Shown here: positions 1 to 64,000 of the stretch, piece by piece
Numbering within the stretch: position 1 is the stretch's first letter
How the letters are laid out: each line of letters begins with the position of its first letter
Notes under the pieces: model-generated
Told to the model about the DNA's origin: nothing
The model's input: only the letters and a program-made list of their open reading frames with translations
Database searches by the model: none
Assembly (NCBI GenBank): GCA_030390025.1
Contig: JASTWF010000328.1
Coordinates: 248,001-312,000, forward strand
Origin: Squalus acanthias
Taxonomy: Eukaryota
Length of the DNA: 64,000 nucleotides
Direction: 5' to 3'
Program-made: the position numbers and the translations under genes

Positions 1-724
1 CCTTTCATAAAAGCACGTTGACTTTGCCTAATCCTGTTCTGATTTTTAAGTGCCCTGATGCAACTTCCTTAACAATGGATTCCAGCATTTTCCCGATGAC
101 TGATGTCAGGCTAACTGGCCTGTAGTTTCCTGTTTTCTCTCTCACTCCTTTTTGAATAGCGGTGTTACATTTGCGACCTTCCAATCCGCTGGGACCGTTC
201 TAGAATCTAGGGAATTTTGGAAGATCGAAACCAATGCATCCGCTATCTCTTCAGCCACCTCTTTTAGAACCCTAGCATGTATGTCATTAGATCCAGGGGA
301 TTTGTCGGCTTTTAGTCCCATTAGTTTCTCTAGCACTTTTTCTCTACTTATATTAATTATGTTTTTTTTAAACTTGGTTCTGCACCTTTTTTAAAATGCT
401 TTTTGTGTCTTCTACTGTGAAGACAAGTATTTGTTTAAGGTTTCTGCCATTTCCTTATTCCCTGAATAATTTCTCCTGTCTCAGCCTCTAAGAGACCAAC
501 GTTTACTTTCACTACTCTCTTCCTTTTTACATACTTGTAGAAGCTCTTACAATCTGCTTTTATATTTCTTGCTAGTTTTCTCATATTCTATTTTTGCCCT
601 TATCCATTTTTTGGTCAACCTTTGCAGGTTTCTGAAACTCTCCCAATCCTCAGACTTACTATTATTCTTTGCAACATTATAAGCTTCTTCTTTGAATCTA
701 ATGCTATCCTTAACTTCTTTAGTT
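1..724 (-). mobile_element. CR1 LINE ORF2 fragment (EN-RT linker and start of RT), degraded
   Basis: ORF 142..336: LMGLKADKSPG...VPADWKVANVTPLFKK; frameshifted flanks. Confidence 0.9.
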
Positions 725-725
725 A

Positions 726-1292
726 GGGTGGGGGGTGGAGGCCTGGGCCAGTGTGGGGGGGTGCGGAGTGCTGGGCCGGAGGGGGCAGCGGGGGCCTGGG
801 CCAGTGTGGGGGGGGGGGGGGGTGGTTGCGGAGTGCTGGGCCGGAGGGGGCAGCGGGGGCCTGGGCCGGTGGATTGGGCGGGTATCTGGGACAGTGAGGC
901 GGCGGGTAGCTGGGCCGGTGGAGGGGGTATCGGGGGGCTGGGCCAGTGGAGGGAGTGGGTATCTGGGCCAGTGAGGGGGCGGGGCGGCTGGGCCAGTGAA
1001 GGGGGCGGGGGGGCTGGGCCAGTGGAGGGGCGGGTATCTGGGCCAGTGGAGGGGCGGGTATCTGGGCCAGTGAAGGTGGCGGGGGGGCTGGGCCAGTGGA
1101 GGGGCGGGTATCTGGGCCAGTGAAGGGGGCGGGGGCCTGGGCCAGTGAGGTGGCGGGGGGCTGAGCCAGTGAAGGGGGCGGGGGCCTGGGCCAGTGAAGG
1201 GGGCGGGGGCCTGGGCCAGTGAGGTGGCGGGGGCCTGGGCCAGTGAGGTGGCGGGGGGCTGAGCCGGGTGGGGGTGGGGGCTGTGCCCGTGG
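726..1292. repeat. G-rich minisatellite, ~20-22 nt units with core CTGGGCCAGTG
   Basis: Visible tandem reiteration of ctgggccagtg separated by G runs. Confidence 0.9.
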
Positions 1293-1859
1293 GGTGACGG
1301 AGGAACAACATCACTTGAATTGTACAGGATCGGTCAGAAGGTAAGTTCCATGTTGCTGAGCCTCACTGCAAATAAAAGATGCTTTGAATGGGATGTGTGA
1401 TAAATGGATGAGGGAGAAAGGAATATAAGGTTATGCTGATGGGGTTAGATGAAGAGCGCTGGCAGCAGGCTCGTGTGGACCATAAACACCGGCACAGGCC
1501 ACTTGGGCTGAATAGCTTGTTTCTCTGCTGATAATTCCATGTAAAACAGGAGGTGACGATGCCGCATTTTCTGAGGGAGTTTCGTATAAAGAGAACATCA
1601 GAAGCTTTGCTCTTATTCTGTAGCCTGCAAAATGCAAACTCCTCCGGTGGAACTGGGAGATTCCAGTCGCCCAGCCAGAGCCCGTGGAAGAATCTGTAAA
1701 AGTGAAATGAGTTCAACTGATTCTATAACATTGAATCACAAATAGGGTTTGTGTATTTCAGAAGAGAGGGTTTGATCGGAGACTCGTCCCGTTTGACACG
1801 TGGCTGAAGCGTTCGGCAGGTGCATCTCCATCCCCAGCCTCCCTTTCCTCAATGTTTTG

Positions 1860-2820
1860 TCGCTTCCCGAATTTCTGCCCATCTTTTTCACAGCCTCATG
1901 TTTGAATCTGTCCAATCGGGTTTCTGCTCCTGCCACAGCACTGAGACTGTGACCGTGGTAAACTATCCTTCCTCATTCTTCTCGACCTCTGCCGTCTTTG
2001 ACACGGTCGAGCACAACATCCACCAACGCCTCCCCTCCGTGGTCCAGCTCGGTGGGACTGCCCTCCCCTCCGTGGTCCAGCTCGGTGGGACTGCCCTCCC
2101 CTCCGTGGTCCAGCTCGGTGGGACTGCCCTCCCCTCCGTGGCCCAGCTCGGTGGGACTGCCCTCCCCTCCGTGGTCCAGCTCGGTGGGACTGCCCTCCCC
2201 TCCGTGGTCCAGCTCGGTGGGACTGCCCTCCCCTCCGTGGCCCAGCTCGGTGGGACTGCCCTCCCCTCCGTGGTCCAGCTCGGTGGGACTGCCCTCCCCT
2301 CCGTGGTCCAGCTCGGTGGGACTGCCCTCCCCTCCGTGGTCCAGCTCGGTGGGACTGCCCTCCCCTCCGTGGTCCAGCTCGGTGGGACTGCCCTCCCCTC
2401 CGTGGTCCAGCTCGGTGGGACTGCCCTCACTTGGTTCCACTTTTACCATCCAGTCGTAGCCAGAGAATCTCCATCAATGGCTTCTCTTCCCGCTCCCGCA
2501 CTGTTCCCTCTGGAGTCCCCCATGGATCTATCCTCGCCCCCTCCTATTTCTCATCTACGTGCTGCCCCTTGGAGACAGCCGAAGACAAGTGGTCAGCTTT
2601 CACATGTACCCTGACACCACTCTGCTCCACATCTCCACCAGCTCTCTCCAACCCTCCACTGACTCTGCTTCCTCACGCTGCTTGTCCGACATCCATCTGT
2701 GATGAGCTACACATTTCTCCAATTAAACATTGGGAAGACCAAAGACATGGCCTTCAGCCCCTGCCAGGAATTCTGTTCCCTCCCCGTCCCAATCAGTGTC
2801 TCAGATTTAAACATGCTGTT
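1860..2820 (+). mobile_element. L2-type LINE RT fragment
   Basis: SAVFDTVEHNI and SGVPHGSILAP relics; paralogous to 19690-20300. Confidence 0.75.
2030..2425. repeat. 33-nt minisatellite, 12 copies (ctcccctccgtggtccagctcggtgggactgcc)
   Basis: LPSVVQLGGTA x12 in the ORF track. Confidence 0.97.
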
Positions 2821-4421
2821 CGCACGTGATATCAAGAAATGGCTGACTGCACTGGATACAGCAAAGGCTATGGGCCCCGACAACATCCCAGCTATTGTGC
2901 TGAAGACTTGTGCTCCAGAACTAGTCGCGCCTCTAGCCAAGCTGTTCCAGTACAGCTACAACACTGGCATCTATCCGACAATGTGGAAAACTGCCCAGGT
3001 ATGTCCTGTCCACAAAAAGCAGGACAAATCCAACCCGGCCAATTACCGCCCCATCAGTCTACCATCAATGAAGAGCAAAGTGATTGAAGGTGTCGTCGAC
3101 AGTGCTATCAAGCGGCACTTACTCACCAATAACCTGCTCACTGATGCCCAGTTTGGGTTCCGCCAAGACCACTCGCCTCCCGACCTCATTACAGCCTTGG
3201 TCCAAACATGGACAAAGGAGCTGAATTCCAGAGGAGAGGCGAGAGTGACTGCCCTTGACAAAAAGGCAGCATTTGACCGAGTGTGGCATCAAGGAACCTT
3301 AGTAAAACTGAAGTCAATGGGAATCAGGGGGAAAACTCTCCACTGGCTGGAGTCATACCTAGCACAATGGAAGATGGTTGTGGTGGTTGAAGGTCAATCA
3401 TCACAGCCCCAGGACATCGCTGCAGGAGTTCCTCAGGGCAGTGTCCTTGCCCAACCATCTTCAGCTGCTTCATCAATGACCTTCCCTCCAAACTAAGTTC
3501 AGAAATGGGAATGTTCGCTGATGACTGCACAGTGTTCAGCGCCATTCACAACCCCTCAGATAATGAAGCAGTCCATGCCCGTATGCAACAAGACCTGGAC
3601 GACGTCCAGGCTTGAGCTGATAAGTGGCAGGTAACATTCGCGCCACAGAAGTGCCAGGCAATGACTATCTCCAACAAGCGAGAGTCTAACCACCTCCCCT
3701 TGACATTCAATGGCATTTTCATCACCGAATCCCCCACCATCAACAACCTGGGGGGTCACCATTGATCAGAAACTTAACTGGACCAGCCACATAAATACTG
3801 TGGCAACAAGAGCAGGTCAGAGGCTAGGTATTCTGCGGCGAGTGTCTCACCTCCTGACTCCCCAAAGCCTTTCCATCTTCTACAAGTCACAAGTAAGGAG
3901 TGTGATGGAATACTCTCCACTTGCCTGGATGAGTGCAGCTCCAGCGACACTCAAGTAGCTCGACACCATCCAGGGCAAAGCAACCCGTTTGATTGGCACC
4001 CCATCCACCTTAAACATTCACTCCCTCCACCACCGGCGAACCATGGCTGCAGTGTGTACCATCTACAAAATGCACTGCAGCAACTCGCCAAGGCTTCTTC
4101 GGCAGCACCTCCCAAACCCGCGACCTCTTCCACCTAGAAGGACAAAGGCAGCAGGCGCATGGGAACACCACAAACTCCAAGTTCCCCTCCAAGTCACACA
4201 CCATCCTGACTTAGAAGTATATCGCCGATCCTTCATTGTCGCTACTCAAAATCCTGGAACTCCCTCCCTGACAGCACTGTGGGAGTACCTTCACCACACG
4301 GACTGCAGCGGTTCAAGAAGGCGGCTCACACCACCTTCTCAAGGGCAATTAGGGATGGGCAATAAATCGTGGCCTTGCCAGCGACGCCAGATGCCATTAG
4401 CGAATAAAAATGTAAAAAAAA
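2821..4421 (+). mobile_element. CR1-group LINE ('family 2'): RT, 3' end and A-tail; 5' part missing
   Basis: ORF 2699..3496 with [28 protein letters not shown]-rich tail near 4405-4421. Confidence 0.92.
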
Positions 4422-4814
4422 ATTTATGTGATGGACAATGGAGGCATGGAACATGGAAAAGGATGCCAGATGAGACTATATAGAATGCTGTGGGAAGGTG
4501 AACGATGGACAAGGAAGGGTTACACACCATGGTCACAGTGACAGAGATTGTAGTTTGTGACTGTTCAGGGCAGATTAGATTAACATCGAAACTGCAGCAG
4601 AGAAACAGTCCATTCGGCTCAAGTGGTCTATGCTGTGTCTATACTGCACGGGAGCCTCCTCCCACTCTAATTACATCTTGACACCGTGTCCACATATACG
4701 TTCGAGGGCGTTAGACTCGCGACATCAATATTAAATAACATGCAGAACGCCGGAGATCCCATCCTCCTGGAATGAATTGAGTGAGTTTGTCGCACTCCCC
4801 TCACTTCAGAAAAA

Positions 4815-5765
4815 AATGAGGTCATTCACGTTGGACCTAAAAAGGATAGATCAGAGAATTTTCTAAATGGTTAGAAGTTAGGAACTATGGATGAGCAGAG
4901 AGAACTAGGGGTCCAAGTACAGAAATCACTAGAAGCTAGTTGATACCAAAAATAAGTAAAATGCTAATGGAATGTTGGGCTTTATCTCGAGGGCTGGAAT
5001 ACAAAGGGGTAGAAGTTCTGTTCCAGCTGTACAGAGCTCTGGTTAGACCACATTTAGAGAACCGCACCTCGGGAACAATATCTTGGCTTTGGAGATGGTG
5101 CAGCTCAGATTCACCAGAACGATACTGGGGCTAAAACTTTAAATTATGAGGATAGATTGCATTGACGAAGCTTTTATTCCCTTGATTATACAAAGTTAAG
5201 GGGTGATCTAATTGAGGTGTTTAAGATGATCAAAGGAATTGCTAGCATAGAAAGAGTTAAACTATGTCCTTTGGTGGACTAGTCCAGGAAAAGGGGGCAT
5301 AACCTTAAACGCAGAGCGAGGCCGTTCAGGGGTGATGTTGGAAAGCATTTCTTCAGACACAGTGTAGTGGAAATCTGGAACACTCGCCCTCAGAAAGCTG
5401 TTGAGTTTCGGTCAATTGAAAATGACAAAACTGTCATTGATAGATTTATGTTAGGCAATGGTATTAGGGTTATGGAACCAAGGCGGGGAGATGGAGTTAA
5501 GATACAGCTCAGCCATGATCGAATTGAAAGGAGTGAAGAGTGAATGAATGGCCTACTCCTGTTCCTATGTTCCTATATTCCTATTCCTCTATTTATAAAG
5601 CCAATGGTCTCGTATACTTTTCTAAATGCTTAAGGCAATGGTACTTAGGGTTATAGAACCAAGGCGGGGAGATGGAGTTAAGATACAGCTCAGCCATGAT
5701 CGAATTGAATGGAGGAACAAGCTAGAACGAATGAGTGGCCTACTCCTGTTGCTATGTTCCTGTGT
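4815..5765 (+). mobile_element. Degraded CR1 3' fragment with a tandemly duplicated 3' end
   Basis: [14 protein letters not shown]; tail gttcctatgttcctat. Confidence 0.8.
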
Positions 5766-5769
5766 CTCT

Positions 5770-6950
5770 ATTTATAAAGCCAATGCTCCCATATACGTTT
5801 CTAAAAGCCTTATCGTCCTGTCCTGCCACCGTCAAAGATTTCTGTATCTATACCCCAAGTTTTACTGTTCCTGCAACCCCTTTAAATTGTACAAGTTGGT
5901 TTAAATTGCATCGCCTCATTCTTCCTTCCAAAATGCAGCATTTCACACTTCTCTGCATTAAATTTCACCTGCCATGTGTCTACCCATTTCACCAGTGTCT
6001 CTATTTCCTCCTGAAGTCTTCTGCTATCCTCCTCACGGTTTACGACTTTTCTGAGATTCGTGCCATCGACAAACTTTTAAATTATGCCCTGTATACCTAA
6101 GTCCATGTCACTGAAATATATCAAATAGCAGTGGTCCTAATGCCGACCCCTGGGAACACTGTATACTTCCCTCCAGTGTGAACAATATCGGTTCACAACT
6201 ACTGTCTGTTTTCTGTCCCTTCACCAATTTAGTATCCACGCTGCCACTGCTCCTTTAATATCATTGGCTTCAATTTTGTTAACCAGTCTATTATGAGGTA
6301 CTTTATCAAACGCCTTCTGAAAGTCCATATACAGAACATCAACTGCACTACCTTCATCAACCCTCTCCTATTTCATCGATTAGCTCATTCAAGTCAGCCA
6401 GACTTGATTTGCCTTTTAAAAAAAAAAATCCATTTTGGCTAATTAACCCATGTTCTTCCAACTGACAGTTAATTTTGTTTCGGAAATGTTGTCCCGAGGA
6501 GTTTCCTCAACACCGATGTTAAGCTGAGTCGCCTGTAGTTATTTGGTTCATCACTCTCCACTTTTTTGATCAGGGAAGTAACATTTGCAGCCCTCCCGTC
6601 CTCTCGCACCTTTCCCATATCCAAGGATTGGAAGATTGAGGCAGAGCGGGTGACATTTCTACTTTGAGCCCTGCCAACCGTTTTAGTACATCGTCCTAAT
6701 CTATTTATATCCTCTCCAATTTCTCTACCACCCCCTCCTTTACTGTACGATTGGCAGCATCCTCTCCTTTAGTGAATACGGACGTTAGTAACTCAGCCAT
6801 GTCCTCTGCTTCCACAAGATGATTGCCTTTTTGGTCATTAATCGGCCCCAGCCTTTCCTTGGACTATTCTTTCACGCTTTATATGTTTATAAAAGGAGTT
6901 AGTGTTCCCTATTATGTTACCGCTAATCATTTCTCATACATTCTCCTTGT
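5770..6950 (-). mobile_element. Degraded CR1 ORF2 fragment
   Basis: Reverse-strand DFQKAFDKV and SVFTKGED relics; second copy at about 35250-36430. Confidence 0.7.
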
Positions 6951-7333
6951 CCCTCTGTTGTTGCTGTTGTGTGTTTATTACACTAGTGGCAGCGTTAGTG
7001 AAACAGCAAAGTGCTGAATTTTACAAAGACTCAAACTGGTACTGAATTAACTGAATCGCTTTTACATTTCCACAGTGGGAAAGGTAAGGCCGCTGATTGA
7101 TAGTTTCAATGGACGCACGTGCGCGGGCACACACACAAATGGAGAATTATGATTGTAAAACAGCAGTCAAATCCACCAGTTGTATATTCATGGTGTTTTC
7201 TGAGATCCCAGAGCTACCAGCTGCTGTACTGATAGGGGAGGAGGGACTTGATATCATGTTTATCGAGGCAACGTTCTCCTTCTCATTTTAATATTTCCGT
7301 CGAACCCTCCTATTAATATTGTATTTTTTACAG

Positions 7334-7429
7334 AGCATCATAATCTGGGAACGCCTGTCACCACCATGGCTGAAGGTCCAGACAGGGGAGAAGATCCAAC
7401 ATCTTCAACAAGAATGAGGAGGGACACAG
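7334..7429 (+). CDS. NLR leader exon 1A (ATG 7366; [21 protein letters not shown])
   Basis: tttttacag acceptor, ccaccATGG Kozak, CAG|gtagat donor; identical to exon 1B. Confidence 0.75.
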
Positions 7430-7529
7430 GTAGATTCACAAAATACTTTAAATACAATTTCTGTCCCGACAAAGGGTCCAGATCTCGTGCCTGAACCTGT
7501 AGCTCATACAGGAAGAGGGAACAGGACAG

Positions 7530-8480
7530 GGGCTGAGTACAAAGAGGGGAGTGAGTGACCATCTAGAGGGACACTGCAGTCACAGGTGGAGGAAGCCCCT
7601 GAGTACTGGAACTGTCCAATGGATACCTGGCTTTGGCTCTGTAAGTTGGATAGAGACAGTGACTCAGAGGATCGTCTTCCTGAGCAACAGTGTGGCACCA
7701 GAGAGCAGGAGGCCACCCAGCGGGGCGAGAGTGAGAGGCAGGTGGGGCACAGGAATAGGAGAGCGATACTGGTGGCAGATTGTATAGTCGGGGGAATAAA
7801 CAACCGCTTCTGTACCCCTGAGCAGGTCCTGAATAGTTAGTTACCTCCCTGGTGCCAGTGGGAATAACATCTTTGACCGGGTGGGACCACCTCTGGGAAG
7901 CAAGGGAGAGCAGTAAATAGCCATGTTCGGAACCAGTAACACGGATAGAAATACCTTTATAGAGGGACTATTAAGACTGAGGCACAAAACTAAGAAACCA
8001 GGCCTCAAGCTGTTGATCTCCAGATTGTTTTGCACTGGGCTGCTTAATACGGGTAATATGAGGCAGGTCATTGTGTGGCTGAAGGGCTGGAGCAGGAGGG
8101 GAGCGTTCACGTTCTTGGGGCACTAGAGTGAGTTCCGATGGAAGGGAAGGGACGACCGGCATCTGTACCGACCAACAATAATGGTTTTACAGAAAAGGTG
8201 AATGGAGCAGTGGGAGGGTATCAGGGGATGTGACTGGAGATTGGGAAATATCCGGATCAGAGACGAGAGAGCGTAATTAATAAAAATGCTGGAGTTGAAA
8301 CAGAAGATTTAAGAAATAGTGAAAAGTTATTGGCAAGAAAAAGGAAAGAAGATTTGAAATAGTGAGAGATAAAGTTGAGTTTTTAAAAAGAAGAAACTGG
8401 GACAAGTCAACATTCCAAATGTTGGAGCTAGTATTGAGTTGTGTATGTGAGTGTACAAATCATTCCAAACATTCAGAAGC
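7530..8480 (+). mobile_element. Old CR1-type ORF1 (esterase-like) relic in NLR intron 1
   Basis: [19 protein letters not shown] resembles RAIVIGDSIVRGIDRRFC; related copies at about 9650, 25600 and 37010. Confidence 0.55.
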
Positions 8481-9874
8481 ATGAGAGATGTGATCTAGTA
8501 TCTACAAGACAGGGCCTTGGTTTTCACAGGATTCAGAGGGAGATGTTTCTCGTGATAACTTTTTGAGGGAAGAGTAAAAAATGTGCGGCCGCCAGTATTA
8601 ATAAAGCATTCTATGACAACGCGAGAACAACAAGAAGAACAAACTGGCGTTTATATAGCGCCTTTAATGTTGAAAAACGTCTCAAGGTGCTTCACAGGAG
8701 TGTTATCAATCAAAATTTGACACCGAGTCAAATAAGGTGATATTAGGACAGGTGAGAAAACGCTTGCTCAAAGAGGTAAGGTTTAAGGAACGTCTGAGAG
8801 AGCGAGAGAGAGAGAGAGGTGGAGGGGTTTAGAACATACGGGTGTTCCAGGGACCAATGCTAAGATGGAATCCATATGTACGCAGTTCAGCAATAGGAAC
8901 GGAGATAGCACAATTCTCAGTGGGTTTTGCAGGTCAGCGAGCAGTGGAGGTGAAATAGAGGTGGGACTGGGGAAACTAGTTCACTGTAGAGAAGGATTTG
9001 GACCTGAGTAAAATAGACGAGGTGGAGAAGTCACTGGGCTCAGAAATAATGCACCCCAGACTGTTAGAGGAAGTCAGAGAGGAGATAGGAGGGACTGACC
9101 ACAGCATTTCAACCAACGTTTAAGATCAAAATATACAGGTGGACTGAAGGAGCCCAAGTGATGTTTCTGTTCTAATGTGGAGAGTGGATTAACCTGGTAA
9201 CCAGAGACAATTGTGTAGAAACTGCTCAAATCTGCTAATCCATGTCGAATTAGCGAGAAAGAGAATGATGAGGGGAGGCTGGTACAGATTAGCTGTAGAA
9301 AAGTCGTGTTTGACAATTTTTGTGAACAATGAGGGACAGGTAAAGACCCTTTGGTCCATCCAGACTTTCCCAGGCAATTGCGATACTTTGTCTCCCTATC
9401 CCAAATAAAACCACGTGATCTCCTGGGTGAGGTGGAAAACAGATAAAAACACAGGCCAATTTGGGGGATCAAAATACGGGAAGTTCCTCTCCAACCCATC
9501 TACCTAAATATATTCAAAGATATAAACAAAGGTGGTGCTCCACCTCACTGTTTAAAGTTACACGATTCATAACATTCTACATTAGTGTTAATATTAGTGG
9601 AACAGCGGTAAATGTCCTCACCTCCTACAGTGCTCATTGGTGAGGTGCGTTTATAGAGGGACTATTAAGGCTGAGGCTTTAGAGTAAAAATCAAGGAGGT
9701 GATTGTATTGCACTGGACTGCTTATGGACGGAAATATGAGGTAGGTCATTGTGTGGCTGCAGGGCTGGAGCAGGAGGGGAGCGTTCACATTCTTGGGGCA
9801 CTAGAGTGAGTTCAGGGAGAAGCGAAGGGACGGCCGCCATCTGAACTGACCAACAAACATGATTTTCCAAAATG

Positions 9875-10357
9875 AAAAAGAATTGCATTTATATAGCGCC
9901 TTTCACAACCACCGGACATCTCAAAGCGCTTTACAGCCAGTGAAGTACTTTTTGAAGTGTAGTTGCTGTTGTAATGTGGGAAACACGGCAGCCAATTTGC
10001 GCACAGCAAGATCCCACACGCAGCAAGATCCCGCACGCAGCAATGTGATAATGACCAGATAGTCTGTTTTAGTAATGCTGATTGAGGGATAAATATTGGC
10101 CAGGACACCAGGGATCACCCCCCTGCTCTTCTTCAAAATAGTGTTATGGGATCTTTTACGTTCACCTGAGAGAGCAGATGGGTTCTTGGTTTAGCATATC
10201 ATCTGAAACACGGCACCTCCGACAGTGCAGCACTCCTTCAGTACTGCACTGAGTGTCAGCCTAGATATTTGTGCTGAAGTGCCAAGAGTGAGACTTGAAC
10301 CCACAACCTTCGTGACTCAGGGGCGAGTGTGCTGTCCACTGAGACACAGCTGACACT
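9875..10357 (-). mobile_element. tRNA-derived SINE with L2-type tail (SacSINE1/DeuSINE-like)
   Basis: On the minus strand: A-box-like tgtctcagtgg, B-box-like ggttcaagtc, tail aaggcgctatataaatgcaa. Family name is from recall. Confidence 0.75.
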
Positions 10358-11203
10358 CTGGGAATGGGTGAATGGAGCAGTGGGAGGGTCACTCAGGGGC
10401 GAGTGTGCTACCCACTGAGACACTGAGACACAGCTGACACTCTGGGAATGGGTGAATGGAGCAGTGGGAGGGTATCAGCTGATTTGACTAAAGGGTGAGA
10501 AACATCCGGATTTGAGGCTAAATTGCAGAATGACTAAAACTGTTGAAACAGGAGCACTTGGGTAGGGGTTTCCATGATGTTGACCCAGCGATGATGAGGA
10601 ACGGCGATATATGTCCAAGTCAGGTCGGTTTGTGACTTGGTGGGGAAATGGGAGCCGGTGGTGTTCCCATGCACCTTCTGCCTTTGTCCTCCTGGGTGCT
10701 GTGATCGATTAACTATGAGACAGGACTTAGGTTTGAACGGGACTCGGAGCGAAACAATCCTGATTATAACATTTTGAGGAGAGTGAAAAAATATTTGTGG
10801 ATGCCAGTATTACTAAAGGGTTCTATGTCCGCCCTGGAACACTAGGATTCTCCCTGGAGTTATGTTAAATAGAATCTATATGTATACAACTAAGGAATAG
10901 GAAGGGGAATAGGACATTTCGCGGTGGGTTTTGCAGGCTATCGAGCAGTGGAGATGAGATAGAGAGCGAGGACTGTGTTGTGAGTAAACTCCTGGAATCT
11001 GTATTTGAAGGTCAAATTCGTGAACATTTATTGATACAGGGGATGATCGCGGTGGCTGGAACCGATGAGCTGTAGACAAGTCGTGTTTGACAAATGTTCA
11101 CACTGTTTTTAAGAATTGGCTATATCGATCGATGGAATGTAGCGCATGTGATGTCTGTGGGTTTTCAGAAGGTGTTTGTTAATGTGGTTCTTTGTGTTCA
11201 CAG

Positions 11204-11370
11204 ATCCGAAGTCGACAATCAATAAGTTCTTCACAAAGTGCGACGATTACCAGCGGTTCCAGTTGACGAAATTCTACCGGGACAGACTGCAACAGGCGGT
11301 TGAAGAGGGTGTGGAGAGACTCGGTCTCTGGTTAACAGCCGAGGACCATTTCAGTGGGCAAGAGTATCAC
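11204..11370 (+). CDS. NLR exon 2A (N-terminal half of CARD-like domain)
   Basis: cacag acceptor, gtaagt donor; 167 nt and open, same length as exon 2B; DPKSTINKFFTKCDDYQ...HFSGQEYH. Confidence 0.8.
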
Positions 11371-12639
11371 GTAAGTGGGAGGGACACAGAATGAGTTTAG
11401 ATTATTCTAATATCACAGTACTGACAGAATATCCTAACATAGGAACAAAGGAATTACTCGATTGAAAAAAGATCAAGGTCTATGTAACTCCCCTCCTAAC
11501 ATCCTGATAACCGAATGCTACAATGATAATATAGTTGTTGACTAATCGATCTCGATCAATTAATCTACAACAGACCCAGACCTGAGGTGAGGAAACCCCA
11601 GAGGTGGAGAGCTCTGTGAACCAGAGGTCAAAAGTCACCTGTTCCTTTCAAGCATGCTAAACTTACCACATCTCATATCTCAAATTACTCATATACTGCA
11701 CCTCAAAATGTGAGTTTCTGAAATAAATGTTCCTTTTAAAGATTCAATACAAACTGTTTCTGCAATCTCCCCAGGAAGCCTGTTCCCCAGATTGATCACT
11801 CGCTCACTGAAATATTGTTTCCACAGACTAGTTTTGAATTTACCCTCCAAGCGCAGGCCGTGTCCTCTGTTTCTACTTTATTGGGCAAAGTGAAACAGCA
11901 ATTATATCACCTCTCAAACTTCTCTCTTCCAGTGAGAACATGCCCAATTTACACAATAGCTCCTCCTAATCCAACCCCTCCACCCTCTCAATCACTCGAA
12001 TTGTTCACTTCAGTGGCTTTGATAACCTTTTGTACTGAGACAATCAGAACTGTACACAGTATCTAAGTGCGGTCACACCAATGATTAATAAATAACAGGA
12101 TTATCTCACTATTTCGGCTCAAAAATGTTAATAAACGCCAACATCGCATGTACTTTATTCACTGCCACCGAGAACAGTTGAAACAACAAATCTTAGAATC
12201 ATGTAATGTAACAGAACATGAACCTGAAAAATAGGGAAGAAATACATAAAACTGCAAATATTGTGAATCTGAAACAATGATGCGATAGAGGTGAAAATAC
12301 TTGGCGGATCCGTCAGTATCTGTACAAAGGACAGGCCCGGTTCGGGTATTACTCTAGAGTGGATGGAAAGCAAAAGGGGAACCGTTTTATTGGGACGAGG
12401 AAAAGGAGAGACCAGAGACAATAGACAGGAGTTAGAGGGAAGGCAACGAGCTGAGTGATCAGGAAAGTACTGAATAGTAAATCGGGGAAAGGTTAGATGA
12501 CACAAAACACATCCCCTTGTGGGTTAAACAAATGGTATTAAAAACACAGGAGCTCAAATGATGAAAATGCATAAGATTCACACAGGGAAACAACCCAGAA
12601 ATAACTGTGGATGGAAAAGTCAGACCGCTCCCAACTCGA

Positions 12640-13135
12640 CGCTGCTCACTACCCATTACCGTTAATATCCCACCTAGTCTAATCCCAACCTACTGCTCAC
12701 TACCCATTACCGTAAATAACCCACCTAGTCTAATCCCAACCTCCTGCTCACTACCCATTACCGTTAAAATCCCACCTAGTCTAATCCCAACCTCCTGCTC
12801 TCTGCCCATTACCGTTAATATCCCACCTAGTCTAATCCCAACCTCCTGCTCACTACCCATTACCGTTAAAATCCCACCTAGTCTAATCCCTACCTCCTGC
12901 TCACTACCCATTACCGTTAATATCCCACCTAGTCTAATCCCAACCTCGTGCTCACTAACCATTACCGTTAATATCCCACCTAGTCGAATCCCAAACTCCT
13001 GCTCACTACCGATTACCGTTTATATCCCACCTAGTTTAATTCCAACCTCCTGCTCACCACCCTTACCGTTAATATCCCACCTAGTCTAATCCCAACCTCC
13101 TGCTCACTGCCCATTACTGTTAAAATCCCACCTAG
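12640..13135. repeat. 51-nt minisatellite, ~9-10 copies
   Basis: [17 protein letters not shown] repeats in the ORF track. Confidence 0.95.
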
Positions 13136-14187
13136 TTACTATTAATATGCAACCTAAATTATTCCCAAATTCCCAGTTTCCTGTTCACTCCACAAACACT
13201 AACAATTCAACTTGTCAAAAATTAAAGAATTATCTATTATAATAATTTATCGAGTGCTCCAGATTGTGGGAGTAAATTATGCATTCTAACCACAATATCC
13301 GTAAATAATTGGATCTAACCTTACCTGTAATACTTCGAACTGGCCTAAATGTGTCCCATCTGAACAAACAGAGGTCGGAGGCGTATTCGGGAGAACATTC
13401 CGACCCGTGCAATAATTCCGAAAGTACCCGCTGGGGTCCAGGCCGTGAAGAGTTCCAGTCTTGGGCCTCCAGGCGGAGGCAGCGTAAAGCCCACAGATCC
13501 CAGTGACACAGGTGGTTCAGAATCATCCCTGGGATCTCGTGCGCCCCGTTCTCCAATGACAAAGGAGGATCCCGTTTTAATCATCTATGAAGGGAACCCC
13601 CTTATGATATGCAATGTAAACCCCAAATAATTATAAATGTACAGAATGCTAATAATTATAAATTTACTGAACTGCGATTTTATGCAAAAGATCCTTCATT
13701 GCACCAACCTCAATAAAAATTTAATTTTTTGATAAATAATTTTAAATATCTTAATCCGAGTCAATATTTGCATAAACTCATTTGATGTGTATGTGCATAA
13801 TTTTGGATTTTTAAATGTTTTATTTAAGTCTTGTATAAACCATTATGCTGATGCAAGCAGGCCCTGTGCCTGCTTTTAGCAGCCATAAGAGTTGCGTGGG
13901 CAATTGCTGGGCAGTTGTTGGGCAAATAGCCCAACGCTGCGCCAGCAATGGTCATTTTACAGGCGGTTCGGATGATCTGTTAAGCCATACATTGACGGAT
14001 CGCAAGTTCCGGCTCCAAAAGTTGCAAAGCCTTTCAAATGGATTACGGAGACTGTAATTTCAGGGCTATTTATTTCATCATGCGCGTTCAGAATCTTGAA
14101 GACTTCCATCAACTCCTAAATTAATCTTCTGGACTCTAGTGGCATGAGCCCAGATTATCAAATCCCCACCAAAACGCACGTCATACC

Positions 14188-14562
14188 GTGGCTGCAGTGT
14201 GTACCATCTACAAGATGCATTGCAGCACATCGCCAAGGTTTCTTCGGAAGCACCTCCCAAACCCGCGACCTCTTCCACCTAGAAGGACAAGGGCAGCAGG
14301 CGCATGAGAACACCACCACCTCCAAGATCCCCTCCAAGTCACACACCATCCTGACTTGGAAATATATTGCTGTTCCTTCATTGTCGCTGGGTCAAAATCC
14401 TGGAACTCCCTCCCTAACAGCTCTGTGGGAGTACCTTCACCACACGGACTGCAGCGTTCAAGAAGGCGGCTCACCACCACCTTCTGAAGGGCAACTAGGG
14501 ATGGGCAATACATGCTTACTTTGCCAGCGACGCCCACATCCCATGAACGAATTAAAAAAAAT
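14188..14562 (+). mobile_element. Family-2 LINE 3' fragment with A-tail
   Basis: Matches about 4045-4420. Confidence 0.85.
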
Positions 14563-14914
14563 AGCACATAACTCTTTATTTCTGATAACATCCCAGTGAA
14601 TCCGCAAGACCGTTTGCCATTTGTTAAAATGCCCTTCCTATAAATGGAGTGTCCAGAATTGAGTTTACACTACTGGGTAAATGACCTACTGCTGTGCCTT
14701 GGGTCTGGAGCGTCACTCCCCAGAGGAACATCAGGAAATTGAGCTCATTCAGTCTGCAAATTTTGTCAATTAAATTTAGTGGAAGACTTTCCACTCCACT
14801 CTGGTTACAGAGAGAATGACTGACAGATGAAATATTAATAGTTGCATATTTTTGTTTTCTTCCACATTTTAGATTCAGTAATTTTATTAGATCGTGCTTT
14901 TTTTTTGAGTTTGA

Positions 14915-15560
14915 ACTTTCAATCAATTAAACATTGTGAAAACTGAAGCCATCGTATTCTACCTCTCCCACAAACTCCGCCTCCTCACCACTTCATTTCA
15001 TCCTCCTACCAGACCACTGAGGCTGAAGCAGACTTTCCAAAATATCTTCATCCAACCTCGATCTGAATTCCGCACCCCATATACTTTCCATTTCAAAGAT
15101 CACCGACTTCTATCTCTGTAATACTGTCCATCTTCAGCCCTACCTCATTCCATCTGCTGCTGAACCCTCATCCAGGCCTTTGTCAACTCCAGACTCGACT
15201 ATTCCAAAGCTCCCCTGGCCGGCCTCCCACCCTGCCCCTCCATAAACTTCAGCTACTCTAAACTCTGCTGCCTGTACCCTGTTGTTCTGACTTTGGCCTC
15301 TTGTGCACCCCTTCCTTTACAGCACCACTGGTGACCAAGCGTTCAGTTGTCCAAGGCTCCACACTCTGTAATTCACTCTCTGAACCCCTCCGTCGCGCCA
15401 TCTCTCTCTCTCCTCCTTAAAATTTACAGTTCCTCTAGTTTTTGGTCATCTCTAATAGTATATCCTGCTTTATCTCGGGTCCATTGTCTGATTCGGTCTC
15501 TGTGAAGGGCCTTGGGACCTTCTTCTACGTTAAAGCCGCGATATAAATAAAAGTTGTTGA
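14915..15560 (+). mobile_element. L2 3' fragment, degraded
   Basis: KTEAIVF relic; tail tacgttaaagccgcgatataaataaaagttgttg. Confidence 0.65.
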
Positions 15561-16233
15561 TGATAAACATCCTGATTACATGCTGCATGTCTGCCTCGGT
15601 TACTGCGGTTTCATACTGGCAGTGGGCGTGCAAAATAATGGTTGTCAAACATGACTATCACCGAGCGACATGTCATTGGATTTTTCATTTTTTTTTGGTC
15701 CATTTATGTGACCGATCAATCAACAGTGGTTGTTTCGATTATTCGATGTAATTTCTCAGGTAGTTTTCAAGCAGCTTCCCTCACTTCAGATTCGTCCTTT
15801 CCCCGCCACTCGAGTTCCGATTCGCTGCTGTTTTAGTTCTCAGTAAATAACAAAGTGTGACAACAGGAAGTAAGTGTGAGATACGAGTGTATCATATTGT
15901 CAATCAGGAATCTGATGTCATGTTGGACACAAGCACAGAGAATACTAATGCCATTAAAAATATTACAGATTCTCAGTGATTCCTCGCTCTCCGAGAACAA
16001 TAGTTCTGATTTCTATTTTCCTTTTATCTCATTTATTTCCCGTTAATGATTGAATCAAGATGATTACACAATATTCTGACCATGTTCAGAATGGATCAGA
16101 CCCGGCCCAGTGACTGCTTTCTGTGCTCAAAACAACTGGGAGACCCCATCACTGAGCAGATCCTTTCCTTCTCATTCTCAGTGTTTGTCTTTCACTCTCT
16201 GCTACTCAATATATTAATTATTATTCTTTACAG

Positions 16234-16384
16234 AAAGTCACTGAGCTCGCGGAGAAGGGAAACCAAGCGGACAGTTCCGAACTACTCCTAAAACTGGTGA
16301 TGGAGAAAGGCTCTCGGGCCCGAAGTGTGATGTGGGAATCCTTTGTGAAAATGGACAAAATACTGAATGAAATGCAGGAACTTG
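16234..16384 (+). CDS. NLR exon 3A (C-terminal half of CARD-like domain; in-frame 21-nt deletion relative to 3B). No exon 4 or NACHT of its own follows.
   Basis: tttacag acceptor, G|gtacgg donor; [50 protein letters not shown]. Confidence 0.8.
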
Positions 16385-16407
16385 GTACGGTAAAAACACA
16401 CACTGAC

Positions 16408-17175
16408 ACCATGGGTGGCTCTGCTGCACAGGCTGGGAGGAAAAAGAGTGGAAGAGCTATAGTGATAGGGGACTCAATTGTAAGGGGGATAGATAGGCGT
16501 TTCTGCGGCCGCAAACGAGCCTCCAGGATGGTGTGTTGCCTCCCTGGTGCAAGGGTCAAGGAAGTCTCGGAGCGGCTACAGAACATTTTGGAGGGGGATG
16601 GCGAACAGCCAGTTGTCGTGGTGAACATAGGCACCAACGATATAGATAAAAAACGGGATGAGGTCCTAAAAGCAGAATATAGGGAGTTAGGAGGTAAATT
16701 AAAAAATAGGACCTAAAAGGTAGTAATCTCAGGATTGCTACCAGTGCCACATGCTAGTCAGAGTAGAAATAGGAGGATATTTCAAATGAATACGTGGCTA
16801 GAGGAATGGTGCAAGGGGGAGGGATTCAAATTCCTTGGACATTGGAACCGGTTCTGGGGGAGGTGGGACCAGTACAAACGGGACGGTCTGCACCTGGGCA
16901 GGGCCTGGACCGATGTCCTCGGGGGAGTGTTTGCTGGTGCTGTTGGGGAGGGCTTAAACTAAAGTTGCAGGGGGTTGGGAACCTGAGCAGGGAGACAGAG
17001 GAAAGGGAAACGAGGATAAAAGCAAAAGACAGGAAGGAGAAAAACAAAAGTAGAAGGCAAAGAACTCAACGGTTTAAATCAAATATGGTCACAGTAAATA
17101 ATAATTCATATAGGTCTGAGAGCGTTAAAAAAAACAAGCCTGAAGGCTTTGTGTCTTAATGCAAGGAGCATTCGG
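16408..17175 (+). mobile_element. CR1 fragment: ORF1 SGNH-esterase region to the start of the ORF2 endonuclease
   Basis: GDSIVRG, IGTND, DGLHL motifs; LCLNARSI. Confidence 0.9.
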
Positions 17176-18815
17176 AAGGATGGGCCCAGAGAGATCAGTC
17201 ATTGTGAAAGCCGGTTAGGATGGGCCCAGTGAGATCAGACCGTGTGTAACCCGGAAGAGTTCAGTGAGACCAGACAATGTGTATCCCGGGAAAAGGGACA
17301 CAGTGAGATCAGACAGTGTGTAACCCGGTGAGGATGGGACCAGTGAGATAAGACAGTGTGGAACCCGGAGAGGATGGGCCCAATGAGATCAGACGGTGTC
17401 TAACCCGAGAATGATGGGCCCAGCGAGATCAGACATTGTGTAACTCGGTTAGGATGGGACCAGTGAGATCAGACAGTGTCTAAACCGGGGTGGATGGGTC
17501 TACTTAGATCAGAAAGTGTGTAACCCGGGGAGGATACGCCCAGTTTGATCAGACAGTGTTTAGCCCGGGGATGACTGGCCCACTGAGATCAGACAGTATG
17601 GAACACGGGGGGCGGGGGGGGCGATGTTCGAATGGAGATCAGACAGTGTGTAACCCGGGGACGATGGGCCCAGTGAGATCAGACAGTGTGTAACCCGGGT
17701 TGGATAGGCGCAGTGCGATCAGACAGTGTGTAACCCGGGGAGGATGGGCCAAGTGAGATCGGACAGTGTGTAACCCTTAGAGATTGGGACCAGTGAGATC
17801 AGACAGTTTCTAAACCGGGGTGGATGGGTCCACTTAGATCAGAAAGTGTGTAACCCGGGGAGGATAGGCCGAGTTTGATCAGGCAGTGTGTAAGCCGGGG
17901 AGGATGGGGCACAGTGAATTAGTGTGTGTATAAACCGGGGAAGAAGGAGCAGTGAGATGATTGTGTGTAACCCGTGGTGAATGCGTCCAGTGAGATCAGA
18001 CAGTGTGTAACCCGGGGAGGATGAGCCAGTGAGGTCAGACAGTGTGCATCCCGGGGAGGATGGGCCCAATGAGATCGGACAGTGTGTAACCAGGGGAGCA
18101 TGGGCCCAGTGAGATCAGAAAATGTGTTGGCTGGGGAGGATGGGCCCAGCGGGTTAAGTCATTGTGTAACCCGGGGAGGATGGGCCCAGTGAGATCAGAC
18201 ACTGTGTGAACCGGGGATAATGGCCCCAGTGAGATCAGACACTGTGTGAACCGGGGATAATGGCCCCAGTGAGATCAGACAGTGTGTAACCAGGGTAGGA
18301 TGAGCCCAGTGGATCAGACAGTATGGAATCCGGGGGGGGGGGGGGGGGGGGGTGCGTGGGCGAATGGAGATCAGACACTGTGTAACCCGGGGAGGATGGG
18401 CCCAGTGAGATCAGACAGTGTGTAACCCGGTGAGGATGGGCCAAGTGAGATCAGACAGATTTTATTCGGGGAGGACGGGCCAATTGAGATCAGACATTGA
18501 GTAACCTGTGCTGGATTGGCCAATTGAGACCAATCTGTGTATAAACCGGGGAGGATGGGCTTAGTGAGATCAGACAGTATTTAACCCGGGGAGGATGGGC
18601 CCAGTCAAATCAGACAGTGTGTAACCCGGGGAGGTTGGGTCCAGTTAGATCAGACAGTGTGTAACCCGGGGAGGATGGGCCCGGTGAGAACAGACAGTGT
18701 GTAACCCTGGGAGGATGGGCCCAGTGAGATCAGACAGTGTGTAACCCGGGGAGTTTGGGACAAGTGAGATCAGACAGTGTGTAGCCCGGGGAAGATGTAT
18801 GAGTGAGATCAGACA
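17176..18815. repeat. 40-nt satellite, ~40 diverged copies (cagtgagatcagacagtgtgtaacccggggaggatgggcc)
   Basis: Visible 40-nt periodicity. Confidence 0.95.
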
Positions 18816-19260
18816 GTGTGGTGTCGGTGTTGGGCTGTGTCAGTGGGATGTGGTTGTAGGGCTGGGTGAGTGAGGTTTGGGTTTAGGTCTGGGTCAGTGG
18901 GGTGTGTAGCGTGGTCAGTGGGATGTCGATATGTGGCTAGGTCAGTGGGTGTCTGTGTCGGGGCTGGGTCAGTGGGGTGTGGGTGTGGGGCTGGGTCAGT
19001 GGGGTGTGGGTGTGGGGCTGGGTCAGTGGGGTGTGGGGCTGTGTCTTGGGTGTGGTGCTGGGTCAGTGGGGTGTTGGTGTAGGGCTGGGTCAGTGGGGTG
19101 TGGGTGTGGGACTGGGTCAGTGGGGTGTGGGTGTGGGGCTGGGTCAGTGGGGTGTGGGTGTGGGGCTGGGTCAGTGGGGTGTGGGACTGGGTCAGTGGGT
19201 TGTGGGTGTGGGTCAGTGGGGTGTGGGTGTGGGACTGGGTCAGTAGAGTGTAGTTGCAGG
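18816..19260. repeat. 27-nt G/T-rich minisatellite (ggggctgggtcagtggggtgtgggtgt)
   Basis: GLGQWGVGV repeats in the ORF track. Confidence 0.92.
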
Positions 19261-19689
19261 GCTGAGGTGGGAGGATTCTCCTGTGGAGCATAATCACCGG
19301 CTTGTACCGTTTGGGCCCAATAGCCTACTTCTGTTCTGTACATTCTGTGTAATTCTGTGTCAAGTGGGAGGCCAAAACATCACATTTTCTGAAGCAGTTT
19401 TGTAAAACAGAACTATTGGAAGCTTTGTTCTTATTTTGAAGCCTGCAACAAGTGAACTCCTCCAGTGGAACTGGAGATTCCCGTCACCCAGCTAGAGCAT
19501 GTAGAATGTTCTGCAACTTGAAATGAGTTTAACCGTTTCTAAACTATTAAACTACAAATGGGAATTGTGTACTTCAGAGGAGAGAGTTTGATCAAAGAGA
19601 CTCGCCCAGTTTGACACGTGGGTGAAGAGTTTGACATGTTTATCTCCATCTCCCCATCTCCGCTCAGTGTTATGTCGCCTCCCGAAGCT

Positions 19690-20968
19690 CTGCCGAACTT
19701 TCTCACAACTCCATGTTTCCGCTCCTACCACAGCACTGAATTGACAATAATAAAAGTCACAAATGAAACGTTCTATGACTGACCGTGGTAAACTTTCCCT
19801 CCTCATTCTTCTCGACCTCTGCAATCTTTGACACGATCGAACACAACATCCTCCAACGCTTCACCCCCGTTGTCCAGCTCAGTGGGACTGACCTCGCTTG
19901 GCTGCACATTTTCCCGTCCAGTCGTACCCAGGGATTCTTCCTCAATGGCTTCTCTTCCTGCTCCCGGACTGTTCACACTGGAGTACCCCATTGATCGCCC
20001 CTCGCCCCCTCCTATTTCTGTTCTACATGGAGACATTATCCGAAGACAAGAGACCAGCTATCACATGCACGCTGACAACACTCTGCTCCACATCTCACCA
20101 ACTCTCTCCACCCATCCACTGCCTCTGCTTTCTCACGCTGCTTGGCTGACATCCATTCTGAGATGAGAGACATATTTCCCAAATTTAACATTTGGAAGAC
20201 CGAAGACATGGTCTACAGCCCTCGCCGCCAATTCTTTCCCCTCGCCAATGATTCCATCCCTGTCCCAGTCTGTGTCTCGGATTGAACCAGACTGTTTACA
20301 ATCTCGGCGTTCGATTTAACGCCAAGCTGAGCTTCCGACCCGATAGTCTCTCCATCACAAAGACGGCCTAAATCCAATTCCGTGGCATTATCCATCTTCG
20401 CCCCTGCATCAGCCCACCTGCTGCTGAAATCCTCATCCATGCTTTTATCACCCGGAGACCTGATTTTTCCAGTGCTCTTCGCGTCACTTTACTCCTTTCA
20501 TCCTCCGTAAACTTAACCGCATGAAAAACCCTGCTCTCCATCACCCTGTCCTTTTGAACCTACATTGGCTCCCGGTCCTTCAACACATCCAAATTAAAAT
20601 TCTCATCCTCGAGTTTAAATCCCTTCATGGTCTCATCGCTCGCTCTCTCTGGAACATCTTCCAGCCCAACAATCCTACACCTCTCTGTTCCTCCGACTCG
20701 TGCCTCTTGTGCATTTCATCCTCTCCTCCCCCCATCTATGGAGGCTGTGCCTTCGGCTGTCCCGCTTCTCTGCACTGAAATTCCCCACCTAAACCTCTCC
20801 TCCTCCCTCCTTCTTTAAGACACTCCTAAAACTCACTTATTTGACTAATCTCTGACCAAACTTCCTTCTACCCGCTTTATTCAGCGGCCACCTTTTGTCT
20901 GATTCAGCTGTGAGGCGCCTTGCGATGTTTTTAGATGTTAAAAGCGCTGTAGAAATGTAAGATGTTGT
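19690..20968 (+). mobile_element. L2-type LINE 3' half, degraded
   Basis: SAIFDTIEHNILQR; HPVLLNLHWLPV; tail gttaaaagcgctgtagaaatgtaagatgttgttg. Confidence 0.8.
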
Positions 20969-21244
20969 TGTGTGTTTATTGTACTCGTGTCAGCGTGAGT
21001 GACACAGCAGGTAACTGAATCTTAAAAGTTTTCAAACTTAGTTACAGCTTAATTCTGGAGAATAACTTCAACTATATTTTGGAAAAATTACTGTTCCTGG
21101 ACTGAATCACATTTCCATTTCCACAGTGGGGAAAGGAAAGGACGCTGACTGAGAGTTTGATTGGGCACACACACAGTGAAACACGCGCACAAGTGGAGAA
21201 TATTCACTGTAAAACAACAGTCAAATCTACCACTTATAGTAGTG

Positions 21245-23665
21245 ATAATGGGAGACTTAATTATCCTAATATAGACTGGGATAGTAATCCTGAAAAGGGC
21301 AGAGACGGGGAAGAATGTCTGAAGTGTGTTCAGGAGAACTTTCTTGAGTGCTACGTTTCAGGCCCAGCGACGAAGGAGGCATTGGTGGATCTGGTTCTGG
21401 GTAATTAGGTGTGTCAAGTGGAGCAAGTGTCAGTAGGTGACCATTTAGGGAACAGTGATCATAGTATCATAAGGTTTAGATTAGCTAGGGAAAAGGACAG
21501 GGAGCAGTCTAGAGTAAAAAATAATTAATTGGCGGAAGGCAAATTTCAGTGGGTTGAGAATGGATCTGGCCCGGGTAAATTGGAATCAAATATTGGCAGG
21601 CAAAAGGCTGCTTTTAAAGAGGAGATGGTTCGAGTACAGTCGAGGTACTTTCTCACGAGTGGGAAAGGTAGGGCAACCAAAATCAGAGATTCCTGGATGA
21701 CGAAAGAGACAGAGTAAGATGAAGCAGAAAAAGGATGTCAGGTTGAACCAGGCTAAATATAGAAAGTTCAGACGGGAAGCGAAAAAGGAAATAAGAGGGG
21801 AAAAGAGAGAGTCTGAGAATAGATTGGCAAGTAACATAAAAGAAATCCAAAAGTCTTCTATAGTTATATAAATAATAAACCGGTAGTAAGAGGACGGGTG
21901 GGGCCGATTAGGGATCAAAATGGAGACCTACGCATGGAGGCAGAGGGCGTGGCTGAGATATTGAATGAGTACTTTGCATGTGTCTTTACCAAGGAAGAAG
22001 ATGCTGCCAAAGTCATAGTGAAAGAGGAGGTAGTCGAGATACTGGATGGGATAAAAATTGATAAAGAGGAGGTACTAGAAAGGCTGGCTTTACTTAAAGT
22101 AGATAAGTCACCAGGACCCAATGCAATGCATCCTAGGATGCTGTGGGAGGTAACGGTGGAAATTGCAGAGGTACTGGCCATAATCTTCCAATCCTCCTTG
22201 GATACGGGGCTGGTTCCAGAGTACTGGAGAATTGCAAATGTTACACCCTTGTTCAAAAAATGGAGTAAGGATAAACCCAGCAACTACAGGCCAGTCAGTT
22301 TAACCTCGGTAGTGGGGAAACTTTTAGAAACGATAATCCGGGACGAAATGAACAGTCACTTGGACAAGTATGGATTAATTAAGGAAAGCCAGCACGAATT
22401 TGTTAAAGGGAAACCGTGTTTAACTAAATTGAGTTGTTTGATGAGGTAACAGAGAATGTTGATGAGGGCAATGCTGATGATGTGTACATGGACTTCCAAA
22501 AGGCGTTTGATAATTGGCTTGCCAGAAAAGTTGAAGCCCATGTAATAAAAGGGGCAGTGGCAGCATGTATACGAAATTGGCTAAGTGAGAGGACACATAT
22601 AGTATTGGTGAACGGTTGTTTTTCGGACTGGAGGAAGGTACACAGTGATGTTCCCCAGGGATTGGTGATAGGACCACTGCTTTTCTTGATATATATTAAT
22701 GACGTAGACTTAGGTGTACAGGTGTACAGTTTCAAAATTTGCAGATGACACAAAACTTGGAAGTATACTGAACAGTGATGAGTATAGTGATAGAATTCAA
22801 GAATACATAGACAGGCTGGTGGAATGGGCGGCCACGTGGCAGAAGAAATTTATTGCAGAAAAGTGCGAAATGATATATTTTGATTCGAAGAACGAGGAGA
22901 GCAATATAAACTAAACGGAACAATTCTAAAGGGCGTGCATGAACAGAGACACCTGGGGTATATGTGCACAATTCGTTGAATGTGGCATGGCAGGTTGAGA
23001 AAGGGGTTAAAACAGCATACGCGATCCTGGGCTTCATAAATAGAGGTATAGAGTTCAAAAGCAAGGAAGTAATGATGAACCTTTATATAAAAACTGGTTC
23101 TGCTTCAACTGCAGCATTGTGTCCAATTCTGGGCACCGTACTTTAGGAAGGATGTGAAGGCCTTAGAGAAGGCGCAGAGAATATTTACGAGAATGGTTCC
23201 AGAGATGAGGGACTTCAGTTACATGGATAGACTGGAGAAGCTGGGTTTGTTCTCCTTAGAGCAGAGAAGGTTGAGAGGAAATTTGATTGAGGTGTTCAAA
23301 ATCATGAGGGGTCTCCACAGCGTAGATGGAGAGAAACTGTTCCCATTGGCGGTAGGGTCGAGAACCAGAGGACACAGATTTACGATGATTGGCAGAAGAA
23401 TCAAAGGCGACATGAGGAAAAGCTGTTTTACGCAGCGAGTGGTTAGGATCTGGAATGCACTGCCTGAAAGGGTGGTGGAGGCTGATTCAATCGTGGCTTT
23501 TAAAAGGAATTGGATAAGTACCCGAAGGAAAAAAATGCAGGGCTGCGGGAAAAGTGTGGGGGAGTGGGATTGGCTGAAGTGCTCTTGCAGAGAGTCGGCA
23601 CGGGCTCGACGGGCCGAATGGCCTCCTTCTGTAACCATTCTATGATTCTATCTTTCTATGATTCT
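21245..23665 (+). mobile_element. CR1 LINE ORF2 (end of EN, RT, 3' UTR), frameshifted
   Basis: [27 protein letters not shown]; tail attctatgattcta repeats. Confidence 0.93.
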
Positions 23666-24329
23666 ACATGGCACGGGCTCATTAGTCAGGTGCTGACACC
23701 ATGAGAGATATGGTCAATACATTCAAATAGAAGCACCAACCAGGACACATCTCCATGAACACACGGACAATGTCACTGCCCATAGAGACCAGAGGGTTCA
23801 CACCCAGATATATGTTGTGTTTGGATATATATCATATTCATAAACTACCAGAATTTAATATCAAAACTCAACAAATCAAAAATATTAAAAACAAACCTGT
23901 GAATAAAAATAATACAACACGCCCACACTGTGTAAAACCGAGTGAAGGATCATATAGTTCATCAATGATCACCCGCTTGTTATTTCCCTGCAGAATATTC
24001 TCTACTCCAGTAATAAGGCTGGTTTTGGCCTGCACTGTGCGAGTAAATCTCACCAATAGGCGCTCCCAGTGCAGAGTCTGGGCCGACAGGAGCCCGTCTG
24101 GAACTCGGTTGTGGAGATCAGCGGGACTCTCTGGATTTCACTGGGCAGCTGTCTGTGTCACACCTGATGTGGAGAGTTGATCGTAACACTCGGGAAATGC
24201 TCGATCCCGGAGCTAACAGCTGTTGTACTGATGGGGGAGGAGGGACTTAATATCATGTTTAACCAGGCAACGTTCTCCTTCTCATTTTAATATTTCCATC
24301 TAACTCTCCTGTTAATATATTTGTTACAG

Positions 24330-24425
24330 AACATCAGAATCTGGGAACGCCTGTCACCACCATGGCCGAAGGTCCAAACAGGAGAGAAGATCCAATATCT
24401 TCAACAAGACTGAGTATGGACACAG
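24330..24425 (+). CDS. NLR leader exon 1C (ATG 24362; MAEGPNRREDPISSTRLSMDT)
   Basis: ttgttacag acceptor, ccaccATGG, CAG|gtgggt donor; 96 nt like exons 1A and 1B. Confidence 0.7.
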
Positions 24426-24520
24426 GTGGGTTCACAAAATTATTAAAATATAATTTCTGTCCTGACAAATGGTCCAGATCTCGTGCAAGAACCTGAGCTT
24501 ACAAAGGAAGAGGAAACTTA

Positions 24521-25285
24521 TTGGCCCAGAAATTTGACTCGGAGGCTTGCCGTGGTGGTAAGGATCGCGCGCGACCTTACCTACCGCGCCTGCCGTTGTG
24601 TTTCGGGCCCACACGAACTTCTGGTCCTGGGCCTCTCCCTGGTGCCGGCGCGCAGTGTGTGCGTGTCCCAGAGGCGCAGTTAGTTTGATGCGGCCTCTGG
24701 GATCACGTGGGCCATGGAGAGCCAATGGCAGCACACCATCTTTCATTCATAGATTTGACAGGAGAACTGTCAAAACTATGAATACAAATTGCCCCCAAAA
24801 GAACAGCTAAACCTCAAATATTTTTTTTAAAAACCATCACATTAATAAAATAACTATAGTTAAATAAATTAACCACTTTAAACAAAAATTTAATTTTTGA
24901 AAAAATTTAAATTCTTTTTAAACGTTATAAAAATAAACTTACCTTTCTTTAAAGTCTCTAAAAAAGATAAAACTGTTGAAAAAAATTTAAAATAATACTT
25001 AATTAACTACTTACCTTGTTAAAAGAGGGTCTTACGCCTCCTTTCTTCATGTGTAAAATATTCCATACTTACCTTCGCGTTGAAACCTGAAAAAAAACCT
25101 AAGTGTGCTGCGTGCGCACAGCCTGTAGTGCGCACGCGGTTCACTTAGGAACCGCCCCCTCGCCATACCAGAAGTGCCGGTTTCCCGTGCATGCGCAGTG
25201 CATGCAGGAAACCGGCACTTCGGGACCGAATACGCGAGAGTACACAGTTCGTACTCTCCCGTATTCAGCCGAATTTTTGGGCCAT
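24521..25285. mobile_element. Non-autonomous TIR element (MITE-like), TA-flanked, with several internal hairpins
   Basis: Ends TA-ttggcccagaaattt and gaatttttgggccat-TA; absent at the paralogous sites (~7520, ~37000). Confidence 0.65.
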
Positions 25286-25287
25286 TA

Positions 25288-25592
25288 TAAGAAATAGGAG
25301 TACGCCATTCAGCTCTTCGAGCCTGCTCTGCAATTAGTATCCAATAATCTATCGATCTTTGTCTTGAATATACTCAACAACTGAGCATCCACAGCCTCTG
25401 TGGTAGAGAATTCCAAAGATTCATAACCCTTTGAGTGAAGATATTTCTCCTCACTTTAGTCCTAAATGTCTGACCCCCTTATTCTGAGACTCTGAACCCT
25501 AGTACTAGACTCACCAGGCAGTGGAAACATCCTCCCAGCATCTACCCTGTCAAGCCCCTTAAGAATTTCATGTTTCAATGTAACCACCTCAT
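25288..25592 (-). mobile_element. CR1 3' end fragment
   Basis: ataagaaataggag tail; similar to 46141-46560. Confidence 0.8.
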
Positions 25593-26004
25593 GGAACTGG
25601 GCAGGGGTTGAGTACAAAGCAGGAAGTGAGTGAACATCTAGAGGGGCACTGCAGTCACAGGTGGAGTGAGCCCCTGAGTACTGGAACTGTCCAATAGATG
25701 CCTGGTATTGGGGACTATAAGGTGGATAGAGACAGTGACTCAGAGGATGGTCTTCCGAAGCAACAGTGTGACACCAGGGAGTAGGAGGTCACCTCGAGTG
25801 TTGGGGGGCAGGAGGTTGACAGCAGTTTACCCAAAGGAATAGGAGAACGATAAAAGTGTCTGATTCGACAGTTTGGGGAATAGACAGCTTCTGGTGCCAG
25901 ATGAAATAAAATGTTAGAACGGGTGTGACCTTTTCTGGAAAGACAAGGAGAGCAGAAAATACTTCCGGTCAAAACCAATAACACAACTCGAAATCCATTT
26001 TATA

Positions 26005-26700
26005 AAAATAATTTTCAAGTTGCGAGTGTCACTGGCAAGCTCGGCATTTATTGCCCATTCCTGGTTGCCCTTGAATAGGTGGTGGAAGGCTGCCTTCTTG
26101 AATCGCTGCGGTCCACATGGTGAAGGTGCTCCTTCAGTGCTTTTAGGTAGGGAGTTCCAAAGTTGAGATCCAGCGACAATGAAGAAGCAGTGATGTCCAC
26201 TGTTCATGTTAGGATGTTGTGTCATTTTAAGGGGTACTTGGAGGTGATGCTATTCCCTTGCACCTGCTTCCCTCGTCCTTCTATTGGTAAATGTCATGGG
26301 TTTGGGTGGTGCTGTTAACGATAGCTTGGCGAGTTACTTGAGTGCATACTGGAGACAGCACACTGTAGCCACGGCCCGCCAGTGGTGGAGGGTGTGAATA
26401 TTTACCCAGTGGATGGGGTGCTGATCAAGCTGAATACTTTGTGCTGAATTGTGTCGAGCTTCATGAGTGTTGTTGCAATTTGCACTCGTCCAGACAAATG
26501 TAGAGCGTTCCATCACTTCCTGACGTGCCTAGTAGGCGGGGGAATTAACTTGGGTTGAGGTGGTGAGCCACTTGCCACAGAAACCCAGCCTCTGGCCTGC
26601 TCCAGTAGGTACGCTCTTTATGTGGCTGCTGCAGTACAATTATTGGATTATGTGGGGGGCTTGGTGATGGTAATGTCATTGACTCTCATGGGAATGTGGT
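26005..26700 (-). mobile_element. Family-2 LINE 3' fragment, degraded
   Basis: FFIVAGSQLWNSLP...RFKKAA on the minus strand. Confidence 0.8.
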
Positions 26701-26721
26701 TGAGGAGATGGAGATGACAAG

Positions 26722-27380
26722 GGAAAGGTAGCATAGTGGTTACGTTACTGGACGAATCCTCTGCAGCTGGGGAATTTAAATTCAGCTAATTAAATAAATC
26801 TGGAATAAAAAGTTACGATCAGTAATGGTGACCATGAAACTACCGGATTGTTGCAAAAACCCATTTGGTGGACTATCCATCTTTAGGGAAGGAACTCTGC
26901 CGTCCATACATGGTCTGTCCTATACGTGTCTCTTAACTGCCCTCTGAAATGCTCTAACAAGCCACTCAGTTGTACCAAACTGCTACAGAAATCAATAAAA
27001 AGAAGAATAAACGCGGACGGACCACTCGGCATCGACCTCAGCACCGGCTTTGGACACGAAAAACGCGCACACAAACAAGTCGAAGCTGCAATGTCCTCCT
27101 CACCAACATCTGGGGACGTGTGTGAAAATTGGGAGAGCTGTCCCACAGACTAGGCAAACAACAGCCTGACATATTCATACTCACTGAATCATAACTTTCA
27201 GCCAATGTCCCATAATCCACCATCAACACCAGATGAGGCGGCACATTGGTATACAGTCAGGAGGGAGTGGTCCGGGGAGATTTGAACATTGACTCGAGAC
27301 CCCACGAAACCTCATGGCAAAGGTCTAGCATGGGCAAGGAAACCACCTACCGATTACCACCTGCCGCCCTCCCTCAGTTA
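26722..27380 (+). mobile_element. Family-2 LINE 5' end (tRNA-like head and EN start), degraded tandem copy
   Basis: Homologous to 27381-28071 and to about 31510-31575. Confidence 0.75.
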
Positions 27381-30300
27381 TGGGGACGGTAGAGTAGTTG
27401 TAATGTCACTGGGCTAGTAATCCAGTAGGCCATGACTAATGATCCGGAGACGTGAGTTCAATTCCCACCACGGCAGCTGTGGAATTTAAATTCAGTTAAT
27501 TAAATAAATCTGGAATAAAAAGCTAGTATCAGTAATGGTAACCATGAATCTATCGGATTGTAATAAAAACTCATCTGGTTCACGAATGTCGTTTAGGGAA
27601 GGAAATCTGCCGTCCTTACCCGATATGTGACTCCAGACCCACAGCAATGTGGTTGACTCTTAACTGCCCTCTGAAATGGCCCAGCAAGTCACTCAGTTGT
27701 AACTAACTGTGTTACGATACAAAATAACAAGAATGAAATCAGACGGACCACTCAGCACCGACTACGGACACGGCAACAGCACACTCAGCCCAGTCAACCC
27801 TGCAAAGTCCTCCTCACCAACACCTGGGGACTTGTGCCAAAATTGGGAGAGCTGTCCCACTGTCTAGTCAAGCAACAGCCTGACAAAGTCATACTCACAG
27901 AATCATACCTTTCAGCCAATGTCCCGAACTCCTCCATCACCATCCCTGGGTATGTCATGTCCCACCGGCAGGACAGACCCACCAGGGTTGGTGGCACAGT
28001 GGTATACAGTCGGGAGGGAGTGGCCCTGGGAGTCCTCAACATTGACTCAAACCCCATGAAGTCTCATGGCTGCAGGGCAATCTGGAGGGGGACGGTGAAC
28101 AGCCAGTTGTCGTGGTGCATATAGGTACCAACGATATAGGTAAAAAAAACAGGATGATTTCCTAAAAGCAGAATATAGGGAGTTAGGAGGTAAATTAAAA
28201 AATAGGACCTCAAAGGTAGTAATCTCAGGATTGCTACCAGTGCCACATGCTAGTCAGAGTAGCAATAGAAGGATATTTCAGATGAATACATGGCTAGAGG
28301 AATGTTGCAAGGGGGAGGGATTCAAATTCCTGGGATATTGGAACCGGTTCTGGGGGAGGTGGGACCAGTACAAACTGGACGGTTTGCACCTAGGCAGGAC
28401 CGGGACCGATGTCCTAGGGGGAGTGTTTGCTAGTGCTGTTGGGGAAGGCTTAAACTAAAATTGCAGGGGGTTGGGAAACTGTGCAGGGAGACAGAGGAAA
28501 GGGAAGCAAGGATAGAAGCAAAAGACAGGAAGGAGAAAAGCAAAAGTGGCAGTCAGAGAAATCAAGGGTGTAAATCAAACTTTGGCCACAGCAAATAATA
28601 ATTCTAAAAGGTCTAAGTGTTTAAAAAAAAGCCTGAAGGCTTTGTGTCTTAATGCGAGGAGCATTCATAATAAGGTGGATTAATTAGCTGTGCAAATAGA
28701 TGTAAACAGATATGATATAATTGGGATTACGGAGACATGGCTCCAGGGTGACCAAGGCTGGGAATTCAACATCCATGGGTATTCAATATTCAGGAAAGAC
28801 AGGCAAAAAGGAAAAGGAGGTGGGGTAGCATTGCTGGTTAAAGAGGAGATTAACACAATAGTAAGGAAGGATATTAGCTCTGATGATGTGGAATCTGTAT
28901 GGGTAGAGCTGAGAAATACCAAGGGGCAGAAAACGTTAGTGGGAGTTGTATACAGACCCGCAAACAGTAATGCTGAGGTTGGGGATGGCAATAAACGGGA
29001 AATTAGAGATGCGTGCAATAAGGGCACAGCAGTTATCATGGGTGACTTTAATCTACATATATATTGGGCTAACCAAATTTGTAACAATACTGTGGAGGAG
29101 GAATTCCTAGAGTGTATACGGGATGGTTTCCTGGACCAATATGTCAAGGAATCAACTAGAGATCAGGCCATCTTCGACTGGGTATTATGTAATGAGAAAG
29201 GATTAATTAGCAATCTTTTTGTGCGAGGCCCCTTGGGGAGGAGCGATCATAATATGATAGAATTCTTCATTAAGTTGAGAGTGAAATAGTTGACTCAGAG
29301 ATTAGGGTCCTGATTTTAAATAAAGGAAACTACGATGGTATGAGGCGCGAGTTGGCTAGGATGGATTGGGGAACGTTACTTAAAGGGTTGACGGCGACTA
29401 GGCAATGGCAAACATTTAACGATCGCATGGATGAACTACAAAATTTGTTCATCCCTGTTTGGCATAAAAATAAAACAAAAAAGGTGACTCAACCGTGGCT
29501 AACAAGGGAAATTAGGGATAGCATAAGATCCAAGGAGAGGACATATAAATTGGCCAGCAAAAGCAGCAAACCTGAGGATTGGGAGCAGTTTAGGATTCAG
29601 CAAAGGAGGACAAAGGGATTAATTAAGAGGGGGAAAATAGATTGAGAGTAAGCATGCAGGGAACATAAAAACTGACTGTAAAAGCTTTATAGATATGTGA
29701 AGAGAAAAAGAGTGGTGAAGTCAAGCGTAGGTCCTTGCAGTCAGAATCAGGGGAATTTATAATGGGGAACAAAGAAATGGCAGACCAATTAAATACATAC
29801 TTTGGTTCTGTCTTCACTAACGAGGGCACAAATCAAATCCCAGAGATGTCGGGAAACATAGGTTCTAATGAGAGGGAGGAACTGAATGAAATCAGTATTT
29901 GTAGGGAAATGGTATTAGGGAAATTGACGGAATTGAAGGCTGATAATCTACATTCTAGGGTATTAAGGAAGTGGCTTAGAAATAGTAGATTAATTGCTGG
30001 TCAAGTTCCAAAATTCTACAGACTCTGGAACAGTTCCCATGGATTGGAGGGTAGCTAATGTAACCCCACTATTTAAAAAAAGTGGTAGAGAGAAAACAGG
30101 GAATATAGACTGGTAAGCCTGACATCGGTAGTGGGGAAAATGCTAGAGTCCATTATAAAAGATGTAATAGCAGAGCACTTAGAAAACAGTGACAGGATCG
30201 GACAAAGTCAACATGGATTTACAAAAGGTAAATCATGCTTGACTAATCTACTGGAATTTTTTGAGGATGTAACTGGTAGAATAGATAAGGGAGAACCAGT

Positions 30301-33300
30301 GGATGTGGTGTATTTGGACTTTCAGAAGGCTTTTGATAAGGTCACGCATAAGAGAATAGCGTGAAAAGTTAAAGCACATGGGATTGGGGTAAGGTACTGA
30401 CTTGGATAGAGAACTGGTTGGCAGACAGGAAGCAAAGAGTTGGAATAAACGGGTCTTTTTCCGAGTGGCAGGCAGTGACTAGTAGGGTACCTCAGGGATC
30501 GGTGCTAAGACCCCAGTTATTCACAATATATATTAATGATCTAGACGAGGGAACTAGATGTAATATCTCCGAGTTTGCAGACGACACAAAGCTGGGTGGG
30601 CGTGTGTGCTGTGAGGAGGATGCAGAGAAACTCCAGTATGATTCGGACAGGTTGGGTGATTGGGCAGATGCATGGCAGATGCAATATAATGTGGATAAAT
30701 GCGAGGTTATCCACTTTTGTTGCAAAAACAGGAAGGCAGATTATTATCTGAACGGCAATAGATTGGGAAAAGGGGAAGTGCAACGAGACCTGGGTGTCCT
30801 TGTGCACCAGTCGCTGAAGGTAAGCATGCAGGTGCAGCAGGCGGTTAAGAAGGCAAATGGTATGTTGGCCTTCATAGCGAGAGGATTCGAGTACAGGAGC
30901 AAGTATGTCTTGCTGCAGTTGTACAGGGCCTTGGTGAGACCACATCTTGAGTATTGTGTGCAGTTTTGGTCGCCTTATCTGAGGAAGGATGTTCTTGCCA
31001 TGGAGGGAGTGCAGCGAAGATTCACCAGACTGATACCAGGGATGGCAGGAATGACGTATGAAGAGAGATTGGGTCGATTGGGCTTGTATTCGCTCGAGTT
31101 TAGAAGAATGAGAGGGGATCTCATTGAAACTTATAAAATTCTAACAGGACTAGACAGACTAGATGCAGGAAGGATGTTCCCGATGGTCGGGGAGTCCAGA
31201 ACCAGGGGTCACAGTCTAAGGATAAGAGGTAATCCATTTAGGACTGAGATGTGGAGGAATTTCTTCACCCAGAGAGTGGTGAACCTGTGGAATTCTCTAC
31301 CACAGAAGGCAGTTAAGGCCAATTCATTAAATATATTCAAGAAGGAGTTAGATATATTTCTTAAGTCTAAAGGGATCAAGGGATATGGGGAGAAAGCAGG
31401 GACAGGGTACTGAGTTTGGATGATCAGCCATGATCTCATTGAATGGCGGAACAGGCGCGAGGGTCCGAATGGCCTACTCCTGCTCCTATCTTCTATGTTT
31501 CTATGTTTCATGCCTTCAGGTCAAGCATGAGTAAGTTAACCTCCTGCTGATTACCACCTACCGCCCTCCGTCAGGTGATGAATCAGTACTTCTCCATGTT
31601 GAACACCACTTGGAAGAAGCACTGAGAGTAACAAGTGCACAGACTGTACTCTGGGTGGGGGACTTCAATGTCCATCACCAAGAGTGGCTCGGTAGCACCA
31701 CTACTGACCAAGCTGTCCGAGTCCTGAAGGACATATCTGCCAGTCTGGGCCAGCGACAGGTGGTGAGTGAACCAACTAGAGGGAAAAACCTACTTGACCT
31801 CGTCCTCACCAATCTACCTGTCACAGATGCATCTGTCCATGACAGCATTGGTAGCAGTGACCACCGCACATTCATTGTGGAGACGAAGTCCCGTCTTCAC
31901 ACTGAGAACACCCTCCATCGTGCTGTGTGTCACTACCACCGTGCTAAATGATATAGATTCAGAACAGATCTAGCAGCTCAAAACTGGGCATCCATGTGGC
32001 GCTGTGGGGCAGCAGCAGAATTGTATTCCACCACAATCTGTAACCTCATGGCCCGGCATATCCCTCACTCTACCATTACCACCAAGCCAGGGGACCAACC
32101 CTGGTTCAATGATGAGTGTAGAAGAGCATGCCAGGAGCAGCACCAGGCGTACCTAAAAATGAAGTGCCAACCAGGGGAAGCTGCATCACAGGACTACATG
32201 CGTGCTAAAAAGCGGAAGCAGCATGCTATAGACAGGGCTAAGCGATCCCACAATCAACGGATCAGATCAAAGCTCTGCAGTCCTGCCACATCCAGTCGTG
32301 AATGGTGGTGAACCATTAAACAACTAACGGGAGGAGGAGGCTCCAAGAATATACCCATCCTCAATGATGGTGGAGCCCAGCACTTGAGTGCAAAAGACAA
32401 GGCTGAAGCGTTTGAAACCAACTTCAGCCAGAAGTGCCGAGTGGATGATGCATATCGGCCTACTCCCGAGGTCCCCACCATCACAGAAGCCAATCTTCAG
32501 CCAATTCGGTTCACTCCAAGTGACATCAAGAAACGGCTGAGCGCACTGGATACAGCAAAGGCTATGGTGCTGAAGACTTGTGCTCCAGAACTAGCCGCGC
32601 CTCTAGCCAACCTGTTCCAGTACAGCTACAACACTGGCATCTATCCGACAATGTGGAAAACTGCCCAGGTATGTCCTGTCCGCAAAAAGCAGGACAAATC
32701 CAACCCGGCCAATTACCACCCCATCAGTCTACTCTCAATCATCATCAAAGTGATGGAAGGTGTCATCGACAGTGCTATCAAGCGGCACTTACTCACCAAT
32801 AACCTGCTCACTGATGCCCAGTTTGGGTTCCACCAAGACCACTCGGCTCCTGACCTCATTACATCCTTGGTCCATACATGGACAAAGGAGCTGAATTCCA
32901 GAGGTGAGGTGAGAGTGACTGCCCTTGACATCAAGGCAGCATTTGACCGAGTCTGGCATCAAGGAGCCCTAGTAAAACAGAAGTCAATGGGAATCAGGGG
33001 GCTCCACTGGCTGGAGTCATACCGAGCACAAAGGAAGATGGTTGTGGTGGTTGAAGGTCAATCATCACAGCCCCAGGACATCACTGCAGGAGTTCCTCAG
33101 GGCAGTGTACTAGGCCCAGCCATCTTCAGCTGCTTCATCAATGACCTTCCCTCCAACATAAGGTCAGTAATGGGGAAGTTTGCTGATGACTGTACAGTGT
33201 TCAGCGCCATTCACAACTCCACAGAGAATGAAGTCCATGCCCACATGCAACAAGACCTGGACGACGTTCAGGTTTGGGCTGATAAGTGGCAGGTAACATT

Positions 33301-34080
33301 CGCGCCACAGAAGTGCCAGGCAATGACTATCTCCAACAAGCGAGAGTCTAACCATCGCCCCTTGACATTCAATGGCATGACCATCGCCGAATCCTCCACT
33401 ATCAACATCCTTGTGGTCACCATTAACCAGAAATTTAACTGGACCAGCTACATAAATACTGTGGCAATAAGGGCAGGTCAGAGGCTAGGTATTCTGCGGC
33501 GAGTGTCTCACCTCCTGACTCCCCAAAGCCTTTCTACCATCTACAAGGCACAAGTAAGGAGTGTAATGGAATACTCTCCACTTGCTTGGATGAGTGCAGC
33601 TCCAACAACACTCAAGAAGCTTGACACCATCAAGGACAAAGCAGCCCGCTTGATCGGCACCCCATCCAACACCTTAAACATTCACTCCCTCCACCACCGG
33701 CGCACCGTGGATGCAGTGTGTACCATCGACAAAATGCACTGCAGCAACTCGCCAAGGCTTCTTCGGCAGCACCTCCCAAACCCGCGACCTCTTCCACCTA
33801 GAAGGACAAAGGAAGCGGGCGCGTGGGAACACCACCACCTCCAAGTTCCACTCCAAATCACACACCATCCTGACTTAAAAGTATATCGCCAATCCTTCAA
33901 CGTCGCTGGGTCAAAATCCTGGAACTCCCTACCTAACAGCACTGTGGGAGTACCTTCACCACACGGACTGCAGCGGTTCAAGAAGGCGGCTCACCACCAC
34001 ATTCCCAAGGGCAATTAGGGATGTGCAATAAATGCTGGCCTTGCCAGCGACGCCAGATGCCATTAGCGAATTAAAAAAAA
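27381..34080 (+). mobile_element. Apparently full-length family-2 LINE (~3.3 kb: tRNA-like head, one EN-RT ORF with stops, A-tail), split by a CR1 insertion at 28072-31507
   Basis: EN motif PDKVILTESYL (ORF 27834) continues after 31508 into YRPP, GDFNVHH, LDLVL, SDH, then RT ORF 32384..34018 (FADD). Confidence 0.85.
28072..31507 (+). mobile_element. CR1 LINE (end of ORF1, full ORF2 span, 3' tail), nested insertion
   Basis: GITETWL, YRP, GDFN, SDH, GVPQGS-like, FADDTKL; tail ttctatgtttctatgttt; flanks tcatggct / tcatgcct are TSD-like. Confidence 0.93.
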
Positions 34081-37000
34081 GCTTTATGTGATGGACAATG
34101 GAGGCATGGAACCTGGAAAAGGATGTCAGATGAGACTATATAGAATGCTGTGGGAAGGTGAATGATGGACAAGGAAGGGTTACACACCATGGTCACAGTC
34201 ACAGAGATTGTAGTTTGTGACTGTTCAGGGCAGATTAGCGTTACATAGAAACTGCAGCAGAGAAACAGTCCATTCGGCTCAAGTGATCTATGCTGTGTTT
34301 ATACTGCACGGGAGCCTCCTCCCACTCTAATTACATCTTGACACCGTGTCCACATATACGTTCGAGGGCGTTAGACTCGCGACACCAATATTAAATAACA
34401 TTCAGAACGCCGGAGAACCCATCCTCCTGGAATGAATTGAGCGAGTTTGTCGCACTCCCCTCACTTCAGAAAAAAATGAGGTCATTCACGTTGGAACTAA
34501 AAAGGATAGATCAGAGAATTTTCTAAATGGTTAGAAGTTAGGAACTATGGATGAGCAGAGAGAACTAGGTGTCCAAGTACAGAAATCACTAGAAGCTAGT
34601 TGATGGGTACCAAAAATAAGTACAATGCTAATGGAATGTTGGGCTTTATCTCGAGGGCTGGAATCAAAGGGGTAGAAGTTCTGTTCCAGCTGTACAGAGC
34701 TCTGGTTAGACCACATTTAGAGAAACGCACCTCGGCAACAATATCTTGGCGTTGGAGATTGTGCAGCTCAGATTCACCAGAACGATACTGGGGCTAAAAA
34801 CTTTAAATTATGAGGATAGATTGCATTGACGAAGCTTTTATTCCCTTGATTATACAAAGTTAAGGGGTGATCTAATTGAGGTGTTTAAGATGATCAAAGG
34901 AATTGCTAGCATAGAAAGAGTTAAACTATGTCCTTTGGTGGACTAGTCCAGGAAAAGGGGGCATAACCTTAAACGCAGAGCGAGGCCGTTCAGGGGTGAT
35001 GTTGGAAAGCATTTCTTCAGACACAGTGTAGTGGAAATCTGGAACACTCGCCCTCAGAAAGCTGTTGAGGTTCGGTCAATTGAAAATGACAAAACTGTCA
35101 TTGATAGATTTATGTTAGGCAATGGTACTTAGATTTATGGAACCAAGGCGGGGAGATGGAGTTAAGATACAGCTCAGTCATGATCGAATTGAATGAAGGA
35201 ACAAGCTAGAACGAATGAGTGGCCTATTCCTGTTCCTATGTTCCTGTGTTTCTATTTATAAAGCCAATGGTCCCATATACGTTTCTAAAAGCCTTATCAT
35301 CCTGTCCTGCCACCGTCAAAGATTTCTGTATCTATACCCCCAAGTTTTACTGTTCCTGCAACCCCTTTAAATTGTACAAGTTGGTTTAAATTGCATCGCC
35401 TCATTCTTCCTTCCAAAATGCAGCATTTCACACTTCTCTGCATTAAATTTCACCTGCCATGTGTCTACCCATTTCACCAGTGTCTCTCTTTCCTCCTGAA
35501 GTCTTCTGCTATCCTCCTCACGGTTTACGACTTTTCTGAGATTCGTGCCATCGACAAACTTTTAAATTATGCCCTGTATACCTAAGTCCATGTCACTGAA
35601 ATATATCAAATAGCAGTGGTCCTAATGCCTACCCCTGGGAACACTGTATACTTCCCTCCAGTGTGAACAATATCGGTTCACAACTACTGTCTGTTTTCTG
35701 TCCCTTCACCAATTTAGTATCCACGCTGCCACTGCTCCTTTAATATCATTGGCTTCAATTTTGTTAACCAGTCTATTATGAGGTACTTATCAAACGTCTT
35801 CTGAAAGTCCATATACAGAACATCAACTGCACTACCTTCATCAACCCTCTCCTATTTCATCGATTAGCTCATTCAAGTCAGCCAGACTTGATTTGCCTTT
35901 AAAAAAAAAATCAATTTTGGCTAATTAACCCATGTTCTTCCAACTGACAGTTAATTTTGTTTCGGAAATGTTGTCCCGAGGAGTTTCCTCAACACCGATG
36001 TTAAGCTGAGTCGCCTGTAGTTATTTGGTTCATCACTCTCCACTTTTTTGATCAGGGAAGTAACATTTCCAGCCCTCCCGTCCTCTCGCACCTTTCCCAT
36101 ATCCAAGGATTGGAAGATTGAGGCAGAGCGGGTGACATTTCTACTTTGAGCCCTGCCAACCGTTTTAGTACATCGTCCTAATCTATTTATATCCTGTCCA
36201 ATTTCTCTACCACCCCCTCCTTTACTGTACGATTGGCAGCATCCTCTCCTTTAGTGAATACGGACGTTAGTAACTCAGCCATGTCCTCTGCTTCCACAAG
36301 ATGATTGCCTTTTTGGTCATTAATCGGCCCCGCCTTTCCTTGGACTATTCTTTCACGCTTTATATGTTTATAAAAGGAGTTAGTGTTCCCTATTATGTTA
36401 CCGCTAATCATTTCTCATACATTCTCCTTGTCCCTCTGTTGTTGCTGTTGTGTGTTTATTACACTAGTGGCAGCGTTAGTGAAACAGCAAAGTGCTGAAT
36501 TTTACAAAGACTCAAACTGGTACTGAATTAACTGAATCGCTTTTACATTTCCACAGTGGGGAAAGGAAAGGCCGCTGATTGATAGTTTCAATGGACGCAC
36601 GTGCGCGGGCACACACACAAATGGAGAATTATGATTGTAAAACAGCAGTCAAATCCACCAGTTGTATATTCATGGTGTTTTCTGAGATCCAGAGCTACCA
36701 GCTGCTGTACTGATAGGGGAGGAGGGACTTGATATCATGTTTATCGAGGCAACGTTCTCCTTCTCATTTTAATATTTCCGTCGAACCCTCCTATTAATAT
36801 TGTATTTTTTACAGAGCATCATAATCTGGGAACGCCTGTCACCACCATGGCTGAAGGTCCAGACAGGGGAGAAGATCCAACATCTTCAACAAGAATGAGG
36901 AGGGACACAGGTAGATTCACAAAATACTTTAAATACAATTTCTGTCCCGACAAAGGGTCCAGATCTTGTGCCTGAACCTGTAGCTCATACAGGAAGAGGG

Positions 37001-38030
37001 AACAGGACAGGGGCTGAGTACAAAGAGGGGAGTGAGTGACCATCTAGAGGGACACTGCAGTCACAGGTGGAGGAAGCCCCTGAGTACTGGAACTGTCCAA
37101 TGGATACCTGGCTTTGGCTCTGTAAGTTGGAAAGAGACAGTGACTCAGAGGATCGTCTTCCTGAGCAACAGTGTGGCACCAGAGAGCAGGAGGCCACCCA
37201 GCGGGGCGAGAGTGAGAGGCAGGTGGGGCACAGGAATAGGAGAGCGATACTGGTGGCAGATTGTATAGTCGGGGGAATAAACAACCTCTTCTGTACCCCT
37301 GAGCAGGTCCTGAATAGTTAGTTACCTCCCTGGTGCCAGTGGGAATAACATCTTTGACCGGGTGGGACCACCTCTGGGAAGCAAGGGAGAGCAGTAAATA
37401 GCCATGTTCGGAACCAGTAACACGGATAGAAATACCTTTATAGAGGGACTATTAAGACTGAGGCACAAAACTAAGAAACCAGGCCTCAAGCTGTTGATCT
37501 CCAGATTGTTTTGCACTGGGCTGCTTAATACGGGTAATATGAGGCAGGTCATTGTGTGGCTGAAGGGCTGGAGCAGGAGGGGAGCGTTCACGTTCTTGGG
37601 GCACTAGAGTGAGTTCCGATGGAAGGGAAGGGACGACCGGCATCTGTACCGACCAACAATAATGGTTTTACAGAAAAGGTGAATGGAGCAGTGGGAGGGT
37701 ATCAGGGGATGTGACTGGAGATTGGGAAATATCCGGATCAGAGACGAGAGAGCGTAATTAATAAAAATGCTGGAGTTGAAACAGAAGATTTAAGAAATAG
37801 TGAAAAGTTATTGGCAAGAAAAAGGAAAGAAGATTTGAAATAGTGAGAGATAAAGTTGTGTTTTTAAAAAGAAGAAACGGGGACAAGTCAACATTTCAAA
37901 TGTTGGAGCTAGTATTGAGTTGTGTATGTGAGTGTACAAATCATTCCAAACATTCAGAAGCATGAGAGATGTGATCTAGTATCTACAAGACAGGGCCTTG
38001 GTTTTCACAGGACTCAGAGGGAGATGTTTC
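34081..38030 (+). repeat. Near-identical segmental duplicate of ~4422-8550, including the leader exon
   Basis: Long exact matches; spurious ORFs are almost identical (e.g. 7841..8110 vs 37322..37591). Confidence 0.95.
36815..36910 (+). CDS. NLR exon 1B (ATG 36847)
   Basis: Acceptor, Kozak context and phase-1 donor. Confidence 0.8.
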
Positions 38031-41000
38031 TGGTGATAACATTTTGAGGGAGGGACTAAAACATTTGTGGACGCCAGTACCAATAAAGCGTTCTATGACA
38101 ACAAGAAGAACAACAAGAAGAACAAACTGGTGTTTATACAGCAACTTTAATGTTGAAAAACGTCTCAAGGTGCTTCACAGGAGTGTTACCAATCAAAATT
38201 TGACACCGAGTCACATAAGGAGATATATTGGACAGGTAAAGTTTAAGGAACGTCTGAAAGGAGGAGAGCGAGAGAGAGAGGCGGAGGGGTTTAGAACATA
38301 CGGGTGTTCCAGGGAGCTATGCTAAGATGGAATCCATATGTTCGCAGTTCAGCAATAGGAAGAGAGACAGCACAATTCTCAGTGGGTTTTGCAGGTCAGC
38401 GAGCAGTGGAGGTGAGATAGAGGGGGGACTGGGGAAACTAGTTGTGGAGGATGAAATTTTGGGGAGATACAAAATATTTCCTTTACTTTCTAAAAATGAT
38501 GGTGTAAGTGAGAATGTTGATGTACTAGAGGAGGATGTGGGTCCATAGTTAGAGATCACTGTAGAGAAGGATTTGGATCTGAGTAAAATAGCTGAGGTGG
38601 AAAAGTTACTTGGCTCAGAGATAATGCACCCCAGTCTGTTAGAGGAAGTCAGAGAGGAGATAGGAGGGAATGACCACAGCATTTCAACCCACGTTTAATA
38701 TCAAAAATATACAGGTGGACTGAAGGAGCCCAAGTGATGATTCTGTTCTAATGTGGAGAGTGGATTAACCTGGTAACCAGAGACCATTGTGTAGAAACTC
38801 CTCAAATGTGTTAATCCAGGTCGAATTAGCGAGCATTTAGCGATAAAGAGGATGATGATTGGAGGTTGGAACGGATTAGCTGTAGAAAAGTCGTATATGA
38901 CAATTTTACGAACAATGACGGAGAGGTAAAGACCCTTTGGTCCATCCAGACTTTCCCAGGCAATTGCGATACTTTGTCATACTTTGTTCTAGCTATCCCA
39001 AAAAAAAACATGGGTGAGGTGAAAAAAAACAGGTAAAAGTACAGGCCAATTTGGGGGATAAAAATACGGGAAATTCCTCTCCGACCCATCTAGGCGATTG
39101 AAACTAGTCCAGCAGATCAATCTTACAACATGAGGACACTTCCGGGAATTCAGTGTAAGAGGTGATGTCCGCACCAAACAGGAAGAGGTCCAGCTCTCGC
39201 CTGAAGGAATTCACCGAGTCAGTGTCCACCGCCAGAGAAGGTATCCTGTTCCAGAGGTCGACTATTCTCTGGGAAAAGAACCACCTCCTGACATCTAACT
39301 TAAATCTGGCCCTGCACAACTTAAAATGGTGACCCCTGGCCCTCCGTAAGCTATGTAATTGGAACAAACTGTCAAATGGAACACAATCGATTCCCTTCAT
39401 CATCTTATAAACCTCAATCAGATCATCCCTAAGTCTTTGCTTCTCTAAAGTGTAGAGTCCAAACTCTTAGCCTATCTTGATAACTAAGTTGCTTTATACT
39501 GGGAATTAGTCTAATGTCCCTCCTCTGCAACAGTTTCAAAGCCTCAATATCACCCACCATGTGAGGAGACCAAAACTGGACACAGTATTCCAAGTGAGGC
39601 CTTTACCAAGGTCTTGTACTAGGACAAAATAGGTCGTCTTATACCCAACTGTCCTATGAATGCAGCCCAATATCCCCTTTGTTCTTGCTATCGCTTCACG
39701 GCATTGCTCCTGTACCTTCAGAGATGTATCCAGTAGAATGCCCGGATCTTCCTTTCTCCCCCTTATTTAATGCCATGAAGGGTGTATGAATGTTGAGCAT
39801 TCGCACTGCCCACAGGCACAACACGGCACTTCTCCAAGCTAAACATCATTTGCCAGTCATGAGCTCAATCTCCCAACACATTAAGATGCAGTTTTGTTGA
39901 GATGTGACTACACAGGTTGATGGAATGTTGTACATGCGGTGTATGTGGGTTATCAGAAGGTGTTTGATAATGTGGCTCACAGGAAGCTTCAGCCGTTTGT
40001 TATACGATGAAATGTAGCAGTCTGGTCGAAAGTGGATAATGTTTAGTTTTCTTCATTTGTGTTCACAGATCCGAACTCTACAATCACTGAGTTCTTGACA
40101 AAGTGCGACGATTACCAGCTGTTCCAGTTCACGAAATTCTACCGAGACAGACTGGAACAGGCGATTGAAGGAGGGGTGGACGGTCTCAGCTCGTTATTAA
40201 AAAACGAGAGGCATTTCAGTGAACAAGAACATCGGGTGAGTGGGAGGGACACAGAATGAGTTTGGATTATCCAAACATCACAGAACTGACAGGAAATCAG
40301 ATCTTAGAATCATAGAATGTTACTGAAGAGAAACAGGCCAAATAGGAAAGAAATAGATAAAACTGAAAATATTGTGAATCTGAAACAATGGAATAAACGG
40401 ATCTTTTTCCGAGTGGCAGGCAGTGACTAGTGGGCTACCACAGGGATCGGTGCTGGGACACCAGCTATTCATGATCTAGACGAGGGAACTAGATGTAATA
40501 TCTCTAAGTTTGCAGATGACACAAAGCTGGGTGGGTGTGTGTGCTGTGAGGAGGATGCAGAGAAACTCCAGTATGATTTGGACAGGTTGGGTGATTGGGA
40601 AGATGCATGGCAGATGCAGTATAATGTGGATAAATGCGAGGTTATCCACTTTGGTGGCAAAAACAGGAAAGGCAGATTATTATTTGAACAGCAATAGATT
40701 GGGAGAAGGGGATGTGCAACGAGACCTGGGTGTCCTTGTGCACCAGTCGCTGAAAGTAAGCATGCAGGTGCAGCAGGCGGTTAAGAAGGCAAATGGTATG
40801 TTGGCCTTCATAGCGAGAGGGTTCGAGTACAGGAGCAAGGATGTCTTGCTGCAGTTGTACAGGCCTTGGTGAGACCACACCTTGAGTATTGTGTGCAGTT
40901 TTGGTCGCCTTATCTGAGGAAGGATGTTCTTGCCATGGAGGGAGTGCAGCGAAGACTCACCAGACTGATACCTGGGATGGCAGGAATGACGTATGAGGAG

Positions 41001-44000
41001 AGATTGGGACGAATGGGCTTTTATTCGGTAGAGTTTAGAAGAATGAAAGGGGATCTCATTGAAACTTATAAAATTCTAACAGGACTAGACAGACGAGATG
41101 TAAGAAGGCTGTTCCTGATGGCGGGGGAGTCCAGAACCAGAAGTCACAGTCTAAGGATCGGGGTGATCCATTTAGGACAGAGATGATGAGGAATTTCTTC
41201 ACCCAGAGAGTGGTGAACTTGTAGAATTCTCTACCACAGAAGGCAGTTGAGACCAATTCATTAATTATATTCAAGAAGGAGTTAGATATATTTCTTAAGG
41301 CTAAATGGATCAAGGGATATGGGGAGAAAGCAGGGACAGTGTACTGAATTTGGATGATCAGAAATGATCTCATTAAATGGCGGAGCAGACTCGAGGGGCC
41401 GAATGGCCTACTCCTGCTCCTATCTTCTGTGTTTCTATGTTTCTATGATACGAAGAGGTGAAAATACCCAGCGGATCCGCCCCTATCTATACAACGGACA
41501 GGGGAACGGTTGGGGTATAACTCTTTGTGGACTGAAAACAAAGGGAAACCGTTTTAGTGGGACTGGGAAAAGGAGAGACGAGAGGCAACAGACAGGGATT
41601 AAAGGGAAGGTCATGAGTTTACTGACCTGGAAACTACTTAACGTAAATTAAGGAACCGAGAGATGACAAAAATCATCTGTGGAGTAAAGGAGAGGCATTT
41701 CAAGAACAGAAACAAAATGGTAAAATGGTTAAAATGTATGAGACTCGAACAGGAAAAGTAACCCCCAAAAAATGAGGATTGAAAACCCGACGCTGTGCAG
41801 GTTTTTCCTCCCCCTGCATCACCGGGGGTCAATTCCAACTTCGGCAGAGACTCAATCCGGGCGGTAGAGCCTGTCGTGGAGCGTCACTCCCCGGGACAAC
41901 ACTTCAGGAAATTACAGCAAGCAGCCTGTAATATTCTGTCAGTTACCTGTAATGGAATAGAACTAAATGGAAATGATAACCGGGCAGGGTGTACAATGGA
42001 TGGTCGACCTGCTACCAACTTTCCAAGTTGATAATCTAGGAAACTTACTCGCATCCCAACCTCCTGCTCACTATCCATTACCATTAATATCCCACCTAGT
42101 CTAATCCCAACCTCCTGCTCACTACCCATTACCGTTAATATCCCACCTAGTCTAATTCCAACCTCCTGCTGACCGCATTATGGTTATTATCCCAATTAGT
42201 CCAGTTGCAATCTTCTCTTCACTCCCCATACTCCAGCATTCCTTTCTATCCACGCAGCAATAGAAACAGATTTTATCAAAAAATGTCGACTTGCTTCCAC
42301 AATAGTCTGTGCGATTGAATTATGCTTTCTAACCACCTTGTGTGTAAATAAATTTATCAACCTTCACCCCAATTCTTCGAATTAGCCTAAATATGTGCCC
42401 TCCGGGCAATCAGTGGAAACTATCAGTAACTATTTATTTGATCATAACTCTTCAGAATCTGAAGACTTGCAGCAACTTCTCACTTAATCTGCTCACCTCT
42501 AGTGGAATGAGGCCAACGTTCTCAAATCGCAGTCTCTAACAGTAACTCCACATCCTTGCAAACATCCCAGTGCAATTGCACGCCAGTTTTTCCATTGCTT
42601 TTACATCCTAAAAATGGAGTGTCCAAACCTGTACACAACTGGGTAAATTACCAGCCCCTGTGCTCCTGGTGTGGAACGTCACTCCCCAGGGGGGAACATG
42701 AGGAAATTGAGATTACTCAGCCTGTCATTTACCGTCCGCTTACTTTAATGGTTTGGATTCTGCACCAATTTGTTCACGGAGTGAGTGACTGCGGAATGAA
42801 ATACTGGAAGTTTCATATTTTCGCAATAGGCCAGATTTTGCGGTAGAAATAACGTTGGGGCTAACAGCGCTCACTTTTATTAAAGTGTAAATTGGACAGT
42901 AACTTCCAGCGACCGCACAGGCGGAGTTAAACAGGAAAATCGTGAATGTCCTGTCCGAATAGCCCTGCTGCTTCCAAAGCTGCGCGAGAATGGTATCTCG
43001 CCGAGAGACTCACCATTGAAATGCATGGAACGGCGTGAAATGACTGTACTTACCTGATAGATACACAGGAAACTCGCCAGGAAAAGTCAGGGCTTGCTTA
43101 TTCCAGTGTAATTATTTGTTTAACGGCGTGATCAGTCTTAACAAATGCCAGACAACCTCTCTGGCACAGAAAATTAACTTTTACAAGTGTGGAGTCTCAT
43201 TCCTTCGGATTTTAATTATTGTTGGTGCTGTAGAAACAAAGATTCAATAATGTTGGTACCTTTTCTTTGTCTGTTTTTTCACTCCCTCTGAATATAAGAA
43301 CATATGAAATATTAGCAGGAGTAGGCCATTTATCCCTTCAAGCCTGCTTCGCCATTCAGTAAGATCATGGCTGATCTTCAACCTCATCATCACTTTCCTG
43401 CAATATCCCATATCCCTTGATTCCCTTAATATACAAAAATCTATCGATCTCTGTCTTCAATATACTTAACGACTGAGCCTCCACAGCCCTCTGGGGTATA
43501 GAATTCCAAAGAATCACCACCCACTGAGTGAAGAAATTACTCCTCATCTCAGTCCTAAATGGCAGACCCCTTATTCTGAGACTGACCCTTGGTTCTAGAC
43601 TCTCCAGCCAGGGAAACACCCTCCCTGCATCTGCACTGTCAAGCCCTGTAAGAATTTGGTATGTTTCAATGAGATCCAAACTTTCTTTCCCTCTTTTTAT
43701 TTCACTTTCTGCATGTGATTTGACATTGCATTCTATATTCTAACTGAAACTTCCTGGTTCAGACGTTGCGTGCATCAGTAAGGATTCTTCAATCTGATTG
43801 GTTAAGGAAACATACAGTCGCTTCTCCTGTTCCCTCTGTAGAGGGCGCTGGGCGTTTTGGCTCTAATTTACACTGACGATGAAGGAACGGCGATATATGT
43901 TCAAGTCAGGATCGTATGTTACTTGAAGTGGAACTTGGAGGTGGTGGTGTTTCCATGCGGATGCTGCTCTTGTCCTTCTAGGTGGCAGAGGGCGCGGGTT

Positions 44001-47000
44001 TGAGAGGTGCTGTCAAAGAAGCCTTGGCGAACTGCTGCAGTTCTTTCTGTAAATAGCACACACTGCAGCGATGGTGCACAGTTGGTGGAGGGATTGGATG
44101 TTTAAGGTGGTGGGTGGGCTGCCGATGAAACGTATTTCTCTGTCCTGGATTGCTGGAGCTTCTTGAGTGTTGTTGCAGCTGCACCTATCCAGGCAAGTGG
44201 AGAGTTTTCCATCACACGCCGCAGTTGTACCTTATAGGTGCAGGAGAGGCTCCTGGGTGGCCAGGAGTTGAGCCACTCGCCACAGAATACCCAGCCTCTT
44301 ACCTGCTCTAGCAGCCACGATTTTTTTGTGGCTAGTCAATGGTAGGTATTTGACGATGGCAATGCCAGTGAATGACAAACAGACATGGTTGGACTCTCTT
44401 GTGGGAGATGGGCATTGCCTGACACTTGTGGCCGCGAATGTTACTTGCCACTCGTCTGCCCAAGCCTAGATTTTATCCAGGACTTGCTGCATGCGATCAT
44501 GGACCGCTTCATTATCTGACGAATTGAAAATGGAGCTGAACACTGCAATTATCAGAACATCCCCACTCCTAGCTTTATGATGGAGGGAAGGTAATTGGCG
44601 AAGCAGCTGAAGTGGTTAGTCCGAAGACTCTGCCCCGAGGAACTCCTGCAGTGATGTCCTGGTGCTGAGACGATTCGCCTCCAACAACCACACTCCATGG
44701 TGCCACACACGTCGAACACTGCCTTGATGTCAAGCTCAGTCACTGTCACCTCACAGCTGGAATTCAGTTCTTTGGTCCTTGTTTGGAGTCGATTGGTCCT
44801 GGTGGAACTCAAATTGAGCCTCGGTGAGCAGCTTATTTGTGATTAAGTGCTGCTTGATAGCAGTGTTGAGAACTCCTTCCAACACTTTGATGATGATTGA
44901 GAGCAGGCTGATAGGGCGGTAATTGATCGGGTTGGATTTGTCCTGCTCTTTGTGGACAGGACATACCTGGACAATTCTCTACATTGTCGGGCAGATTCCA
45001 GTGCTGTGGATGTACTGGAACAACTTTACTAGATGTGCGGTTAGTTCCAGAGCACAGATCTTCAACACCACAGCCAGAATGTTGTCGGGACCTGGAGCAT
45101 TTGCTGTGCCCAGTGCATTCATTTGTTTCTTGATATCGAAATGCGGGGGAACTAGGCACTAAATCTCACACCTACTGTACATTCTGGACCTTTTGTCAAC
45201 TTTAGTTATTCCTCCAAGTTGTGTTCAAAATGGAGGAGCATTGATTCATCGGCTGAGGGAGTGTGGTAGGTGGTAATCAGCAGGAGGTTTCCTTGCCGAT
45301 GTTTGACCTGAACCCATGAGACTTCATAGGCTCCGGAGTCAATGTTAATGATTCCCAGGGCACTTGCATCTGAGGGTATATCACTGCCCCACCGCTGGTG
45401 GGTCTGTCCTACTGGGACAGGAAATACCGATGAATGCTGATGGAGGTGCCTGGGACGTTGGCTAATAAATATGATTTTATAAGTATCACTACGTCACACA
45501 GTTGCTTGACTAATGTGTGGTCCACTTCTCCTTACTTTGGCACCAGTCCCCAGGTGTTAGTGAGGAGGGCTTTGCAGGGTTGACTGGACTGGGTGTTCCT
45601 TCGTGGTGTCCGAATCCAATGCCAAAGCCGAGCGGTCCGCCCGGTTTTATTCTTCCGTATCCTTCTTTCGAGAGGCTTTCTCCGCATTTCAGAGGCCATC
45701 ACATTGCTGAAGGACTGGAGTCACATATAGGCAAGACGAAAAGGACATTAGGTTTTACGATAATCGTTATTAATATCAGCTTTTTATTTCGAAATGTTTC
45801 AAATTCATGAAACGTCCACGATGGGATTTGAACCGTTGTCTCTGGATTACTCGTCCAGTAACATAACCAACAGGCTATCGTTCTCGACGCCTCGTCAGCT
45901 CTGTGTCCATTGTCTGATTGCACCTCTGTGAAGTGCCTTTCGACGTTTTCTTTTTTGCATTAAAGGTGTTATATAAATGTAAGTTTTGATGATGAAAGTC
46001 CTGACTACACCAACCCCATTGCTGGATATATGTTCCCGGTTACCGAAGTTTCATACCGGCAGCGGATGTGCAAAATAACGGGTGTCAGACATTTCAATTA
46101 CCGGTGGGAAAAGCGATTAGATTTTTCATCATTATTTTTAAGAACATAAGAACATAAGAAATAGGAGCAGGAGTAGGCCATTCGGCCCTTCGAGCCTGTT
46201 CCGCCATTCAATGAGATCATGGCTGATCTTCTGCCTCAACTCCATTCACCGGCCCTATCACCATATCCCTTGATGCCCTTACTAGTCAGAAATCTATCGA
46301 CTTCTGTTTTGAATATACCCAATGACTGAGCCTCCACAGCCCTCTGGGGTAGAGAATTCCAAAGATTCACCACCCTCTGTGTGAAGAAATATCTTCTCAT
46401 CTCAATCCTCAATGGCCTATCCCTTATCCTGAGGCTGTGGCCCCTGGTTCTAGACTCCCCAGCCAAGGGAAACACTCTCCCAGCATCCACCCTATAAAGC
46501 CCTGTAATAATTTTGTATGCTTCAATAAGATCTCCTCTCATTCTTCTGAATTCAAGAGAATACCGGCCTAGTTTACTCAATCTCTTTTCATATGACAGTC
46601 TCGCCATCCCAGGAATCAATCTTGTGAACCTTCGTTGCACTTCCTCTAATGCAAGTATATCCTTCCTTAGGTAAGGAAACCAAAATTGTACACAGTACTC
46701 CAGGTGTGGTCTCACCAAGGCCCTATATAATTGGAGCAAGGCTTCTTTACTCCTGTACTCAAATCCTCTTGTAATGAAAGCCAGCATACCATTTGCCTTC
46801 CTAATGGCTTGCTGCACCTACACTTTCACTTTCAGTGACTCATGTACAAGGACACCCAGGTCCCTTTGAGCATCTGCATTCCCCAGTCTTTCACCATTTA
46901 GTAAATACTCTGCCTTTCTGTTTTTTCTACCAAAGTGGATAACTTTACATGTATCCACATTATATTACAGCTGCCATGTTCTCGCCCACTCACTGAGCCT

Positions 47001-50000
47001 GTCGAGATCCCCTTGAAGGCTCTTCACATCCTCTTCACAGCTGACACTGCCACCTAGCTTAATACCATCAGCAAATTTGGAAATGTTACATTTAGTACCG
47101 TCATCCAAATCATTGATATAGATTCTGAATAGCTGGGGCCCAAGCACTGATCCTTGTGGTACCCCACTAATCACAGCCTGTCATCCTGAAAAAGCCCCGT
47201 TTATCCCTACTCTTTGTTTTCTGTCTGTTAACCAATTCTCAATCTATGCTAGTATATTACCCCCAATTCCATGGGCCCTAATTTTGTTCACCAACCTCTT
47301 ATGTGGGACCTTATCGAAGGCCTTCTGAAAACTCAGATACACCACATCTACCGGTTCCCCTTTGTCTACTCCACTAGTTACATCCTCAAAGAACTCCAAT
47401 AGGTTTGTCAAACAGGATTTCATTTCATAAATCCATGTTGACTCTGCCCAATCTTACTATTAGTTTCTAAGTGCCCAGTTATTGCATCCTTTATAATAGA
47501 TTCCAGCATTTCCCCAACTAATGATGTGAGGCTAACAGGTCTGTAGTTCCCGGTTTTCTCGCTCCCTCCTTTCTTAAATAGCGGAGTTACTTTTGCTATC
47601 CTCCAATCTGCAGGAACCGTTCCAAAATGTATAGAATTTTGGAAGATGACAACCAATGCGTCCACTATCCCAATGGCCACCTCTTTCAAAACCCTAGGAT
47701 GTAGGTCATCCGGTCCTTGGGATTTATAGACTTTTAGTCCCATTAATTTTGCTAGTACTGTTTTTTTTACTAATAATAATTTCTTTAAGTTCCTCATTCT
47801 CTTCACACCCTTGGATTTCTCCTATTTCTGGGTGTTTTTTGTGTCTTCCTCCGTGAAGACAGAAACAAAGTATTTATTTAATTTCTCTGCCATTTCCTCA
47901 TTCCCCATTATAAATTCTCTCGTCTCTGAATGTAAAGGACCTACATTTACCTTCGCCAGTCTTTTCCTTTTCACATACCTATAGAAGCTTTTACAATCTG
48001 TTTTTATATTTTTCGCTAGTTTGTGCTCATATTCCATTTCCCCTTTCTTTATCAATTTCTTGATCCCCTTTGCTGATTTCTAAAAAGATCCCAATCCTCA
48101 GGTTGATCGCTTTTTCTGGCAACTTTATAAGCTTCCTCCTTTGACTTAATACTAGCTTTAATTTATTTTTTTAACCATGGTTGGATCACTTTTCCTTTTG
48201 GATTTTTATGCCCGAGAGGAATATATGTTTGTTGCAAATTATGCATTCTTTCCTTGAATGTTAGCCATTGTATGTCACCCTTCATACCTATTAGTGTAGT
48301 CTCCCAATCTACCATGGCCAACTTGTCCCTCAGACCCTTGTAGTTTCCTCTGTTTAGATTGAAGACCTTAGTTTCAGATTGGACTACATCACTCTCAAAC
48401 TTAATGTAAAATTCAATCTTATTATGTTCACTTGTCCCTAAAGGCCCCTTTATCACAAGATTATTGATTAGCCCTTTCTCATTACACAGTACCAGATCCA
48501 GAATAGCCTGTTCCCTGGATGGTTCCTCCACATACTGACCCAGGAAACCATCTCGCATGCATTCCAAGAATTCGTCCTCCACACCATTAGTGGCAATTTG
48601 ATTTGCCCAGTCAATATGTAGATTAAAGTCCCCCATGGTTACCGTATTGCCCTTGTTACATGCACTTCTAGTTTCTTGATTGATACTGTGCCCTACATTA
48701 CCACTGCTGTTTGGTGGCCTATACACAACTCCCACCAATGTTTTCCGCCCTTTGCTGTTTCTTAGCTCCACCCAAACTGATTTCAGTTCTACGTCACGAT
48801 CTGCCAAGCCAAGATCTTTTATCTCTACCGTACCAATCTCATCCCTTATTAACAGCGCTATGCCACCTCCTTTTTCCTTTTTGTCTGTCCTTCCTAAATG
48901 TTGAGTACCCTGGAACATTCAGTTCCCAGCTTTGGTTACCCTGCAACCATGTCTCTGTAATGGCAATTACATCATACCCATTTACTTCTATTCGTGCCAT
49001 TAATTCATCCACCTTGTTGTGAATGCTACGTGCATTTAGATAAAGTGCCTTCAACTTTGCCTGTTTAATATTTTTCTGCACGTTGACCCTCTTTACTGTT
49101 GGCCTTTGTTTCTGCTACCTACTAGTTTTGCTGACTACTTTTCTAACTTTCACTTCCAGCTTTGTTTCTCTCCGTTCTGGGCCCACACTTAGGTTCCCAG
49201 CCCCCTGACAAACTAGTTCAAATCCTTCCCAACAGCACTAGCAAACCCCCCTGCGAGGATATTGGTCCCGGTTCTGTCGAGGTGTAATCCGTCTAGCTTG
49301 TACAGGTCCCACCTTCCCCAGCATCGGTCCCAATGCCTCAGGAATTAAATCCCTCCCTCCTACACCATCTCTCCAGCCACGTATTCATCTGGTCTATCCT
49401 CCTATTTCTGCTCTCGCTAGCACGTGGCACTGGGAGTAATCCTGAGATTACTACCTTTTGAGGTCCTGCTTTTTAATTTATTACCTAGCTCCCTATAATC
49501 TGCTTGCAGGACCTCGTCCCTCTTTCTACCTGTGTCGTTGGTACCGATATGGACCACGACCTCTGGCTGTTGACCCTCCCCCTTCAGAATGTCCAGCAGC
49601 CGCTGAGTGACATCCTTGACCCTGGCACCAGGGAGGCAGCATACCATCCTGGAGTCATGTCTGCAGCCACAGAAACGTCTATCTGTTCCCCTTACGATAG
49701 AATCCTCTATCACTATTGCTCTCCCACTCTTTTTCCTCCCCTCCTGTGCAGCTGAGCCACTCGTAATGCCACGGACTTGGCTCTTGCTGCATTCCCCTGA
49801 GAAACCATCTCCCCCAGCAGTATCCAAAACGGAAAAACTGTTGGAGAGGGAGATGGACCCAGGGGACTCCTGCACTACCTTCCTAGTTCTTTTACTCTGT
49901 CTGGCGGTCAACCATTCTATTCTGCCTGTGCACTCTTTACCTGCGGTGTGACCACCTCGTTAAACGTGCTATCCACGTTGATGTCAGCCTCGTGGATGCT

Positions 50001-53000
50001 CCACAGTGACTCCAGCTGCAGCTCCAGATCCGAAATACAGATTTCGAGTAGCTGCAGCTGGAGACACTTCCTGCACACATGTTCGCCCTGGACACCGAAA
50101 GTGACCCTGACTTCCCACACAGCACAGGAGGAGCAGTCCACACTGTCGAGCTGCCCTGCCATGTCCTAACCTTAACTTACTCCCTTTACTTCCTTTAAAT
50201 TGAACTATATTAAATACACTAGGGACCTTACTTCACTTTAAACCCTACTTACTCTAAACTAGAGACCTTACTTTTACTTTAACGACTGGACTGTAGAAAT
50301 ACTCACCAGGTCCTACTTACCAATCAGCTCCTTCCCTAGTTGTGACGTCACTTTAGCGGTTTTGCAGTTGTTGTTGTTGTTTGACTGCTCCTGCTCTCGG
50401 ATTCTTTCCTCGGTGTAAAGTAAGAACCAACTCCTACAGAGTGAAAAGTTAGGGAAAGCAAAGGCGAAGCAAGGGAGTTCCTCCTCCCACTCCTCATCTA
50501 ACTCCCTAACTCACCCAACTCTCAGCACTCTGTTCAAACCGCACTTAGTGCAGATCGCACTGCGAAGCCTGTTTTTATCGGCCTAGTTTCCCTAATTAAC
50601 TGCGTTCAGCTGCTTTGAATTATCCTCTGCCTTCTCCGGGGCTGCCGACTCCTTTCAGGTCCGCTGTCCTCGGCCTCCCGCGCTCTTTATCCTCTGCCTT
50701 CTCCGGGGCTGCCGACTCCTTTCAGGTCCGCTGTCCTCGGCCTCCCGTGCTCTTTATCCTCTGCCTTCTCCGGGGCTGCCGACTCCTTTCAGGTCCGCTG
50801 TCCTCGGCCTCCCGCGCTCTTTATCCTCTGCCTTCTCCGGGGCTGCCGACTCCTTTCAGGTCCGCTGTCCTCGGCCTCCCGCGCTCTTTATCCTCTGCCT
50901 TCTCCGGGGCTGCCGGCTCCTTTCAGGTCCGCTGTCCTCTGCCTCCCGTGCTCTTTATCCTCTGCCTTCTCCGGGGCTGCCGACTCCTTTCAGGTCCGCT
51001 GTCCTCGGCCTCCCGCGCTCTTTATCCTCTGCCTTCTCCGGGGCTGCGGAATTCTTTCAGGTCGATGGGTCAATTCTCCGGCCCTATACATCAACAGTGA
51101 TTATTTCGATTAGTCGGCGTAATTTCTCAGGCAGTTTTCCAGCTGCTTCTCTCACTTCAGATTCGTTCCTTCCCTGCAAATGACGTTCTGACTCACTGCG
51201 GTTTTGTATCTAATAAATCACAAAGTATGACAGCAGGAAGAAATGTGAGAAACGAGTGTATCATATCGTCAATCAGTAATCTGATGTCATGTTGGACACT
51301 AAAGGACAGAGAAAACTAATCAGATTACAACTGCTGCAGATTCTCAGTGATTCCTCGCTCTCCGAGAACTATAATTCATTCCATTTCTTTGCCATTAATG
51401 ACTGAATCAAGATGCTTACAGAATATTTAGCCCCTGTTCAGAATGGATCGGTACGCGGACCTGTGACTGCTTCCTCTGCTGAAAACAACTGGGAGGTCCC
51501 ATCACTGAACAGATCCTTTCCTTCTCATTCTCAGTGTTTATCTTTCACTCCACTCCTCAATCCATTCATTACTATTCTTTACAGAAGGTCACTGATCTCG
51601 CGGAGAAGGGAAACCGGGCGGACAGTTCCAAACTTCTCCTAAATCTGGTGATGGAGAAAGGCTCTCGGGCCCGAAGGGTGATGTGGGAATCCTTTGTGAA
51701 TATGCGCCATGGGGTACCAAAGCTGGACAAAATACTGAAAGAAATGCAGGAACTTGGTACGGTAAACTCAGACACTGCATTCAATTTCACATTCAAACAA
51801 AGCATGATTTGCTATAATATTACACAGATTTGATTTCATGAATGCAAATTGATTTAAACAGGTCCTACTCCATTTGATCACATGAACATCGCACGAGGTT
51901 TATCTGAAGTACCCAGTCACCTGAAAGGTAAGGGATGACGGGGAGATTTGAAAACCTTTATTTCACATCTGAGAATCAGAATGATTGGCTGTAGCCGTTT
52001 GTTTAGAGGTTTCAGAATCTGGGAATCAGAAGTTCAAAGCCTGGAAAAATAGGATTGGACATCATTTAGATTTATCATCAATCCAAAGCTATTCTGTACA
52101 GATTCAAATTAAAATCAGACTATTTCTGAAGTTTCCTGTAAATATGCGGACGTGGCATCATTTCACTAAATCCATCTGCTGATCCATTTCAGTATTGAAA
52201 AACAATGCACAACTGTCAGGATCCTGATACACTGTGAACCCCATACACACCTGGCAGGATCCTGATACACTGTGAACCCCATACACACCTGGCAGGATCC
52301 TGATACACTGTGAAACCCCATACACACCTGGCAGGATCCTGATACACTGTGAAACCCCATACACACCTGGCAGGATCCTGATACACTGTGAAACCCCATA
52401 CACACCTGGCAGGATCCTGATACACTCTGAAACCCCATACACACCTGGCAGGATCCTGATACACTGTGAAACCCCATACACACCTGGCAGGATCCTGATA
52501 CACTGTGAAACCCCATACACACCTGGCAGGATCCTGATACACTGTGAAACCCCATACACACCTGGCAGGATCCCGATACACTGTGAAACCCCATACACAC
52601 CTGGCAGGATCCTGATACACTGTGAAACCCCATACACACCTGGCAGGATCCTGATACACTGTGAAACCCCATACACACCTGGCAGGATCCTGATACACTG
52701 TGAAACCCATACACACCTGGCAGGATCCCGATACACTGTGAAACCCCATACACACCTGGCAGGATCCTGATACACTGTGAAACCCCATACACACCTGGCA
52801 GGATCCCGATACACTGTGAAACCCAGTACACACCTGGCAGGATCCTGATACACTGTGAACCCCCATACACACCTGGCAGGATCCTGATACACTCTGAAAC
52901 CCCATACACACCTGGCAGGATCCTGATACACTGTGAAACCCCATACACACCTGGCAGGATCATGATACACTGTGAAACCCCATACACACCTGGCAGGATC

Positions 53001-56000
53001 ATGATACACTGTGAAACCCCATACACACCTGGCAGGATCCTGATACACTGTGAAACCCCATACACACCTGGCAGGATCATGATACACTGTGAAACCCCAT
53101 ACACACCTGGCAGGATCCTGATACACTGTTAAACCCCATACACATCAGCTACTATTCCAAGATACAGCAAATCTTAATACAAACCCCCGATGTGCCACGC
53201 AGAATCTCTGGGATCTTAAATTTCCTTGAGCTACATATTCAGGGTTTCCTGGACCCCTCGAATTCTGTCCCACCATAAAGTGTACGGAAAGAGATGGAGA
53301 CATGCGAAAAAGCAAAATGTTATCGCTTCTCAGCACAAAATAAGATGTCGGAAAGTGGTATTTCCGATCTGAGAAGATGTACTGATGTTCACACAATAGA
53401 ACATTAATCCGGGTAAAAATATGAGAAATGTACAATGTTCAGGGTGACTAGGAAGTTATTGGTTATTTTCATAATGTTAGTGAAATTAGCACAAAGAATA
53501 GTCGAACGAATAAGTAGAACGCCGAGTGGAACATCCATCCATTCACAGAATGTCCCACTCGCAATTCACACAATGCCCCAGAAAACCTGCCCAATGTCTG
53601 ATACAATAACAGTGGGACACTTGACCATTCACAGTCTGTCCCACTCTCAATTCACACAATGCCCCAGATAATCTGCCCAAGGTCTGATACAATAACAGTG
53701 GGACACTTGACCATTCACAGTCTGTCCCACTCGCAATTCACACAATGCCACAGAAAACCTGCCCAAGGTCTGATACAATGACAGTGGGACACTTGACCAT
53801 TCAGTCTGTCCCACTCCCAATTCACACAATGCCCCAGACTCTCACAATACCCCAGATAACCTGCCCACGGTCTGATACAGTAACAGTGGGACACTTGACC
53901 ATTCACACTCTGTCTATATCCCACTTATATCCTGTGCCCTATTTCCCAGTAAATATTAGAATCAAGTGAGGATTTGAAACAGTTCTCAGCTACTGACTGA
54001 GTTTTAATTTCTACACGCATCTCTATCGAAACTGCCAATTAAATCTTGCAATATTTTACTGAATAGTGAAATGGTATTGAGAAGTTGTATTTATGTCAAT
54101 ACAAATAATACTGAGAACCACTTTCTGACTATTCTAATTGAAGATGTGCAGCAGAAACACAAGGACACACTCCGGGAACAAACTGAAAGACTGAGATTGA
54201 ACACTATCCTAATAAAGGAGAAGGTTAAGGTTTTCCAGCTGGTTGATCGATACGCTGAGCTAACGATCATTTCTACTGTTCGAGATCGGACACTTGTAGA
54301 ACATGAACTGCTGGCAAGAGGCCGAGACCATGAAGAGTGGAGAAAGAAAGATCTCCGGAGAGAGCTGGAAAAAATCCGAACTGATCAATTGTTCCAGAGC
54401 TGTTTTTCCCAGAGAGGAGGTTTGTTCCAGAAAATAAAGGGCATCTTCCAGCGATCCAAGTCTGGGAGTTCCGCAGCAGTGAGTGAAGTGCGGGGGAGTT
54501 CAGCAGCAGTGAGCGGAGTCCCGGGGATTGGAAAAACAACAATGGTACAAAAGATTGTTCATGACTGGGCCACTGGGAAAATATACCCACACTTTCAATT
54601 TGTTTTCAGCTTTAAATTCCGGGATTTGAACGCTATTGACTGTCGAATAAACCTGAGGAATCTGATACTGGATCTGTATCCTTACTTTGGGAATATTCTT
54701 CGAGAGCTCTGGAAGAACCCAGAGGGATTGCTGTTTATATTCGATGGTCTGGATGAATTCAAGGACGGGATCGATTTTGCTGACAATCGGAGAAATACAG
54801 AACCTCAGCACAAGTGCACAGATCCTGAAGACTGGTGTGAAGTGTCTGACATTGTGTACAGTTTAATACAGCACAAGCTGCTCCCAGGATGTTCAGTGCT
54901 AGTTACCAGCCGCCCCACTGCATTACAGTTATTGGAAAAGGCTGAGATCAGTGTCTGGGCTGAAATCCTGGGATTTGTTGGTGAAGAACGGAAGGAATAT
55001 TTCAACAAGTTTTTTGAAGATCAGACGGTGGCAGCAGCTGTTTTCAAACACGTGGAGGAGAACGAGATCCTGTACACCATGTGCTACAACCCTTCCTACT
55101 GCTGGATCCTCGGTCTGTCACTGGGCCCCTTCTTTACACAAAGAGACAGGAAACAGCAGCGAGTTCCCAAGACCATCACCCAACTATATTCCTACTATAT
55201 CTACAACATTCTGAAAAACCATGGCCGAGAGATTGAAAGCCCCCGTGATGTGTTACTGAAGCTTGGTGAGATGGCCTTCACAGGAGTCTCCGAGAAGAAG
55301 ATTGTGTTTAGAAATGGAGATTTGATCAAGTACAATCTGCAACCTTCCCAGTTCCTGTCTGGGTTCATGATGGAACTTTTGGAGAGAGATGAATCTGTCC
55401 AGAGCGTGGTGTACACATTCCCGCACCTCACCATCCAAGAGTTTGTAGCCGCACTCGCACAATTCCTGACTCCAGATCCTGGGGACATCCTGAAACTCCT
55501 CAGAGAAGCCCACAGCAAGGAAGATGGGCGATTTGAGATATTTCTCCGTTTTGTTGCTGGTCTCTCCTCCCCACAGGCAGCTCGGCCCCTGGAGGAGTTT
55601 CTGGGTCCATTTCTTCATCAAACCACCTGCCGAGTGATTGACTGGGTGAAGGAGAAGGTTGAAGGACAGATTAGGAACACAGAGAGTGAAACTGGGAAAA
55701 GGAACCTCCTGAACACATTCCACTACCTGTTTGAGTCTCAGAATAAAGCACTGGCTCGGAACACAGTGGGATCTGTGAACTCACTTACATTTAGTGGATT
55801 GACATTGACCCCGATTGACTGTGCGGTCCTGTCTCACGTCATTGGACTCTGTGATACAATAGAAATCCTCGATCTACAGATCTGCAACATTCAGTGTGAG
55901 GGACTCCAGCGGCTGGGACCCGTACTGCACAAATGCCGGGAGTTGAGGTAACTGCTTATTTGTCTCTGACTGTTGGGTGAATTGTAGATCAGTCACGGAT

Positions 56001-59000
56001 TGTGTTGTTGCTCCGTAATGTAGGGAAACAAACAGTTCAGTTAAACCAGGGAGAAGCAGATTCAACACCAATATGTCCAATAATAAGATCAGTTAGTAAT
56101 TCCCTAAGGACTGGAGAATCTAAAATGGATCCTTATGAACAAGTAGGGATTTTACAGTCTTTATCGGATCAGCAAATACAGGTCACTGAGAGTCTGATAA
56201 TTTAATTACAATAAATCATATTTAATAAGGCTGGACAGCAGAATGTAAATATAAAATATAATCCGGCAGTAAAGATAAAATTAATTTAAAATATTTTCCA
56301 CATCCACCATTTCAACTGGGAACAGGAGAGAAACCCGAGTTTAAATCACTAACAGTTCGATATTTACTCCAAAACCGTGCAGGGTGTGTCTTGTCGAGGG
56401 GGTAGTTTCCTGGATTGGGAATATTGGGGAATCGGGATTTCTTTCAGCTGTTAATGTTTACAATTATTCACAGTCCTGAACATTGAGTAAAGATTGATAT
56501 TCAGGATCTTAAACCTGCCGGTGAAAAGGTTCCAATCTAACCGGAGTACAGACACACACCGGCCAGCGGTGGGGCCTCGCACACAGCGGGCGGCTCCTGG
56601 GGAAACCGGGGGCAGTGAATCCGGGAATTCCCGTAATCCGCCCCCTGTGAGTGAGGCCCCGCTCGGGGAGGGAACTTCCGAAAATTCCCCAATAACTGTC
56701 GGGCCAGTTACACCTGAAATAAATGTAGAGCCGGTTTAATGGGAATAAAGTGAGAGACTCCCCTCCCCTATAAACTAGGAGTACAGGGACATTTAAAACT
56801 TGTAACGGGACAGAATAAACTCTATTGCTTCTATTGACAAACATTCACTATAAGCCCTCTGACTCCCACAGCTACCTGGAATACACTTCCTCCCACCTCG
56901 CTTCCTGTAAGGACCCTGGTCCATTCTCCCAGTTTTTCCGTCACTGCCGCATCTGCTCTGACAATGCCACGTTCCATACTAGTGCTTCCGACATGTCTTC
57001 CTTTTTCCTCAATGGAGGATTCCCCTCTACCGTGGTGACACGGCTCTTGACCGTGTCCGTTCTATTTCCCGCACTTCTGCCCTCACCCCTGCCCCTCCCT
57101 CCCAGAACCACGATAGGTTTCCCCTTGTCCTCACCTTTCACCCCACCAGCCTCCGCATTCAATGGATCATCCTCTGCCATTTCCCCACCTCCAGCGTGAT
57201 CCCACCACCAAACACATCTTCCCCTCACCTCCCCTTTCAGCATTCTGAAGGGACCGCTCCCTCCACGACACCCTGGTCCACTCCTCAATCACCCCCAACA
57301 CCCCTTCCCCTTCCCACGGCACCTTCCCGTGCAAGCGCAGGAGATGCTACACCTGCCCTTTTACCACTTCCCTTCCCACTGTCCAGGGCCCCAAACACTC
57401 CTTCCAGGTAAAACAGTGATTTACTTGTACTTCTTGCAATTTAGTATACTGTATTCGCTGCTCACGATGCGGACTCCTCTACATTGGGGAGACCAAACGC
57501 AGATTGGGTGACCGCTTTGTGGAACACCTCCGCTCAGTCCGTAAGTGTGACCCCGAGCTTCTGGTCGCCTATCGCTTTAATTCTCTGCTCCACTCCCACT
57601 CTGATCTCTGTATTCTCGGCCTCTTACACTCTTCCAACAAAGTACAACATTAGATCGAGGAACAGCACCTCATCTTTCAATTAGGCACTTTACAGCCCTC
57701 TGGACTCAACATCGAGTTCAACAATTTCAGACTATAAACTCGGCCCCTATTTTATTTTTTTCATTATTGTTTTTCCTTTTCCCTTGTTTTTCCCTCGCAT
57801 GACAGCTGTTGATGACTTTGCCATTGCCATTCACACCTCATCTAGATTCATGTTTTGATTTTTAACTTGTCCCATTACCAGCTCCTTTTGCTTGCACCAT
57901 CATCCCTTTTGTCTTTTAATCTCTCCTGTCTTCCACCCTATCACAGACCTTCCCTTTTGTTCTTTCCTCCGCTCCCCCCACCTTTCTCTGCCCCTAAACT
58001 TGCTTAAAAATCTGTTACATCTGTAACTTTTTCCAGTTCTGACGAAGGGTCCTCGATCCTGAAACATTAACTCTGTTTCTCTCTCTATAGATGCTGCCTG
58101 ACCTGCTGGGAATTGCCAGCATTTCCTGTTTTTATTTCAGCATAAATTCTCCGTGTTATATAAAATCCTGGGGGACTGATTTTACAGCAGCAGTTAGCGC
58201 CGTTTCACAATATAACTCACCCCGAGATATTATACAGATTAATATAATGCACAGAGTATAAAGTACAGGGAATCACCGCTTTATCATTTAATTCTGGGAA
58301 AATCACCCCATTCCCATAAAATCCGGGAATTAAGGAGCAGCAGAAATGAGACAAGTTTCTCCAAACATGACGGGGCCGGTCACTGAGCTCCAAGAGGGTA
58401 ATTCTGATCATCAGGGAATGAGACCGGACTGAGGGACACCCGGCCCGCCACCGACCCCACCCGACCCGACCCGCCCCCGACCCGCCACCGGCCCCACCCG
58501 ACCCGCCCCCGGCCTGCCTCCGACCCCGGTCCCTCCCGACCCGCCTCCGGGCCCTCCCGACCCGCCTCCGACCCTGTCCCCACCCGACCCGCCACAGACC
58601 CCGGCCCCACCCGACCCGACCCCGGCCCCACCCGAACCGACCCCGGACCCACCCGACCCACCACCGACCCCGGCCCCACCCGACCCGCCACCGACCCCGG
58701 CCCGACCCGACCCCCGGCCCCACCCGACCCGCCCAGGGGGGAAATCGCGGGGGGAAACCGGATTATTAATGTCGGGAAGGACTTTCAGTGATTGCTGTAA
58801 TATCCGAGAGAGAAAAATATATCAGATCCGGGCTTTGATTCAGTTTGTTTCTCTCTCTCTCTTTGTGTTTAGTCTGAGTCACAATGAACTGGGAGATTCA
58901 GGAATGAAACTGGTGTCTGCGGCTCTGAGGAACCCGGACTGTAAAATACAGAAACTGAGGTAAGTACCAGACTGTGTGAGATTGTGTTTATAATAACTGG

Positions 59001-59842
59001 ATGTCTGACACTGAACATTATTATTAGTATCAGTAATAGTGTTATTAATAAACTCTGGGGATTGACTCTGATTCCTGTTATTTCTCTCTCTGATCCCCAG
59101 TCTATGGTCTGTCGGTCTCACAGATTCTGGTGCCGAGGATCTCGCCTCCGCTCTCAGTACAAACCGCTCACTGACGGATCTGAACCTGAACGGCAATGAA
59201 CTGGGAGATTCAGGAGTGAAACTAGTGTCTGCGGCTCTGAGGAACCCGGACTGTAAAATACAGAAACTGTGGTAAGTACCAGACTGTGTGAGATTGTGTT
59301 TATAATAACTGGATGTCTGACACTGAACATTATTATTAGTATCAGTAATAGTGTTATTAATAAACTCTGGGGATTGACTCTGATTCCTGTTATTTCTCTC
59401 TCTGATCCCCAGGCTGGTGTCTGTCGGTCTCACAGATTCTGGTGCCGAGGATCTCGCCTCCGCTCTCAGTACAAACCGCTCACTGACGGATCTGTACCTG
59501 GGATTAAACTCCTTCACAGATCGATCTGTCCCCGCTCTCAGCCGCCTCACACTGACCTGCCGGAGTCTGGAGCGGATCGGTGAGTGTTTGTGTTAATGTT
59601 TAATGTAATAAATAAAATATCAATGGGATTCAGTCACTTTAATGGGTAATATTTGTCTGTAATTATTATTGAAATATTAACCCCAGTCTCGCGGTTATTT
59701 ACACTGATGTTCAATCTGTTTATTTCCTGTTTAATCTTTAATCTGTTTCAGGCTGGGGAACAATCGGTTCAGTTCAGACGGAGCGAGACTCCTGAGGGCG
59801 CTGCAGGGAGCAAGACCCGGATTGACAGTGACCGTTAATTGA
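36847..59842 (+). CDS. NOD-like receptor (CARD-like - FISNA-like - NACHT - LRR; NLRP3/NLRC3-like), copy B. Join 36847-36910, 40069-40235, 51585-51756, 51862-51927, 54144-55947, 58873-58959, 59101-59271, 59413-59579, 59752-59842
   Basis: Manual splice model with all introns GT-AG. Phases 1,0,1,1,2,2,2 keep one frame from ccaccATGG to exon 8; the exon 8/9 junction is 1 nt short. NACHT motifs are intact and a 171-nt LRR exon is present. Orthology cannot be assigned by eye. Confidence 0.9.
39100..39895 (-). mobile_element. CR1-type LINE 3' fragment (distinct subfamily)
   Basis: ARGHHFKL...[16 protein letters not shown]. Confidence 0.8.
40069..40235 (+). CDS. NLR exon 2B (N-terminal half of CARD-like domain)
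   Basis: cacag acceptor, gtgagt donor; [17 protein letters not shown]...HFSEQEHR. Confidence 0.88.
40390..41447 (+). mobile_element. 5'-truncated CR1, closely related to 30440-31507
   Basis: [14 protein letters not shown]; tail present; empty site in the paralogous intron near 12280. Confidence 0.92.
43294..43675 (-). mobile_element. CR1 3' fragment
   Basis: ORF 43365..43679, [13 protein letters not shown]. Confidence 0.85.
43875..45880 (-). mobile_element. Family-2 LINE, internally deleted and degraded, retaining the tRNA-like head (~45810-45880)
   Basis: Reverse-strand homology to 27381-34000. Confidence 0.8.
46141..50600 (-). mobile_element. Near full-length CR1 LINE: 5' UTR, ORF1 (Zn finger/leucine zipper + esterase), ORF2 (EN-RT); frameshifted
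   Basis: ORF1 CSSC...HVCRKC and IGTND; ORF2 [22 protein letters not shown]; (cttatgtt)n tail at 46141. The 5' boundary is approximate. Confidence 0.93.
50620..51062. repeat. 67-nt GC-rich minisatellite, ~6.6 copies
   Basis: ttatcctctgcc recurs at 50620, 50687, 50754, 50821, ... Confidence 0.95.
51585..51756 (+). CDS. NLR exon 3B (C-terminal half of CARD-like domain)
   Basis: [37 protein letters not shown]...; the LLxLVxxKG pattern resembles CARD helices 4-5. Confidence 0.88.
51862..51927 (+). CDS. NLR exon 4 (66-nt linker, [22 protein letters not shown])
   Basis: aaacag acceptor, AAG|gtaagg donor; phase 1-1, open. Confidence 0.75.
52217..53143. repeat. 39-nt minisatellite, ~24 near-identical copies
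   Basis: Unit caggatcctgatacactgtgaaaccccatacacacctgg. Confidence 0.97.
53539..53925. repeat. 86-nt tandem repeat, ~4.5 copies, with internal inverted repeat tgtcccact/agtgggaca
   Basis: ccattca recurs at 53539, 53625, 53711, 53797. Confidence 0.9.
54144..55947 (+). CDS. NLR exon 5: FISNA-like region, NACHT (NBD-HD1-WHD-HD2), first LRRs
   Basis: Walker A GVPGIGKT, Walker [11 protein letters not shown], sensor-1 [33 protein letters not shown]2 FLRFVAGL. Confidence 0.97.
56623..56690. promoter_or_regulatory. Cluster of NF-kB-like sites in a CpG-rich intronic patch
   Basis: GGGAATTCCC 56623-56632, GGGAACTTCC 56670-56679, GAAAATTCCCC 56680-56690. Confidence 0.4.
56828..58140 (+). mobile_element. 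Penelope-like retroelement 3' part (RT C-terminus, GIY-YIG endonuclease, terminal repeat)
   Basis: [48 protein letters not shown] at about 57440-57530. Confidence 0.88.
58035..58072 (+). ncRNA. Minimal hammerhead ribozyme relic in the Penelope terminal repeat
   Basis: agtt-CTGACGA-agggtc(ctc)gatcct-GAAAC-att-aact. Confidence 0.65.
58436..58735. repeat. C-rich low-complexity minisatellite (ccgac / ccggccccacccga); G-rich on the minus strand
   Basis: Visible in the sequence. Confidence 0.9.
58873..58959 (+). CDS. NLR exon 6 (87-nt LRR)
   Basis: [29 protein letters not shown]; phase 2-2. Confidence 0.92.
59101..59271 (+). CDS. NLR exon 7 (171-nt double LRR)
   Basis: [42 protein letters not shown]...; phase 2-2. 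Confidence 0.93.
59413..59579 (+). CDS. NLR exon 8 (LRR; 167 nt as written)
   Basis: [56 protein letters not shown]; gtgagt donor at 59580. Confidence 0.88.
59752..59842 (+). CDS. NLR terminal exon 9 (LRR cap)
   Basis: tttcag acceptor; the phase-2 frame reads [29 protein letters not shown]. Confidence 0.75.
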
Positions 59843-61447
59843 ATTTAATTTAATTTAACGGTTTCCCGCTCGAGCTGATCGCGTCATCTCCCATTGTGAT
59901 GTCAGAGGCCCAGCCACAGGGTCACGTGACTCAGCCGCTCTCAGGCTGCACCCCTTTCAAAATGGATGTGAGAGTGTGAGTTTCTGCAAATTGCAGAGTC
60001 TGTGAGAGTGTGTCTGTATGTGAGTTTCTGCAAATTGCAGAGTCTGTCTGAGTGTGTCTGTATGTAAGTTTCTGCAAATTGCAGAGTCTGTCTGAGTGTG
60101 TCTGTATGTCATTTTGGTTTTAATCTTCCAACTCGGCAGTCATCCCTCAACAGGCTGGCCAGGCTGTGAGTTTGTGTGTGACAAGGCAGGCTGGCAGGCA
60201 TAGAGAGAAATCAAGACATCATGCAGAATAAAATAGTGAAAACTGTCTGTTTGCTTTTAAACTCCCAAATAGAGCAGAGCTATGATATAAATCAACTTTC
60301 TTTCATTGCTGACAGTGATTTGTGGCAATTTTGCAGGCTGGTCTGTGTGTGTGTGTGTGTGAGTGTGTGACAGAGAGAGAGACAGACAGCAAAAGCTGGT
60401 GTGTATGCAGGGCTTGTCTGTGTTCAAGTTATCTGCCGTGTGCATTGGTACTGCATCTCATGTCTGAAAAAAACAGAATGTATATACCATTAGATCATAC
60501 TGATTTAATTCCAGACTACGCTGTGGTGGGATCTTACTTTGCCTTTCATTCAAGAATTTTGTAAAAAGCAAATCTGCATATATACATCAAGCCATTTGAT
60601 ATTTTTCTGGACTGGACTTTATTGGGGAATGTTTGTGAAGTGTTTCATGGCACATCCTGCTGTGGGATCTTACTCTCCCCTTCAGCCCAACCCAAACAAG
60701 ACAAGACATTTGTTAAAAATAAGTATATATTTTATTTTTTAATTATTTTCAGAATAATCCATTTGATTTTTTTCTGGACTGGGCTTTATTGGGGAATGTG
60801 CTTGGGATGTTTTCAGAGCAAAAGCTGCAGTGCGATCTTTCCATTCATTTTATTACACTCCAGGCAAACCACAGACAGGCAGACATTTAATTAACAGAAG
60901 TAAAGTATATATATTATTATTTATTCCTGATTGTATTTACTTCTTTTCACCCTCCCGGGCTTTCATTTCCTCTCGGGGACCCGGATTTCTGGTGGCCTCG
61001 GCTTCACATCTTCCTGTTTGATTGTCCTCGTCAAACATGGACGCACAGCCAGGAAGGGACATCATCAAAAATTGACACTCCCAGGCTCCACATCTTTCAA
61101 AATGGATGTGTGTGTGAGGGTGAGTTTCTGCAAATTGCAGAGACTGTGTGAGTGTGTCTGTAAGTGAGTGGGTGTCTGTGTTTCTGTAAATTGCAGAGTC
61201 TGTGTGAGTGTGTGTGTCATGTTACTGTAAATTTTAGTTCAATGTGGGTGGGAGGGTGTCTGTGTGAGTGGCAGACAGACAGAGAGTCAGTGAGAGGGAG
61301 AGAGACATGAAAGCAAGAGGCAAGTAGCAGAATAGAAAGCCTGTTTCTGTAGGCCACAAAGTGAAAAGATAAGATACTGAAAAGTGTCTTTTTGGTTTTA
61401 ATCTTCCAACACGGCAGTCATCCCTCTGCAGGCTGGCCAGGCTGTGA

Positions 61448-61480
<33 letters not shown>

Positions 61481-61796
61481 GGCAAAAGCTGGTGTTTGTG
61501 TGAGATGTGGTCTGCTGTCTTATTACCTGATGTTGTTGTATTAAACCCTAGTGATTTCATTCTGGCCTGGTCCACATGTAATGCTGTTGTGTATCACTTC
61601 ATTGCAATTTATTTCATTTCACTTCACTTCAAGACAGACAGTCAGTCAGTCAGATACTGAAAATGTCTTTGTGGACTGTCTGACAATAAAAGCTGCTCTG
61701 GGATCTTTGCATTCTTTTTATTCCACTCTACTCAAATCAAGACAAGGCAGGCTGGCAGTGAGAGAGACACATGAAATCAAGACAAAATGCAGAATA

Positions 61797-62045
61797 GAAA
61801 TAAAAACAGAAAATGCTGGAAATACTCAGTATGTTAGGCAGCATCAGTGGAGATACAGAGAAACAGAGTAAATGTTTCAGCTCGATGACCTTTCGTCAGA
61901 ACCTTGCCAGAATCTGACAAAAGGTAATCGAGCTGAAACATTAACTCTGTTTCTCTCTCTCTCAGCAGATGCTGCCTTACCTGCTGAGTATTTCCAAAAT
62001 TTCTGTTTTTATTTCAGATTTCCCACTTCCACAGATTTGCTTTTG
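61797..62045. mobile_element. Fold-back of two inverted Penelope terminal repeats, TSD atgcagaata
   Basis: Arms 61797-61900 and 61910-62015 are near reverse complements; the right arm resembles 58035-58140. Confidence 0.8.
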
Positions 62046-62204
62046 ATGCAGAATAGAAAGCCTGTTTCTGTAGGCCGCAAAATGAAAAGATAAAATACTG
62101 AAAACTGTCTGTTTGCTTTTAAACTGCCAAACAGAGCAGAGCTATGATAGAAATCAACTTTCTTTCATTGCTGACAGTGATTTGTGGCGATTTTGCAGGC
62201 TGGC

Positions 62205-62235
<31 letters not shown>

Positions 62236-63610
62236 CAGACAGCAAAAGCTGGTGTGTATGCAGGGCTTGTCTGTGTTCAAGTTATCTGCCGTGTTCATTG
62301 GTACTGCAGCTCATGTCTGAAAAAAACAGAAAGTTTACTCCATTTGATCATATTGATTTAATTCCAGACTGCACTGTTGTGGGATCTTACTTTGCCTTTC
62401 TTTCAAGAATTTTGTAAAAAGCAAATCTACATATATACATCAAGCCATTTGATATTTTTCTGGACTGGACTTTATAGGGGAATGTTTGTGAGTGTTTCAT
62501 GGCACATCCTGCTGTGGGATCTTACTCTCCCCTTCAGCCCAACCCAAACAAAACAAGACATTTTTAAAAAAAGTATATTAAATTTTTTAAATATTTTCAG
62601 AATAATCCATTTGATTTTTTTCTGGACTGGGCTTTATTGGGGAATGTGCTTGGGATTTTTCAGAGCAAAACTTGCTGTGCGATCTTTCCATTCATTTTAT
62701 TACACTCCAGGCAAACCACAGACAGGCAGACATTTAGTTAACAGAAGTAAAGTATATATATTATTTATTCCTGATTGTATTTACCTCTTTTCACCCTCCC
62801 GGGCTGTCATTTCCTCTGGGGGACCCGGATTTCTGGTGCCTTGGCTTCACTTCTTCTTGTTTGATTGTCCTCATCAAACATGGCCGCACAGCCAGGAAGG
62901 GACATCATCAAAAATTGACACTCCCAGACTGCACATTTTTCAAAATAATTGTGTGAGTGTCAGTTTCTGCAAATTGCAGAGTATGTGTGAGTGTGTATGC
63001 ATGTGCGTGGGTGTCTGTGTGTCTGCCAATTGCAGTGATGTTACTGTAAATTTTAGTTCAATGTGGGTGGGAGGGAGACTGTGTGAGTGGCAGACAGACA
63101 GTTAGTGAGAGGGAGAGAGACATGAAATCAAAAGGCAAGTAGCAGAATAGAAAGCCTATTTCTGTAGGCCCCAAAGTGAAAAGATAAGATACTGAAAAGT
63201 GTCTTTTTGGTTTTAATCTTCCAACACGGCAGTCATCCCTCTGCAGGCTGGCCAGGCTGTGAGTGTGTGTGTGTGAGAGAGAGAGAGGGCAAAAGCTGCT
63301 GTTTGTGTGAGATGTGGTCTGCTGTCTTATTACCTGCTGTTGTATTAAACCCTATTGATTTCATTCTGGCCTGGTCCACATGTAATGCTGTTGTGTATCA
63401 CTTCATTGCACTTTATTTCATTTCACTTCACTTCAAGACCGACAGTCAGTCAGTGAGATATTGAAAAATGTCTTTGTGGACTGTCTGACATTAAAAGCTG
63501 CACTGGGATCTTTGCATTCTTTTTATTCCACTCTACTCAAATCAAGAAAAGGGCTGGCAGGCTGGCAAGCAGTGAGAGAGACACATGAAATCAAGACAAC
63601 ATGCAGAATA

Positions 63611-63863
63611 GAAATAAAAACAGAAAATGCTAGAAATACTCAGTATGTTAGGCAGCATCAGTGGAGAGACAGGGAAACAGAGTAAATGTTTCAGCTCGAT
63701 GACCTTTCGTCACAACCTTGCCAGAATCTGACAAAAGGTAATCGAGCTGAAACATTAACTCTGTTTCTCTCTCTCTCTCCACAGATGTTGCCTTACCTGC
63801 TGAGTATTTCCAGCATTTTCTGTTTTTATTTCAGATTTCCCACATCCACAGCATTTTCTTTTG
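63611..63863. mobile_element. Second copy of the Penelope-terminus fold-back
   Basis: Same structure and TSD as 61797-62045. Confidence 0.8.
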
Positions 63864-64000
63864 ATGCAGAATAGAAAGCCTGTTTCTGTAGGCCGCAAAT
63901 TGAAATGATAAAACACTGAAAAATCTCTGTTTGCTTTTAAACTGCCAAACAGAGCAGAGCAATGATAGAAATCAACTTTCTTTCATTGCTCACAGTGATT

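What the first reader, a model, noticed from the sequence alone, without database searches (positions are those of the whole stretch)
7334..59842. Modular NLR locus: phase-compatible CARD cassettes and leader exons could give swapped-, tandem- or CARD-only receptors
Seen: two CARD-like cassettes (2A+3A and 2B+3B), each entering and leaving in phase 1, and three 96-nt leader exons (1A, 1C, 1B). Each leader is phase 1-1 and stop-free even upstream of its ATG ([12 protein letters not shown] or [12 protein letters not shown]). Splicing 1A-2A-3A-1C-1B-2B-3B-4...8 therefore stays in one frame, giving CARD-CARD-NACHT-LRR (~1100 aa if the exon 8/9 junction is restored). Junctions 3A->4, 3A->2B and 1C->2B are also in frame. 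Known: NOD2 has tandem CARDs, and CARD-only proteins (CARD16/17/18) arose by partial duplication and regulate inflammasomes. Inference: one NACHT-LRR sensor may be coupled to alternative effector domains. Phase compatibility also follows automatically from duplication, so module A may simply be a young pseudogene.
Basis: partly seen in the sequence, partly recalled or inferred. Interest (0 to 1): 0.8.

Follow-up and report, generated by a model that had tools for sequence, protein, structure and literature searches.

The report
Shark NLR with damaged upstream fragment
A shark immune-sensor gene is preceded by leftover front ends of its own gene copies; they could in principle be spliced on to give a receptor with two signalling domains, as annotated in rays, but here the extra domain is damaged and the layout is common debris in a family of hundreds of copies.

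Summary
The exons, splice sites, phases and frames are as described; the full chain would be 1,099 aa but stops at 1,083 aa because exon 8 lacks one base. The N-terminal domain folds as a CARD in a homologue. Phase compatibility is inherited: this is one of about 300 paralogues, and 5 of 32 mapped units on another contig also have a second exon 2 before their NACHT exon. Module A is damaged: Leu to Arg at a site that is Leu in 291 of 296 homologous domains, a 7-residue deletion, and a CR1 LINE about 30 bases behind exon 3A. Exons 1A and 1B are identical because of a recent 2.6-kb homogenised tract. Tandem-CARD, repeated-leader and CARD-only models already exist in RefSeq for rays, some reading a leader as an internal exon, so the architecture is real in the family but not new. 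No run of this species was available, so the decisive junctions are untested. Verdict: most likely duplication debris before a single-CARD NLR; read-through remains possible.

The parts
7334..7429 (+). Leader exon 1A (internal exon with the start codon at 7366); 96/96 identical to 1B
11204..11370 (+). Exon 2A, first half of CARD A; Leu17Arg at a nearly invariant site; belongs to a different exon-2 subtype from 2B (35 differences of 167)
16234..16384 (+). Exon 3A, second half of CARD A, with an in-frame 21-nt deletion across the junction of the last two CARD helices
16410..17173 (+). CR1-type LINE fragment (ORF1, GDSL/SGNH-like) that ends module A; in frame with exon 3A up to a stop at 16714-16716 if the 3A donor is not used
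   Evidence: the name CR1 is recalled, Pfam gave only Lipase_GDSL_2 at E 5e-5, below its cut-off
19278..24329 (+). Upstream region of leader 1C, homologous in order to the region upstream of 1A (71-89%), so 1C carries its own 5' flank
24330..24425 (+). Leader exon 1C; 12 copies at 97% or more in the genome; the only leader found between module A and the complete gene in the C29 plus-strand copy
32517..39092 (+). Duplicate of 2823-9502; about 0.5% different over 5819-8400, 7-17% on the 3' flank
36815..36910 (+). Leader exon 1B
   Evidence: the leader-to-exon-2 joint is seen in contigs of 4 of 4 runs from other organisms
40069..40235 (+). Exon 2B, first half of CARD B
51585..51756 (+). Exon 3B, second half of CARD B
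51862..51927 (+). Exon 4, linker
54144..55947 (+). Exon 5: NACHT, winged helix, HD2; open frame
58873..59579 (+). LRR exons 6 (58873-58959), 7 (59101-59271) and 8 (59413-59579); exon 8 is one base shorter than in 5 of 5 other paralogues read
59752..59842 (+). Last exon 9, out of frame after the 167-nt exon 8

Best explanation
The window holds one nearly complete member of the elasmobranch CARD-NACHT-LRR ('NLRP3-like') family (leader, 2B, 3B, 4-9), preceded by two 5' pieces left by segmental duplication and unequal exchange in a tandem array. Module A (1A-2A-3A) is the front end of a paralogue of another exon-2 subtype; it lost everything from exon 4 on at a CR1 LINE and its CARD has decayed. 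1C is probably the older leader of gene B, and 1B a second leader kept identical to 1A by recent conversion or duplication. Gene B most likely works as a single-CARD sensor: NACHT oligomerisation would cluster CARDs that recruit a CARD adaptor or caspase (inferred from NLRC4/NLRP1-type inflammasomes, not shown). Frames match because all copies descend from the same symmetric exons. Shown: anatomy, lesions, copy numbers, mosaic identity. Inferred: history, lack of function, signalling mode.
For: Family size: 288, 184, 256 and 330 matches to exon-2, exon-3, leader and NACHT motifs, 0 for reversed controls. Of 32 mapped units ending in a NACHT exon on C29 0-5.6 Mb, 5 have two exon-2 copies and 8 have two or more leaders (incomplete lists). 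This contig has two more leader-leader-exon-2 sets with no exon 3. CARD A: Arg at a site with Leu in 291 of 296 domains (Arg in 0); 7-residue deletion matched by 1 of 296; 11 positions under 2% frequency versus 3 in CARD B. The deletion removes a Leu invariant in 30 of 30 aligned homologues and spans the junction of helices 86-102 and 104-131 of the model. The three module-A copies share the lesions, and one has lost two more codons. A sister gene 127-157 kb downstream is collinear with the window but lacks the 9-32.5 kb block, and its leader has lost the usual acceptor, which breaks the internal frame but not the ATG frame. 1A/1B identity lies in a 2.6-kb tract at about 0.5% difference; gene conversion and exon shuffling are described for zebrafish NLR arrays (10.1101/027151, passages).
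Against: All three module-A copies keep open frames and splice sites, and both C29 copies also lie upstream of a downstream gene in the same orientation. Among them 6 non-synonymous and 3 synonymous changes (250 and 65 sites) give a ratio near 0.5, not distinguishable from neutral (p 0.40). Ray gene models show that tandem CARDs with an internal leader can be annotated as one transcript. No expression data for this locus.
Confidence: 0.68

Rival explanations
1. Read-through gene: transcripts started upstream of 1A run past 3A and splice to 1C, 1B, 2B or 4, giving a CARD(A)-leader(s)-CARD(B)-NACHT-LRR protein, a young shark counterpart of the tandem-CARD NLRs annotated in rays. The damaged CARD A would act as a spacer or damper.
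For: All junctions in frame. 43 ray models among 299 proteins fetched have two or more domain matches. P0130, P0133, P0185, P0181, P0188 and 9 of the 14 other listed members of the P0133 cluster read a leader with its pre-ATG part between two CARDs; P0124-P0126 join exon 3 directly to exon 2. Module A lies upstream of a downstream gene in all three copies.
Against: CARD A lesions. Ray tandem domains in those models are full length. No shark model with two whole domains among the best 120 of 686 hits, although summed scores should rank them first. 1C has its own upstream region. The gene downstream of module A differs among the three copies.
Confidence: 0.17
2. CARD-only decoy: module A is its own short gene. 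With the 3A donor unused it reads into the LINE ORF1 fragment and makes a 237-aa CARD fusion that could compete for CARD partners, like mammalian COPs.
For: Open frame to the same stop in 3 of 3 copies. Domain-only RefSeq models are common in relatives: 52 of 299 fetched proteins have one whole domain and no NACHT match. COPs arose by CASP1 duplication and inhibit caspase-1 (PMC11630849, passages).
Against: A decoy needs an intact CARD, and CARD A is the damaged one. The LINE part differs among copies at the Gly-Asp-Ser motif. An in-frame join to a young ORF fragment has about a one-in-three chance. Domain-only models may be fragments.
Confidence: 0.08
3. Selected modular switch: regulated promoter choice and splicing couple one NACHT-LRR sensor to CARD A, CARD B or both, changing downstream signalling.
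For: 2A and 2B are distinct subtypes (35 of 167 nt differ). Two Hypanus models named isoforms X1 and X2, with the same start and contig length, have three and two CARDs (P0123, P0138).
Against: Lesions in CARD A; layout not conserved between this unit, its sister unit and the C29 copies; exon 8 frameshift in gene B.
Confidence: 0.05
4. Misassembly or haplotype duplication created the repeated modules.
For: 1A and 1B exons are identical; the contig is short (540 kb) and repeat-rich.
Against: The two 6.6-kb copies differ by indels and up to 17% on the flank; the 3A-LINE junction and the A-to-1C order recur on another contig at 94-99%.
Confidence: 0.02

Closest known systems
Shark 'NACHT, LRR and PYD domains-containing protein 3-like' RefSeq/UniRef models (e.g. 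P0001 Pristiophorus japonicus, P0002 Mustelus asterias, P0003 Heptranchias perlo); the NLRP-related expansion of whale shark (PMC8455134, passages) and CARD-bearing NLRP3-like proteins of white shark (PMC11258412, passages)
   Same: Up to 88% identity over the whole NACHT exon; same leader-CARD-linker-NACHT-LRR order in 92 of 120 hits; white-shark NLRP3-like proteins are reported to use an N-terminal CARD.
   Different: Gene B has a 66-nt longer NACHT exon than a C29 paralogue and a private 1-nt deletion in exon 8; upstream fragments A and C are extra. Membership of the whale-shark clade was not tested by a tree.
Tandem-CARD NLR models of rays (Hemitrygon akajei XP_072891892.1 = P0133; Hypanus sabinus XP_059818039.1 = P0127, XP_059816992.1 = P0126; Pristis pectinata XP_051864843.1 = P0146)
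   Same: Same CARD family repeated two or three times before NACHT; some models read a leader exon with its pre-ATG part internally, or repeat leaders at the N-terminus.
   Different: There the repeated domains are full length, usually with the exon-4 linker, and recur in many paralogues; here the extra CARD is damaged, lacks exon 4 and is followed by a LINE. RNA support of those models was not checked.
NOD2 (tandem CARDs)
   Same: Two CARDs before NACHT-LRR in the hypothetical product.
   Different: Different NLR lineage by sequence; tandem form here is hypothetical. NOD2's architecture is from the finding and a search listing (PMC3314614), not read further.
CARD-only proteins CARD16/17/18
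   Same: 5' partial duplicate encoding a CARD, in a locus with segmental duplication and gene conversion (PMC11630849, passages).
   Different: COPs derive from CASP1, not from an NLR, and have tested inhibitory activity; module A is damaged and has no known 3' end or expression.

Membership tests
Elasmobranch NLRP3-like CARD-NACHT-LRR family (gene B) | NACHT, winged-helix and HD2 domains | tested here: met
   PF05729 E 3e-37, PF17776 E 2e-17, PF17779 E 2e-13
Elasmobranch NLRP3-like CARD-NACHT-LRR family (gene B) | High identity and shared exon order with annotated members | tested here: met
   88% identity, 100% cover to best hits; exon 2-3-5 order in 92 of 120
Elasmobranch NLRP3-like CARD-NACHT-LRR family (gene B) | Intact reading frame to the family's C-terminus | tested here: not met
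   167-nt exon 8 shifts the last exon; stop at aa 913 instead of 929; mutation or assembly error not resolved
CARD domain | Death-fold bundle closest to solved CARDs | tested here: met
   On homologue P0212 (pLDDT 89): best matches NLRC4 CARD Z 11.3, rmsd 2.8, 89 aligned; ARC CARD Z 10.8, rmsd 1.5, 80 aligned; CARDs rank above death domains (Z 6.9 or less) and PYD (Z 5.7). The window's own spliced domain was not folded.
CARD domain | Pfam CARD (PF00619) at the curated cut-off | tested here: inconclusive
   No match for single exons or 5 full-length homologues; 9 of 30 aligned homologues match weakly, best E 0.0033
Tandem-CARD NLR (NOD2-like or ray-type) | Both CARD cassettes in one spliced transcript | not testable with these tools
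   No run of this species listed (best share 0.30)
Tandem-CARD NLR (NOD2-like or ray-type) | Both CARDs intact | tested here: not met
   CARD A has Leu17Arg and a 7-residue deletion
CARD-only protein (COP-like) | Own transcript and 3' end | not testable with these tools
   No RNA of this species; four AATAAA between 3A and 1C, no more than window density
CARD-only protein (COP-like) | Binding and inhibition of a CARD partner | not tested
   needs bench assay

The most novel reading that the evidence does not exclude
Module A is transcribed and spliced into gene B, or ends in the LINE fragment, so that this locus is a tandem-CARD or CARD-decoy NLR caught in the making, showing how the multi-CARD receptors annotated in rays arise from 5' partial duplicates whose leader exons can serve as internal linkers.
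Probability: 0.2. Interest if true: 0.55.

Novelty: new member of a known kind. Interest (0 to 1): 0.27.

Why it matters
For this locus, little: it is one of hundreds of copies in a birth-and-death array. The wider point is more useful. Elasmobranch NLR genes are built from symmetric phase-1 exons, so any 5' partial duplicate can be spliced in frame, and ray annotations already contain one-, two- and three-CARD forms, repeated leaders and CARD-only forms. My paper searches listed no study of these tandem forms. If read-through were shown here it would give a young, testable example of how CARD number changes in an innate sensor family.

Tried and rejected
RNA test: no RNA holder listed for window 16180-16760; best shares were 0.30 (runs of unknown kind) and 0.16 (guessed RNA), so none is this species. 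Four guessed-RNA runs from four other organisms, laid on 36700-52150 at 80% likeness, showed the leader-to-exon-2 joint in 4 of 4 and a joint from within exon 2 to the start of exon 3 (40187 to 51588, not at the donor) in 1; no exon-3-to-leader or exon-3-to-exon-2 joint was among the 15 rows shown, but 322 rows were hidden, so this is no evidence. Sequence search of solved structures with the domain alignment gave 3 unrelated weak hits; Foldseek gave CARDs at the top but none at E 0.001 or less. The promoter and first exon were not found: the shared upstream block is largely LINE-derived. Selection test on three module-A copies is inconclusive. A weak donor 4 bases after exon 8 would keep the frame (930 aa); noted, not supported. 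My first reading that the C29 plus-strand gene lacks exon 4 was wrong: a divergent exon 4 is visible. One leader was misplaced by my script and re-read. Of the 44 multi-match proteins, P0244 (shark) is one domain in two halves and P0152 (ray) looks like fused gene models. The region between the C29 minus-strand module A and its downstream gene was not fetched; its order comes from search rows only. Two other exon-2 pairs were only partly read (20 kb and 10 kb, no exon 3 found). Paper search returned nothing. No supplements were read.
Full report
Observation. The exon map is right. All thirteen exons have AG/GT ends at the stated places. Leaders 1A, 1C and 1B are 96 nt; cassettes 2A+3A (167+151 nt) and 2B+3B (167+172 nt) are whole numbers of codons and enter and leave in phase 1. 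The chains 1A-2A-3A-4..8, 1A-2A-3A-2B..8 and 1C-2B..8 have no stop. The full chain stops at residue 1,083 in exon 9 because exon 8 is 167 nt; with 168 nt it would be 1,099 aa. Exon 8 has the extra base in 5 of 5 other paralogues read, so the loss is private to this copy, by mutation or assembly error; it changes only the last exon (913 instead of 929 aa).

What the gene is. Exon 5 carries NACHT, winged-helix and HD2 domains and is up to 88% identical to shark 'NLRP3-like' models; 1,223 proteins passed E 1e-50 among 8,000 candidates. Pfam does not call the N-terminal domain in the window's exons or in five homologues and only weakly in 9 of 30 short homologues. A model of homologue P0212 built on a 30-sequence alignment (pLDDT 89) matches solved CARDs best: NLRC4 Z 11.3, rmsd 2.8 over 89 residues; ARC Z 10.8, rmsd 1.5 over 80. 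So the domain is a divergent CARD, by transfer from a homologue. [quoted passage not shown]

Is the modular layout more than duplication gives? No. Motif searches of the 3.7-Gb genome give 288 exon-2, 184 exon-3, 256 leader and 330 NACHT matches, and none for reversed controls. Nine of ten leader copies read are 96 nt, same phase and stop-free; the tenth, in a sister gene, has lost the usual acceptor, which breaks internal use but leaves the ATG frame. Ten random codons lack a stop 62% of the time. From the listed rows for contig C29, 0-5.6 Mb, I built 34 groups, 32 ending in a NACHT exon: 5 have two exon-2 copies and 8 have two or more leaders (lists incomplete, so a missed NACHT exon could inflate this). 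The window's own contig has two more leader-leader-exon-2 sets with no exon 3 in the 264 kb read.

History. A sister gene further along the contig is collinear with the window from about -3 kb to 9 kb and again from 32.5 to 53 kb, without the block holding 2A, 3A and 1C. The stretch 2823-9502 is repeated at 32517-39092; over 5819-8400 the copies differ by about 0.5%, less than either differs from the sister, and by 7-17% on the 3' flank. That is a recent homogenised tract and explains the identity of 1A and 1B. Exon 2A belongs with the orphan exon-2 copies (12 differences) and not with 2B (35). The region upstream of 1C is homologous in order to that upstream of 1A, and in a C29 copy 1C is the only leader found between module A and a complete gene. 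So 1C is probably gene B's older leader and module A a separate truncated paralogue (inference). Gene conversion and exon shuffling are described for zebrafish NLR arrays (10.1101/027151, passages).

State of module A. Homology to gene B ends about 30 bases after the 3A donor, where a LINE ORF1 fragment starts (GDSL-like match E 5e-5; the name CR1 is recalled). CARD A has Arg where 291 of 296 homologous domains have Leu and none has Arg, and a 7-residue deletion seen in 1 of 296; 11 positions carry states under 2% frequency against 3 in CARD B. The deletion removes a Leu invariant in 30 of 30 aligned homologues at the junction of the last two CARD helices. Two more copies of module A exist on C29 (99% and 94%); all three share both lesions and the LINE junction, keep open frames and splice sites, and one has lost two further codons. 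Their 6 non-synonymous and 3 synonymous differences do not separate neutrality from constraint (p 0.40). The recurrence on another contig argues against misassembly.

Searching with a single domain, the top ranks are ray proteins with two or three copies. Among 299 fetched proteins, 44 have two or more domain matches: 43 from rays (Hypanus, Hemitrygon, Mobula, Pristis) and one shark protein with one domain in two halves. Several read a leader exon, pre-ATG part included, between two CARDs (P0130, P0133, P0181, P0185, P0188 and 9 of 14 other listed members of the P0133 cluster), others join exon 3 straight to exon 2 or repeat leaders; 52 of the 299 have one whole domain and no NACHT match. No shark model with two whole domains was among the best 120 of 686 hits. 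Earlier notes of this scan report arrays of tandem CARD exons elsewhere in this genome; I did not test them.

Expression. No run of this species was listed. Contigs from four runs of other organisms show the ordinary leader-to-exon-2 joint in 4 of 4, which supports the gene model at family level only. The junctions that decide the question are untested.

Verdict. Most likely (0.68) a single-CARD NLR preceded by decaying 5' fragments. Read-through to a tandem form (0.17), a CARD-LINE short product of 237 aa (0.08), a selected switch (0.05) and misassembly (0.02) are the rivals. The locus is a new member of a known, annotated family; the tandem architecture is not new to annotation, though my searches listed no paper on it. 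Interest 0.27.

Noticed in passing
window 16234-16716 (+): Exon 3A reads in frame through its donor into a LINE ORF1 (GDSL/SGNH-like) fragment; 1A-2A-3A plus read-through gives 237 aa, with the same stop in all three genomic copies.
   Followed up: partly
P0121-P0153, P0158, P0162, P0180-P0188 (ray RefSeq models): Stingray, manta and sawfish NLR models carry two or three tandem CARDs, up to eight repeated leader peptides, and isoform names that differ in CARD number; no paper on them in my searches. Probably more interesting than this locus.
   Followed up: partly
window 59579-59583: A weak GT four bases after the exon 8 donor would keep exon 9 in frame (930 aa).
   Followed up: partly
window 54144-55947: The NACHT exon is 66 nt longer than in a C29 paralogue, with a short duplicated peptide just before the Walker A motif that 119 of 120 homologues lack.
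   Followed up: partly
G000:C2539:229601-234602 and 374781-389082: Two further leader-leader-exon-2 fragments with intact splice sites and no exon 3, inside a roughly 150-kb segmental duplication.
   Followed up: partly
G000:C2539:412150-412245: The sister gene's leader exon has its acceptor AG changed, with another AG two bases on.
   Followed up: partly
window 60228-64000: A tandem repeat of about 1.85 kb at 92% identity lies just downstream of the gene.
   Followed up: no
window 12642-13136, 17174-19264, 50620-51063, 52196-53144: Minisatellite arrays in introns and between modules, several shared with the sister unit.
   Followed up: no
P0289 (Callorhinchus model): The same CARD-like domain precedes a NACHT-exon start in a chimaera protein (53% identity), although a preprint (10.64898/2026.07.03.736391, passages) reports no CARD-containing NLR in that species; the divergent CARD escapes Pfam.
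   Followed up: no
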